Assembly (NCBI GenBank): GCA_042852035.1
Contig: BAAFHK010000001.1
Location: forward strand, 510,001-542,000
Source of the DNA: Candidatus Saccharimonadota bacterium
GTDB lineage: Bacteria; Patescibacteriota; Gracilibacteria; BD1-5; UBA2023
Length of the DNA: 32,000 nucleotides
Reading direction: 5' to 3'
Program-made: the position numbers and the translations under genes
Shown here: piece by piece, positions 1 through 32,000 of the stretch
How positions within the stretch are numbered: position 1 is the first letter of the stretch
How the letters are laid out: each line of letters opens with the position of its first letter
Notes under the pieces: model-generated
What the model was told of the DNA's origin: nothing
What the model saw: only the letters and a program-made list of their open reading frames with translations
Database searches by the model: none

Positions 1-483
1 GGATGACTTCGATACTTTCTCTACGAGTACGAACAATATCTTCTCGAATCTTCGAAGAATTCTACTGCAAAAATCACATGGGAGAAGTTTACCAAAGAAC
101 AGGATATGATATCTATAGAGCATATTCTTCCTCAAACACCCGATAAATCTTGTTGGTCACATTTTGTATCACAGTATAGTCCTGAAGAAATGAATTACTT
201 TACGAATACTCTCTGAAATCTTCTCGCTCTCTCACAACCAAAAAACAGTAGTCTCCAAAATGATTGTTATGAAAATAAGCGAGTTGACGGAGAAAAGAAT
301 CGATGATATTTCAATGGATCATATTCGGAATGTAGAGTTGCTGAGACTTATAAGGAATGGACTCCTTATTCTATAAAAGAGCGAGGACTTGAACTCCTCG
401 GATTCATGGAAGAGAGATGGAATATTAATCTCGGGGATGATACTACAAAGATGAAGTTATTGAATCTTGAGTTTTTAGATTAA
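1..483 (+). CDS. C-terminal part of a DUF1524/GmrSD-type His-Me finger nuclease domain protein (5' end outside window)
   Basis: Frame 1 is open from nt 1 to TAA 481-483 if TGA 214-216 and 304-306 are read as Gly. Translation contains ISIEHILPQTP ... NTL(G)NLLALSQPKNSSLQND, the remembered DUF1524 motif pair (EHI.P..... LGNL.L....N). The first TGA sits on the G of LGNL. Confidence 0.7.
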
Positions 484-539
484 AAATTAACGATGCCATA
501 GCTTATGTCACAAATTATTTTCTTTCTATAAATTTTTTC

Positions 540-590
540 TTGCTTTCTTTAATATAAAGAGTAGTATAACCATACCCTATGGTTAGGTAT
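540..590 (+). promoter_or_regulatory. Candidate promoter (TTGCTT-16-TAGTAT) followed by a CsoR-type operator
   Basis: Two overlapping inverted repeats lie just downstream of the -10-like hexamer: AACCATA-ccc-TATGGTT (568-584) and ATACC-N9-GGTAT (572-590). ATACC...GGTAT arms resemble remembered Firmicute CsoR operators. The site is 19 nt upstream of the Cys-rich micro-ORF and about 190 nt upstream of csoR. Confidence 0.5.
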
Positions 591-608
591 ATTTAATAAT
601 AACTATTT

Positions 609-686
609 ATGACTACGAATAAATGCACATGCAATCCATGTACTTGCAAGACTTGTTCTTGCGGTGATGGAACATGTTGCAACTAA
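609..686 (+). CDS. 25-aa cysteine-rich metallothionein-like micro-protein
   Basis: ATG 609 to TAA 684-686 translates to MTTNKCTCNPCTCKTCSCGDGTCCN: 8 Cys in 25 residues, arranged as three CxC pairs spaced by two residues plus a terminal CC. It lies between a CsoR-type operator and csoR. Too short for the 60-aa ORF track. Confidence 0.55.
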   Translation: MTTNKCTCNPCTCKTCSCGDGTCCN

Positions 687-699
687 ATTGCACATAAAA

Positions 700-715
700 T
701 CCCGCGGATGCGGGA
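700..715 (+). terminator. GC-rich hairpin after the micro-ORF (weak terminator or attenuator)
   Basis: TCCCGC-ggat-GCGGGA is a perfect 6-bp GC stem in an AT-rich context, 14 nt after the stop codon. No clean U-tract follows. Confidence 0.3.
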
Positions 716-736
716 GGTACTTTCGCTAAAAAGTAA

Positions 737-748
737 TTTGAATATACT
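737..748 (+). promoter_or_regulatory. -10 region (TTTGAATATACT) for csoR
   Basis: The same TTTGAATAT(A/G)(C/A)T motif heads both copies of the 275-bp element (14281-14292, 16400-16411). It lies 34 nt upstream of the csoR ATG. Confidence 0.4.
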
Positions 749-781
749 GAAATCATAGGGTTTTTCAATATAATTTTCAAT

Positions 782-1054
782 ATGATAATTTCAAAAGATA
801 AAATACAGCTCAATATCAAGAAGGCAATGGGAACACTTGCCAAGGTTCAAAAGATGATAGATGACGATGTGTACTGTGCTGATGTTGCCCACCAGATAAA
901 TGCGTCTATGGGGTTATTGCAAAGTGCAAATCGTGAACTTCTCAAAAATCACCTCTCTTGTTGTGGAACAAAGGCTCTTTCATCTGAATGAAAGGAAAAA
1001 GAAGATTTTATCGAAGAACTGGTTCGGACTTGGGATATTGCTACCAGAAAATAA
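782..1054 (+). CDS. csoR: CsoR-family copper-sensing transcriptional repressor
   Basis: ATG 782 to TAA 1052-1054 with TGA 989-991 read as Gly (90 aa). DUF156-like sequence: ...MIDDDVYCADVAHQINA...LLKNHLSCC.... Spacing Cys32-His57-Cys61 (25 and 4 residues) matches the x-C-H-C Cu(I) fingerprint of M. tuberculosis CsoR (C36/H61/C65). Confidence 0.85.
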
Positions 1055-1096
1055 TTTGCCTTTTATCTCAGTATCGCATATACTCAGATCCATTCT

Positions 1097-1495
1097 ATGG
1101 TATTTCTTTATAAAAAACTCATCAGTATTAGTATACTTCTTGCTGTATTTCTTTTTGGAAATATGGCTATTGTGCATGCTGTATCGGAGCTGTCTCATAC
1201 AAAAACAATCTCCCATACTCATGATGGCATCACAGAGTCCCATACGGTATCTACTACATCAGAAGATAAAGAACCTCCCCATTGTACACAGACGAAGATA
1301 GATACAAACATTATTCAACAAGTCAGAGATAACGCTGATATACCAGATATAGGAAAAACAGTGGTTTACTTGTATATCGGATGAGATATAAAAACGGATT
1401 CGATCACTCAGGATACCTATTTTCAGTACTATCCTTGAAGTGAAAATCATTTTTTCTGACATTTGCTTGTAGGAGAGACTATATTAGTGCTTTAG
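1097..1495 (+). CDS. Membrane-anchored His-rich hypothetical protein
   Basis: ATG 1097 to TAG 1493-1495 with three in-frame TGA (132 aa). N-terminal hydrophobic anchor LISISILLAVFLFGNMAIVHA, then SHTKTISHTHDGITESHTV...PPHC. No family recognised. Confidence 0.5.
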
Positions 1496-1512
1496 AAAGT
1501 ATCTCTTTTTCT

Positions 1513-1531
1513 GTATACCTTTTTGGTATGC
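1513..1531 (+). promoter_or_regulatory. Second ATACC/GGTAT inverted repeat (candidate CsoR operator, alternatively a weak terminator)
   Basis: GTATACC-ttttt-GGTATGC shares the ATACC/GGTAT arms of the 572-590 site with a shorter spacer. It lies 32 nt upstream of the membrane-fusion-protein ATG and 18 nt after the preceding stop. Confidence 0.35.
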
Positions 1532-1562
1532 GGATTTTTTGTATTTTCCTAAATCAATTTTT

Positions 1563-3509
1563 ATGACAACTAAAAGTAATATTTTTTATCTTGCTATAAC
1601 AGGAATCTTTTCATCTATTTTAGCAGGATATATTCTCGTAGGAGCACATGGTGGACATGGGGACGAAGAAGCAGAAAATCTCGGATGAGATTCTTCTGTC
1701 ACACTCTCGACATGAGCTACTTTTACCACACTACAAGTAGCAGATATGAGTAACCTCTCAATACCCACCTATCCATGAACAGTACTATCAGATAACTATG
1801 GGTCGATATTTCCAGAACGCCAGTGAATCATAGGGGAACTTCTCGTAAGTCTCGGAGATACCGTGAAAAAATGACAACGAGTTGCTACCATCAATGCTCC
1901 TACTAATACTCCAGAAATGGTGAGTATGGTAGCATGACAACGAGCTGAAATTGCTATAGCTCAATGAGAGCTTCAGAGTGCGAAAGAAAAACTCATCTAC
2001 ATTAATGATGTTGTTGCGAGTCCAAATAGTTCTTTTCGACAAGCGTATGATGTTCAGAGAAAAGCTCTAGATATTCAGTATGAAGTACAGAAAAAACAAC
2101 TTGATGCAAAAATCGCAAGCCTCAGGGCAAATCTCGAAGCAAGATGAGTAGTCATAGAGAGCAGTAGACAAGCGAGTAGTGCTACCATAGCAGAAAATAC
2201 TCAAAAACAAGAAACTGCTAAAAAATATCTTATCGGAAAAGCAAATGAGGCAATCGCTGAGCTTCTTACCATTTTCTATAACTGAGATCGGAATAATCTT
2301 GGTATTAATACAACTTCATATGTATTTTATTGGTGATATAACTCAAACTGGTGATCACTTGGTGTAAATGATCGACAGAAGATATTGGATATACCTGAAA
2401 GGTTTCATAAAAATATGCAAACCATAATGCCTATGTATCCTCTTTCAACGGAAATATCGACTATAGATCTCAGTAGAACCCTCCGTTCACTCGAATCACT
2501 GATCAATGATGCAAATTCTATTTATGCAATTATTTGACCCGCATCGACTACAAATTATACCGAAAATAAACAAGAACTTTTATCGCTCCTTTCTGGAGAT
2601 AACGGCATTCTTATACTTCAATCCCGACTGATTGAGATAGAAAATGGAACACTCAGTGCTAACGCCACAGCATCATGAACATTATCTCAAGCAAATGCTG
2701 ATCTTATCGGACTCAAACAAGAAATGGCACTTCTTGAATCAGAACGTGATCTTCTAGAAGCAAATAAGAAAAAAGATTATGCAACACTCAGTGGTGAACA
2801 ATCTCTTTCGAGTGTAGATCTCGAAAAATTAAAAATCGAAGCACGCTCAGAGCAAATCGGCTCAGAAAATCGTGTGAGAGCTCTCCAGAATGCCCTTGGA
2901 GCAATACAGAGTACTATGAAAGTAAGTTATGCTGTCGCTCCTTTTGATGGTGTCATTTCTCGAAAAAATGTCAGTATCGGACAAACAGTAGATGTGACGA
3001 CCCCAATTTTTGATATTGCAGGAAAAAGTGAATCTCTTGATCTTTTTGTACGATTTGAAGTTCCTGTTGCTGAATACGCAACCATAAAACAATGACAGTC
3101 TATCCAAGTTAGTCTTCCTTGAATTGAGGCAGAGAGTACTCAGGCTGAAGTTACTCGATTTTCATCATCCGTGAATCAAGATACTCAGACAATTTCAGTA
3201 GAGGCTTCTATCGATACTTCCCATCTTCCTGTCGGAACACAAGTTCGTATAGTAAAGTCTGGACTTACAGGAACTGGATACATAGAAATTCCGAAGACAA
3301 GTATTCTCGAAGAATGAGAAGAATCATATGTCTATAAAGTTCTTCCGAATAATACTTTGAAAAAATGGAAAATCACTTATGAGAATATCGGATGAAAATA
3401 CATCATTACCGAATGACTCAAGGCGGATACTCGTATAGTTACAGATGCTCAAGATGAACGATGGAAAGATAATATGGATGTGGGTGCGATTTTATCCACT
3501 AACCCATAG
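1563..3509 (+). CDS. Efflux RND periplasmic adaptor (HlyD/CusB-type membrane fusion protein), unusually long
   Basis: ATG 1563 to TAG 3507-3509 in frame 0 with many TGA read as Gly (648 aa). N-terminal TM (IFYLAITGIFSSILAGYILVG) followed by HGGHGDEE. Lipoyl/beta-barrel-like segments (GDTVKKGQRVATINAP; VAPFDGVISRKNVSIGQTV). A very long coiled-coil-like middle. Its stop is 5 nt before the RND pump start. Confidence 0.75.
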
Positions 3510-3514
3510 TCAAT

Positions 3515-6500
3515 ATGCTCAATAGTCTTATAAAATTTGCTCTCAATAGAAGACCTCTCGTTCTTTTTCTCTACCTTATTATCAGTATTTTTGGGATCTA
3601 TACACTCTCAAAACTCCCTGTCGATGTACTCCCAGATCTTAATCGTCCTCGTGTCACAGTATTTGCGGAAGCAGAAGGTATGAGTGCTGAAGATGTAGAA
3701 AAGATTGTTACACTTCCTCTAGAACGAACCTTGCGCACTATTGCTTCAGTAGATGCTGTGAGATCCAGTTCGGCTGGATGACTCTCGGTCGTGAATGTAG
3801 AATTCGATTGGTGAAGTAGTGTAAATATCAATCGTCAAAGAGTATATGAAAAAATAGCATCAGTCACTCTCCCTGATGGAGTACATCTCACTGTAGCTCC
3901 AGAATCAGCACTGATGGGAGAAGTTCTTTGGATGGGATTGACTTCGACAGATCCAAAGATAAGTCAATCAGACCTTCGTCTCTATGCTGAAACTGAGCTG
4001 AGACAATCTCTTTCTACTGTATCTGGTATTTCGAATCTTTTGATTATGTGAGGTTCTGCCCCACAGTACACTATCTCTATTGATCCTGCAAAACTTTCCC
4101 AAAAACACCTTACTATCGAAGATTTACAAAAATCACTTTCAGACATTACCAATCCTGGATGAGCTGGTATAGCTATAGATAAAAAATCAGAATACCCGAT
4201 TAAACTTAACCCCATACAAAATACTGAAGAAAAGATTGGATCTATTGCTCTTCCGAATGGCAATATCCTCAAAGATATAGCAAGTATAGAAGTCGGGAAA
4301 AATAGCCAAAGACGATGAGATGCGCTCATCGATGGAAAAGAATGAGTCATAATCCGAGTTTCGAAAGTGCCAAATGCAAATACGGTAGATCTCACAAATA
4401 CACTTCTTGCTAAAATTACTGAGATTCAAAAGACTCTCCCCAAATGAATAGAGCTTAACGATGATATTTTTCGTCAAACATGGTTCATCGAGAAGTGATT
4501 GACAAATGTAGAAGAAGCCCTTAGGGATGCAGCGATTATCGTAGCGATTATCGTAGTACTCTTTCTTCTGAATGCTCGTACTGCATTCATTACAATGATC
4601 TCTCTTCCGATTACACTTCTTTTATCAGCAATAGTGTTCTATATTTTCTGAGTTGGGATCAATATTATGGTACTCGGAGGGCTTACTATTGCTATCGGAG
4701 AACTCGTGGATGATGCTATAGTGGATATGGAAAATATTTTTAGACGGTTACGACTGAATGCACTCCTTCCAAGCGAAGAACGTATTCATCATCTGAAAGT
4801 AATATTTGAAGCGTCGAAAGAAGTACGATGAAGTGTAGTTTACGCTACTATTCTTCAGCTTATAGTATTTATTCCATTTCTTCTTCTTCCATGAATCGAT
4901 GGGAAAATACTTGCCCCTATCGGTATGGCATATATTACTTCGATGATTATGTCACTCCTCGTAGCGGTGACTTTTGTTCCTGTCATATGTAGCTATCTCC
5001 TTCCTACATGGATCGAAAAACGTCATGGGAAAATATCTGAAGATACTTGGTTTACGGAAAAACTCAAACACTGGGCAAAATGACCAATTCTCTGGAGTCT
5101 CAAAAATCCACAGAAAGCCCTCCTGTTTGCTCTTTTATCCATACCACTTACTCTACTTGGATACGTGATGGCAAGTGAAGAATGACTTCCTGCATTTAAC
5201 GAATCAAGTTATACGATTTCCATCACCACAAAACCCTGAAGTTCACTGGAATACACACTCGATATTACAAAAAATTTCTCTCTGGAACTCAGAAAGATCT
5301 CATGAATCGAACGAGCTGGAGCGATTCTCTGACGTGCTGATGCTGATGCTCATGCTCAATGATCGAATAATGCAGAAATCGAAGTGGCACTCGCACCAGA
5401 TGTAACCAATGAAGAAAAAGCGAGAATCTATGATGAAATAAATGGCGTAATCGGGAAGTATAAACAAGTTGCCGTCATTGGTATAGGACAACCTATTACA
5501 CATAGAGTAGAAGAAATTATTTCAGGAATTCGTGCCCCACTCGTTATCAAGGTTTTCGGGGAAGATCTGGATACCTTAGAAACACTCGGAAAGCAGATCG
5601 TAGAAATCACCAATACTGTCGAAGGTACTCTCAATATTTCCCTAGAATCTCAAACAAAAATCCCAAGTATTACCGTCACGCCAAATACCCCATCTCTTGT
5701 CTCACAGAAAGTAAACTACAATGAAGTAAAGGAACTTCTTGATGTGGGAATCGGAGGACAAGAAGTCGCACGCGTGATAGAGTGACAAAATTCCTATCCT
5801 GTTGTTATGCGTTTTCCGATCTCATGGACAAGTACGCCAGAATCCATAAGAAGTATTCCTTTTTGGCTATCTGATGAACGAACATTTTTTATCGGAAATG
5901 TTGCGAATGTAGAACTTGGGAAATCGAGAAACATTATCAATCATGAAAACTCAGCGAGACGTATAGTTATATCATGATATACAAAAGATCGTTCCATAGT
6001 CGATGTAGTCGATGATATAAAGAAAGAAGTGGAAAAACTCGATATACCTTCAGGGTATAGAGTTTCGTATGAGGGACTATATTCTGCTCAAAAAGAATCC
6101 TCAAAACTTCTGATGTTTATCTCTATTGGTGTCCTTCTTGCTCTTTTTGGAATCCTTTATTGGCATTTTGGAAGTATTGTACTCGTGCTTCAGATATTTC
6201 TCGGTATTGTCACGGGGTGGTTCTGAGGAATTCTCTGAGTTTGGCTCACGGGAGGAGTTATATCTACCGCTCATCTTGTAGGATTTATCGCACTCATGGG
6301 TATCGTATCGAGAAATGGTATCATGCTCATTGATCATTATAAGCATCTCTGTCTCGAAGAATGACTTCCTTTTGATAAAAATACTATTCTCAAAGGATCT
6401 CTTGAACGTATCGTCCCTGTTTCTATGACAGCACTTTCTGCTATTCTTGGTCTTCTTCCTCTCGTTCTCTGAGCAGGTGATGCAGGGAAGGAAATGCTAT

Positions 6501-6640
6501 CACCGATAGCAACAGTGATATTTTGGTGATTGTTTGTTTCCACGCTTATTGAACTTGCTCTCAGACCATGAATTTTCTATAGATATTATCGTGAAGGTTT
6601 TCATCCGAAAGCATCAAAAAATACTTATATAGTCGAATAA
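3515..6640 (+). CDS. CusA/CzcA-family heavy-metal efflux RND transporter
   Basis: ATG 3515 to TAA 6638-6640, a single frame-2 reading with TGA = Gly (1041 aa). Typical N-terminus [18 protein letters not shown]...[17 protein letters not shown](G)SS at TGA 3812-3814. (G)LPAFNESS and [10 protein letters not shown](G)SNNAEIEV blocks. C-terminal TM bundle. Confidence 0.9.
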
Positions 6641-6660
6641 TTTATTTTCTCACCTTTTCT

Positions 6661-6674
6661 TTATGGATCCATAA
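6661..6674. promoter_or_regulatory. Perfect 14-bp palindrome TTATGGATCCATAA upstream of the DUF305 gene
   Basis: Read directly from the sequence. It lies 51 nt upstream of ATG 6725. The TATGG/CCATA half-sites also occur in the 568-584 repeat, in the opposite arrangement. Confidence 0.3.
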
Positions 6675-6724
6675 TAATTCTCTTTTCTATTGTTGTTCAT
6701 CTTCTTATTTTTTACCTATTTTTT

Positions 6725-7396
6725 ATGAAAACTTCTATCATCATCGGACTTATCGTCCTCTCATCTCTCGCTCTCGCTAGTTGTAGTGATACCACTCAGA
6801 AGACTCCTATATCTACGAATCCTGCACCAACCTCTTCTGTTACATCGACTTCCACTCCAAAAACTACTTCCGCAACATCGACTAATACATCTATGGCAGG
6901 TATGGATCATTCAAAAATGGATATGGGGACTTCTACAGATAGCGGAAATATGACATCTATGGATCATATGTGAGCTTCTACAGAAGAGGAATTCATCGCT
7001 AATATGATCCCCCATCATCAAGAAGCTGTCGACACTGCGAGTATTATCGTAGCAAAAACTGAAAATGTAGAGCTCAAAAAAATTGCACAAAATATTGTTT
7101 CGGCTCAGAAAACAGAAATAAGTCTTCTGAATTCTTGGATGAAGACATGGTATCCAAATAGTACCCTCAAAATAAATTATATGCCTATGATGCGTGATCT
7201 CTCAAAACTTTCTGATCATGATCTTGATGATGCATTTATGGAAGATATGGTTAAGCATCATGAGTGAGCGGTGCATATGGCAGAAGAAGTTCTTGAAGTA
7301 TCTCAACGACCTGAAATTGTCCAGATGGCAAATGATATTATTCGTACACAAAATGCAGAAATCAAGAAATTTAAGGAACTTCTTGGAAATCATTAA
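6725..7396 (+). CDS. DUF305-family lipoprotein (copper-resistance associated)
   Basis: ATG 6725 to TAA 7394-7396 with TGA 6971-6973 and 7265-7267 as Gly (223 aa). Lipobox LALASC, S/T-rich linker with MDHSKMDMG/MTSMDHM. Two DUF305-like repeats: MIPHHQEAVDTA and MVKHHE(G)AVHMA. Confidence 0.8.
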
Positions 7397-7414
7397 TTTT
7401 TTATCCCTATTTTT

Positions 7415-8089
7415 ATGAATCAAAAAGATTGTTGTCATATCGAAGAGAAGGCATCACTTAAGCCCTTATACCTACTCCTTGTAGGTATTGGATGAGTGAG
7501 TATTGGTCTTACTCTTCTTTTCCCTATAAATACCTTCATGATGTACCTGATGGGTGTATGGTTTCTAGCTTTTGGATTACTAAAGCTTTACGATCTCCGT
7601 GGTTTTGTAGAAGCATTCTGCCAGTATGATTTTATTGCAAGAAAATTAAAGTTATATGGATATATCCTTCCTTTTTTAGAAATAATCCTTGGTCTTATCT
7701 ACATACTCAATACGAGTATGCTCTATATGACAGCGGTAAATGTAGTAGCTCTTATTATTTCTCTACTTGGTATAGTCAGTGCCTATTCGGTTGTGAAATC
7801 AGGAAAACAGATCGCATGTGCATGTATGTGAACAAAGTGGAAACTTCCAATGACAAAAGTTACTGTATTGGAAAATCTTTTTATGGCTTTTATGGTTGTA
7901 TATATGTTTATATATCCTGAATCCATGATGAATATGACTGATATGAATACTGGGAGTCATGTTATGCAGGTAGATGAAAGCACCATTATGTCTTCTGAAA
8001 TGATGACACCCTCATCAAATAATGATGATGTTATGCGTGAACACTGTAAAATGATGCCAGAAATGGTGGGCTGTGAAAAATATAGATAA
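7415..8089 (+). CDS. MauE/DoxX-like integral membrane protein with Cys/Met-rich C-terminal tail
   Basis: ATG 7415 to TAA 8087-8089 (224 aa). N-terminal CCH, four hydrophobic segments. ACACM(G)TKWKLPMT resembles the CxCxG motif of MauE-type proteins. The tail ends ...DVMREHCKMMPEMVGCEKYR. Confidence 0.65.
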
Positions 8090-8108
8090 TTCTTAACCTT
8101 ATCCGTAT

Positions 8109-9854
8109 ATGAAAAAACTCCTTTTAATATTCCTTATTCCTGTATTGCTTTGAAGTTGTAGTATTGTTTGACTAAACAATCCTCAAAATAAGGAACAAAC
8201 ATCCGTACAGGTTATAACATCAACTGAAAATCCACAGGACGCTATGATGCGTGAACACTGTAAAATGATGCCGAGTATGGCAGGTTGTGAAAAATACAAA
8301 AATGATGCCAATACAAATAATTCAACTAAGAAAAGTTTGAATGAACTTATCTTGGTAGATGACGAAACAACCACTGATGTAAAACCAACAGAAGTAGTCA
8401 ATCTGAAAGATGGAGATACTTATGACCTCACTATACAAAAAGTTCGTAAGGTTATAAATGGTAAGACCTTTATTATGCTTTCGTATAATGGAAGTATCCC
8501 TTGACCAACTTTCCGTGCTCCAAAAGGTGCAACAATAAAGTTTAAGGTTCGTAATACTGTAAAGGAACTTGCCACGACTATTCATCCACACGGTGTACGG
8601 CTCAACTATCTCTATGATGGTGTACCAAAAGACCAAGGTGGAGCACAAGACCCAATTAAAGTAGGCGATGTGTACGAACAAATTATTACTTTTCCAGATA
8701 CTGGAGTGATGTGGTATCATCCACACACACGAGATGACTTCGAACAAGAACTTGGTGAATATGGAACATTTCAGATATACGACCCGAATGAAAAACCAAC
8801 AGTAGATAGTCAAAATGTCATTACACTTGATGATGTTCTTATAGAAAATGGAGTTATTCCACCATTTGAACAAGATACCGTAAATTATACCCTGATGGGT
8901 CGCTATGGAAATACAATGTTTGTAAATGGAAATACAGACTTCTCACTCACAATCAAACAAGGGGAAATAAAGAGGCTCTATCTCATCAATACTGCCAATG
9001 CAAGACCATTTGATTTTTCCATTCCTTGAGTGAAGATGAAATTGATCGGTGGTGATATGGGGTATTATGAAAATGAGAAGTTTGTAGACCACCTTATTAT
9101 ATCTCCCGCTGAACGCTACATAGTCGATATTATGGGTGAAAAATCTGGTAATTTTCCAGTGCAAAGTATCGGTGGTGGAAAAACTATTTCACTTGGAACA
9201 TTGACGGTAATGCCAAACACAACTCCCTCAATCTATAAAAAAGATTTCGAAACACTCAAAACTCATGATATTCTCTGAAATCTTAAAAATACACTTTCAT
9301 CCTACCAATCAAAAACACCAGATAAAAGTCTAAAAATCACCATGACCATGGAAGGAATGGATGGTATGGAATGAATGGGAGATATGGGTGGCATGCATCA
9401 TAATATGTGATGAATGGGTATGGGTGGTATGAGTATGGGAGACGAAAGTCCTGATGGTATAGAATGGGAAGATACAATGGCAATGATGAACTCAAATAGT
9501 ACCAATAAGACAACAAAATGGATACTCCGAGATGAACAAACAGGAAAAGAAGGTATGGATATAGATTGGAGTTTCAAAAAGTGAAGTCTTGTGAAAATAC
9601 GCCTTACGAATGATAAAGATGCTATGCACCCAATGCAACATCCATTCCATATGCACGGACAACGGTTTTTGATACTCAATCAAAATGGAACAGTAAATAC
9701 AAACTTTGTATGGAAAGATACAGTTCTCATACCAAAAGACCAATATGTAGATATTCTTGTAGATATGAATAATCCTTGAAACTGGATGGCACACTGTCAT
9801 ATCGTAGAGCACCTCTTCTCTGGTATGATGTTTGGATATAAAGTTATAGAATAA
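8109..9854 (+). CDS. Multicopper oxidase lipoprotein (CopA/CueO-like) with Met/Gly-rich loop
   Basis: ATG 8109 to TAA 9852-9854 in frame 0 (581 aa). Lipobox LL(G)SCS with TGA 8151-8153. Copper ligand motifs HPHGV, WYHPH, HPFHMHG, HCHIVEHLFSGMM. Met-rich insert MTMEGMDGME(G)MGDMGGMHHNM(GG)MGMGGMSMG. Confidence 0.9.
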
Positions 9855-9882
9855 TCTCTCTATGAATTGGAGAGAGTAGAAC

Positions 9883-9912
9883 AAATGGAATGAATACTAT
9901 TCATTCCATTTT
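9883..9912 (+). terminator. Rho-independent terminator after the multicopper oxidase gene
   Basis: AAATGGAATGA-atactat-TCATTCCATTT, an 11-bp perfect stem running into a T-run, 29 nt after the stop. Confidence 0.7.
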
Positions 9913-10486
9913 CCGCTCTATACTGATAAAAATTGCTTTTCCATACCCTTCTTCTATAATCTTTTCTCAACCAACACCACAATATAATACCACAGATGAT
10001 TTCAAGACTTCTTTCTTATCTTCTCGTTATTCATGTATTCCTTTTTGGAAGTATTTTTGGTTGTATAGAGGTATTACATACCTATCTTTGAAACAATGCA
10101 ACACCTCCCGTCGATCATTGCTGTACAGATAATCATAATGATAAGATACAATCTTGAACCACTCTTCAATATACACAAGAAGAATCGTATAAATTCATAC
10201 CATCTCTTTTCATAAAAACAGTCTTTGATTGGGATTATTCGGAAAATAGGGAGGTTATAGAAAAAAAGGTTGTAGCCCATATTGATAAACAAAGTCTCTT
10301 TTTTATAGAGACAGTGAGATTGCTACTCTAGGAGTAAGTATATTGATTTTTATATATTCATTTTGGGATTTTTATCATCCCTGTTTTTCAAGATACAATC
10401 TTCTTTAATAGGGAAAATATGAATGAATACCCTGATGATAGACTATAAAATATAACTAACCCTTATTCTTAATACTCATAAAAATT

Positions 10487-11095
10487 ATGAAAAAAATACT
10501 CTTTCTTTCTGTATTGATAAATATAACTATCCTTACCATCTTTGGATGAGCATACTATGGATGATATATTCCTCAATCGAAAGAAGCAAAAATAAAAGAC
10601 TTCTACGATACTGAAAATTATGTTCATGTCAGTCCTCATAGTATCCGAAAGGATATTATGCAATGAAAACAGAAGAAAATCTTGGTAGATCTCCGAAGTA
10701 ACGAAGAATACCAAACTTCACATATTGTAGGAGCAATAAATATTCCTGCATATAAGAACCCTGATGAGTCAGCATATGATGAAGTCAATCGTATTGTTGG
10801 AGAGTTTCAAAAACTTCCAAAAGACAAAGAAATTGTTGTCTATTGCTATAGCATTCCTTGTATGACAGGAAGAAAAATAGGAAAAATGCTCACAGAAAAT
10901 GGTATCTATGTGAAACATCTTGGTATCTGATGGAACGAATGGCGATATGACTGGGAAAGTTGGAATCATGAACTTGAATGGAAAAATACCAAAGTAGAGG
11001 AGTATATTTCATCTTGAAATGAGCCATGAACCTTTAGTGGATCAAATACTAGTATCTTTACTCCATGTAGTGCCAATGAAAATAGTGGGTGTTAA
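10487..11095 (+). CDS. Membrane-anchored rhodanese-domain protein
   Basis: ATG 10487 to TAA 11093-11095 with TGA = Gly (202 aa). N-terminal TM. Rhodanese-like LVDLRSNEEYQTSHIVGAINIP...EIVVYCYSIPCMTGRKIG...HLGI(G)WNEW. Cys-containing C-terminal tail. Confidence 0.75.
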
Positions 11096-11138
11096 ATCCA
11101 CGAGAAACCAATTATTATATTTTTTACTATAACTTTTT

Positions 11139-12041
11139 ATGCGACATCCAAATCTGGAAACCGAAGAAGCAACTTCTCAATATCCAAAATCGAACCATCC
11201 AAAAACACTGATTATATCACTTCTTATTGTCTCAATACTCGCAAGTGTTGGGTCATCATATTTCTTTTCAAAACAAGTTTCAAAAGAAGTAATAGAAAGC
11301 TATCTTGCTCTTGAATACAAAAAATCAGGTGGAAAAGAAAATTATGAACTTATTTCTGAAGCACAACGCCTTCAGCTTGAACAACAGATACCACAGATCC
11401 GTGAGTTTTTGAAAAATGGTGCATCTGCTAATCAGCAGGCTGGAGGACAAGAAGCTCCACCAAAAAAACTCTCCAAAGAAGAGCTTGCTTCTATTAAGAA
11501 AGATGCGTACATCGAAGGAAATAAAGAAGCAAAAATCACTCTCATCGAATATAGTGACCTTGAGTGTCCATTCTGTATCCGTCAATTCAAAGAAGGAACT
11601 ATAAAAAAAATTCATGAAAAATATGGAGATACTGTAAATTCTATCTTTAAGAATTTCCGTGGAGTACCACATGAAAATGCTGAGATCGAAGCAGTGGCTA
11701 CACTCTGTGCTGGACAGGTTGGAGGAACTGAAAAATATGCAAGCTATTACCAAGCCATTCTTGGGCGATCGAATGGTGGAAATGGAACTGGATTTAGTAA
11801 AGATGCCCTTGTGCCACTTGCCAAGGAATTTGGACTTGATATGAAAAAATTTCAATCATGTTTCGATGCGAAATCTACCCTTGCTCGATTTGATGCGGAA
11901 ACAACGGAAGGAAAGAAACTCGGCGTATCTGGTACTCCTGGAACAGTGATTATTAATAATGAAACTGGAGAATATGAACTTGTAGCTGGAGCATATCCAG
12001 TATCTGAATTTGAACGAGTTATTACTAAACTCCTGAAATAA
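11139..12041 (+). CDS. DsbA-family thiol:disulfide oxidoreductase, membrane anchored
   Basis: Intact 300-aa ORF under either genetic code. TM anchor, LIEYSDLECPFCIRQF (CPFC active site), C-terminal GVSGTPGTVIIN (cis-Pro loop). Confidence 0.85.
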   Translation: MRHPNLETEEATSQYPKSNHPKTLIISLLIVSILASVGSSYFFSKQVSKEVIESYLALEYKKSGGKENYELISEAQRLQLEQQIPQIREFLKNGASANQQAGGQEAPPKKLSKEELASIKKDAYIEGNKEAKITLIEYSDLECPFCIRQFKEGTIKKIHEKYGDTVNSIFKNFRGVPHENAEIEAVATLCAGQVGGTEKYASYYQAILGRSNGGNGTGFSKDALVPLAKEFGLDMKKFQSCFDAKSTLARFDAETTEGKKLGVSGTPGTVIINNETGEYELVAGAYPVSEFERVITKLLK

Positions 12042-12067
12042 CAGATACAAAACCCAATTGATGTATA

Positions 12068-12100
12068 CCTCATAATTCTATGATAGATAGAATTATGAGG
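12068..12100 (+). terminator. Long perfect hairpin after the first DsbA-like gene
   Basis: CCTCATAATTCTAT-gatag-ATAGAATTATGAGG, a 14-bp perfect stem, followed by ATCATCTTTT. Confidence 0.65.
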
Positions 12101-12134
12101 ATCATCTTTTAATATTTTAATCACCCACTTTTTT

Positions 12135-12806
12135 ATGAAAAAACTTCTTTTTATTATACCCGTACTTTTGCTTTTAGCATCTTGTACCAATAGTACTCCA
12201 TCAAAATCGTCTTCTTCTACAGATAATACACAAGTATCGTCTGTGGGTAATAGTTCTACATCTTCTGTTCCAAAAGAAAATAGAACTGTTCCAACGCCAT
12301 CATATGGCTCAGGAAATCATACTCTTGAGATATTTGCTGATTTTCAATGTCCTGCATGTCAGAATTTCTCCAAAACACTTGAGCCAATCTTCAAGAATTA
12401 TGCCGATAAGTGACAACTTATTATAAAATACCGCCAATTCCCACTCGATATGCACAAGAACGCCTTTCGTGATGCTATGATAGCACTGTGTGGAGCAGAA
12501 CAAGGAAAGTATATGCAAGCCAAAACCGCTCTCTATGCTTTAGAAACAATGAAATCATGAGGAAAAGTGTCAGATACTGAGCGTATCGATACTCTCACAA
12601 AAGCGTGACTCGATAAAGAGAAAATAAGTAGTTGTCTCACCTCAGAAGCATTTAAGGGGCAAGTAGAATCCGATCTCGCATATGGTGAATGACTTCGTGT
12701 AGATGGTACTCCATCGCTATTTCTTGATGGAAAAAAGATAGATATGTCAGTATTTAAAGATAAAGATTGATTTACATCATTTTTAGATACACTTCTGACA
12801 AAATAA
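12135..12806 (+). CDS. DsbA-family lipoprotein (CPAC active site)
   Basis: ATG 12135 to TAA 12804-12806 with five TGA as Gly (223 aa). Lipobox LLASC, S/T-rich linker, EIFADFQCPACQNF, ...RVDGTPSLFLDGKK. Confidence 0.85.
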
Positions 12807-12824
12807 TCATAACTTTCTAAAAGT

Positions 12825-13178
12825 ATGTTGTACCTCATCTTCAAATACTGTATTACTGCGTGAGTGATTGTAGCTGTATCTGAACTGGCAAAAGCATCAG
12901 ATAAAGTCGGAGCACTTATTGTATCACTTCCTCTTATTACCATACTTACCCTTATCTGGATACATATAGATGGATGAGGTGTAGCAAAAGAGGCAAATCA
13001 TGCATACTATACCTTTTGGTATGTGCTTCCGACACTTCCTATGTTTCTTGTTTTTCCGACACTATTAGAGCGATTTGGTTTCTGGATAGCACTCCTTCTT
13101 GCTTGTTTGATGACTATTGCTATTTTCTTTCCTTATACCTTCTTCTTGAAGCACTTCTGAATAAATCTTCTTCCATAA
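12825..13178 (+). CDS. Small integral membrane protein (possibly DUF3147-like)
   Basis: ATG 12825 to TAA 13176-13178 with TGA = Gly (117 aa). About four hydrophobic segments. The family assignment is a weak recollection only. Confidence 0.5.
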
Positions 13179-13192
13179 CCTTGTATATACTC

Positions 13193-14116
13193 ATGTCTCA
13201 TTCCCACAAACATCACGACCACAGCAGTCATAGTAACCATAGTCATTCTCACGGAGTATCAGATATTTCCACGGCATTTTTTATTGCCATAACGATCAAT
13301 ATTATTTTTGTTGCCATTGAAGTCTTTTTTGGTATTCGAGTGCATTCCCTTGCTCTTCTTTCTGATGCAGGACACAATGGAATGGATGTACTTAATCTAA
13401 TCTTCTCTGGAATTGCTCTGTGGCTTTCTAAAAAAAGAAACACTATCACTTATACCTATGGATACAAGCGAGCCAGTATATTTTCCGCTTTTATCAATTC
13501 CGTGCTTCTTGTAGTCACTGCTTTATATCTGATATTTGAGGCAATAAATAGAATGTTCACACCTGTTGAAACGGTTGGAACTACTATGATGATAGTCGCA
13601 AGTATGGGTATATTGGTGAATGGTATTTCTGGGTGGTTGTTGATGCGATGAGGAAGTGAAGACATCAATATAAAATCTGCGTATCTTCATTTACTCGGTG
13701 ATGCTCTGGTGTCTCTCGGGGTAGTTATCGGAGGTGCGATTATCTATTTTACAGGATATACCGTTGTTGATCCGATTATCTCTATCATTGTTTCAATGGT
13801 GATGATTATGAGTGTTATCAGTCTTTTGAAGCGGAGTATCCGAATGAATTTCGATGGTGTGCCAATGAATATAGATATTGAAGAAATAACAGAAGAATTA
13901 CGTGAAATAGATGGAATTACAGATGTTCACCATATTCATATCTGGTCACTTTCTACTACAGAAAATGCTCTTACGGCACATATAGTTCTCAAACAATGAG
14001 TAAATGAAAAAGAAATCAAGGACACTATCCGACATCATCTTGAAGATGAAAATATCCACCATACCACGCTTGAAACAGAATATGAAAAATGTAGCAACGA
14101 AAATTGCGATTGTTAA
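13193..14116 (+). CDS. czcD: Cation diffusion facilitator (CzcD/ZitB-type Zn/Co/Cd exporter)
   Basis: ATG 13193 to TAA 14114-14116 (307 aa). His-rich N-terminus MSHSHKHHDHSSHSNHSHSHG. CDF motifs LLSDAGHNGMDV, YGYKRA, AYLHLLGDALVSLGV. C-terminal domain VHHIHIWSLS and a Cys-rich end CSNENCDC. Confidence 0.9.
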
Positions 14117-14261
14117 AACCTAATATCTGAGAGTTATATCTTTCGTCTTTACTCAAAAACTCTTTCCTAAGTTTCTAGAGACACAGCTCTATCAAACATA
14201 CTTCTTTCGGTAATGTGGATAGTTTGCCTAGTAAGCATATTAGGATACCCTTTCAGCACTT

Positions 14262-14538
14262 CGATTTGACAAATAAAATATTTGAATATGATACGCCCAC
14301 TAGGTGTCCCATTTGTCTCATTTTGAGTCCAGTTCCGAGATGACCTAGATGCTAGAAGTCATATTTCTAGTAACCCACTCTGGGTCTCGCCAAGGTTTGG
14401 TGGAGTACCAAGGTGTCCAGCCATAAAAAATCGAGCTCGCAGACCATGTTGCCTGCGTTTCACATAACACTCAGTTTCCGACATAAAACGCGAAGGAACT
14501 CTCCAAATCGGAGAGTTCCTTCCTTTTTTGATATCTTG
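14262..14538 (+). repeat. Copy A of a ~275-bp conserved noncoding element (promoter-to-terminator unit; candidate sRNA)
   Basis: Hand alignment to 16381-16657 gives roughly 80-85% identity with two 1-nt indels. It starts with TTGACA (14266-14271) and TTTGAATATGAT and ends in a strong intrinsic terminator. The segment looks more GC-rich than its surroundings. Substitutions show no 3-nt periodicity. Confidence 0.85.
14492..14529 (+). terminator. Intrinsic terminator closing element copy A
   Basis: GAAGGAACTCTCC-aaatc-GGAGAGTTCCTTC (13-bp perfect stem) followed by CTTTTTT. Confidence 0.8.
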
Positions 14539-14633
14539 TGGTTATATATATGTCCTTGTTTCTAGAGTTTCTTGGATTCGAACTTTTTAGGGTATGCTAC
14601 TTTTAGCTATAGCCAATTAGATTCTAAGTCCAA

Positions 14634-16271
14634 TTATTTGCCTTTTACAATAGAATCAATCCAATCTGTAAGATCATTTGTATCATAATCACCACTATGA
14701 GGCTGTCACCATGAAATAGCATAATCTGCATTAAATCATTTATTTCTGAGATACGTTGCGAGGATGAGAGATATAGCAGTCGATGTATCACTATCTTTTG
14801 ACCCTACGCGTATCCTCCAGTATTTGCTCGTATTTGCATTCTCAGAACCTATATAGTTCATTGGATTCATCATTTTTATGATCTGAGTATCTGCCATCGT
14901 ACCACTCACAGTACCATTATTCATACCAAATAATGTAAAATGTTTGGCATTGATAGAATCATCACCGAAAAGATTGTTCTCACCAGTACTGAGATCGACA
15001 CCATCGAATGCTGGAGTCGTCTTCATACGACCAAGTGCCTGGACGAATCCATCAAAATCTATACCTGTTACTTTTTTATCCTCAACAGTAAGATATGAAT
15101 ATGAAGATAGATCTGATCCGTTATCGAGAGCTTTTTGTGCTGATGAAATGATAGATTTCTCGAGATATGTCTTAAAAGTACCATTACCATCTGCGTTCAG
15201 AGCAAGAATTGTACCGGAATCATCTGTCAATCCAAGTGAATTAATATATTCTGGAAATAGCTTTGTAAGCTTTTTTGATAACTCTATCTGACTATCTGTC
15301 ATAGTACCATTACCACCCCTACCTGTGTAGTTATATATACCATCAAATAACCATTCATATGCCATATCTGCGTTATCGAGATTGGTGATCGGACAGTATG
15401 CAGAAACTGCAAACACTGATGTCGATGCATCTGCAGCACCAATTTCGCGAAGATACTGAAGATAGTCAGGATTATCGCCTGTTGCACCGAGAAGTGATGA
15501 CATAGCACCACCTGCAGATGTTCCATTTGAGATGATTTTATTAGAGTCTCCAGGTATTTTGACATCATTATAATGAAGATATGCGACAGCTGCCTTGAGG
15601 TCTACGATACCTGCAGGAGCTTTACCTGTATACTTGCCATTTGTATCCTGAATTGTACGACCACGAGCACCAGGACTCGCGACGATATATCACTTTGATA
15701 ATGCAACCTTAATAGCAGAATTCGCATCACCCGACGGTCTCACTTGGGGCATCATTCAGCCTGATGTATTCATCGATACTTGCCCACTCATTTGTCATAT
15801 ATTCTGCGAATTATTCATTCAAGATCAAGACATACTAGTTCTACCCATCATACCACCCATATTACTGGCATCTACAGTTCCTGGTTCTGCTGGCATATAG
15901 CCTCAGACTTTATTTGGGAGAAATATTGGTGCTGTATCGATAGTATATCCATTTATCGTTTGACCAGAAAAATATGCCTCAGGAATATAGATGTTCATAG
16001 ACTGATATTTCGTATCCACTGGCTTACTTACATAGACGATATTTTCATATGCACGATACGGGATAGTTTCACCACTGAAAGTAAAAGTTTTGTGAGTATA
16101 TTTTTGAGTATCGAAATCAAGACTATAAGTAGATGGATTTTCTGTAGCTCCAGACTGAGTCGATACAACATCAGTACTTATAGAGGTATGGGAAGCATCA
16201 TTCGTACAGCTAGAAAGTCATATAGTGGCGATGCCTAAAAAAAGATAGGCGGATTTTTGAGGAAAATTCAT
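14634..16271 (-). CDS. Tannase-like (subtype B tannase/feruloyl esterase family) alpha/beta-hydrolase lipoprotein
   Basis: Minus strand, ATG (cat 16269-16271) to TAA (14634-14636), with many TGA as Gly (545 aa). Lipobox I(G)LSSC. Nucleophile elbow GTSAGG in IISNGTSAGGAMSSLLGATGDNPDYL...VFAVSAYCPITNLDNADMAYEW, recalled as typical of Lactobacillus-type tannases. Met/Gly/Ser-rich insert NMGGMMGRTSMSGSGMNNSQNIGQMSGQVSMNTSGGMM. Confidence 0.75.
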
Positions 16272-16380
16272 GAGAATACAAGTAAAGAAATTATAAGACA
16301 TATAGAATATGGACCTCCATGATGGAAACATATCATAAACAGATGATACAGTAATTAGGTAAAAGCAAGGTAAGAAATAA

Positions 16381-16657
16381 GATATTAATAACTAAAATAT
16401 TTGAATATACTACGCCCATTAGGTGTCCCCTTTGTCTCATTTTGACTCCAGTTCCGGAATGACCTAGATCCTAGAAGCCATATTTGTCGTCATCCACTCT
16501 GGGTCTCGCCAACGTTTGCTAGAGGACTAAGGTGTTCAGTCATATAAAAACAAGCTCGAGGGGCCATGTTTCCGGCGTTTCACATGATACTCAGTTTCCA
16601 ACAAAAACACGAAGGAATTCTCCGATTTGAAGAGTTTTCTTTCTCTTTTATATCTTC
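16381..16657 (+). repeat. Copy B of the ~275-bp conserved noncoding element
   Basis: Same orientation as copy A. Carries TTTGAATATACT and conserved blocks TACGCCCAyTAGGTGTCCC, CCAGTTCCG, ATGACCTAGAT, CCACTCTGGGTCTCGCCAA, GCGTTTCACAT, ACTCAGTTTCC. The terminal hairpin is weaker (GAAGGAATTCTC...GAAGAGTTTTCTTTC) and is followed by TCTTTT. 7-bp inverted ends: AAGATAT (16379-16385) and ATATCTT (16650-16656). Confidence 0.85.
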
Positions 16658-16674
16658 ATGAGAAGTTTTTTACT

Positions 16675-16705
16675 TTGACAAAAAGATTGATATTCATATA
16701 TTCAT
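16675..16705 (+). promoter_or_regulatory. Promoter of the fur-family/COG0523 operon with tandem ATATTCAT repeats (candidate autoregulatory box)
   Basis: TTGACA (16675-16680), 16-nt spacer, TATATT (16697-16702). ATATTCAT-ATATTCAT (16690-16705) overlaps the -10. The gene start lies 28 nt downstream. Confidence 0.5.
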
Positions 16706-16732
16706 TCAAATATTTGATACTAAGTCTCAATT

Positions 16733-17131
16733 ATGGATATTGAATCACTTCTCAAGTCTCATGGAAAAAGCATCACAAAAGAGAGAATAGAACTATACGA
16801 ATGAATCCAAAACTTACACCTCTTCCAAGCAAGTGATCTCACAGAGAAATTTCCACACATAGGACGTGCCAGCATCTTCCGTGTTCTCAATCTCTTTGTA
16901 GATATTGGAATTCTCAGAAAATTGATCCTCGACGATAGATGAGACTTTTATGAGCTTGAAGAGCAGTCACACCATGAACATTTTGAATGCAAGAGTTGTC
17001 ATACAGTCTTTCACTTTGATGCTCGATCTATCTGCAAAATGCTTGAATATCTCGCAAAAAAACAGTGATTTCTTCTTAAAAATCATCAAATCCTCCTCTC
17101 TTGAGTCTGTCCAAATTGTAACCAACATTAA
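16733..17131 (+). CDS. Fur-family metalloregulator (Zur-like)
   Basis: ATG 16733 to TAA 17129-17131 with four TGA as Gly (132 aa). wHTH ...GRASIFRVLNLFVDIGIL, metal-site HHEHFEC, structural Zn pairs CKSC and CPNC. Zur is inferred only from the adjacent COG0523 gene. Confidence 0.8.
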
Positions 17132-17133
17132 TC

Positions 17134-18336
17134 ATGCAAAAACTCATTCCCGTCACCGTACTTTCCTGATTCCTCTGAAGCGGAAAAACCACTCTCCTCA
17201 AACATATCCTCGAAAATCGAGAATGACTCAAAGTGGCTCTCATCGTCAATGATATGGCAGAGATTAATGTCGATGCCAATCTTATCAAAGATGGAATTGA
17301 ACTCTCGCAAACAGAAGAAAAACTGGTAGAAATGTCGAATGGTTGCGTATGTTGCACCCTTCGTGAAGACCTCCTCATCGAGGTTAAGCGCCTTGCAGAA
17401 GCAAATAAATATGATGCTATTATTGTGGAGTCAACTTGAGTTGGAGAACCTGTTCCTATTGCTCAGACTTTTTCTTATGTTGATGAAGAAAGTGGTATTG
17501 ACCTCTCAAAACTTGTCAGACTTGATACTATGGTAACAGTTGTGGATGCAAAGGAGTTTTTGAAGAATTTTTCTACTGCCGAAGCACTTAAAGATAGAGC
17601 ATGGGAAGCAACTCCGGAAGATGATAGAACTATTGTAGACCTCCTTGTAGAACAAGTTGAGTTCTGTGATGTACTCATCGTCAATAAGATATCTGGAATA
17701 TTAGAAGAAGAAAAAACTACTCTCAGAGCCATACTCAAGTGACTTCAGCCAACAGCAGAATATATAGAAACTGACTGGGGTAAGGTAGATATAGATCGCG
17801 TGATCGATACTGGATTATTCTCTATGGAGAAGGCAGAAAATAGCACTCTCTGGATGCGAGAACTCCAGTCATGATGACATAAAAATCATACACCAGAAAC
17901 AGAAGAATATGGAATTTCTTCATTTATCTACCGTCGAAATAAGCCATTTCATCCTGAAAGATTTCTCTCTCTTGCTAATAGGGAATGGGCTGGTGTTATC
18001 CGCTCAAAATGACTCTTCTGGCTCGCAAGCCGTAATAATCTCGCAGGAAGCTGGGGGCAGGCAGGAGGATCTGTACGAGTCGACCCTGCATGAAGCTGGC
18101 TCTCTGCGCTCCCGAAGGAACAACTCGCCCTCTATCCAGAATATCAGGCTGAACTCCTTGATTTTAAGGATTTCCCTTACCACGATAGAAGACAAGAACT
18201 CGTGATTATAACAATTCGATGAAACCAAAAAGAGATAGAAAACATGCTCGATGCGGCCCTTCTTACGGATGAAGAGATGCTCGCATGACCTGAGACCTGG
18301 AAGACATACCATGATGGATTTCCAAAGTGGAATTAA
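17134..18336 (+). CDS. COG0523 (CobW/YjiA/ZigA-type) G3E GTPase, putative zinc metallochaperone
   Basis: ATG 17134 (2 nt after the fur stop) to TAA 18334-18336 (400 aa). Walker A S(G)FL(G)SGKTTLL with TGA at 17167-17169 and 17176-17178. GCVCC metal motif, [17 protein letters not shown], CobW C-terminal domain. Confidence 0.9.
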
Positions 18337-18484
18337 CTATAAATATCACTAAAATAACATGAGGATAGCATTCGTCTGAAAAGGAAGAAGTGGATAAACC
18401 ACACTGACTACGTCTTATGCAAAGTGTCTCATCTATACAAAATGACTAATAGTTTATAACTAAATGACTTCTTTATATTTAAAA

Positions 18485-18510
18485 AAATCCATCTCTTTCG
18501 AGATGGATTT
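18485..18510. terminator. Bidirectional terminator between convergent genes
   Basis: AAATCCATCTC-tttc-GAGATGGATTT, flanked by an A-run on the left and a T-run on the right. Confidence 0.75.
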
Positions 18511-18513
18511 TTC

Positions 18514-19362
18514 TTATAAGCCAGAAAGTATTCCTTCTATTTCTGTTGTATCCTCTTCTACGTATTGATTTTTCATCTGATTGAGCCTTTCTATCATATA
18601 TGAGCACATCTTTTTTACGCTTGCTGACTGAGTCTTTTGAGCTAAATTCGTATATCTTTCTATCGCTTTAGCGATAATACTTGCCTTATCTGAAGAACTA
18701 ATCTCTCGCTTATCGAGACTCTTCTGAAAATTAAGAAGTAGGGTATCAAGTCGTTTTTTGAGAGCGTTCGTTGTTATAGTATTCTGCGGTTCTTTTTTAG
18801 GTTCAAGTTGTGTTTGCTTTTGAGGCTCCTTTTTGGGTTCAGGCTGTTTCTGAGGTTCATTGACTGGCTTTGGAGGAACTTGTTGTTCAGGTTGTTGTTT
18901 TACTGGTTCAGAAGGTTTTTGTGATGGCGCTGGAGGAACTTCTGATTTTTGAGACTCCTTCGATGTAACTACGACATTACTACAGTAGCGAGGTCTCAGT
19001 CCTGTAGAATTCGAATCATAGATTGCACAGACTCTGTAGTAGGTCTTTCCATAGAGCGGATTCGTATCGGTAAATGTCGAGAATCCCACCTCCGAAGAAT
19101 ATCAGATATATCCATCATCAGGATACACTGGGGTAGCATTTCTTTCTGATCGGACAATCTTATAATAATTGAATCATTCTGGTTTTTGCTTTGCTACCGG
19201 TGTCCATTGTAGGATTACTGTATTATCGACCATCTTCGCCTGAAGAGCGAATTGAGAATTCGTTTCTGCAGGAGCAAATACCGCATCACTTGAGCCTTCG
19301 TTAGCAGAAGCAGTAAGGGCACCCATAACAAAAAGAAGTACCGAGAACAATATCTTTTTCAT
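18514..19362 (-). CDS. Secreted protein: FN3-like domain, Pro/Gln/Lys-rich linker, helical C-terminal domain
   Basis: Minus strand, ATG 19360-19362 to TAA 18514-18516 with TGA 19174-19176 and 19102-19104 as Gly (282 aa). Signal peptide MKKILFSVLLFVMGALTASA. LQWTPV...YYKIVRS...YYRVCAIY (FN3-like). PPAPSQKPSEPVKQQPEQQVPPKPVNEPQKQPEPKKEPQK. Confidence 0.7.
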
Positions 19363-19458
19363 AGAGAAAATAATTAAAAAAGTAGAATTATTTTATCAAG
19401 ATTCGATGAAAATCAATACATTCCCCCTCGCTATGAAGGTTTTGGATAGACGTTTAAA

Positions 19459-20145
19459 TTATTCAGTTTGGGATTCACTCTCGTCACTGTCTTCAAGAAG
19501 TTCGAGTGTCGTCATAAGATTCTTGATCGTAAAGTCGATGGGGTCGATACTTGGATATTTTGCATGAGTTTTTCCACGCGTGATTCAGGCAAGAATCATT
19601 GTTGGTACCTCATCACTTGAGAGCACTTCAAGAGCAGGGAAGACATTACTTTCAGTATAAATATCTGCCTCATATGCGAGCATCATTTTTTCATGAAGCT
19701 CAAGAGGGGGATTTTCTGGAGCCTGAGAAACAAGAATTCCTCACAGGGAAAGACCAAAATCTTCTACGTAGTAGTCTTTTTGTTCGCTAAAATTTTCTAT
19801 AAATGATTTTTCTTCTATAAAAGAATCCCGATTTTCCTTATGAACATCTGCTTTTTCTAATGCTTTCGAATATCCAAGGAAAACATTCGGCACAATAATA
19901 TCTCCCACCTCATGAATCATATCCACACTATATCCAAAATAAGGGAAATAAAGTCTTTCAGGAAGAAATTCTGAAGCAATCCAAGTTATAATTTCAGCTG
20001 AAGGAACTTTCTTAAGAAGTAAATAAAAAGTATTCCCCCTCCGAAAAACTTCTGCCATATGATTGGATTGAGTTTTTTCTGGGGTAAAAGTTTTTAGTAT
20101 CCCATCAAAAAGTGTAGGGGAGTCAGTAGCTATAACTCTAAGCAT
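19459..20145 (-). CDS. Divergent nucleoside phosphorylase-superfamily (MTA/SAH nucleosidase-like) protein
   Basis: Minus strand, ATG 20143-20145 to TAA 19459-19461 with two TGA as Gly (228 aa). Weak resemblance to MtnN blocks (EVGDIIVPN, L(G)GILVS, PTMILA(G)ITRG). Catalytic residues are not clearly conserved. Confidence 0.4.
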
Positions 20146-20206
20146 GATTTGATTTTTAGTATGTGAGGGATAGTATAGGGAAAACCCTAAATGTCAAAGT
20201 CTCATT

Positions 20207-20611
20207 ATGGATATTTCAACCCTTATTGTTGGTCTTACCTTTGGTCTTATTATCTGAGTTGCCATTATGAGGATTCTTTTCTCTCTGGAACACAAAGAAA
20301 TACGCAAGTCAGCTATCTCTGGATCAAAGAATCAAATCCTCGGAGAACTCTATGAAAAGGTTCTCCCCGTACTTCCAAATTTTCCATTCAAACCAAAAGA
20401 TATGGTATTTCTCGGAAAGGGATGTGATTATATTATCTTTGATGGACTAAATGAAGGGAGACTTAAGGAAATTATTTTTCTAGAACTCAAGAGCGGAAAG
20501 TCACGACTCACTAAAAACGAGGAAGCCATTCGTTATGCTGTTTCCCATAAACAAGTTCGATATGCAGAATATCATATAGCATCAAGTAAAAATGATGAAA
20601 TTGAAAGGTAA
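20207..20611 (+). CDS. COG4741-type membrane-anchored endonuclease related to archaeal Holliday junction resolvase
   Basis: ATG 20207 to TAA 20609-20611 with TGA 20255-20257 as Gly (134 aa). N-terminal TM, then GELYEKVLPVLPNFPFKPKDMVFLGKGCDYIIFDGL...IIFLELKSGKSRLTKNEEAIR, which matches the remembered family pattern. Confidence 0.65.
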
Positions 20612-20725
20612 ATTTTACATCAAAAGTTGTTTTTTTTACCGAATACGTATAGACTGAGTATAAGAAAATTAAACTTGATTCTTCTTAGAACAATACCATA
20701 TTCATAATTGATTTTTCATCCTATT

Positions 20726-21478
20726 ATGCTCCTCTCCACTCGCTCACTTGAATGATACTGACTCGATAAAATTTTTGCCATAGCAAAGGAGGCATGATGC
20801 TCTGGTATTGATCTATCAGTAGACTTTAGTCTTTTTGATACCTTTGACAGCCTCTATCTCAAGGAGCTTTCAGCTCGCTATAGCATACCTATAATAAGCG
20901 TGACAGCTCCAACTCGGAGAATGACAAAGAAAAAAGCAAGTGAAGTTATCGTACTTGCTGAAAGTCTTTGAGTAAAGCTTGTGAATTTTACTCCTCCGCA
21001 TAGAACCGATACTGACAAAGAATGGTTTAATGTCGGACTCAAGGAGCTCATAAATGAGTATCCTAATGTACTCATCAATGTAGTAAATGCTCCTCCAAAA
21101 ACATGGCTTTTCGTCGTGTCAGAGTATGGAGATGCTCGACCTGAAACAATAAAAAAAATTACCGAACATACGGCTCTCTCCATAGAAAATGTTGAACCCG
21201 AGAGCTGAGTTGATCTTATTAAAACATTCACTCTTCTTGGTACAACTATTGGACTTGTATATTTTTCTGATAAAACAGAAGAAAAATGAGGACTCTTTCC
21301 TGGAGAAGGTGATATGCCCCTCGAGAGCTTTCTCATAAGGCTTCGAGATGTTTGATATCCTGGAGAATTCACACTCGATATCTCTCCCGAAAGCATCAAT
21401 GCAGGAAATGATAACGAGGTCGTTGCGAGAATACAAAAAGCTGAGAGCTATCTTCATCGATACTTTGCGAAAGAGTAA
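20726..21478 (+). CDS. Xylose isomerase-like TIM-barrel (sugar phosphate isomerase/epimerase family) protein
   Basis: ATG 20726 to TAA 21476-21478 with several TGA as Gly (250 aa). N-terminus LSTRSLE(G)Y(G)LDKIFAIAKEA(G)CSGIDLS is typical of the family. The rest gives only weak support. Confidence 0.5.
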
Positions 21479-21480
21479 TT

Positions 21481-21507
21481 AAAAATCTTCCTTTAAGGAA
21501 GATTTTT
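21481..21507. terminator. Bidirectional terminator (27-nt perfect palindrome)
   Basis: AAAAATCTTCCTT-T-AAGGAAGATTTTT lies between convergent genes. It overlaps the last codons of the minus-strand gene. Confidence 0.7.
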
Positions 21508-22138
21508 AATTACTAAATATTTTCATGGCCTTTAATTTATTCTCAACCGTTCACTCTATCTCAAGACGATCTCTCAAAAAGATATTTCATTTTTGAGCAA
21601 GGATGGAGAGAACGAGCTTATCATTATATTCCAATCTATTAGTGAAGTCTTCGAGATTCATGATTGCATATTTCACTTTTTTTCCAAAGAATGTTTTCTC
21701 AAGAAAGTTATTAAATTCAATCTTATCGAGTTCACCAATAATAAAAATATCGACAATATTATTTGTTGTCTCATTTCGAAAATCAAGAATTGCCTCAGAG
21801 ATAGTAACGAGATCAAGATTTTTTCTTCATTTAAAAAAGTCCTTGATAGGAGTCATAACATTATATGCCTTCAAGAACATATCACGAATCTGCTCATAAA
21901 TCACTGAGTTTCGATTCATGAGGTAATATTTTTTCTTATTCTGCTCGTATGATTTCAGGATGCCAAGATGTTCGAGATTCATCAGCTCTCGACGAACCGC
22001 ATTAATCTGCTCATCTGTATCACGACAAAGCTCACGTATAAAAAAACCAGTGCTATTTTTTGCAACGGTGTCTTCGATAACGAGCTTTTCGAGGAGCTTC
22101 ACACGAGAACGAGAACCAAAGAGTTTGACGAGATCCAC
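21506..22138 (-). CDS. Winged-helix (ArsR-like) transcriptional regulator with uncharacterised C-terminal domain
   Basis: Minus strand, ATG 22136-22138 to TAA 21506-21508 with three TGA as Gly (210 aa). N-terminal LFGSRSRVKLLEKLV...FIRELCRDTDEQINAVRRELMNLEHLGILK. Confidence 0.6.
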
Positions 22139-22321
22139 GAGAAAAAGTGACTACAGAAAGTATACTAAAGCTGAGTATATATTTCTAGGAGAGAATTGCA
22201 AGATTTTCGTTTATGAACTACAAAAACGACTTCTCAATCAAAATGAAAAATAAAATTTTTGTAAAAGGAAAATTCGTGTTCTCGATTCGACATTTTCTCC
22301 GATTTTTCTATACTACCGAAC

Positions 22322-24646
22322 ATGTCAAAACTCAACCCCGCACAAAAAGAAGCCGTAGATACCATATATGGTCCTCTCCTTATAAACGCTGGAGCATGAT
22401 CAGGTAAAACTCACACCATTACTGAAAGAGTGGTATTTATGGTAACCGAGAAAAAAATTGACCCAAGAAGTATTTTTTGTGTTACTTTTACCAACAAGGC
22501 TGCCAAAGAAATGCGAGAGCGAATTGCTCGACGTCTCGGTATCGATCCAGGTTCCATCAATCCCTTCAGAACTCTGTGACTCCCAACGATTGGAACCTTC
22601 CATTCGATTGCTGCATTCTTCCTTCGGATGTTTATCGATGAGATATGATATGGAAAGGATTTTATTATCTATGATACTGACGATTGTCTAAGGACTGTAA
22701 AGGAGATTTTGAAGCGACAAAATATCGATGAAAAAGAGTTTAATCCTCGAGGAGTACTTGGTATGATCTCTCAAGCAAAAGGAAAATGAATGAGTCCGAT
22801 GGAATTTAGCGCTACAGTGGATTCATATTTTTGATCTGTTGTTTTCGAAGTGTATAAGGAATATGCTGGAAAAATGAAGAAAGAAAATGCTCTTGATTTC
22901 GATGATCTTCTTTTGTTCTTTCGACAAATTCTCGATATACCTTCTGTAATTGAGTACTTTCATAATCGGTTTGAGTACTTTATGGTAGATGAATATCAAG
23001 ATACGAATGTACTCCAGTATGAGATAGTGAGACTTCTTGCATCAAAAACCAAAAATCTCTGTGTGGTTTGAGATGATTGGCAGGGAATCTATTCTTGGAG
23101 AGGGGCAGATATCGAAAATATCCTCTCCTTTAAAAAAGATTATCCTGAAGCAAAAGTAATCAATCTTGAAGAAAATTATAGATCCACAAAAAATATTATT
23201 GAGGCTGCAAATCACGTCATCAAGAATAATGCCAATCAAATGAAGAAAACCCTGTTTACTTCAAAATGAGATGGAGAGAAGATACTTCTCCTTGAAGGAA
23301 TGGATGACAAGCATGAGGCAGAGCTCATAGCAACTAAGATTAAAGAGTTTGGATCTCATCATCTCGAGTGAAACAAAGGATCTGAAAGCCTAGGTTCTTC
23401 GCCATCTCAAAATGACGAAACAACGAACGATGTACGATACTCTTCTTTTGCTATCCTTTATCGCACAAACGGGCAATCTCGCCTTATCGAAGAATCACTC
23501 ATCCGAAAAAACATCCCGTATAGAGTTTATGGAGGGGTAAAATTTTATGAAAGAAAGGAGATAAAAGACGTTCTTGCGTATATTCGCATCATTTTTAATC
23601 CCCTTGATAGCGCGAGCCTCAAGCGGATAATCAATGTGCCTTGAAGAAAAATTTGAGAAAAGTCTTTGGAAAATTTCCTTGAGATTATGGATCGTGAACG
23701 TATGAATATTTCTCAAATTGCAGAAGAACCTATGATTGTCGAATCACTTTCTGGTATTGGTGCAAATGGGATTCGATCATTTGTTACGCTCTATAAAACC
23801 CTCAGAGATATCTCAAAATCTGAAAGCGTGGCAGCGCTTATGTCAGCAATTATATCTCGAACAAACTACGAAGCCTATCTCAAGGAAGAATATGGAGAAG
23901 AAGAATATGAAGGAAAAATCGAGAATCTCGAAGAGTTCGTAAATATGGCTTCTCGTTATGATGGTATGACTTATCCGGAAAATATCGCATCATTCCTCGA
24001 AGATATCGCTCTTATTACAGATCAAGATAGGGATACTGAGCAGGGAAATGCCTCCACAGATTCACAAGGACATGTCTCTCTTATGACCATTCATCTCGCA
24101 AAATGATTGGAATTTCCATATGTATTTATTGCCTGAGCGGAAGAAGGAATCTTCCCACACTCAAGAACACTTCTTGATGCTCGTGAGATAGAAGAAGAAA
24201 GAAGACTCATGTATGTTGCAATTACTCGAGCAAAAGAACGGCTTTACATCTCTCGCGCCTTTGAGCGATATACTTTTGGGAATTTTAGCGCGAATCCGAA
24301 GAGTCGTTTTATCGGAGAAATCCCAAGTCAGTACTTAGAACAAAGCGAAGTAAGGAGAGAATGATCCAGCATATTCGGATCTTCAAATCCTCACATCCAG
24401 ACTCTCTCAAGTCTATTCCAGAATAATAACGTAAAATCTTCCTCTTCATCCATGGGGCTTACCTCAAATAAAGCAACTGCAAAAAAGAATAGCGCCTGAG
24501 ATTTTTGTTCTTGAGATCGAATTGAACACGCACAATATGGTATCTGAACTATCGTATGACTCTCTTGAGCTGTGGCTGATATTGCTTTTTCGTGAGTTGG
24601 AGTAAAGAAGATGAATGTGGAAATTGCCCCGATAAAAAAGATATAA
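22322..24646 (+). CDS. pcrA: UvrD/PcrA/Rep-family ATP-dependent DNA helicase
   Basis: ATG 22322 to TAA 24644-24646 in frame 2 (774 aa). Motif I NAGA(G)SGKTH (TGA 22397-22399), [21 protein letters not shown](G)[28 protein letters not shown](G)[21 protein letters not shown]. Confidence 0.92.
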
Positions 24647-24692
24647 AATACTGCAATTTTGACAGAGTATATTTTATACTTATATTATATAC

Positions 24693-25709
24693 ATGTCACT
24701 TCATGAAGAACCGTTTGTCCTCATTGTTCGCTGAAGAATCACTGAAGCTCCTAAAAAATGGAGAACGAATCTTACTCGCGATATCTGATACCGACTAGCT
24801 CAGTGTTACAATCTTAGTAGAGGAGATCGAAGAGAGGCTCTCGATGAGCTCGATATTTTATTTGAAAAGCAACTACAGTTTATTATCACTCTCCCAAAGC
24901 GAGTGCAGGAGATTGTTGATGCTAATGGATTTATTCATCATGAAGCTGTCTCAGAAACTGTACTCCCAAAGCGAAATATCCTCTCAAATACCCAAAGAGA
25001 AAAGGTAAAAAAAGCAATCAAGTCCTATGTTTCCCGAAGAAATCATCTCCGTTGACGAAAAATATTTGAAAGGATTGCTAACCTAGGAAAAAATAATTCT
25101 CTTCTCTGGTTTTGAGATGATATCCCAAACCTAAAAAAGAATATTGACCCTATTCATGGTCTCGAAGATGAGACTTGAGGTTTCAGATTTTTTGGAGAAT
25201 ACCCTATAGAATGAGAAATTGAAGTTGAACTTGGAGATGACTTCATCATATTTTACTTCTCAAATCCTCAAGACTACTATCGAGCCTATGGAAATAAGTG
25301 TGGTACTGATATGGGAAAACCAAGTATCGGTGCAGTTCTAGAAAAAAGAGTTGTCATTATCCGTGGCACAAAGGCAGAAACTCGAAGCAATGTACTCATC
25401 CATGAAGATCAGCATATCAAAAATGGATACCTTTTTTCAGAGACTGATGAAAGCATAGAAACAAGAATAAAGGATGAAATCGTCGCATATCTCACAGACC
25501 CTGAACTCTCAGTCGAACAAATTCTTGCCATTCTCCTCAAAGAAAATTGACTCTACCATTATAGTGATATTTCTGACTGGGAGGAACATAAAAAAATGGT
25601 AGAACGGCATCTAAGAACCGCTTTTCGGGTGAAGGAAAAACGTTGAGATACCTTTCTTTTACTCTTAGCCGTAACCGAAATGAAGCTTTGGAAAAGACTC
25701 TGTCGATAA
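24693..25709 (+). CDS. Hypothetical protein with HExxH motif (5' end uncertain)
   Basis: Frame 0 is open from ATG 24693 to TAA 25707-25709 with TGA = Gly. It contains LIHEDQH. The first ~45 codons are compositionally odd, and a better-looking 31-aa frame-1 ORF (24703-24798, TAG stop) overlaps them. See findings. Confidence 0.5.
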
Positions 25710-25715
25710 AATATT

Positions 25716-26816
25716 CTAACGCTCTTCTTGTTCTCGTATTTCATTCAAATATTCTCGAAGAACGGTAGGGTTTTTAATGTGTTCCATGAGAGTTTTTCAT
25801 GAGATGAGTTTCTCTTTATGGAGATTTATGAGTGCTGTTTGCATCGGAATCTGTCACTCTTGCGATCCTGTTTCCATAACTCAATACAGATGAGAAATAT
25901 TACCTTCCATGATAAGATTTCTTGATGCTTCGCCATTAATAAAAACTTCTCGAGCAACAATATTTCCAGAACCATCCCTTTTGGGAAGTATAATCTGTCC
26001 TATAACTGAAACAAGAACGAGTGCAAGCTGTATGCGTATCTGAGATTGCATCTGGGCAGGGAAGGCATAGATAAGTCGATCAAAAGCCTGGACTACATCA
26101 TTCGTATGAAGTGTAGAAATAACAAGATGTCCTGTTTCTGCAAGAGTAAGCACTGCAGAAATAGTTTCTTGATCTCGCATTTCTCAGACAATAATAATAT
26201 CTGGATCCTCACGCATAGCATCTCGAATTGCTTGATCAAATGTCTCCACATGCTTCCCAACTTGTTTTTGATGGATAAGTGATTTTTGGTTTTTGAGAAT
26301 ATACTCAATCGGATCCTCAACCGTAATAATATGTTTATGGAAATTTTTATTGAGAAAATCTACCATTGCCATAACACTGGTTGTTTTTCCAGATCCAGTT
26401 CATCCAGTAACAAGAATGAGTCACCGATCAGACTTTAAGAGCCTTAAGATATTGGGAGTAAGTCAGACAGATTCTGCTGTTGGGGTATTTTTCTTAATCG
26501 TACGAAGAGCGATAGCAAATCCATCATTATCTTTGGAGATATTTCCTCGAAAACGAGTTCCTTCAAGCTCATAGATAAAATTAATCCCTCGTGTTGCGGT
26601 ATCAATACGCTCTCTTGTTACTTGAGAATTCATATATGCTGCAAGATCATAGAGGTCGTTTATCTCAATAATTCAGAAATTTTCTACTGGATCAACGTCC
26701 CGACTTGTCATACGAATAAAAGGATATTGCCCACTCGTAAGGTGAATATCCGTTATATTTTCCCTGATCGACTCTCGCATGAGTTGCAAGAATTTTTGTT
26801 CAAGTTCAACGTTCAT
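25716..26816 (-). CDS. pilT: Type IV pilus retraction ATPase PilT
   Basis: Minus strand, ATG 26814-26816 to TAG 25716-25718 (366 aa). ITDIHL, Walker A LVTG(G)TGSGKTT, TVEDPIEY, Walker B/Asp box DIIIV(G)EMRDQET (TGA 26184-26186), His box TGHLVISTLHTND. Confidence 0.9.
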
Positions 26817-26916
26817 ATCTCATATCCTAGCATAATTCGAATGAAAAACAAAAAATAGGATTATTCTTTGCAAGTATTCGATTGACTCTCTAAGGAAAAA
26901 ATGAGAAAAACTATTC

Positions 26917-27816
26917 TTACGTATGCAATATTCCCATTTTTCCGTTTTGGAAATCCTGCCATGCTTGGACGATCTCATCTTCACTCGTCATAACAAATGG
27001 TCAGTAGTTTACAACGCTTTGTCAGAGCGGCTTTCCTCACATAACGAGAATTTTTGCAATAGAGTGAGTTTGTAGAGAAATCTTGCTTCATTCGAGAGAA
27101 AAATACGCCATATCGCCATTTTTAAGTTCTTTTCCTGCAATTTCAGCATCCCCCTCGACCATAAGAATCATAACATTTTGAGAAGGAGAAAACTCAAGCT
27201 CCACCGATCAAGATTTCTCAAATCGTATATCATAGAGCTCAATAGGAGAAAAAGTATTTGCGCCTCAAGTTTTTTCTATACTTGCGCCTCAAACATCTTT
27301 CATATTCAACTGTCCAGCAATAACTCTGACCTTCCCAGAAGAAAATAAAACTTCCGGAATAATATCACGGGTAAGGGCTTGGTATCTTGGTGCGGTCATT
27401 TTATGTTCCTTTGGCAAATCAACCCATAATTGAACAGCATGTTGAGTGCCGCCATTTCGAGAGAAATTTTCGGTCATGAATTCATTGTGAAGGAGTCCAC
27501 TTCCTGCGGTCATCCATTGCACTTCATCAGCTCATATAATTCAGCCATTTCCTGCAGTATCCTGGTGTTCGATTTCTCAAGAGTACACAATAGTCACCGT
27601 CTCAAATCCACGATGCGGATGAAATCCTACTCCTGGTCGATATCCATCTTTCTGTGGAGGAATATGCCATGGGGCATTATAATCCAACATCAAAAATGGG
27701 CTTGTTTCAGGATTCATATCGCGTCCATATCCAGGAATGTATTGTGAAACTCGAAAGCCATCACCTACCATATGAGCATTTCGGGGATGCTCAAGTCTCG
27801 TAATTTTTTTTTGCAT
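26917..27816 (-). CDS. Pirin-family (cupin) protein
   Basis: Minus strand, TAA 26917-26919. HMVGDGFRV, GFHPHRGFETVTIVYS(G)EIEHQD..., VQWMTAGSGLLHNE, C-terminal cupin domain. Start set at ATG 27814-27816 because a TTGACA...TATAAT promoter spans the alternative ATG at 27835-27837. Confidence 0.85.
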
Positions 27817-27952
27817 TTTATTATAAATAGTTATCATGAAAACATGTCAATAGACTCACTCTCTCCTTCATTAAAGTTGGCTCATAACAGCCCAGCACCC
27901 CTAGAAACACAAGAAATTTCTATAATTGTAAATGATATATTAGAATTTTGAG

Positions 27953-28138
27953 ATGGAACTCTTGTACTCTCATGAGAGAGGGTCGATGATATGCTTGAAG
28001 AAGAGGAGGAATACTTTATCTGCGATACTTGATTATTTGAATGAACAAACCTCAGTATCGGTAGTTGGATGACTATTCGTGTTACGAGTAACGCAAATAC
28101 TTGAGTACATAGAGCACTCTCCATCGCAGATAGAATAG
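27953..28138 (+). CDS. Possible 61-aa ORF (hypothetical)
   Basis: ATG 27953 to TAG 28136-28138 with one TGA. TATAAT lies at 27921-27926. A terminator-like hairpin ATAGAAT-agacg-ATTCTAT plus TTTT follows at 28130-28152. No family recognised. Confidence 0.2.
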
Positions 28139-28176
28139 ACGATTCTATTTTAGGGGAATTATTCTAAAATTCAACT

Positions 28177-28440
28177 TTATTTTATAAAGTATAATAGTAC
28201 TCAACTCCAAAGAAGCATAAGAAGGGGAATACCGAGTCGAAACTGATTTTTCCCTGCTTTGTGATAGAGTGGTTTTTGCATACCAAGCCAGACACCAAAA
28301 CACCCACCTATTCAGGCAATTGTCCAAAGTGTTTTCTCGCTCACGCGCCACCACTTATAGATGGACTTCACCTTATCGATCCACATGAGAGCGTACGAGA
28401 TGAGGTTTATAATAATAATATAGGTAAGCATATCTTTCAT
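28177..28440 (-). CDS. DUF1294-family small membrane protein
   Basis: Minus strand, ATG 28438-28440 to TAA 28177-28179 with two TGA as Gly (87 aa). DKVKSIYKWWRVSEKTLWTIA(G)IGGCFGVWLGMQKPLYHKAGKNQF matches the remembered DUF1294 pattern. Confidence 0.7.
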
Positions 28441-28443
28441 AGA

Positions 28444-28899
28444 TTATTCTCTCTCCTCCTTTTCTTTTTGTTCTCTAAGAAGGCTGCTTTTCCATTTTTC
28501 TATCTCATATCCTCCGATGCGGATAATCTCTATGTTTGGAAATAGCTTCTTGATCTCTTCTTCAGGAACGCGTTGATCATACCCAAAAGCAAGAACATCT
28601 GGAGCATACATACGAAGTGGAGCAAAAATATCTTTCTCATCACCAATAATCACTTCTGCTGTTTTAAAGGCATGGGAAACGTTTCTTTGTCGGGTATCTT
28701 CATCATCTTTCGGCCTCCTTCCTTTGAGTTTGGTAACTCGTTCGTCTCGAGCAATAACTACAATAAATTTCTCCGCATATTGCTCAGCTTGTGAAAGATA
28801 ATATACGTGTCAGGGATGAAAAAGATCAAATGTGCCAAAGGCCATAACAATTTTTGCGCGATTTTTTGCATCAAAGTGTGAAGATTCGGTGAATGACAT
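28444..28899 (-). CDS. Cytidylyltransferase-like nucleotidyltransferase (RibL/TagD-type)
   Basis: Minus strand, ATG 28897-28899 to TAA 28444-28446 (151 aa). VMAFGTFDLFHP(G)HVYYL: the HxGH motif glycine is TGA 28810-28812. Confidence 0.75.
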
Positions 28900-28972
28900 A
28901 TGTGAGTAGAACGTCAACAAAAAGAAAAAAGAAGACTACGTGCACAAAAGGTGAACAATTTTTAAAAATCTT

Positions 28973-29022
28973 TTGACAATATGTGGTGGAAAAAGTAGAG
29001 TCATAAACACAATATCTAGTAT
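28973..29022 (+). promoter_or_regulatory. nrd promoter (TTGACA-17-TAGAGT) with two NrdR-box-like palindromes
   Basis: Box 2, ACACAATATCTAGTAT (29007-29022), matches 13/16 of the remembered NrdR consensus ACACTATATATAGTGT. Box 1, TGACAATATGTGGTGG (28974-28989), matches about 11/16 and overlaps the -35. The box centres are 33 bp apart. Confidence 0.5.
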
Positions 29023-29060
29023 GTTTATGTGATACTTCATCTCATTTCATTCTGTGAAGG

Positions 29061-29120
29061 TCGACCACTAGTCTACTCATAAAGTAGCCTTTTGCAAAAG
29101 GGAAGTTAGTCGATTTTTTT
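29061..29120 (+). promoter_or_regulatory. Structured 5' leader of nrdA ending in a U-tract (attenuator-like)
   Basis: Outer stem TCGAC (29061-29065) / GTCGA (29109-29113) encloses hairpins CTACT-cataa-AGTAG and CCTTTTGCAAAAGG. TTTTTTT follows at 29114-29120, 45 nt before the ATG. Confidence 0.35.
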
Positions 29121-29165
29121 GTCCTTCTTCGTAATTCATAATTTTTCATATCACTTTTTTCTCCT

Positions 29166-31793
29166 ATGCCCCCCTTCAAAGTCCGCAAACGTAATGATGA
29201 AGTCGTAGATTTCGACCGAACTCGTATCGAAGCTGCTATAGAATCAGCTTGCGTCTCATCAGGTGAACCTGATCGCTCATTTATTCCTGTTGTTACAGAC
29301 TTCATTATCAAAGATATTGATCACGTCTATGGGGAAATCTTCACGAATCGTATCCCATCTGTAGAAGATATCGGTGATATCGTCGAACGAAATCTCATGA
29401 AATTCAATAAGTTCGATGTCGCCAAAGAATATATCATCTATCGTGCAGAGCGACAAGAAGAGCGTGCTGAAGCTCACGAAAAGCTCGTCAAAAAATTTGA
29501 AAAGAATGGGTTTAAAGTTACTAAATCCTCAGGTGGAAAAGAAGATTTTGATTTCGAAAAAATCGAAAAAATGTTTGCTCACGCCGTCAAAGGATATGAA
29601 GATAAGTGTACCTTCGATGAACTTATGCAAGCGTTTAAGAAGAATATCGTCGAAGATATGAAGACTTCCGATATCGCTAAACTCCTCGTGAAGACTTGTA
29701 TCGATCTCGTAACCGTCGAGAATATCGCATGGGAACATATCGCCGGACGATTGGCGCTCTTTGATCTCTACAAAAAAGCAGGAAAAAATCGTAATCTCAC
29801 TCAGAAACAAATCTATACGCCTGATTCGTATGTTCCATTTTTTGAAACCTACGTCAAAGAAAAGCTCTATTTCGAAGACTTCCTCAACTACTACTCGAAA
29901 GAAGACCTCGTAAAAGCAGGGGAATACCTCGCAAAGCATGGAAAGGCTCGTGATATGGAATATGGATACACTACTATCCTCTCCCTCTCGAAGAGATACC
30001 TTGCCAACCCAAATAAAAATGTCCGTGAACTCCCTCAAGAAATGTATATGGGTGTAGCACTGTTTCTCGCAGTTCCAGAAAAAGATGAAGATCGCCTCGC
30101 ATTTGCCTTCAAGATCTACGATCAGTGCTCGACACAAAAAATCTCCCTCCCGACTCCAACCCTCATCAATGCACGTACCAATTTCTACCAGCTCACAAGC
30201 TGTTTCAAGCTCAACGTCAATGATGATCTCCGCGCTATCTATCACTCAATCGAGAATATGGCGCAAATCTCAAAGTACGGAGGAGGTATAGGATCATACT
30301 GGGGACATATCCGCTCTCGTGGATCATCAATCCGTGGTATCGATAATGCCTCAGCATGAGTCCTCCCGTGGCTCAAGGTCGTCAATGATACTGCCACAGC
30401 CGTAAACCAACTTGGAGCTCGTCTCGGTGCTATATCTGTGACACTCGACGTCTGGCATCGTGATATCTATGACTTTCTGGATATGCAGACTGAGACGGGA
30501 GATATCCGCTCGAAGGCATTTGATCTTTTTCCAGCGATTTCTATCCCAGACCTCTTCATGCGTCGTGTGGAAGAAGACGGAGAATGGACTCTCATGGATC
30601 CGCATGAAGTGAATAATGTCTACGGTCGTCGCATCGAAGATACCTTCGGAACGGATTTCGAAATCTTCTATACTGATGCCGAAAAGAATCCAAAACTCAA
30701 ACTCAATAAAGTCGTCAAAGCAAAAGATCTCTTCAAGACCTTCCTAAAGTCTACTGTAGAAACTGGTATGCCGTATGTCTTCTTTCGAGATACGGTCAAC
30801 CGCCTCAATCCGAACAAACATGCAGGAAGTATCTATTCGACTCAGCTCTGTACCGAAATCTGTCAGAATTCATCACCAAGTGAATTTATCGAGGAGAAAA
30901 ATGAAAATGGAGAAGTAACTCTTCGCTACAAGATGGGAGATACAGTTACTTGTAATCTTGCGTCTATTAACGTCGCAAAAGTAAATACCGTGAAAGATAT
31001 GGAAGAGACTGTACCGGTCATGATGCGCCTCCTCGACAATGTGGTATCGATCACAAAATATCCAATCAAAGAAGCAGAACGTACCAGTCTCCGCTATCGA
31101 CCTATCGCTATAGGGTACCTCGGACTCGCTGAGTACTTCGCGACTCACTCGATGGCATATGATTCACCAGAGGCTCGCCAAGTGGCAGATAAAATGTTCG
31201 AGGAATTCGCATGGCACGTCTATCGTACCTCTATCGATCTCGCGAAAGAGCGAGGAAAATACGACCTCTACGAAGGAAGTGAATTCGATAAAGGAATCCT
31301 CCTCGGTCACGATGAAGCATGGTTCACGAGCGAGACGACAATGAAGGATAAGTGGAAAGAAATCTTTAGCGATATGAAGCAGCATGGTGTCCGATTCGGC
31401 TATCACTTCGGTCCAGCTCCAAATACTTCTACCGCAGGTATCGTCGGAACAACCGCCGCCCTCCTCCCGATCTACAAGAAATACTTCGTCGAAACCAATC
31501 TTTCCTCTCCGACTATCCGCATCGCTCCGAAGCTCAATGCAGAAAACTTCTGGTACTATAAGGAGTATGTAAATATGGATATGAATGATGTCATCGATAT
31601 GATGTCTACTATCTATAAGTGGATCGACCAGTCTATCAGTTTTGAATGGATGATTGACCCAGCGAAGGTCTCTCCTCGCGAACTCTTCAGCTACTATATG
31701 AAGGCGTGGAAGCAAGGCGTGAAGACCGTCTACTATGTCCGCTCGCTCTCGAGTGAGGTCAGTAAGGATAATTGTGTGAGTTGTTCAGGATAG
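29166..31793 (+). CDS. nrdA: Class I ribonucleotide reductase alpha subunit with N-terminal ATP-cone
   Basis: ATG 29166 to TAG 31791-31793; the two track ORFs are joined by TGA 30357-30359 (875 aa). ATP-cone VRKRNDEVVDFDRTRI. IDNASA(G)VLPWLKVVND...NQLGARLGA. Active site STQLCTEI and CNLASINV. KTVYYVRS (radical-transfer YY). C-terminal CVSC. Confidence 0.92.
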
Positions 31794-31840
31794 AGAAAAA
31801 AAGAAAATTAAGAGTTATTAGAAGCATCAAGAGAAAACAA

Positions 31841-31880
31841 AAATCCCTAACCTTCTAATGCAAGGTTGGGGATTTATTTA
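31841..31880 (+). terminator. Rho-independent terminator after nrdA
   Basis: ATCCCTAACCTT-ctaatgc-AAGGTTGGGGAT (12-bp stem with one G-U pair) followed by TTATTT. Confidence 0.7.
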
Positions 31881-31890
31881 AAAAAAACTT

Positions 31891-32000
31891 ATGGCTTATA
31901 AAAATTCTACTCAAACAACATTAGACTATATTGAAAAAATTGAAAATCATCTGAAAAGTGAGTCATATAAAAGTCAAATTTGATGACAAGATATTATAAC
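31891..32000 (+). CDS. 5' end of a hypothetical protein (continues beyond window)
   Basis: ATG 31891, MAYKNSTQTTLDYIEKIENHLKSESYKSQI(GG)QDII..., with a tandem TGA-TGA. It does not resemble NrdB. Confidence 0.35.

Follow-up and report, generated by a model that had tools for sequence, protein, structure and literature searches.

The use of UGA as a glycine codon defines the Candidate Division SR1/Absconditabacteria and Gracilibacteria code (NCBI table 25), for which Shulgina & Eddy 2021 (PMC8629427) cite Campbell et al. 2013 and Rinke et al. 2013. The same paper enters Gracilibacteria as UGA Stop-to-Gly, with tRNA-Gly(UCA) and release factor 2 (RF2) serving as checks, and describes a further variant in which CGA and CGG have become Trp in Absconditabacteria, with CGG = Trp inferred for some Gracilibacteria. 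Proteomics of a BD1-5 relative yielded 97 unique peptides for the Gly translation versus 3 for Trp (PMC4032931), and Hanke et al. reported other residues at UGA in rare peptides. Fujii et al. 2024 (PMC11393006) assigned UGA=Gly to the genome HHAS10 with Codetta and reported that the GTDB class Gracilibacteria proper retains UGA as a stop.

The window analyzed here, a 32-kb stretch of low GC content (37.6%), comes from the MAG HHAS10, which represents a tiny uncultured activated-sludge bacterium related to Gracilibacteria, is named 'Candidatus Altimarinota bacterium' at NCBI and is placed by GTDB in class JAEDAM01, formerly within Gracilibacteria/BD1-5. The first-pass annotation had pointed to Gracilibacteria/Absconditabacteria, in agreement with the closest relatives of the ribonucleotide reductase (RNR) and the UvrD helicase, which are Candidatus Gracilibacteria/Altimarinota MAGs. 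Translated with code 25, five window proteins were identical to deposited NCBI proteins (accessions in Table 1) on one 750,307-bp contig; its record already translates TGA as Gly, and its locus tags HHAS10_05090–05280 cover GAB0174630–GAB0174649. We conclude, with a probability of about 0.97, that the window is HHAS10 chromosome written in NCBI table 25: UGA is an ordinary Gly codon, translation stops only at UAA or UAG, and the other testable codons are standard. Reading UGA as Gly here is right but well known, and for this genome it is already published and annotated.

With TGA taken as a stop, 54 ORFs in the window reached 100 aa or more, summing to 8,235 aa, the longest of 477 aa; with TGA taken as sense, the longest ORF grew to 1,045 aa, and making TAA or TAG sense instead produced no comparable lengthening of ORFs in the window. 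Because off-frame TAA and TAG together account for ~2–3% of codons, TAA/TAG-free frames of 300–1,000 codons lie far beyond chance. Across 23 genes (8,819 codons), 156 in-frame TGA codons were counted, and UGA made up about a quarter of the Gly codons in the window. Pfam profiles matched full length across as many as 25 TGAs per gene; the cobW, Pirin, T2SSE and Cu-oxidase domains likewise span TGAs. All twelve coordinates (12/12) for which the first-pass annotation had cited a TGA proved to be TGA in the frame of the named gene. Its description of tightly packed genes ending only in TAA or TAG was equally accurate: the 23 gene ends checked comprised 20 TAA, 3 TAG and 0 TGA, and re-calling with TGA as sense gave 29 genes, namely these 23 plus six further small genes, at 89% coding density in the window.

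Table 1. Features of the window, with in-frame TGA codons and supporting matches.
Feature	Coordinates	Strand	Remarks
GmrSD-type restriction endonuclease, 3' part (GmrSD_C/DUF1524)	1..483	+	3 TGA; cut by window start; PF07510, E = 5e-18
CsoR/RcnR-type metal-sensing repressor, 90 aa	782..1054	+	1 TGA; PF02583, E = 6e-17; also precedes the pump in loci L001 and L003
Hypothetical secreted protein, 132 aa	1097..1495	+	3 TGA; TGA-sense ORF; 132-aa call at equivalent place in L001
HlyD/CusB-type membrane-fusion protein, 648 aa	1563..3509	+	18 TGA; Pfam HlyD_3, HlyD_D23; L001-L003 orthologs 98.5% identical
CusA/CzcA-type heavy-metal RND efflux pump, 1041 aa	3515..6640	+	25 TGA; ACR_tran 2-1018 of 1021, E = 1e-195
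DUF305/CopM-like lipoprotein, 223 aa	6725..7396	+	2 TGA; PF03713, E = 6e-43; CopM 5ffa, E = 1e-24
MauE/DoxX-like membrane protein, 224 aa	7415..8089	+	2 TGA; PF07291, E = 5e-11
Multicopper oxidase (CueO-like), Met/Gly-rich loop, 581 aa	8109..9854	+	10 TGA, tandem at 9408-9413; three Cu-oxidase Pfam domains
Hypothetical ORF, 111 aa, weakly supported gene	9996..10331	+	2 TGA; TGA-sense ORF only; no Pfam match
Rhodanese-domain protein, 202 aa	10487..11095	+	6 TGA; PF00581, E = 9e-14
DsbA-like thioredoxin-fold protein, 300 aa	11139..12041	+	0 TGA; Pfam Thioredoxin_4, DSBA; identical to GAB0174630.1, HHAS10_05090
Second DsbA-like lipoprotein, 223 aa	12135..12806	+	5 TGA; Thioredoxin_4, E = 2e-21
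Hypothetical membrane protein, 117 aa	12825..13178	+	3 TGA; TGA-sense ORF; no Pfam match
CDF (CzcD-type) cation efflux protein, 307 aa	13193..14116	+	2 TGA; Pfam Cation_efflux, ZT_dimer
Non-coding element copy 1	14266..14529		Core about 14290-14424; ends in two-way terminator hairpin, 14492-14522
Lipoprotein, esterase/lipase (BD-FAE) domain, 555 aa	14634..16301	-	9 TGA; PF20434, E = 7e-10
Non-coding element copy 2	16385..16636		Direct repeat of copy 1
Fur-family (Zur-like) regulator, 132 aa	16733..17131	+	4 TGA; PF01475, E = 7e-20
COG0523 zinc metallochaperone GTPase (ZigA), 400 aa	17134..18336	+	11 TGA, at both P-loop glycines and in tandem at residues 245-246; Pfam cobW, CobW_C; identical to GAB0174637.1 with Gly
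Hypothetical secreted Pro/Gln/Lys-rich protein, 282 aa	18514..19362	-	2 TGA; TGA-sense ORF; no Pfam match
Hypothetical protein, 268 aa	19459..20265	-	3 TGA; orthologs in L012, L014, L019, 45-50% identity; start of block syntenic with other Gracilibacteria
Holliday-junction-resolvase-like endonuclease, 134 aa	20207..20611	+	1 TGA; PF10107, E = 5e-30
TIM-barrel protein (AP_endonuc_2-like, weak Pfam match), 250 aa	20726..21478	+	7 TGA; in orthologs Gly 46x, TGA 3x
Conserved hypothetical protein, 211 aa	21506..22141	-	3 TGA; orthologs 84-93% identity, 14 loci
PcrA/UvrD helicase, 774 aa	22322..24646	+	19 TGA; five Pfam domains, full length (UvrD-helicase 1-271 of 271, plus UvrD_C); identical to GAB0174643.1, Gly at 19/19 TGAs
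Hypothetical protein, 338 aa	24693..25709	+	8 TGA; TGA-sense ORF; no Pfam match
PilT twitching-motility ATPase, 366 aa	25716..26816	-	8 TGA; Pfam T2SSE; identical to GAB0174645.1
Pirin-family protein, 306 aa	26917..27837	-	10 TGA; Pfam Pirin, Pirin_C
DUF1294 membrane protein, 87 aa	28177..28440	-	2 TGA; PF06961, E = 2e-16
Cytidylyltransferase-like protein, 151 aa	28444..28899	-	1 TGA, in HxGH motif; PF01467; identical to GAB0174649.1
Ribonucleotide reductase large subunit, ATP-cone domains, 875 aa	29166..31793	+	1 TGA; Ribonuc_red_lgC 2-523 of 523

The residue specified by TGA was assessed with a Codetta-like score built on 245 distantly related standard-code proteins, 97 of them homologous to the RND pump and 148, taken as representatives, to UvrD. 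Over 41 columns of the two proteins, the log-likelihood for TGA was +62.4 for Gly and -4.6 for Trp, while every other informative codon scored as standard, CGA/CGG = Arg included. At the 25 RND TGA sites, the opposite residue was Gly in 54% and Trp in 2%; the pump's own GGN codons, used as a control, faced Gly in 57%. For UvrD, Gly was the commonest residue at 11 TGA columns, reaching 134–147 of 148 representatives at 7 of these, and the P-loop site showed G in 147/148. At ~40% of TGA sites a residue other than Gly, such as A, E, L, N or F, was the commonest among homologs, which is no argument against Gly because the GGN codons of the window behave alike.

Orthologs from 26 Gracilibacteria loci gave a consistent picture: window TGA codons faced TGA 252 times, GGN 302 times and TGG never (0 of 698), and window TGG codons faced Trp 348 times and TGA never. 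In PDB alignments, Gly was found at 4/4 alignable TGAs of ZigA against YjiA (1nij), P-loop included, at the single RNR site in 3/3 alignments and at the cytidylyltransferase HxGH site in all alignments shown (HLGH, HYGH, HIGH, HRGH). PilT aligned with 2ewv (E = 8e-75) had Gly at 3/8 TGAs, VGEMRD included, the others being P, P, S, T and T, with no W; Pirin aligned with 7te5 had Gly at 6/10 and Trp at none; and the four alignable TGAs of the multicopper oxidase faced Gly in 4f7k, one facing Ala in 3zx1. Two homologs from Acinetobacter carried Gly (SLGNLL, GVGYYNG) opposite the GmrSD TGAs at 214–216 and at residue 102. The first-pass annotation had proposed tallying the residues opposite TGA and had preferred Gly to Trp, that is, code 25 to code 4; this preference is supported. 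Its wording that TGA lands on "invariant glycines" was overstated at RND residue 100, where the column varies (G 24, N 23, D 15, S 11 and E 9 of 97), at HHE-x-A of DUF305, where CopM (PDB 5ffa) has Met, and at the lipobox. Taken together, three independent tests (distant homologs, ortholog codons, and structure/Acinetobacter alignments) agree in supporting TGA as Gly, not Trp.

A Trp reading under code 4, the code of Mycoplasmatales and of certain insect endosymbionts, would account for the JGI gene call of a near-identical RND pump (P0001), which shows W at 25/25 TGA sites, and for the frequency of W among 23 close database homologs of the pump. These W residues arise because the caller used code 4, and not from biology. 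Trp is scarce at the TGA columns of distant homologs and scores negatively there, TGA and TGG never face each other among orthologs, and glycines of Walker A, HxGH and VGEMRD fall on TGA sites; this exceedingly improbable reading was rejected as refuted by the alignments. Under the standard code 11, pseudogenes or sequencing or assembly errors would have created the TGA stops. Nearly all genes are indeed fragmented when read so, and the first-pass warning about code-11 annotation was justified by the PilT cluster, which holds public fragments of 36–217 aa. However, the interruptions are always TGA and never TAA/TAG, there are no frameshifts, conserved Gly columns are where the interruptions fall, independent assemblies share TGA positions (the 252 TGA–TGA pairs), TGA and GGN exchange as synonymous codons do, and domains are whole from end to end, leaving this account a practically nil chance.

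It is also conceivable, if very improbable, that TGA is mostly Gly and in places a terminator, selenocysteine or a readthrough site. TGA lies 12–17 codons ahead of the TAA/TAG stop in the second DsbA-like protein (DsbA2), the conserved hypothetical protein hyp21506, ZigA and UvrD, so that short C-terminal extensions are possible for some genes, and the rare peptides of Hanke et al. also speak for such mixed use. Where homologs reach the C-terminus, however, the alignment runs on beyond the last TGA: of 148 homologs, 129, 135 and 87 have Gly opposite the UvrD tudor-domain TGAs at residues 731, 742 and 749, respectively, the UvrD Pfam match extends to residue 773 of 774, and the ACR_tran match continues to residue 1022, past the TGA at 1019. 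The absence of Cys-rich TGA columns in RND and UvrD argues against selenocysteine.

For UGA as an ordinary Gly codon, published work on the lineage suggests that a dedicated tRNA-Gly with anticodon UCA would perform the decoding and that, upon loss of RF2, UGA would no longer be recognised as a stop. Scans of the window and 34 related loci found no tRNA genes and neither prfB nor prfA.

Two further observations concern individual loci. The use of TGA was skewed in two genes, none of the 25 Gly codons of the DsbA-like gene at 11139..12041 (p = 9e-4) and just 1 of 44 in RNR (p = 8e-5) being TGA. Apart from the recoding, the window contains two copies of an unannotated, conserved non-coding element of ~135 nt, arranged as direct repeats with 85% identity. 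Its core is 99% identical in locus L012 and was found too in L019 and L033–L035; an Rfam search with the element returned no match.

Compared with table 25, the window has the same UGA Gly codon, the same UAA and UAG stops and standard remaining tested codons, and belongs to a low-GC Patescibacteria/CPR lineage with Gracilibacteria MAGs nearest; nothing differed among the features testable in 32 kb. Like the Absconditabacteria variant, to whose lineage it is related, it has UGA=Gly as its background, but CGA is common in the window (111 per 10,000 codons) and scores Arg, and CGG (18 per 10,000) stands opposite Arg or Lys in 5/5 testable columns, R occupying three at 97/97, 145/148 and 147/148; no Arg-to-Trp change was found in the testable window codons (RND and UvrD homolog columns). 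Table 4, known from Mycoplasma/Spiroplasma and some endosymbionts, has in common with the window a sense UGA and a small AT-rich host-dependent bacterium, and code-4 gene callers obtain the right ORF boundaries. The amino acid at UGA is what differs, Gly here and not Trp, and code-4 calling of the window would introduce Trp erroneously at about 171 sites.

Reading of TGA as a sense codon was assessed across the 32,000 bases of the window (GC 37.6%, no N). With TGA set as a stop, 54 open reading frames (ORFs) of at least 100 aa were obtained, summing to 8,235 aa with a longest ORF of 477 aa; with TGA set as sense, ORFs of 1,045, 883, 793 and 673 aa appeared. Setting TAA or TAG to sense instead produced no comparable ORF lengthening across the window. 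The claim of the first-pass annotation that genes here are interrupted solely by TGA under the standard code was thus borne out, and all 12 coordinates that it had cited proved to be TGA in the frame of the named gene. Window proteins were searched against Pfam with X placed at each TGA. The ACR_tran profile was covered at 2–1018 of 1021 by the RND pump, spanning 25 TGAs, UvrD-helicase at 1–271 of 271 by the PcrA/UvrD helicase (UvrD_C and a tudor domain were also matched), and Ribonuc_red_lgC at 2–523 of 523 by the ribonucleotide reductase large subunit (RNR). Other end-to-end matches included cobW and CobW_C, Pirin and Pirin_C, T2SSE, three Cu-oxidase domains, Cation_efflux and DUF305.

Across 23 genes (8,819 codons), 156 in-frame TGAs were counted, which amounts to 25.6% of the Gly-reading codons and ranks second, behind GGA only. 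TAA closes 20 of these genes, TAG three and TGA none, in agreement with the earlier statement that TAA and TAG alone serve as stops. Addition of six small genes (CsoR-like, Fur/Zur, DUF1294 and three hypotheticals) brought the total to 29 at 89% coding density, with many intergenic gaps of 2–20 nt. One divergent pair, called from the first ATG, overlaps by 59 nt at the 5' ends, and one of its start codons probably sits further downstream.

To distinguish glycine from tryptophan, the RND pump was compared with 97 aligned homologs that share at most 43% identity with it and come from Verrucomicrobiota, Proteobacteria, Bacteroidota and other groups. Opposite its 25 TGAs the homologs carry Gly in 54% and Trp in 2% of cases; in the control, opposite the pump's own GGN codons, the same homologs carry Gly in 57%. 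For UvrD, the hits of a word-index search all belonged to the Gracilibacteria lineage and included several code-4 calls, which made them unfit for a Gly/Trp tally; 148 representatives from 50% clustering, none above 47% identity, were used instead. Glycine leads in 11 of the 19 UvrD TGA columns, and in seven of these 11 it is present in 134–147 of the 148 sequences. When both proteins were scored with our own Codetta-like log-likelihood over 41 well-occupied TGA columns, glycine reached +62.4 and the runner-up, tryptophan, −4.6.

Solved structures and other standard-code proteins gave the same picture. In the COG0523 GTPase ZigA, each of the four TGAs that can be aligned with E. coli YjiA faces Gly, both P-loop glycines included, and the same holds for the four alignable TGAs of the multicopper oxidase against laccase 4f7k. 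Gly faces six of ten TGAs in the Pirin family protein 7te5, the single RNR TGA in three RNR structures, and the HxGH TGA of the cytidylyltransferase in every alignment shown. In Aquifex PilT it faces three TGAs, that of VGEMRD among them, the remaining five facing P, P, S, T and T. Since no PDB relative of GmrSD_C was found by sequence, two plasmid-borne Acinetobacter GmrSD homologs were used, and these have Gly at the LGNL TGA and at one further site. Trp stands opposite TGA in none of these structure or Acinetobacter alignments. The TGA of the UvrD Walker A motif GA-x-SGKT faces G in 147 of 148 representatives. The description of the TGA sites as invariant glycines is overstated for some of those cited: the column of RND residue 100 (FDW-x) is variable (G 24, N 23, D 15, S 11, E 9), and the DUF305 HHE-x-A position is Met in CopM. 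In the multicopper oxidase, the Met/Gly loop and lipobox sites lie beyond the reach of homology comparison; Gly agrees with the GM repeats of the loop, and lipoboxes permit Gly (PROSITE pattern). These four sites leave the code-25 verdict unchanged.

At the DNA level, 114 ortholog pairs drawn from 26 Gracilibacteria loci were compared codon by codon. Window TGA faces TGA 252 times, GGN 302 times and TGG never; window TGG faces Trp 348 times and TGA never; and window GGN faces TGA 187 times. Because TGA exchanges with GGN and pairs with TGG in none of 698 ortholog codon pairs, it acts as a synonymous partner of GGN. Taken together, distant homologs, ortholog codon pairs and standard-code proteins support the assignment of TGA to Gly, not Trp.

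The rival reading as code 4, in which UGA encodes Trp, has one apparent support: the JGI call of a near-identical pump (P0001) carries Trp at 25/25 of the RND TGA sites. A protein with Trp at every such site must have been called with code 4, and this support is therefore an artefact. The reading is refuted by the scarcity of Trp opposite TGA in distant homologs, by the missing TGA–TGG exchange, by the log-likelihood scores and by the standard-code alignments, in which Gly often and Trp never faces TGA. An explanation by pseudogenes or sequencing errors is refuted too, as TGA alone interrupts the genes, at conserved Gly columns, and identical TGA positions return in independent assemblies. A dual use of TGA as stop and sense codon, or its decoding as selenocysteine, is unlikely, given that the UvrD and RND alignments extend past the final TGA as far as the true C-terminus and that Cys-rich TGA columns are absent.

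The proposed membership in Gracilibacteria/Absconditabacteria agrees with the database relatives. The closest RNR relatives are from Candidatus Gracilibacteria MAGs at 71–90% aa identity, followed by Firmicutes at 36–37%, and UvrD is up to 79% identical to proteins of such MAGs. With Gly at 19/19 TGAs, the window UvrD is identical to GAB0174643.1, "MAG: DNA helicase PcrA [Candidatus Altimarinota bacterium]", on a 750,307-bp contig, and the code-25 versions of ZigA (GAB0174637.1), PilT (GAB0174645.1), the cytidylyltransferase (GAB0174649.1) and a DsbA-like protein (GAB0174630.1) are identical to records from the same contig. The locus tags run from HHAS10_05090 to HHAS10_05280, which are exact matches to HHAS10, and Altimarinota has taxid 363464, the taxid listed for Gracilibacteria in PMC8629427. 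HHAS10 is a 1.3-Mb MAG in 3 contigs from municipal activated sludge (PMC9530719). It was located among Zoogloea cells by FISH and placed in GTDB class JAEDAM01; for HHAS10 and every other JAEDAM01 MAG, Codetta assigned UGA to glycine, while the GTDB class Gracilibacteria retains UGA as stop (PMC11393006). Proteomics of a BD1-5 relative yielded 97 peptides unique to Gly translation, compared with 3 for Trp (PMC4032931). The recoding is thus correct and not new: it is already known for the lineage and for HHAS10 itself (PMC11393006), and the deposited annotation already uses UGA = Gly.

The warning that any code-11 annotation of this contig would be badly wrong does not touch that deposited record, which is correct. 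The harm done by code-11 calling is visible elsewhere: the public PilT cluster P0392–P0402 (JGI, ENA, Logan) has fragments of 36–217 aa, consistent with code-11 truncation. Code-11 callers shred such genes and code-4 callers insert wrong tryptophans, and the miscalled entries contaminate protein databases and skew naive residue tallies towards Trp; this effect is genuine, though it was understood before. Use of TGA is uneven among the window genes. Against 26% overall, it provides 1 of 44 Gly codons in RNR (p = 8e-5) and 0 of 25 in a DsbA-like gene (p = 9e-4). GC3 of RNR is 0.47, compared with about 0.29 elsewhere. Either selection against UGA-Gly where expression is high or a separate history of these two genes may explain their avoidance of TGA.

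The left part of the window carries metal-resistance genes. Its copper/heavy-metal efflux module shares 98.4% nucleotide identity with three contigs of other metagenomes (L001–L003). On L001 the flanks of the module differ on both sides, with restriction-modification genes upstream and CopA/HMA genes downstream, and the oxidase is located elsewhere at 90% identity. From these sequence comparisons, the module appears to be shuffled or mobile within code-25 bacteria. The RND pump and the membrane-fusion protein (MFP) would form part of a heavy-metal exporter of the tripartite type, here in a Patescibacteria cell envelope; Pfam identified no outer-membrane factor gene beside the pair in the window. 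The left 19 kb also holds GmrSD, two DsbA-like genes, a CDF gene, an esterase gene and a Zur-like regulator followed by ZigA, a pair for zinc limitation in an episymbiont with a genome of 1.3 Mb. ZigA residues 245–246 are a tandem TGA-TGA. Synteny with related Gracilibacteria loci is confined to the segment from a hypothetical gene to RNR, and because the left 19 kb lacks a counterpart in those loci, it is probably a variable island.

Coordinates of features in the window and of matching sequences at related loci
Feature	Coordinates	Strand	Remarks
Segment without synteny	1–19400
Metal-efflux module	526–7395		6.9 kb; CsoR, hypothetical, MFP, RND, DUF305
MFP gene	1563–3509		HlyD/CusB-type
RND pump gene	3515–6640		CusA/CzcA-type
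DsbA-like gene	11139–12041		no TGA codon for Gly
Conserved element, first copy	14266–14529		direct repeat, ~260 nt; copies 85% identical, either side of esterase gene
Core of conserved element	about 14290–14424		~135 nt
Two-way terminator	14492–14522		from scan
Esterase gene	14634–16301	−
Conserved element, second copy	16385–16636		direct repeat, ~260 nt
Zur-like regulator gene	16733–17131		Fur family
ZigA gene	17134–18336		begins after 2 nt
Syntenic segment	19459–31793		hypothetical gene to RNR
Divergent gene	19459–20265	−
Divergent gene	20207–20611	+
Overlap of divergent genes	20207–20265		59 nt
UvrD gene	22322–24646
RNR gene	29166–31793
Module in other metagenomes	L001:7013–13881; L002:1–6407; L003:1–6396
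P0001 (JGI pump call)	L001:10001–13126
Core at Gracilibacteria loci	L012:518–662; L019:1216–1360
Core on metagenome contigs	L033:about 4205–4345; L035:about 4151–4291
Core on metagenome contig	L034:about 1419–1559	−

Beside the esterase gene lie two copies of a conserved non-coding element, whose core recurs at two Gracilibacteria loci (L012 and L019) and on three metagenome contigs. The core is 99% identical to the L012 copy, which adjoins an ortholog of the gene at 19459 and whose neighbouring proteins are only 45–93% identical, and 80% identical to the L019 copy. In alignments read by eye, a promoter-like TTGACA..TATGAT box stands ahead of the core; the promoter/terminator scan did not call this box a promoter. 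Downstream of the core are locus-specific terminators, each a hairpin with a T-run, and by eye the hairpins of L012 and L019 differ by compensatory changes. A small protein gene was rejected: in our own translation the minus-strand ORF from ATGGCTGG hits TAG in the L019 copy, and by eye the window copies are less similar as protein than as DNA. Rfam gave no match at gathering thresholds across the window, and at E <= 10 in 14000–17200 just a chance DnaX match. RNAalifold on 7 sequences predicted 39 pairs, of which a single one is compensatory; covariation is weak (term +1.67), and this model does not yet support a structured RNA. We consider it possible, at clearly less than even odds, that the element is a new JAEDAM01/Gracilibacteria-specific small RNA family; another possibility is that it marks a recombination hot spot at the metal-resistance island edge. 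The element is unannotated and is the main candidate for novelty in the window, the recoding holding none.

For the other codons, the standard amino acid scored best in 59 of the 60 further sense codons present (Codetta-like score), the exception being GGC, with 2 columns only and hence uninformative. CGA and CGG are read as Trp in Absconditabacteria, and CGG as Trp in some Gracilibacteria (Shulgina and Eddy, PMC8629427). Such a reassignment was rejected for the window. CGA, with 98 codons, is frequent there, CGG occurs 16 times, and both score as Arg; each of the five CGG columns open to testing shows Arg or Lys, and in three of these R accounts for 97/97, 145/148 and 147/148 sequences. What the analysis adds is a careful confirmation of the recoding and the exclusion of the relatives' CGA/CGG reassignment, with no new biology.

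As to mechanism, UGA would be decoded by a tRNA-Gly(UCA) bearing glycine identity elements, with RF2 presumably lost, by analogy with the literature (PMC8629427), in which the tRNA-Gly with anticodon UCA is recognized by G1:C72, C2:G71, G3:C70 and U73. ARAGORN detected no tRNA gene in the window, nor in any of 34 related loci (including L001–L026, L029 and L031–L035), and no prfB is present in this 32-kb window, a small part of the 1.3-Mb MAG. The window itself is in plain code 25: UGA is an in-frame sense codon for glycine, UAA and UAG are the sole stops, the remaining testable codons are read as usual, and the lineage is that in which this code is found. In code 4, UGA aligns with conserved Trp and exchanges with UGG, and here it does neither. 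The window also differs from the Absconditabacteria variant, in which CGA and CGG have passed to Trp, by keeping both as Arg.

What the first reader, a model, noticed from the sequence alone, without database searches (positions are those of the whole stretch)
609..686. 25-aa metallothionein-like micro-ORF between a CsoR-type operator and csoR
MTTNKCTCNPCTCKTCSCGDGTCCN has 8 Cys in 25 residues, in a (CxC-xx)x3 + CC layout reminiscent of Cu(I)-thiolate metallothioneins.

It sits directly behind a promoter and operator, is followed by a GC hairpin, and precedes csoR and a copper-export/oxidase cluster.

Bacterial copper metallothioneins are rare (MymT in mycobacteria is the classic case). None of this tiny size is known to me from CPR bacteria, and standard gene callers would miss it.
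Basis: partly seen in the sequence, partly recalled or inferred. Interest (0 to 1): 0.75.

Follow-up and report, generated by a model that had tools for sequence, protein, structure and literature searches.

The report
Tiny copper-binding peptide gene before csoR
A 25-codon, cysteine-packed gene that annotation pipelines miss sits between a copper-repressor binding site and the repressor gene in Gracilibacteria. It is conserved as a protein in more than 20 related genomes, so it is probably a new and very small family of bacterial copper metallothioneins.

Summary
The micro-ORF is real: window 609-686(+) encodes MTTNKCTCNPCTCKTCSCGDGTCCN, with 8 Cys in 25 residues. It is the most Cys-rich ORF in a TGA-recoded (code 25), 37.6% GC window.

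It is conserved as a coding sequence. In 20 of 21 species genomes that carry the identical operator 20-mer, and in a second CsoR clade, a Cys-rich ORF of 25-64 aa occupies the same slot. I found 22 distinct peptides sharing the core CxCxxCxCxxCxC. Cys codons vary only at the third position, all indels are in frame, and TGA aligns with GGA Gly codons.

The slot lies between a conserved sigma-70-type promoter with a CsoR-type operator and a copper-type csoR (C32/H57/C61). Variable copper cargo follows: RND/HlyD, DUF305, MauE, multicopper oxidase or CopA. Close relatives without the ORF have the operator directly in front of csoR, so the ORF belongs to a ~190-nt cassette.

The cassette RNA is predicted to fold with its operator-derived 5' end paired to a segment just before a U-run upstream of csoR.

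No Pfam, NCBIfam, PDB or protein-database family matches.

Best reading: a CsoR-controlled Cu(I)-thiolate metallothionein-like peptide, analogous but not homologous to mycobacterial MymT. Metal binding and expression are untested.

The parts
540..567 (+). Promoter P1: -35 TTGCTT (540-545), 16-nt spacer, -10 TAGTAT (562-567)
   Evidence: In an 18-locus alignment the invariant positions are TTG of the -35 and TA...T of the -10, while the spacer varies. The predicted transcription start is around 573-575 (inference).
568..590 (.). CsoR-type operator O1, AACCATACCCTATGGTTAGGTAT, overlapping the -10 and the predicted start site
   Evidence: It is unique in the window. The exact 20-mer occurs once in each of 21 species genomes, nearly all Gracilibacteria. 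In loci without the micro-ORF it lies directly upstream of csoR. It has a TAC...GTA dyad flanked by TA repeats, as in known CsoR operators (PMC3902906), but with an 11-nt rather than 9-nt spacing.
574..592 (+). 5' arm of the predicted long-range RNA helix (ACCCUAUGGUUAGGUAUAU)
   Evidence: RNAalifold, RNAfold (-64.6 kcal/mol, z=-6.9) and pair counts (99.3% of cells paired over 17 pairs in 18 loci).
609..686 (+). Micro-ORF, 25 codons plus stop: MTTNKCTCNPCTCKTCSCGDGTCCN (putative Cu(I) metallothionein-like peptide)
   Evidence: Orthologues occupy the same slot in more than 20 genomes. The substitution pattern is that of a coding sequence. The region from about -17 to +14 around the AUG is unpaired in the consensus fold.
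700..715 (+). Hairpin HP1 (UCCCGC-GGAU-GCGGGA)
   Evidence: A G-C to A-U compensatory change occurs in 4 of 18 loci. L029 and L033 carry entirely different stems at the same place.
717..735 (+). Hairpin HP2 (GUACUUU-CGCUA-AAAAGUA)
   Evidence: 90.7% of cells paired. L020 has UACC...GGUA in place of UACU...AGUA. Support is weaker than for HP1.
742..765 (+). 3' arm of the long-range helix (AUAUACUGAAAUCAUAGGG, 742-760) followed by UUUUU (761-765). At the DNA level it is a degenerate inverted copy of the transcribed part of O1.
   Evidence: All substitutions in this arm are wobble-compatible and 2 pairs show changes on both sides. It lacks the GTA dyad and the untranscribed half of O1, so it is unlikely to be a full second operator (inference, using PMC3902906).
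769..774 (+). -10-like TATAAT of a possible second promoter P2 (with CTGAAA at 747-752)
   Evidence: Consensus scan, 10 of 12 matches. In L020 a tRNA-Cys gene starts about 16 nt after the equivalent hexamer. Function was not tested.
782..1054 (+). csoR (90 aa, in-frame TGA=Gly at 989-991), Cu(I)-type
   Evidence: Pfam PF02583, E=5.6e-17. NCBIfam RicR model hit below its cut-off. The best PDB match is M. tuberculosis CsoR 2hh7, E=1.1e-9, with C32/H57/C61 aligned to C36/H61/C65.
1097..9854 (+). Co-directional copper cargo: small secreted protein (1097-1495), HlyD/CusB-like adaptor (1563-3509), RND pump (3515-6640), DUF305 (6725-7396), MauE-like (7415-8089), multicopper oxidase (8109-9854)
   Evidence: Pfam hits for HlyD_3/HlyD_D23, DUF305, MauE and the Cu-oxidase domains; the RND assignment rests on PF00873 on record for the homologue in L001. 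The cargo differs between loci, whereas the micro-ORF plus csoR unit is constant.

Best explanation
Window 609-686 is a real gene. It is the first cistron of a copper-inducible, CsoR-repressed transcript and encodes a 25-residue cytosolic, cysteine-rich peptide that acts as a Cu(I)-thiolate metallothionein.

Proposed sequence of events:
1. At low copper, CsoR occupies operator O1 over the -10 and start site of P1 and keeps the unit off (inferred).
2. When Cu(I) fills the C32/H57/C61 site, CsoR leaves the DNA and P1 fires (inferred from family knowledge).
3. The first product is a compact, highly structured RNA of about 190 nt. Its operator-derived 5' end is predicted to pair with the segment just before a U-run. 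The A/U-rich region around the AUG stays open.
4. The peptide's six core cysteines (CxCxxCxCxxCxC) plus two or more C-terminal cysteines wrap a polynuclear Cu(I) cluster of roughly Cu4-6. This buffers cytosolic Cu(I) while the downstream efflux pump and oxidase, reached by read-through or from P2, remove it (inferred).

What is shown here: the ORF, its conservation as a protein, its fixed position between operator and csoR, and the cassette anatomy. What is inferred: copper induction, translation in vivo and metal binding.
For: Coding, not just conserved DNA:
- In 13 distinct sequences of the 25-aa class, the 8 Cys codons show 0 of 16 variable first and second positions and 5 of 8 variable third positions, all TGC<->TGT. 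My own hypergeometric estimate for that split is about 0.001.
- ORF lengths of 25, 26, 27, 28, 37, 50, 57, 59 and 64 aa all keep the frame. This includes a 15-nt in-frame CKCVD duplication between strains.
- TGA in L034 aligns with the GGA/GGG codon of Gly21. TGC-TGA-TGT in L022 and L156 corresponds to TGC-GGA-TGC in L168.
- Divergent members share little DNA but keep CxCxxCxCxxCxC.

Position:
- 20 of 21 species genomes with the operator 20-mer have the ORF 36-62 nt downstream.
- csoR follows at about +212 in nearly all of them.
- In 203 kb of related loci, Cys-rich ORFs occur only in this slot.

Regulation:
- The same promoter and operator directly precede csoR where the ORF is absent.
- The regulator carries the Cu-type ligand set.

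Copper context: multicopper oxidase, CusAB-like RND pump, DUF305 and CopA-type ATPases.

Chemistry precedent: a CNCTNCKC... peptide of Drosophila MTF-1 assembles a Cu4-S6 cage (PMC2396432).

System precedent: RicR, a CsoR paralogue, represses the metallothionein MymT and the oxidase MmcO (PMC10470581). MymT was itself an unannotated small ORF (PMC7558416).

Translation signals: no gene in the window has a Shine-Dalgarno sequence, so its absence here is normal.
Against: - There are no expression, translation or metal-binding data of any kind.
- There is no detectable homology to any metallothionein family. The best hit is Metallothio_Euk at E=0.42 and 11 bits against a 22-bit cut-off. 'Metallothionein' therefore rests on composition, motif and context.
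- Several codons in the ORF show no synonymous variation, and the whole cassette RNA is strongly structured. RNA-level selection therefore also acts here and inflates the apparent conservation.
- The ORF is dispensable. L018, whose CsoR is 95.6% identical, lacks it, as do L006, L009, L011-13 and L162-165.
- A translation-coupled regulatory role for the Cys codons cannot be excluded and could coexist with the peptide function.
- Metal specificity is inferred from the regulator and the cargo only.
Confidence: 0.68

Rival explanations
1. The ORF is a regulatory leader (uORF). Ribosomes slow at the Cys codons when Cys-tRNA is scarce, for example when thiols are depleted under copper stress. This changes folding of the downstream hairpins or the long-range helix and sets read-through into csoR and the efflux genes. 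The peptide itself would have no function.
For: - Polycysteine short ORFs act as cysteine-responsive attenuators in mycobacteria (10.1101/834739).
- The ORF is followed by conserved RNA structures and a U-run before csoR.
- In L020 a tRNA-Cys gene lies between the cassette and csoR.
Against: - The exact CxCxxCxCxxCxC spacing and a C-terminal Cys pair or triplet are conserved across peptides that otherwise diverge. Long variants look like domain duplications with up to 17 Cys. An attenuator needs only a few clustered codons.
- The predicted structures do not pair the Cys-codon tract with the csoR start region.
- The operon is for metal resistance, not cysteine supply.
- The distance from the ORF to the downstream elements varies, with transcripts of 196-372 nt.
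Confidence: 0.12
2. The cassette is primarily a structured regulatory RNA (an sRNA or cis element), and the open reading frame is incidental.
For: - Very stable fold (-64.6 kcal/mol, z=-6.9).
- Covarying hairpin HP1 and a long-range helix present in every cassette examined.
- High nucleotide conservation, including some synonymous sites.
Against: - Substitutions in Cys codons are restricted to third positions, all indels are multiples of 3, and TGA aligns with GGA.
- Divergent cassettes with unrelated nucleotide sequence still encode Cys-rich ORFs that start with ATG.
- No Rfam family matches.
- The AUG region is left single-stranded in the consensus fold.
Confidence: 0.04
3. The peptide is a precursor of a modified or exported copper-binding natural product (chalkophore, bufferin or SCIFF-like RiPP), or it binds another thiophilic ligand such as Zn, Cd, Ag or persulfide rather than Cu(I).
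For: - Small Cys-rich precursors are typical of such RiPPs (own knowledge).
- An RND/HlyD exporter, a MauE/DoxX-like protein, a rhodanese and DsbA-like genes are nearby in the window.
Against: - No maturase (radical SAM, DUF692/MNIO, MbnBC-like) appears in the window or the related loci.
- The only constant neighbour is csoR, and the exporter is often absent.
- There is no leader/core architecture or signal peptide.
- The regulator has the Cu(I) C-H-C set rather than the CstR or RcnR sets.
Confidence: 0.1

Closest known systems
MymT, the mycobacterial copper metallothionein of the RicR regulon
   Same: - A small, originally unannotated Cys-rich ORF (PMC7558416).
- Repressed by a CsoR-family Cu(I) sensor that also controls a multicopper oxidase (PMC10470581).
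- The proposed role is cytosolic Cu(I) sequestration.
   Different: - No sequence similarity was found. No MT model in Pfam or NCBIfam scores above noise; whether those libraries hold a MymT model was not checked.
- This peptide is half the size of the 4.9-kDa MymT (25 aa).
- It is physically fused into the csoR promoter region as the first cistron rather than sitting at a separate locus.
- It occurs in code-25 CPR bacteria.
- It is carried on a self-pairing mini-transcript.
Fungal copper metallothioneins of the Neurospora crassa type (about 25-26 aa, 7 Cys, Cu6 cluster); recalled from memory, not checked with tools
   Same: Same size class, CxC-rich layout, Gly/Ser/Asn/Thr spacers and no aromatic residues. 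Variants such as ...CSCGSGCACGNK resemble the fungal ...CNCGSGCSC... stretch.
   Different: The fungal proteins are eukaryotic. The resemblance is compositional and probably convergent. The Cys spacing differs (regular CxCxx repeats here). No Pfam MT model reaches its threshold.
Cu4-S6 cysteine-cluster domains of copper-sensing transcription factors (Drosophila MTF-1 CNCTNCKC...; yeast Ace1/Mac1)
   Same: An identical local motif, CxCxxCxC, which has been shown experimentally to assemble a tetranuclear Cu(I)-thiolate cage (PMC2396432).
   Different: Those are domains inside large eukaryotic regulators. Here the motif is a free-standing peptide. No homology is implied.
SmtA/BmtA bacterial zinc metallothioneins
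   Same: Bacterial, small, Cys-rich and controlled by a metal-sensing repressor.
   Different: SmtA has a zinc-finger-like fold with His ligands and binds Zn/Cd (PMC7558416). There is no Pfam Metallothio_Pro hit here. The regulator family also differs (ArsR/SmtB versus CsoR).
Polycysteine leaderless uORF attenuators of mycobacteria
   Same: An unannotated, very short Cys-rich first ORF of an operon, upstream of RNA structure (10.1101/834739).
   Different: Those control cysteine-metabolism operons through runs of Cys codons and RBS sequestration. Here the Cys spacing is conserved like a metal-binding motif, the operon is for copper resistance, and a protein repressor site controls the promoter.

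Membership tests
Metallothionein (operational definition: small, about 15-30% or more Cys, CxC/CC/CxxC motifs, no or few aromatic residues, binds several d10 metal ions in thiolate clusters) | Low mass, high Cys content, CxC/CC motifs, no aromatic residues | tested here: met
   25 aa, 32% Cys, (CxCxx)x3 plus CC, no Phe/Tyr/Trp/His. The same holds for 22 orthologous peptides, apart from a single Tyr in L033 and single His residues in L027 and L156-L158.
Metallothionein (operational definition) | Binds several metal ions in a metal-thiolate cluster | not testable with these tools
   This needs a Cu(I) titration of synthetic peptide. The only indirect support is that the CxCxxCxC motif forms Cu4-S6 in dMTF-1 (PMC2396432).
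Known MT sequence families (Pfam Metallothio*, Metallothio_Pro/SmtA; NCBIfam models) | Profile match above the curated threshold | tested here: not met
   There were no hits for the window peptide at E<=1 (Pfam) or E<=10 (NCBIfam). The best hit for any family member is Metallothio_Euk at E=0.42, 11.1 bits against a 22-bit cut-off. A PDB profile search returned nothing.
CsoR/RicR-regulated copper-response gene | Lies downstream of a promoter that overlaps a CsoR-type operator (a pseudo-palindrome with a TAC/GTA dyad and C/G tracts) | tested here: inconclusive
   O1 is a conserved pseudo-palindrome over the -10 and start site. It is the site found directly upstream of csoR in loci lacking the ORF. 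It has TAC-N11-GTA rather than the common TAC-N9-GTA (PMC3902906). Binding by CsoR was not tested.
CsoR/RicR-regulated copper-response gene | The cognate regulator is a Cu(I)-sensing CsoR (x-C-H-C ligand fingerprint) | tested here: met
   C32, H57 and C61 align with C36, H61 and C65 of M. tuberculosis CsoR (2hh7, E=1.1e-9). There is no N-terminal His. Pfam PF02583 matches.
Amino-acid-sensing leader peptide / attenuator | The regulatory codons lie where a stalled ribosome switches between conserved alternative RNA structures that control the downstream gene | tested here: not met
   Consensus and single-sequence folds show no pairing between the Cys-codon tract and the csoR start region or HP1/HP2. 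This is a computational test only.
RiPP precursor (methanobactin, bufferin, SCIFF) | A co-located maturase gene (MbnBC, MNIO/DUF692 or radical SAM) and a leader-core architecture | tested here: not met
   No such domains occur in the genes scanned in window 1-9854 or among the Pfam families on record for genes called in the loci looked up via CsoR.

The most novel reading that the evidence does not exclude
The ~190-nt unit is a self-contained 'metallothionein cassette' that has been gained or lost as a block between the csoR operator and csoR.

One DNA segment would be used twice. As DNA it is the CsoR operator. As RNA it is the 5' arm of a 17-22-bp clamp that pairs with the cassette's 3' end just before a U-run. 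This would yield a discrete, end-protected mini-mRNA for the smallest known bacterial metallothionein. Read-through or processing at the clamp would be coupled to translation of the Cys-rich ORF (and, in at least one genome, to a co-located tRNA-Cys gene), and this would set how much csoR and efflux mRNA is made.
Probability: 0.2. Interest if true: 0.8.

Novelty: new variant of a known kind. Interest (0 to 1): 0.65.

Why it matters
Only one bacterial copper metallothionein, MymT, appears in the reviews I read, and it was found by accident as an unannotated ORF. This finding adds a second, unrelated family.

- It is widespread in one CPR lineage with tiny genomes and an altered genetic code.
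- It is invisible to current protein databases and family libraries.
- It suggests that episymbiotic Gracilibacteria buffer cytosolic Cu(I) with a peptide at or near the smallest size reported for any metallothionein.
- It gives natural sequence variation (25-64 aa, 22 variants) for studying minimal Cu(I)-thiolate clusters.
- The window's peptide has no TGA codon and can be made synthetically, so the central claim can be tested directly.
- The locus is an internal control for UGA=Gly decoding.
- It provides a worked example of why micro-ORFs next to metal sensors deserve systematic mining.

Tried and rejected
- **Peptide searched directly against families.** Pfam and NCBIfam gave nothing for the 25-mer or for the 28-64-aa variants. 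A PDB profile search also gave nothing.
- **Big protein-database searches.** The first two attempts failed on parameter limits. The profile search then found only P0056, which is the L033 peptide called with a spurious N-terminal extension that starts at the ATG inside the operator. The exhaustive HMMER scan of 1.84 billion representatives found only P0056 and unrelated repeat proteins.
- **Metagenome-wide degenerate DNA pattern for the Cys motif.** The pattern was a poor choice.
- **O2 as a second CsoR operator.** Considered and down-weighted. O2 lacks the GTA dyad and mirrors only the transcribed part of O1 (PMC3902906). It is not excluded.
- **The long-range helix as a canonical intrinsic terminator.** Only partly tenable, because the U-run is absent in L166.
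- **Mobile-element origin.** There is no similarity in the plasmid or phage collections.
- **Known RNA family.** None in Rfam.
- **Structure prediction of the peptide.** Not attempted. It is below the 30-aa limit, and apo-metallothioneins are disordered.
- **MymT primary paper.** PMC2749609 could not be read, so MymT facts come from reviews.

Full report
**1. Observation**

Window 609-686(+) reads ATG...TAA and encodes MTTNKCTCNPCTCKTCSCGDGTCCN. The window has 37.6% GC and uses a TGA-sense code. ORFs of at least 100 aa sum to 26,235 residues under code 25/4 and 8,235 under code 11.

Among 347 ATG-ORFs of at least 20 aa, this one is the most Cys-rich at 32%; the next has 18%. Eight Cys within 20 residues was not reached in any of 100 shuffles.

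**2. Surroundings in the window**

- Downstream lies csoR at 782-1054 (PF02583, E=5.6e-17). It has an in-frame TGA at 989-991.
- Its closest solved relative is M. tuberculosis CsoR (2hh7, E=1.1e-9). C32/H57/C61 align with the Cu(I) ligands C36/H61/C65.
- Next come a small secreted protein, a HlyD/CusB-like adaptor, an RND pump, DUF305, a MauE-like protein and a multicopper oxidase.
- Upstream is the 3' end of a GmrSD-type gene.
- None of the genes checked in the window has a Shine-Dalgarno sequence, so its absence before the micro-ORF means nothing.

**3. Comparative evidence that it is a gene**

CsoR homologues led to related contigs. The slot upstream of csoR held MNTKKCTCNPCTCKTCSCGDGTCCN, MKTEKCTCNPCTCETCSCGSGCACGNK, MKTTQCTCNSCTCKTCSCGNGSCCN and similar peptides.

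Scanning one genome per species for the operator 20-mer CATACCCTATGGTTAGGTAT gave 21 loci, nearly all labelled Gracilibacteria. Twenty of them have a Cys-rich ORF starting 36-62 nt downstream. csoR follows at about +212 in nearly all.

More divergent members include:
- MNEKKCCCTTCNCENCSCKTTCCACCKA
- MNNEKCSCKGCAPETCSCDTGCTCGKE
- a 37-aa peptide with CxCENC repeats
- a 57-aa peptide with 17 Cys

A second CsoR clade has 28-, 50-, 59- and 64-aa versions. The 64-aa form differs from the 59-aa form by an in-frame 15-nt duplication.

In total there are 22 distinct peptides with the core CxCxxCxCxxCxC.

The substitution pattern is that of a coding sequence:
- In 13 distinct 25-codon sequences the 8 Cys codons never vary at positions 1-2 (0 of 16 sites). 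They vary at position 3 in 5 of 8 sites, always TGC<->TGT. My own hypergeometric estimate for this split is about 0.001.
- TGA in L034 aligns with the GGA/GGG codon of Gly21.
- TGC-TGA-TGT in L022 and L156 corresponds to TGC-GGA-TGC in L168. This supports both translation and UGA=Gly.

In 203 kb of related loci, Cys-rich ORFs occur only in this slot.

**4. Anatomy of the unit**

- **Promoter P1.** The 18-locus alignment shows TTG-N..-TAnnnT as the invariant positions (window 540-567).
- **Operator O1.** It lies at 568-590, over the -10 and the predicted start site.
- **A cassette.** Relatives without the ORF have the same promoter and operator directly before csoR. These are L018 (CsoR 95.6% identical), L006/7 (operator with one mismatch) and L011-13. 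In L162-165 a different palindromic operator precedes csoR, and in L009 a SHOCT gene intervenes. The ORF therefore belongs to a cassette of about 190 nt present in some lineages and absent in others.
- **HP1 (700-715).** After the stop codon, this hairpin shows a G-C to A-U compensatory change in four loci and entirely different stems in L029 and L033.
- **HP2 (717-735).** This hairpin is weaker.
- **The 742-760 block.** It is complementary to the operator-derived 5' end of the transcript (574-592) and is followed by TTTTT.
  - RNAalifold and RNAfold both predict this long-range helix (-64.6 kcal/mol, z=-6.9).
  - It pairs in 99.3% of cells over 17 pairs. All substitutions in the 3' arm are wobble-compatible, and two pairs change on both sides.
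  - It closes the minimum-energy fold of every cassette examined, from 196 to 372 nt, in both clades.
  - The complementarity starts at the predicted transcription start and omits the untranscribed half of O1. The block also lacks the GTA dyad needed for CsoR binding in S. lividans (PMC3902906). I therefore favour an RNA-level role (5'-3' clamp, terminator or processing site) over a second operator. This is not settled, and the 5' arm was held constant by the way the loci were found.
- **Possible promoter P2.** A -10-like TATAAT at 769-774 may drive csoR. In L020 a tRNA-Cys gene sits right behind the equivalent element.
- **Open start region.** The consensus fold leaves the A/U-rich region around the AUG unpaired.

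**5. Mechanism**

The best-supported reading is a CsoR-repressed, copper-induced first cistron that encodes a Cu(I)-thiolate peptide.

Shown here:
- the gene and its conservation as a protein;
- its fixed position between the csoR autoregulatory operator and a Cu-type csoR;
- copper cargo that varies while the ORF plus csoR pair stays constant.

Inferred:
- Induction by copper, from CsoR family behaviour.
- Cluster formation. The same CxCxxCxC motif in Drosophila MTF-1 forms a Cu4-S6 cage (PMC2396432).
- A buffering role. This is by analogy with MymT, which is repressed by the CsoR paralogue RicR together with a multicopper oxidase (PMC10470581, PMC7558416).

**6. Rivals**

- **Cys-sensing leader peptide, as in mycobacteria (10.1101/834739).** This is the main alternative. 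It is disfavoured by the motif-like conservation of Cys spacing, by the long duplicated variants, and by the lack of predicted pairing between the Cys-codon tract and downstream control elements. It could still coexist with a peptide function.
- **Purely non-coding RNA.** This is contradicted by the codon-level pattern.
- **RiPP precursor.** There is no maturase, and csoR is the only constant partner.

**7. Comparison with known families, and novelty**

No Pfam, NCBIfam, PDB or Rfam family matches.

A profile search of 5.8 billion predicted proteins and an exhaustive scan of 1.84 billion representatives returned only one called relative. That call exists because of a spurious extension from the ATG inside the operator.

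Literature searches found nothing on metallothioneins or copper systems in Gracilibacteria.

The unit works like MymT/RicR but is not a member of that or any other described metallothionein sequence family. I rate it a new variant of a known kind.

**8. Limits**

- The metagenome pattern scan failed because it was swamped by simple repeats.
- The distribution outside the two CsoR clades is unknown.
- All functional statements about copper are inferences.

Noticed in passing
L020:2608-2681 (- strand of the locus, same strand as the micro-ORF); L016:5220-5297 and 5028-5105: In L020 a tRNA-Cys(GCA) gene lies between the cassette's P2-like block and csoR, directly downstream of a 28-aa peptide with 11 Cys. 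In L016 a tRNA-Cys and a tRNA-Arg lie about 2.5 kb upstream on the same strand, with serine-recombinase genes in between. tRNA-Asn (L025) and tRNA-Ser (L166) genes also abut the promoter. This could reflect supply of Cys-tRNA or simply island insertion next to tRNA genes.
   Followed up: partly
window 8042-8089 and 8256-8310: A shared motif MREHCKMMPxMxGCEKY occurs at the C-terminus of the MauE-like protein and near the N-terminus of the multicopper oxidase. It may be a small Met/Cys/His copper-handling module duplicated between neighbouring genes.
   Followed up: no
L031:7560-7680 (oriented as the cassette): The cassette is intact, but the csoR behind it carries a large internal deletion and would give a product of about 33 aa. 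Another csoR-like gene lies about 1.3 kb upstream.
   Followed up: no
window 578-580 and the equivalent ATG in L027, L028, L033, L035, L168: The ATG inside the operator (CCTATGGTT) is in frame with the micro-ORF in some genomes but is separated from it by a stop codon in the window. This extension is why the only database entry (P0056, 51 aa) was ever called.
   Followed up: yes
L155:~90-240 (- strand): An unrelated code-11 metagenome contig has a 37-aa Cys-rich micro-ORF, MNKGICACPSCNCPNCACIYLECECTPECNCGCECGK. It has a strong Shine-Dalgarno sequence and a promoter-like sequence, and an XRE-like gene follows. It may be another unannotated metallothionein-like peptide.
   Followed up: no
L001:2091-3122 / L016; L006:65-1960: Serine recombinase or resolvase genes lie next to the micro-ORF/csoR copper locus in two lineages. 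The cargo downstream of csoR differs widely between genomes. Together these suggest a mobile or frequently rearranged copper island. No match was found in the plasmid or phage collections.
   Followed up: partly
window 16724-18336: By eye only, this looks like a small Fur-like regulator ORF followed by a CobW/COG0523-type GTPase (GFLGSGKTTLL motif). That would be a second metal-homeostasis unit in the window. It was not checked with any tool.
   Followed up: no
whole window: TGA is a sense codon throughout, and the aligned TGA/GGA codons in the micro-ORF family point to Gly (code 25). None of the 13 gene starts inspected has a Shine-Dalgarno motif; most starts have a T-rich run before the ATG and an A-rich second codon.
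   Followed up: partly

What the first reader, a model, noticed from the sequence alone, without database searches (positions are those of the whole stretch)
8033..8297. Duplicated 17-aa Cys/Met module MREHCKMMPxMxGCEKY on two neighbouring proteins
The C-terminal tail of the MauE-like membrane protein (8033-8083) and the mature N-terminus of the multicopper oxidase lipoprotein (8247-8297) carry the same motif: MREHCKMMPEMVGCEKY versus MREHCKMMPSMAGCEKY.

The first 26 nucleotides are identical and 43 of 51 match overall. This implies recent duplication or gene conversion.

His, 2 Cys and 4 Met in 17 residues looks like a portable Cu(I) site. Its presence on both partners suggests metal hand-off between the membrane protein and the oxidase. 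I do not recognise this motif as a described domain.
Basis: seen in the sequence. Interest (0 to 1): 0.65.

Follow-up and report, generated by a model that had tools for sequence, protein, structure and literature searches.

The report
Portable Cys/Met copper module in CPR
Two neighbouring copper-resistance proteins of a candidate-phyla (Gracilibacteria-like) bacterium share a small, previously undescribed His/Cys/Met module that recurs, shuffled among copper oxidases, CopM-like proteins, MauE-like membrane proteins and tiny stand-alone anchors, almost only in ultra-small bacteria and archaea, and most likely binds and passes on copper outside the cell.

Summary
In detail: 8033-8083 and 8247-8297 encode MREHCKMMPEMVGCEKY and MREHCKMMPSMAGCEKY (43/51 nt; genetic code 25). 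It is not a recent duplication. Codon identity fits codon bias (8/11 vs 6.1 expected, P=0.18), and each copy has its own orthologue elsewhere (MauE copy 48/51 nt in a locus only 77.6% identical overall).

The motif is a conserved mini-domain with core H-C-x-x-M-P-x-M-x-G-C-E. It has no Pfam, NCBIfam, PDB or literature match. It was found in 47 loci of 185,579 species genomes (chance ~0.3), all Patescibacteria or DPANN/Methanosarcinales archaea, and in only 64 (62 genuine) of 1.84 billion protein clusters.

It sits on multicopper oxidases (N-terminus or Met-rich loop), DUF305/CopM proteins, MauE-like tails (always 15 residues from the end), 66-90-aa stand-alone anchored proteins, and Cys-cluster/TM proteins. 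Five loci carry it on two or three adjacent genes. MauE and the oxidase are fused in L033 and, through a single module, in L053.

Best reading: an extracytoplasmic, tethered Cu(I)-binding hand-off module. This is inferred and has no biochemical support. It is a new variant of a known kind; interest is moderate to high.

The parts
8033..8083 (+). Module copy A: MREHCKMMPEMVGCEKY, residues 207-223 of the MauE-like protein, followed only by Arg and the stop codon. Predicted to lie outside the cell.
   Evidence: sequence. (5 TM helices, N-in/C-out by the positive-inside rule). (tail module 15 residues from the C-terminus in all close full-length relatives).
8247..8297 (+). Module copy B: MREHCKMMPSMAGCEKY, residues 47-63 of the MCO lipoprotein, 30 residues after the lipidated Cys17.
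   Evidence: 22 of the 119 closest MCO homologues have a module at this position.
7415..8089 (+). MauE-family 5-TM membrane protein (224 aa). Cytoplasmic N-terminal DCCH (7427-7438), conserved cytoplasmic-loop CAC-MG (7817-7831), and an acidic Met-rich external tail from 7916 ending in module A.
   Evidence: Pfam PF07291 E=2.8e-12. Topology. Family alignment. Relatives.
8109..9854 (+). Multicopper oxidase lipoprotein (581 aa). Lipobox 8148-8159. Copper-ligand motifs HPHG 8583-8594, WYHPH 8712-8726, HPFHMHG 9639-9659, HCHIVEH 9792-9812.
   Evidence: Pfam Cu-oxidase_3, Cu-oxidase and Cu-oxidase_2. NCBIfam CueO 155 bits, below the 525-bit cutoff. Ligand residues invariant or nearly invariant in alignment A6. 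Coordinates.
9342..9440 (+). Met/Gly/His-rich insert of the MCO (residues 412-444), just before GIEWED (9456-9473). In Paceibacteria, Saccharibacteria and Kaiserbacteria MCOs the module sits at this position, in one or two copies. In this window the insert lacks it.
   Evidence: module ~158 residues from the C-terminus, followed by GIEWED. (coordinates). (low-confidence loop in the AF2 model of orthologue P0078).
6725..7396 (+). DUF305/CopM-family lipoprotein with a Met/His-rich N-terminal region. It has no module here, but DUF305 is the commonest module carrier elsewhere.
   Evidence: Pfam PF03713 E=5.4e-45. 19 of 62 module proteins are DUF305. CopM binds Cu(I) (PMC4335983).
782..1054 (+). 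CsoR-family Cu(I)-sensing repressor at the head of the same-strand gene array. It is the likely regulator (inferred).
   Evidence: Pfam PF02583 E=5.6e-17. CsoR homologues lie next to module genes in 11 of the 47 motif-scan loci and in L048.
1539..6640 (+). HlyD/CusB-like membrane-fusion protein (1539-3509) and CusA-like RND pump (3515-6640), upstream in the same array.
   Evidence: HlyD_3, HlyD_D23. (CusA/CusB homologues syntenic in L004, L008, L044).
10487..12806 (+). Membrane-anchored rhodanese (10487-11095) and two DsbA-like thioredoxins (11139-12041 with CPFC; 12135-12806 with CPAC). These are candidate managers of the module's Cys redox state (inferred).
   Evidence: Pfam. Rhodanese and/or DsbA lie next to module-bearing MCOs in L001, L006, L014-L016, L018, L024, L026, L029, L032, L039.

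Best explanation
The 17-residue repeat is one instance of a conserved, self-contained mini-domain of about 20-35 residues with core [AM]-M-[RK]-E-H-C-x-x-M-P-x-M-x-G-C-E-[KP]-[YF]. It is predicted to fold as helix, loop, short helix, preceded in the longer form by a beta-hairpin.

It most likely forms an extracytoplasmic Cu(I) site from soft ligands: the two Cys plus His and/or the two invariant Met. Alternatively the site is His plus Met on a loop closed by a Cys-Cys disulfide.

It works as a tethered copper 'hand'. Flexible, acidic, Met-rich linkers hold it at the outer face of the membrane: 30 residues from the lipid anchor of the oxidase, and about 40 residues beyond the last TM helix of the MauE-like protein. 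There it captures Cu(I) and passes it by ligand exchange between like modules and on to the acceptor sites of its carriers. Those acceptors are the substrate/Met-rich region near the T1 copper of the oxidase, where Cu(I) is oxidised to Cu(II), and the CopM/DUF305 body, where copper is sequestered.

What is shown: the motif, its conservation, its taxonomic restriction, its carriers and positions, its co-occurrence on adjacent genes, the MauE-MCO fusions, and the absence of any known-family match. What is inferred: copper binding, the ligand set, topology, direction of transfer, and regulation by CsoR.
For: (a) Real and rare. The strict DNA pattern hits 47 loci in 185,579 species genomes (my estimate of chance is ~0.3), all Patescibacteria or DPANN/Methanosarcinales. 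An exhaustive HMM search of 1.84e9 cluster representatives gives 64 hits, 62 of them genuine.

(b) Ligand-type conservation. In the profile-search set, C, M, P, M, C are invariant in alignment A4 (62 sequences), H is 63/64, G 62/64 and the following E 55/64, while the intervening positions vary. In divergent copies the spacing and the P/G change, but H, 2 Cys and 2 Met are kept (L050: EHCNLPGMEQMEVC, EHCGIMEMEGC).

(c) Carriers are copper proteins. Pfam over 62 members gives DUF305/CopM 19, MCO 6, MauE 2, and nothing for the module itself. CopM binds Cu(I) with KD ~3e-16 M in the periplasm and extracellularly (PMC4335983).

(d) Position. In many CPR MCOs the module is inserted, once or twice, in the Met-rich insert before GIEWED. 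The Met-rich segment of CueO binds extra Cu (PMC8456105, PMC12510620).

(e) Autonomy. Stand-alone 66-90-aa TM- or lipoprotein-anchored proteins consist of the module only, with real TAA stops (P0003, P0004, P0010, P0016, P0018, P0022, P0024, P0039). One lies immediately upstream of an MCO (L050). AF2 gives pLDDT ~85 for the module, and the same helix-loop-helix appears on an MCO orthologue.

(f) Shared by partners. It is on two or three adjacent genes in the window, L052, L012, L028 and L050, and twice within one MCO in L001, L030, L034 and P0023.

(g) Physical linkage of the two carriers. L033 encodes a MauE-MCO fusion (Pfam 37-160 + 213-679). L053 encodes MauE-tail-module-MCO. These fusions also require the MauE C-terminus to be outside, agreeing with the positive-inside prediction.

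(h) Precedent. Matching Cu(I) domains on interacting partner pairs, and CupA's bis-thiolate plus Met-rich sites (PMC7558416).
Against: There is no biochemical evidence of any kind. Thiolate sites are less usual than Met/His sites in oxidising extracytoplasmic space, and two DsbA-like genes lie nearby, so the Cys pair could be a disulfide.

The module is dispensable for the enzyme. 97 of 119 close MCO homologues lack it, including P0077 at 78% identity.

MauE tails with the module occur with no MCO in the fetched locus (L003, L004, L008, L044), so a specific MauE-to-MCO hand-off is not the only use.

I had no model coordinates, so Cys-Cys/His/Met geometry and docking onto the oxidase were not checked. 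The equivalence of the CPR Met-rich insert with CueO's Met-rich segment is positional only: solved MCOs do not align across it. L053 could be a k-mer assembly join across the repeat.
Confidence: 0.6

Rival explanations
1. The module is a cofactor-insertion chaperone rather than a substrate or detoxification hand. It would deliver the four catalytic copper ions to the Sec-exported, unfolded apo-oxidase outside the cell. It would be built into the enzyme, tethered on a neighbour, or encoded as a small gene upstream, as CutF is for CutO in Rhodobacter.
For: The MCO has a Sec-type lipoprotein signal and no twin-arginine motif (sequence), so it must be metallated outside the cell. A stand-alone module gene sits immediately upstream of an MCO in L050. 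CutF is a small exported Cys-motif protein upstream of cutO and is essential for CutO activity (PMC8456105).
Against: The commonest carriers are DUF305/CopM proteins (19 of 62), which need no cofactor. Some are in loci where no MCO was found (L005, L012, L023, L028, L036, L037, L040). The module is inserted in the Met-rich substrate-side loop of many MCOs. 97 of 119 close MCO homologues lack it.
Confidence: 0.14
2. The two Cys are a redox-active pair, not metal ligands. The MauE-like protein would be a DsbD/CcdA- or DsbB-like transmembrane thiol-disulfide conduit running from the N-terminal CC, through the CxC, to the tail C-x8-C. The matching module on MCO or DUF305 would be its substrate or partner, for instance to keep exported Cys reduced or to reduce Cu(II).
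For: MauE is a 'redox-associated' family. The CxC is universal in the family, and the N-terminal CC accompanies the tail module in nearly all close full-length relatives. L031 has a glutaredoxin-like domain on the cytoplasmic N-terminus (PF00462, E=3.5e-4, just below cutoff). DsbA-like and rhodanese genes are conserved neighbours.
Against: A pure redox pair does not explain the invariant His, two Met and Pro, the Met-rich flanks, or insertion in MCO Met-rich loops. HMA (CopZ-like)+MauE fusions point to metal rather than electron traffic. Stand-alone and DUF305 copies occur without MauE nearby.
Confidence: 0.12
3. The module binds another thiophilic or borderline metal (Zn(II), Hg(II), Ag(I)/Au(I)) through a Cys2-His(-Glu) site, and the copper context is incidental.
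For: H-C...C-E could make a Cys2HisGlu zinc-type site. There is a weak MerT/CopZ-type NCBIfam similarity for the MauE-like carrier (E=0.086). The window also holds CDF, Fur-family and CobW genes.
Against: The invariant Met residues are typical of Cu(I)/Ag(I), not Zn. The carriers are MCO and CopM, and the neighbouring regulator is CsoR. No MerA or MerP is present in any locus examined.
Confidence: 0.06
4. The repeat is a local, recent duplication or gene-conversion tract with no function of its own.
For: 43/51 nt identity with a 26-nt identical run. L053 shows the repeats could recombine.
Against: Codon sharing is within the codon-bias expectation (P=0.18). Orthologous copies exist in loci at 77.6% overall identity (48/51 nt in the module). 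There are dozens of independent carriers across phyla and two domains of life.
Confidence: 0.02

Closest known systems
CupA / CopA N-terminal domain pair of Streptococcus pneumoniae
   Same: The same Cu(I)-binding unit sits on a membrane-anchored chaperone and on its partner. The ligand set mixes a bis-thiolate site with a Met-rich site. Like-with-like domains mediate transfer (PMC7558416).
   Different: CupA is a ~100-residue cupredoxin-like beta-barrel acting on the cytoplasmic side and feeding a P-type ATPase. The module here is ~20-35 residues, helix-loop-helix, extracytoplasmic, and unrelated in sequence, and its partners are MCO, CopM and MauE-like proteins.
Methionine-rich segment (MRS) of CueO/CutO-type multicopper oxidases
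   Same: Both are an accessory copper-binding insert of cuprous oxidases that is variable between species. In many CPR MCOs the module is embedded in the corresponding Met-rich insert (PMC8456105; PMC12510620).
   Different: MRSs are low-complexity Met/His/Asp stretches without Cys and without a fixed motif. The module is a discrete conserved motif with two invariant Cys, and it also exists outside MCOs and as a stand-alone protein.
CutF (Rhodobacter capsulatus cutFOG)
   Same: Both are small exported proteins with a Cys motif, encoded directly upstream of an MCO and tied to its function (PMC8456105). The stand-alone module gene in L050 has the same gene order.
   Different: CutF is 118 aa, with CXXXC plus a C-terminal Pro-rich motif, and is proteobacterial. 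There is no H-C-x2-M-P-x-M-x-G-C, no fusion to other carriers is reported there, and there is no sequence similarity.
HMA / CopZ-Atx1 domain (PF00403, MxCxxC)
   Same: It is a portable Cu(I) module found both free and fused to transporters. HMA+MauE fusions exist among relatives of the window's membrane protein.
   Different: HMA is a ~70-residue ferredoxin-like fold, cytoplasmic, with CxxC spacing. Pfam does not detect it in any module carrier's module region.
CopM / DUF305
   Same: It is an extracytoplasmic Cu(I)-binding resistance protein (PMC4335983). It is the commonest carrier of the module, and a paralogue lies immediately upstream in the window.
   Different: DUF305 is a ~150-residue helical domain using His/Met. 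The module is an appendage at its N- or C-terminus, not part of the DUF305 profile.

Membership tests
Pfam-A / NCBIfam (any described domain covering the module) | Significant profile match over the 17-35-residue module | tested here: not met
   No family covers residues 166-224 of the MauE-like protein or 1-116 of the MCO. There are no hits for the isolated segments in NCBIfam even at E<=1. Stand-alone P0010 has 0 families, and none of 62 members has a module-level family.
Solved structures (PDB) | Sequence or fold match of the module | tested here: not met
   phmmer gave only a spurious designed-repeat hit. Foldseek of the AF2 model gave best E=3.6, TM 0.35.
MauE (PF07291), carrier of copy A | Profile match above gathering score; multi-TM protein with the conserved C-x-C-[LMV]-G-T...P-M-T loop | tested here: met
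   47.5 bits against a cutoff of 27. The CxC loop is conserved in all 12 aligned relatives. Whether it does what MauE does in methylamine dehydrogenase maturation was not tested, and no mau genes are present.
Three-domain multicopper oxidase, carrier of copy B | Cu-oxidase_3, Cu-oxidase and Cu-oxidase_2 domains plus the four His-rich copper-ligand motifs including HCH | tested here: met
   All three Pfam domains are present. HPHG, WYHPH, HPxHxHG and HCHxxxH are present and invariant or nearly invariant in 121 homologues. The AF2 model of orthologue P0078 has pLDDT 92.
CueO equivalog (NCBIfam NF008205) | Score above the curated equivalog cutoff; Tat signal | tested here: not met
   155 bits against a cutoff of 525. 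The signal peptide is lipoprotein/Sec-type without a twin-arginine motif (sequence). It works like a CueO-type cuprous oxidase (inferred) but is not a member of that equivalog.
HMA / CopZ domain | MxCxxC in a ~70-residue beta-alpha-beta-beta-alpha-beta fold (PF00403) | tested here: not met
   There is no PF00403 hit on either window protein. Cys spacing is C-x8-C. The predicted fold is helix-loop-helix.
CutF-like proteins | Small Sec-exported protein with a central CXXXC and a C-terminal PP motif (PMC8456105) | tested here: not met
   The module has C-x8-C and no PP motif. It resembles CutF only in gene order (L050) and small exported nature.
Twin CX9C (CHCH) proteins such as Cox17 | Two CX9C motifs on antiparallel helices forming two disulfides | tested here: not met
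   There is a single Cys pair with 8 intervening residues, the second Cys follows a Gly in a loop, and no second pair is present.
Cu(I)-binding site (functional class) | Measured Cu(I) affinity and defined ligands | not testable with these tools
   Only indirect evidence is available: invariant H, C, M, M, C and the copper context.

The most novel reading that the evidence does not exclude
The MauE-like protein is a new kind of ATP-independent transmembrane Cu(I) relay or exporter for CPR and DPANN cells. Copper would be bound on the cytoplasmic side by the N-terminal CC (or, in relatives, an HMA or glutaredoxin-like domain). It would pass the conserved CxC at the membrane and be received outside by the C-terminal module. 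The module would then hand it to the identical module on the oxidase, which in L033 and L053 is covalently fused, for oxidation, or to CopM. The module would be the universal connector of a modular extracytoplasmic copper-trafficking network specific to ultra-small, host-dependent microbes.
Probability: 0.2. Interest if true: 0.8.

Novelty: new variant of a known kind. Interest (0 to 1): 0.6.

Why it matters
Copper handling outside the cytoplasm is usually done with Met/His sites or with well-known folds (CusF, CopC, Sco, PCuAC). This is a compact Cys2/His/Met2 motif with no relatives in the domain databases. It is confined to the candidate phyla radiation and small archaea, and it has been shuffled between an oxidase (two different insertion points), CopM-like proteins, a MauE-like membrane protein, Cys-cluster proteins and tiny anchored stand-alone proteins.

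That makes it a clean, peptide-sized system for studying how a Cu(I) site is passed between partners.

It gives the first concrete functional handle on the MauE/DoxX-like membrane proteins that sit in CsoR-linked operons, through the fusions to MCO and HMA and the cytoplasmic Cys motifs.

It also supplies a sequence signature for annotating copper-resistance genes in genomes where most proteins are 'hypothetical' and where code-25 genes are fragmented by standard gene callers.

Tried and rejected
(1) A word-indexed homology search with a module profile failed once because the query was too short. On the second attempt it returned only 9 short fragments, largely because code-25 genes are split by table-11 gene calling. 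It was useful only for exposing the stand-alone proteins.

(2) P0015 and P0017 (5 and 41 'stretches' in the exhaustive search) looked like giant module arrays. They are degenerate eukaryote-like repeats with 'MREHC' words and no M-P-x-M-x-G-C, so I rejected them as spurious.

(3) PDB sequence and Foldseek searches gave nothing.

(4) Full-text searches for six motif strings and for CPR + MCO + copper found no description.

I used orthologue P0078 instead.

(6) Model coordinates are not exposed, so I could not measure Cys-Cys or ligand distances, or whether the N-terminal module docks near the T1 site.

(7) Aligning a loop-module MCO to solved MCOs did not bridge the insert, so equivalence with CueO's Met-rich segment remains positional.

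(8) I considered and dismissed a C-terminal sorting signal: there is no following TM helix, and the same motif is internal in MCO loops. I also dismissed c-type heme attachment: there is no CxxCH.

(9) Co-variation between tail and MCO copies within genomes was not attempted, because only 2-3 genome pairs are available.
Full report
OBSERVATION.

The window is read with genetic code 25. ORFs of at least 100 aa sum to 20,336 aa when TGA is a sense codon, against 5,293 aa under table 11. TGA also lies on near-invariant Gly positions of the oxidase ('SIPGP', 'NPGxWM') and of the MauE family ('CxCMGT').

Under that code, 7415-8089 encodes a 224-aa MauE-family membrane protein and 8109-9854 encodes a 581-aa three-domain multicopper oxidase (MCO) with a lipoprotein signal peptide.

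The stretches 8033-8083 and 8247-8297 encode MREHCKMMPEMVGCEKY and MREHCKMMPSMAGCEKY. They match at 43/51 nt, the first 26 nt are identical, and 15/17 residues are identical. There is no similarity in the flanks. A degenerate back-translation finds only these two sites in the window, with 0 in 100 shuffles.

NOT A RECENT DUPLICATION.

Of the 11 identical residues that have synonymous codons, 8 use the same codon. This genome's codon usage predicts 6.1 +/- 1.5 (P=0.18).

The MauE tail of L004 is a locus only 77.6% identical to the window over CusA-DUF305-MauE. Its module is 48/51 nt identical to the window's MauE copy. It includes the same 26-nt run and shares the MauE-type variant PEMVGC. The MCO copy is matched by L039 (P[SN]MAGC...KYKN), but L039 is a 95%-identical near relative and so adds less. 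The two copies are therefore old paralogues held by selection. High nucleotide identity is what a nearly invariant peptide gives in an AT-rich, codon-biased genome.

WHAT IT IS.

Scanning one genome for each of 185,579 species with the strict pattern H-C-x-M-M-P-x-M-x-G-C gave 47 loci. My estimate of chance is about 0.3. All are Patescibacteria/CPR (Gracilibacteria, Peribacteria, Saccharibacteria, Paceibacteria, Kaiserbacteria and relatives, Elulimicrobium), apart from a few Woesearchaeota, Nanoarchaeota and one Methanosarcinales MAG.

An exhaustive HMM search of 1.84 billion cluster representatives gave only 64 hits at E<=1e-3. Two of them are spurious repeats.

Those hits were not constrained by my DNA pattern. 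They define the core [AM]-M-[RK]-E-H-C-x-x-M-P-x-M-x-G-C-E-[KP]-[YF]. C, M, P, M and C are invariant in alignment A4. H is 63/64, G 62/64 and the following E 55/64. The first Met of the window's 'MM' is variable.

Divergent copies in L050 change spacing and lose P and G, but keep His, both Cys and two Met.

No Pfam, NCBIfam, PDB-sequence, Foldseek or full-text match exists for the module.

CARRIERS AND POSITIONS.

(i) MCO N-terminus, after the signal or anchor. This is seen in Gracilibacteria and archaea, with two tandem copies in P0023. 22 of the 119 closest homologues of the window's MCO have it and 97 do not. P0077, at 78% identity, lacks it, so it is an accessory.

(ii) The MCO Met-rich insert, ~158 residues from the C-terminus and directly before GIEWED. 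This is seen in Paceibacteria, Saccharibacteria and Kaiserbacteria, with two copies in L001 and L034. The window's MCO has only a plain Met/Gly/His insert there (9342-9440).

(iii) The MauE-like C-terminal tail, always exactly 15 residues from the end, in essentially all close full-length relatives.

(iv) DUF305/CopM proteins, at the N-terminus, internally or at the C-terminus. This is the commonest carrier (19 of 62).

(v) Stand-alone 66-90-aa proteins made of a TM or lipoprotein anchor plus the module. Real TAA stops were checked for P0003 and P0004, which come from table-11 organisms.

(vi) Proteins with an N-terminal metallothionein-like Cys cluster, one TM helix and then the module (P0020, P0047, P0065, P0066).

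The module is on two or three adjacent genes in the window, L052, L012, L028 and L050. The partner combinations differ between these loci.

STRUCTURE AND TOPOLOGY.

AF2 of stand-alone P0003 with 66 aligned instances predicts a TM helix, a linker, a beta-hairpin (TINL/IEMT), a helix carrying E-H-C, a loop M-P-x-M-x-G-C and a short helix. pLDDT is about 85 over the module.

The N-terminal module of MCO orthologue P0078 is predicted as the same helix-loop-short helix, with pLDDT 76-85 in a model of pLDDT 92.

The MauE-like protein has five hydrophobic segments. The K/R-rich N-terminus and loops 57-81 and 122-149 are predicted cytoplasmic. The acidic tail (10 D/E against 4 K/R) is predicted external. 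So both modules sit on flexible linkers at the outer face of the same membrane (inference).

LINK BETWEEN THE TWO CARRIERS.

L033 (Saccharibacteria, table 11) encodes one 679-aa protein with MauE (Pfam 37-160) fused in frame to an MCO (213-679). Because the MCO must be outside the cell, this independently requires the MauE C-terminus to be outside.

L053 (code 25, same contig seen in two samples) encodes MauE-tail-one module-complete MCO. Its two BLAST segments against the window (7319-8082 and 8247-9853) overlap exactly on the module. The 163 bp between the window's direct repeats is therefore missing. This is either a recombination product of the repeats or an assembly join, and read mapping is needed to decide.

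Relatives of the membrane protein also carry an HMA/CopZ-like domain (P0220, P0223) or a glutaredoxin-like domain (L031; just below Pfam's cutoff) at the cytoplasmic N-terminus. The N-terminal CC accompanies the tail module in nearly all close full-length relatives; exceptions are P0204 and L053.

CONTEXT.

The window's + strand array runs CsoR, a small His-rich protein, HlyD/CusB-like, CusA-like RND, DUF305/CopM, MauE-like, MCO, a small His/Cys protein, a TM-anchored rhodanese, two DsbA-like proteins, a small membrane protein, and a CDF. CsoR, DsbA-like and rhodanese genes recur beside module genes elsewhere.

MECHANISM (inferred).

The ligand-type conservation, the copper-specific carriers and the insertion into MCO Met-rich inserts point one way. 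CueO's Met-rich segment binds additional Cu (PMC8456105, PMC12510620) and CopM binds Cu(I) at ~3e-16 M (PMC4335983). Together these indicate an extracytoplasmic Cu(I) site. It would use Cys2 plus His/Met, or His/Met on a disulfide-closed loop.

Matching modules on neighbours, on fused proteins and as anchored stand-alone proteins suggest tethered capture and like-to-like hand-off. This is established for ferredoxin-ferredoxin and cupredoxin-cupredoxin chaperone/target pairs and for CupA's thiolate plus Met sites (PMC7558416).

Rivals are as follows. One is a CutF-like cofactor-insertion chaperone for the Sec-exported MCO (PMC8456105). Another is a redox-active Cys pair in a MauE-centred thiol relay. 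A third is another metal. The last is a functionless recent duplication, which the distribution refutes.

COMPARISON AND NOVELTY.

The module works like known portable Cu(I) modules but belongs to none of them. It has no HMA profile and no CxxC. It has no CXXXC plus PP motif as in CutF. It has no twin CX9C. It is not a plain Met-rich segment.

The carriers themselves are ordinary family members: MauE and a three-domain MCO. The MCO is not a CueO equivalog (155 against 525 bits).

I rate it a new variant of a known kind: an undescribed, lineage-restricted copper mini-domain with unusually free domain shuffling. The most novel reading not excluded is that the MauE-like protein is a new transmembrane Cu(I) relay that feeds the oxidase through this module.

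Noticed in passing
window, whole (e.g. TGA codons at MCO residues 15, 21, 132, 307, 390, 422, 434, 435, 492, 557): The window uses genetic code 25 (TGA = Gly), typical of Gracilibacteria/Absconditabacteria. Public gene calls for relatives are therefore fragmented or carry W in place of G (for example P0013, P0070), which hides features like this module from standard searches.
   Followed up: yes
window 1539-6640 (+): This is an HlyD/CusB-like membrane-fusion protein plus a CusA-like RND pump, with no outer-membrane factor gene seen in the array. That is odd for a lineage usually considered to lack an outer membrane. The arrangement is syntenic in L004, L008 and L044.
   Followed up: partly
window 1097-1495 and 9996-10331 (+); L048 5610-5954; L050 967-1308: These are small TM-anchored His/Cys-rich proteins with no Pfam or NCBIfam family. 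They recur next to module genes and MCOs; a g9996 homologue is also in L039. They may be further copper-handling components.
   Followed up: partly
window 10487-12806 (+); L001, L006, L018, L029, L032, L039: A membrane-anchored rhodanese and DsbA-like thioredoxins are recurrent neighbours of CPR multicopper oxidases. This recalls DoxX-rhodanese redox complexes (from memory, not checked).
   Followed up: partly
P0020, P0047, P0065, P0066: These proteins have an N-terminal metallothionein-like Cys cluster (CxCxDCKCxPCxC..., often ending in CCH/WCNW), one TM helix and then the external module, with DUF305 added in P0065. The architecture suggests metal sites on both faces of the membrane.
   Followed up: no
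L033 1068-3113; L053 ~99-2360; P0220, P0223; L031 3534-4292: MauE-like domains occur fused to an MCO, to HMA/CopZ-like domains and to a glutaredoxin-like domain. The MauE/DoxX-like proteins of CsoR operons may be metal or redox conduits rather than methylamine-dehydrogenase factors.
   Followed up: partly
window 12825-13178 (+); L052 10132-10491: This is a ~117-aa multi-TM protein with no Pfam hit. In L052 it lies between the tail-module ORF and the MCO, and in the window between DsbA-like and CDF genes. It is conserved, and its function is unknown.
   Followed up: no
window 16733-18336 (+): A Fur-family regulator is followed by a CobW/COG0523 GTPase, a zinc-homeostasis-type pair. Together with the CDF at ~13184-14116, this makes the region a general metal island.
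   Followed up: partly
L052 12314-20123: In a 230-kb Gracilibacteria contig, the tail-module ORF + MCO pair is flanked by a resolvase, HTH_7, DNA methylases and helicase/restriction-like genes. The copper cassette may be mobile.
   Followed up: no
window 106-483 (+), 25716-26996 (-), 26917-27837 (-): There is a GmrSD C-terminal endonuclease fragment at the window start, a PilT/T2SSE-type ATPase, and a pirin. None is related to the finding.
   Followed up: partly

What the first reader, a model, noticed from the sequence alone, without database searches (positions are those of the whole stretch)
14262..16735. Two diverged direct copies of a ~275-bp noncoding promoter-to-terminator element bracket the tannase gene: candidate novel sRNA family
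Copies 14262-14538 and 16381-16657 are in the same orientation and align end to end at roughly 80-85% identity.

Architecture:
- Each begins with the TTTGAATAT(G/A)(A/C)T -10 motif also seen at csoR. Copy A additionally has TTGACA.
- Each contains long perfectly conserved blocks, for example CCACTCTGGGTCTCGCCAA and GCGTTTCACAT.
- Each ends in an intrinsic terminator, which is very strong in copy A.

Evidence against coding: 22 substitutions in the first 150 nt split 7/6/9 over the three codon phases, and the indels are 1 nt.

Evidence for structure:
- The segment looks more GC-rich than the flanks.
- At least one proposed helix (CUAGGU 14300-14305 with ACCUAG 14343-14348) keeps pairing in copy B through a C-to-U change (G-U pair).
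- Other candidate stems are not obviously compensated, so structure is unproven.

I cannot match it to the remembered consensus of SRP, tmRNA, 6S, RNase P, T-box, cobalamin or NiCo RNAs.

Context is metal-related on both sides: downstream of the CDF exporter and upstream of zur-COG0523. About 20 nt just before the fur ATG (16714-16732) also resemble the sequence adjoining and slightly overlapping the 3' end of the tannase gene (14618-14637). The duplication therefore originally included the zur leader.
Basis: partly seen in the sequence, partly recalled or inferred. Interest (0 to 1): 0.8.

Follow-up and report, generated by a model that had tools for sequence, protein, structure and literature searches.

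The report
Frozen small RNA in tRNA-Gln slot
One of the two repeats is an apparently undescribed small RNA gene that is almost letter-for-letter identical across distantly related Gracilibacteria and occupies the chromosomal slot of a glutamine tRNA gene, while the other repeat is a decaying spare copy.

Summary
The two direct repeats are real: about 85% identity, non-coding, no Rfam match.

They are not equivalent, and the functional unit is shorter than proposed.
- Copy A (14264-14423) consists of a promoter-like TTGACA-N15-TATGAT plus a 136-nt core.
- That unit is 93-99% identical in at least 13 other Gracilibacteria genomes or metagenome contigs whose neighbouring proteins are mostly 36-71% identical.
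- The core ends in CCAGCCA, which is also the 3' end of tRNA-Gln(CUG).
- The remaining ~110 nt of the "element" is the trailer and terminator of that tRNA. L034 has an intact tRNA-Gln on the same trailer. Two relatives without the element (L072, L073) have tRNA-Gln at the syntenic site.
- The last 43 nt of the core still resemble a tRNA-Gln that has lost its D and anticodon arms.

Copy B has lost its -35 box, its CCA end, one stem and its terminator. It drifts at the same rate as the neutral trailer (relative-rate test 17-18 changes against 1-2).

Best reading: a tRNA-Gln-locus-derived stable RNA gene plus its pseudogene. Expression and function are untested. The metal-gene context is incidental. 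The main rival is a conserved end of an element that recombines at the tRNA-Gln 3' end.

The parts
14266..14271 (+). -35-like hexamer TTGACA of copy A. It marks the 5' boundary of conservation in all full-length copies.
   Evidence: Alignment of 16 copies. Sequence upstream of this point is unrelated in every locus.
14287..14292 (+). -10-like hexamer TATGAT, 15 nt after the -35. The spacer AATAAAATATTTGAA is almost invariant and contains the palindrome ATATT-TG-AATAT.
   Evidence: Not reported by the consensus scan because of the 15-nt spacer.
14293..14423 (+). Core of the RNA (131 nt in the window, 136 model positions). It is near-invariant across genomes. 14294-14298 is the variable, TSS-proximal stretch.
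   Evidence: 93-99% identity to 11 full-length copies. Covariance-model scores are 160-170 bits. Relative-rate tests.
14342..14386 (+). Predicted long hairpin. P3 is GACCUAGA (14342-49) paired with UCUGGGUC (14379-86). The apical stem is UGCUAGAA (14350-57) paired with UUCUAGUA (14365-72). The loop is variable at 14358-59.
   Evidence: Predicted from single sequences and from the alignment. The L051 U-to-C change converts a U.G pair to C.G. The loop is the main variable hot spot.
14398..14423 (+). Predicted hairpin P4: UGGUGGA-G-UAC, loop CAAG, GUG-UCCA-G-CCA. It includes the 3' end.
   Evidence: All three substitutions seen here in conserved copies fall on the loop or the bulges (14405, 14410, 14420).
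14381..14423 (+). tRNA-Gln-derived segment. UGGG-UCUCGCCAAG matches tRNA positions 1-15 at 13/15. It is followed by a 5-bp stem, a 7-nt loop, a 7-nt strand, G and CCA, in the register of a T arm and acceptor end.
   Evidence: Long-gap alignment to tRNA-Gln(CUG) of L072: p = 0.005, or 0.02 without CCAGCCA. A tRNA-like fold is weak (-23.3 against -35.9 kcal/mol).
14417..14423 (+). CCAGCCA, identical to the 3' end of tRNA-Gln (acceptor end, discriminator G, CCA). It is the 3' boundary of high conservation.
14424..14491 (+). Trailer inherited from the tRNA-Gln gene. Contains the hairpin CGCAG/CUGCG and the block GCGTTTCACAT.
   Evidence: Homologous to the sequence that follows the intact tRNA-Gln in L034 (78%) and the element in L012a and L038.
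14492..14529 (+). Intrinsic terminator: 13-bp stem, 5-nt loop, then C followed by six Ts. It is bidirectional and sits between the convergent CDF exporter and esterase genes. It is the native tRNA-Gln terminator.
   Evidence: (-22.3 kcal/mol).
14616..14637 (+). Remnant of the zur leader and start region, carried along by the duplication. It overlaps the esterase stop codon.
   Evidence: 0 of 1000 shuffles reach the score.
14634..16331 (-).
16383..16657 (+). Copy B, a decaying duplicate. Its -35 is TTAATA (16385-90), its -10 is TATACT (16406-11), its core is 16412-16542, CCAGCCA has become TCAGTCA (16536-42), the apical stem is broken, and the trailer and terminator are eroded.
   Evidence: fold z = -0.36; 17-18 B-specific changes against 1-2 A-specific; 124.9 bits against 169.7; core 85%, close to trailer 82%.
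16675..16734 (+). zur's own promoter (TTGACA-16-TATATT, 16675-16702) and leader, with the palindrome TCAAATATTTGA (16704-15), up to the ATG at 16733.

Best explanation
Copy A is an intact gene for a previously undescribed stable small RNA that arose at, and took over, the tRNA-Gln(CUG) locus in one subclade of Gracilibacteria.

Proposed mechanism:
- Transcription starts a few nt after TATGAT, at about 14299 (inferred).
- The RNA folds into a 5' region, a long hairpin (P3) and a 3' hairpin (P4) (predicted, not proven).
- The transcript ends either at the inherited tRNA terminator (14529, ~230 nt) or, more likely for the mature form, at the tRNA-type ...CCAGCCA end (14423, ~125 nt) through tRNA-style 3' trimming. 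This is inferred from conservation stopping exactly there.
- The RNA acts in trans. Paired and unpaired positions are equally invariant, at the level of a tRNA, and the 3' part derives from tRNA-Gln. I therefore think it most likely works as a protein- or ribosome-bound structured RNA, possibly a tRNA-Gln mimic, rather than as a short-seed antisense regulator.

Copy B arose when a ~370-bp segment (RNA gene, trailer and zur leader) was duplicated, with the esterase gene ending up between the two copies. B has since been decaying neutrally.

Shown: family membership, boundaries, the tRNA-Gln slot, the asymmetry between A and B, and non-coding status. Inferred: transcription, the 3' end, the fold and the mode of action.
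For: Family and conservation
- There are 11 full-length copies at 93-99% identity, 2 copies cut by contig ends, and 2 copies with a diverged 5' part, in 12 Gracilibacteria or 'Peribacteria' MAGs and 2 metagenome lineages.
- The adjacent proteins cl1, cl2 and cl3 (my labels for window ORFs 19459-20307(-), 20207-20611(+) and 20708-21478(+)) are 36-71% identical between these genomes, about 65-75% at the nucleotide level.
- Nothing else in these loci is shared at more than 85% identity, apart from close-relative pairs.

Boundaries
- The 5' boundary is the same in every locus, at a consensus -35, despite unrelated upstream neighbours. Those neighbours include housekeeping genes: a class-I aminoacyl-tRNA synthetase in L028 and ribosomal protein L21 next to the element in L010.
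- The 3' boundary is at CCAGCCA.

tRNA-Gln slot
- L072 and L073 have tRNA-Gln(CUG) at the syntenic site.
- In L034 the tRNA sits on the same trailer and terminator as copy A.
- tRNA-Gln itself is 74-75/75 identical between L034, L072 and L073, so the element shows tRNA-grade constraint.
- The last 43 nt resemble tRNA-Gln (p = 0.005).

Constraint
- Core 97% against trailer 80% for A versus L012a, but 85% against 82% for A versus B.
- Tajima-type tests: A 1-2 against B 17-18 lineage-specific changes (p <= 7e-4); L012a 1-3 against L012b 24-26.
- The decayed copies have each lost the -35 box.

Non-coding and structure
- Substitution phases are flat.
- The variable sites that exist concentrate in predicted loops and bulges (interior Fisher p = 0.02).

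Not a known family or mobile element
- No Rfam hit even at E <= 10.
- No match in viral contigs, plasmids or phages.
- One locus per genome.
Against: - There is no expression data of any kind.
- The promoter has a suboptimal 15-nt spacer.
- The core alone folds no better than shuffled sequence (z = -0.9).
- Covariation is not above the shuffle controls.
- The different terminators after each copy are probably just each species' own tRNA-Gln terminator, so they are not independent evidence for the RNA.
- The element is absent around the anchor genes in L072 and L073, whose cl4 protein (my label for window ORF 21506-22138(-)) is as similar to the window's as that of some carriers. The distribution is therefore clade-restricted or patchy.
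- In all three two-copy loci the conserved copy is upstream and the decayed copy downstream, and L034 has the order tRNA, cargo, core. L059 carries 20-23-nt tRNA-Gln 3' fragments. All of this is also what tandem site-specific insertions at a tRNA gene would produce.
- No target or partner has been identified. The local complementarity scan was no better than shuffled sequence.
Confidence: 0.6

Rival explanations
1. The 160-bp unit is not an RNA gene. It is the conserved terminal arm (att-proximal end) of a family of small integrative or cis-mobilisable elements that recombine at the 3' end of tRNA-Gln(CUG). Its near-identity between genomes reflects recent horizontal spread. Copies A and B would be the right ends of two islands inserted in tandem, with the esterase as cargo of the older island.
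For: - The unit abuts the tRNA-Gln 3' end and trailer.
- The empty site in L072 and L073 holds an intact tRNA.
- L034 has the order tRNA-Gln, trailer, 225-aa membrane protein, core.
- L059 has repeated 20-23-nt tRNA-Gln 3' fragments typical of att repeats.
- In 3 of 3 two-copy loci the polarity is young copy upstream, decayed copy next to the native flank, with variable accessory cargo in between: an esterase, DUF1003, or a CopA-type ATPase.
- The distribution is patchy.
Against: - No integrase or recombinase appears in any locus, judging from the ORFs scanned against Pfam and the precomputed annotations. Most carrier-locus ORFs were not individually scanned.
- No intact tRNA-Gln lies upstream in the window (14 kb) or in L018, L041, L051 or L059.
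- Only 7 nt are identical to the tRNA end.
- Nothing beyond the 160 bp is shared between genomes.
- Housekeeping genes directly flank the unit in L028 and L010.
- There is one locus per genome, and the unit is absent from viral, plasmid and phage collections.
- The 5' end of the unit coincides with a -35 box.
Confidence: 0.2
2. Both copies are functionless relics: decaying duplicates of a tRNA-Gln pseudogene or 5' UTR, with no selected role.
For: Copy B behaves exactly like this: it has lost its -35 box and CCA end, its stem is broken, and it drifts at the neutral rate. The 5'-diverged copies in L034 and L038 also point this way.
Against: Copy A and 10 other copies are 93-99% identical across genomes whose contiguous trailer is only 67-83% identical and whose neighbouring proteins are mostly 36-71% identical. 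The relative-rate tests reject equal rates.
Confidence: 0.05
3. The element is a cis-acting leader (riboswitch or attenuator) that controls the downstream zur-COG0523 operon, perhaps in response to metal.
For: Copy B lies upstream of zur. The promoter spacer shares ATTCAAATATTT with the zur promoter region.
Against: - zur has its own promoter downstream of copy B's terminator.
- Copy A and every copy in other genomes have no co-oriented gene downstream, or have unrelated ones. Most are convergent with cl1, the ORF homologous to window 19459-20307(-).
- No zur or other Fur-family gene was noted next to the element in the other loci, although their ORFs were only partly annotated.
- No riboswitch family matches.
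Confidence: 0.03
4. The element encodes a small protein: + frame 2 from TTG 14282 or ATG 14288 (~48 codons), or the antisense ORF 14167-14484.
For: Both frames are open in several copies under genetic code 25.
Against: - Substitution phases are flat (8/8/7).
- The start codon is lost in B, and L041b carries a 1-nt deletion.
- The C-termini differ in every locus.
- There is no Shine-Dalgarno sequence.
- 96-99% nucleotide identity with no synonymous drift is not how coding sequence evolves.
Confidence: 0.02

Closest known systems
tRNA^Other of Bacillus cereus, a pseudo-tRNA embedded in a larger regulatory RNA (Rogers et al. 2012, PMC3399842)
   Same: - A tRNA-derived element that no longer looks like a decoding tRNA.
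- It is embedded in a longer transcript with extra 5' sequence.
- It is located where tRNA genes and accessory genes meet.
- A Fur-family connection is proposed: Fur boxes in the B. cereus leader. Here there is a palindromic spacer motif shared with the zur promoter, and in this window a neighbouring zur gene.
   Different: - Here the tRNA part is reduced to ~43 nt without D or anticodon arms, and neither ARAGORN nor the Rfam tRNA model detects it.
- The RNA has its own promoter.
- The whole unit is nearly invariant across genera.
- Expression and regulation are untested.
- There is no sequence relationship between the two.
tmRNA and bacterial Y-RNA-like YrlA: structured RNAs with a tRNA-like domain ending in CCA (from my own knowledge)
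   Same: A tRNA-derived acceptor end with NCCA is joined to a non-tRNA domain, and the RNA is strongly conserved.
   Different: - ARAGORN finds no tmRNA.
- There is no tag reading frame.
- The tRNA-like strand is internal rather than formed by the 5' end.
- The acceptor identity is Gln-like (U1-A72, G73) rather than Ala.
- The tRNA-like fold is not the predicted minimum-energy fold.
- No Ro or SmpB partner is known here.
Terminator-ended trans-acting sRNAs present as duplicated genes, such as the Fur-regulated PrrF1/PrrF2 or RyhB (from my own knowledge)
   Same: A stand-alone promoter-to-terminator unit, an intergenic location, duplicated copies in one genome, and proximity to metal genes in this window.
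   Different: - Conservation is uniform over the whole length rather than concentrated in a seed.
- One copy is a pseudogene.
- The metal link does not hold in other genomes.
- The terminator is inherited from a tRNA gene.
att sites of genomic islands integrated at tRNA genes, including tandem accretion (from my own knowledge)
   Same: Position at the tRNA 3' end, direct repeats bracketing accessory genes, tRNA 3' fragments in L059, and an intact tRNA in the empty sites.
   Different: - No integrase was seen.
- Identity to the tRNA is only 7 nt.
- The duplicated segment in the window is ~370 bp and includes the trailer and the zur leader.
- The unit begins with a promoter and is flanked by housekeeping genes in some genomes.

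Membership tests
Any Rfam 15 family | Covariance-model score at or above the family threshold | tested here: not met
   No hit at gathering score in the window or in 14 related loci. No hit at E <= 10 in 14100-16800.
Canonical tRNA (tRNA-Gln) | Cloverleaf with an anticodon arm, detectable by ARAGORN or the Rfam tRNA model | tested here: not met
   No tRNA is called in the window or at the element in any locus. The same tools do call the genuine tRNA-Gln(CTG) in L034, L072 and L073.
Canonical tRNA (tRNA-Gln) | Occupies the tRNA-Gln locus and ends in the acceptor strand, discriminator G and CCA | tested here: met
   The core ends in CCAGCCA and sits on the same trailer and terminator as the tRNA-Gln of L034. 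The syntenic site in L072 and L073 holds the tRNA.
tmRNA | tRNA-Ala-like domain formed by the 5' and 3' ends, plus a tag reading frame | tested here: not met
   ARAGORN finds no tmRNA. No conserved ORF.
Stand-alone bacterial sRNA gene | Own promoter | tested here: inconclusive
   A conserved TTGACA and TATGAT sit at the 5' boundary in all intact copies and are mutated in the decayed ones. The spacer is 15 nt, and the consensus scan did not call it.
Stand-alone bacterial sRNA gene | Intrinsic terminator downstream on the same strand | tested here: met
   A hairpin plus T-run was detected downstream of 13 of 14 scanned copies, and is weak or doubtful in L018, L010 and L034. It is most likely the native tRNA-Gln terminator.
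Stand-alone bacterial sRNA gene | A discrete transcript is made | not testable with these tools
   No transcriptome data are available.
Structured RNA | Covariation supports a secondary structure | tested here: inconclusive
   96.5% of cells are paired, but there is only 1 compensatory pair and the covariation score is not above shuffles. Variable sites favour loops (p = 0.02).
Pseudo-tRNA-containing regulatory RNA (tRNA^Other type) | A tRNA-derived segment embedded in a longer RNA that does not decode | tested here: met
   The 43-nt 3' segment is similar to tRNA-Gln (p = 0.005) and has no anticodon arm. It is preceded by ~88 nt of conserved non-tRNA sequence within the same conserved unit.
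Pseudo-tRNA-containing regulatory RNA (tRNA^Other type) | Control by a Fur-family regulator | tested here: inconclusive
   The motif ATTCAAATATTT is shared with the zur promoter: 6 hits at <= 2 mismatches against 1.6 expected, and 1 of 100 shuffles reaches that count. Two of the hits are the element copies themselves.
Integrative element att site at a tRNA gene | An integrase or recombinase gene adjacent | tested here: not met
   None among the ORFs scanned against Pfam or the precomputed annotations. Loci are only 2-20 kb, and most carrier-locus ORFs were not individually scanned.
Integrative element att site at a tRNA gene | An intact tRNA at one end and a repeat of its 3' part at the other | tested here: inconclusive
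   Met in L034 (tRNA, cargo, core). L059 has 20-23-nt tRNA 3' repeats. No tRNA lies upstream in the window or in L018, L041, L051 or L059.
MITE or interspersed repeat | Terminal inverted repeats, target-site duplication, and many dispersed copies | tested here: not met
   No TIR or TSD at the boundaries. One locus per genome among 185,579 species representatives.
Riboswitch or cis-acting leader | A constant association with a downstream co-oriented gene | tested here: not met
   The downstream genes differ between loci or are convergent.

The most novel reading that the evidence does not exclude
The RNA is a new, lineage-specific housekeeping RNA that evolved from tRNA-Gln(CUG) and replaced that gene. 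It would be a tRNA-Gln mimic retaining U1-A72, G2-C71, G3-C70, G73 and CCA, and would engage the translation or Gln-tRNA synthesis machinery (GluRS/GatCAB, RNase P, the ribosome). Alternatively it would form the core of a new RNP. Either role would explain tRNA-grade invariance over its whole length.
Probability: 0.12. Interest if true: 0.85.

Novelty: new variant of a known kind. Interest (0 to 1): 0.65.

Why it matters
Candidate Phyla Radiation bacteria are uncultured and have tiny genomes, and almost nothing is known about their non-coding RNAs.

This RNA core is more conserved than nearly anything around it. It is confined to one Gracilibacteria subclade and occupies the slot of a tRNA gene. 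If it is expressed, it is a clean natural example of a tRNA gene being converted into a different functional RNA. It would also be a candidate for a lineage-specific component of translation or its control in organisms that have already rewired their genetic code.

In practical terms:
- It gives a precise covariance model and coordinates for transcriptomic tests.
- It explains an assembly-breaking repeat.
- It warns that the apparent 'metal sRNA' context is incidental.

Tried and rejected
- Rfam at gathering and permissive thresholds, and ARAGORN: nothing at the element.
- Coding on either strand: rejected by substitution phases and frame disruptions.
- csoR '-10 motif' link: not above chance.
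- Covariation: uninformative.
- Viral contigs, plasmids and phages: no match.
- Anchor-protein walk to 12 more loci (L063-L074): no further copies by nhmmer or the covariance model. This walk did reveal the tRNA-Gln at the empty site.
- tRNA-like minihelix as the present fold: energetically disfavoured.
- CAG codon depletion in carriers: 0.36 against 0.46, only suggestive and confounded by GC content.
- Target search by duplex energy against 25 translation-start regions in the window: no better than shuffled RNA (one search timed out).
- Literature search: no description of such an RNA in Gracilibacteria.
- A general metal association: rejected by the contexts in other genomes.


Full report
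**1. The observation**

The window uses genetic code 25: TGA occurs 1-25 times inside every long ORF. Translated with that code, the local genes are as follows:

| Coordinates | Strand | Gene |
|---|---|---|
| 11139-12041 | + | DsbA-like protein |
| 12135-12806 | + | DsbA-like protein |
| 12974-14116 | + | CDF exporter |
| 14634-16331 | - | BD-FAE esterase (the 'tannase') |
| 16733-17131 | + | Fur-family regulator (zur) |
| 17134-18336 | + | CobW/COG0523 GTPase |

- The two direct repeats exist as described. They are 85-86% identical in two blocks with two 1-nt indels, spanning ~14264-14538 and ~16383-16657.
- There is no third copy in the window.
- Copy A ends in a perfect 13-bp terminator. 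Copy B's terminator is eroded.
- No frame is conserved and substitutions are flat over codon phases.
- The 22-nt remnant of the zur leader next to the esterase stop codon (14616-14637 against 16712-16734) is significant: 0 of 1000 shuffles reach its score. The duplicated segment was therefore ~370 bp.

**2. A family, but with different boundaries**

- No Rfam family matches, even at E <= 10.
- Exact-word scans found the element in three metagenome contigs (L001/L003 and L004).
- They also found it in 12 Candidatus Gracilibacteria or 'Peribacteria' MAGs among the GTDB species representatives. The other hits are chance matches in high-GC genomes.
- Similarity to copy A is 93-99%, but only from the TTGACA at 14266 to ...CCAGCCA at 14423.
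- Upstream of the TTGACA every locus is different. Downstream of CCAGCCA the loci fall into a few unrelated flank types, each containing a hairpin and T-run.
- Copies fall into four groups:
  - 11 full-length and near-invariant: A, L012a, L059, L003, L004, L018, L051, L028, L041a, L010, L055.
  - 2 cut by contig ends: L011, L023.
  - 2 that keep only the 3' ~90-110 nt at 93-95%, with a diverged 5' part: L034, L038.
  - 3 diverged throughout: B at 85%, L012b at 80%, L041b at 92%.
- A covariance model scores the near-invariant copies at 160-170 bits, against 125-150 bits for the three diverged copies and 87-123 bits for the two 5'-diverged ones.

**3. How unusual the conservation is**

I label four window ORFs as anchors: cl1 is 19459-20307(-), cl2 is 20207-20611(+), cl3 is 20708-21478(+) and cl4 is 21506-22138(-). 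This block lies next to the element in L011, L012, L028, L038, L041 and L059.

- The cl1, cl2 and cl3 proteins are only 36-71% identical between these genomes, about 65-75% at the nucleotide level. cl4 is the exception at 87-94%.
- Apart from close-relative pairs, nothing else in these loci is shared at more than 85% identity.
- The element is absent from viral contigs, plasmids and phages.
- It occurs at one locus per genome.
- Its neighbours include housekeeping genes: a class-I aminoacyl-tRNA synthetase directly upstream in L028 and ribosomal protein L21 directly downstream in L010. DsbB, DUF1003, ABC transporters, a deacetylase and a CopA-type ATPase also occur. The metal context seen in the window is therefore not a property of the family.

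**4. The tRNA-Gln connection**

- I walked outwards from the conserved anchor protein cl4 to 12 more loci. None carries the element.
- In L072 and L073 the equivalent intergenic site, convergent with cl1, holds a tRNA-Gln(CUG) gene.
- The element ends in CCAGCCA, which is the tRNA's acceptor end, discriminator G and CCA.
- In L034 an intact tRNA-Gln is followed by TATAAAACCGAGCTCGCAGACC..., a terminator, and CTTTTTTG.T.TCTTGTGGTTATATAT.TGTCC.
- Copy A's 'extension' and terminator (14424-14565) are homologous to that sequence (78%). The same trailer follows the element in L012a and L038 and in copy B.
- A second flank type follows the element in L028 and L041a, and follows a tRNA-Gln 3' fragment in L059.
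- So the core sits exactly in the tRNA-Gln slot and uses that gene's trailer and terminator.
- The last 43 nt (14381-14423) still resemble tRNA-Gln. UGGG-UCUCGCCAAG matches positions 1-15 at 13/15. It is followed by a 5-bp stem, a 7-nt loop, a 7-nt strand, G and CCA, in the register of a T arm and acceptor end. A long-gap alignment gives p = 0.005, or 0.02 without CCAGCCA.
- That tRNA-like fold is weak (-23.3 against -35.9 kcal/mol for the minimum-energy fold), and neither ARAGORN nor the Rfam tRNA model calls it. I read the resemblance as a mark of origin rather than as the working structure.

**5. Copy A is constrained and copy B is not**

- The trailer is a built-in neutral control. It is 67-83% identical among A, B, L012a, L038 and the L034 tRNA flank.
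- For A against L012a, the core is 97% identical and the trailer 80%.
- For A against B, the core is 85% identical and the trailer 82%.
- With four different outgroup copies, B carries 17-18 lineage-specific substitutions and A carries 1-2 (p <= 7e-4). L012b against L012a gives 24-26 against 1-3.
- B has TTGACA changed to TTAATA and CCAGCCA changed to TCAGTCA. It has two mismatches in the apical stem and an eroded terminator. Its fold is no better than shuffled sequence (z = -0.36, against -4.46 for A including its terminator).
- L012b and L041b have also lost the -35 box, through different mutations.
- The diverged copies are therefore independent, decaying duplicates.
- tRNA-Gln itself is 74-75/75 identical between L034, L072 and L073. 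The core shows constraint of the kind seen in tRNAs.

**6. Structure**

- Single-sequence and alignment folds agree on two features:
  - A long hairpin: 14342-49 paired with 14379-86, and an apical stem 14350-57 paired with 14365-72.
  - A 3' hairpin: 14398-14423.
- The few variable sites in intact copies cluster in the apical loop (14358-59), the internal loop (14374-75), a 5' loop (14325-30), and the loop and bulges of the 3' hairpin.
- For interior positions, variable sites avoid stems (Fisher p = 0.02).
- However, the core alone is not unusually stable (z = -0.9), and covariation does not exceed the controls.
- Unpaired segments are as invariant as paired ones. Secondary structure alone cannot explain the conservation.

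**7. Interpretation**

The simplest account is that a functional RNA gene arose at the tRNA-Gln(CUG) locus in one Gracilibacteria subclade. It explains four things:
- the promoter-like 5' boundary;
- the tRNA-type 3' boundary;
- tRNA-grade constraint next to an ordinary trailer;
- one locus per genome, with housekeeping neighbours.

On this account copy A is the working gene and copy B its pseudogene. I consider a protein- or ribosome-bound structured RNA, possibly a tRNA-Gln mimic, more likely than a short-seed antisense regulator. The reasons are the uniform invariance and the origin from a tRNA. This step is inference only. A local scan for targets gave nothing.

The closest described case is tRNA^Other of Bacillus cereus. 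It is a non-decoding pseudo-tRNA embedded in a larger, Fur-linked regulatory RNA next to an island (PMC3399842). The element's promoter spacer shares ATTCAAATATTT with the zur promoter palindrome TCAAATATTTGA, but this is weak evidence.

**8. The main rival**

Site-specific recombination clearly happens at this locus:
- L059 carries two further ~140-nt units, each ending in the last 20-23 nt of tRNA-Gln.
- L034 has the order tRNA, cargo, core.
- In all three two-copy loci the intact copy is upstream of the cargo and the decayed copy is next to the native flank.

That pattern is what tandem insertions at a tRNA gene would produce. The 160-bp unit could therefore be a conserved element end that has spread horizontally. 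Several observations count against this:
- no recombinase was seen anywhere;
- no tRNA lies upstream in most loci;
- identity to the tRNA is only 7 nt;
- nothing else is shared between genomes;
- housekeeping genes flank the unit in some genomes;
- the 5' end coincides with a -35 box.

I give this rival 0.2.

**9. Limits**

- There is no expression evidence.
- The loci are short, 2-20 kb.
- The CAG share of Gln codons is lower in carriers (0.36 against 0.46, with AAG and GAG unchanged). This is only suggestive.

Noticed in passing
L059:3112-3436 (- strand): Downstream of the element, L059 has two further ~140-nt units. Each ends in the last 20-23 nt of tRNA-Gln (TTCGAATCCTAGTATCCCAGCCA) and has its own terminator. 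Unit 2 folds strongly (-43.9 kcal/mol), with its 5' end pairing to the tRNA-derived 3' strand. Both are unique to L059 among the loci I hold. They could be other tRNA-end-bearing RNAs or att remnants.
   Followed up: partly
window 16675-16734: The zur promoter region carries a perfect 12-bp palindrome, TCAAATATTTGA (16704-16715), just downstream of its -10 box. It is a candidate autoregulatory Zur operator. The same ATTCAAATATTT string occurs inverted in the element's promoter spacer.
   Followed up: partly
window 3515-9854 and L003:1-4093: The copper module is shared with a relative. It comprises a CopA-type P-type ATPase and a multicopper oxidase; the oxidase is window 8109-9854. The oxidase gene is 89% identical to L003 at the nucleotide level. 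In L003 the RNA element follows the oxidase gene directly, whereas the window has only a terminator there (9855-9910).
   Followed up: partly
window 21506-22138 (-): This 210-aa protein has no Pfam match. One source names its homologues ArsR-family winged-helix regulators. It is 87-96% identical across genomes whose neighbouring proteins are 36-70% identical, which makes it an unusually constrained and uncharacterised Gracilibacteria protein.
   Followed up: partly
L063 and L064 (contigs of a close relative; the cl4 protein, window ORF 21506-22138(-), is 96.6% identical): Both contigs stop within about 1 kb past the cl1 gene (homologue of window ORF 19459-20307(-)), before reaching the zur / RNA-repeat region. 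This fits the two repeat copies breaking metagenome assemblies.
   Followed up: no
window 14167-14484 (-): A 105-codon antisense ORF spans copy A. Similar ORFs occur in five other loci. It is a by-product of code 25 having only two stop codons. Substitution phases show no coding constraint.
   Followed up: yes
all carrier loci against non-carrier loci: CAG makes up 36% of Gln codons in genomes carrying the element and 46% in relatives without it. AAG and GAG fractions are the same in both groups. This might reflect loss of tRNA-Gln(CUG) in carriers.
   Followed up: partly
window 1-32000: TGA is a sense codon in every long ORF (genetic code 25). ORF lists made with table 11 fragment the genes.
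   Followed up: yes
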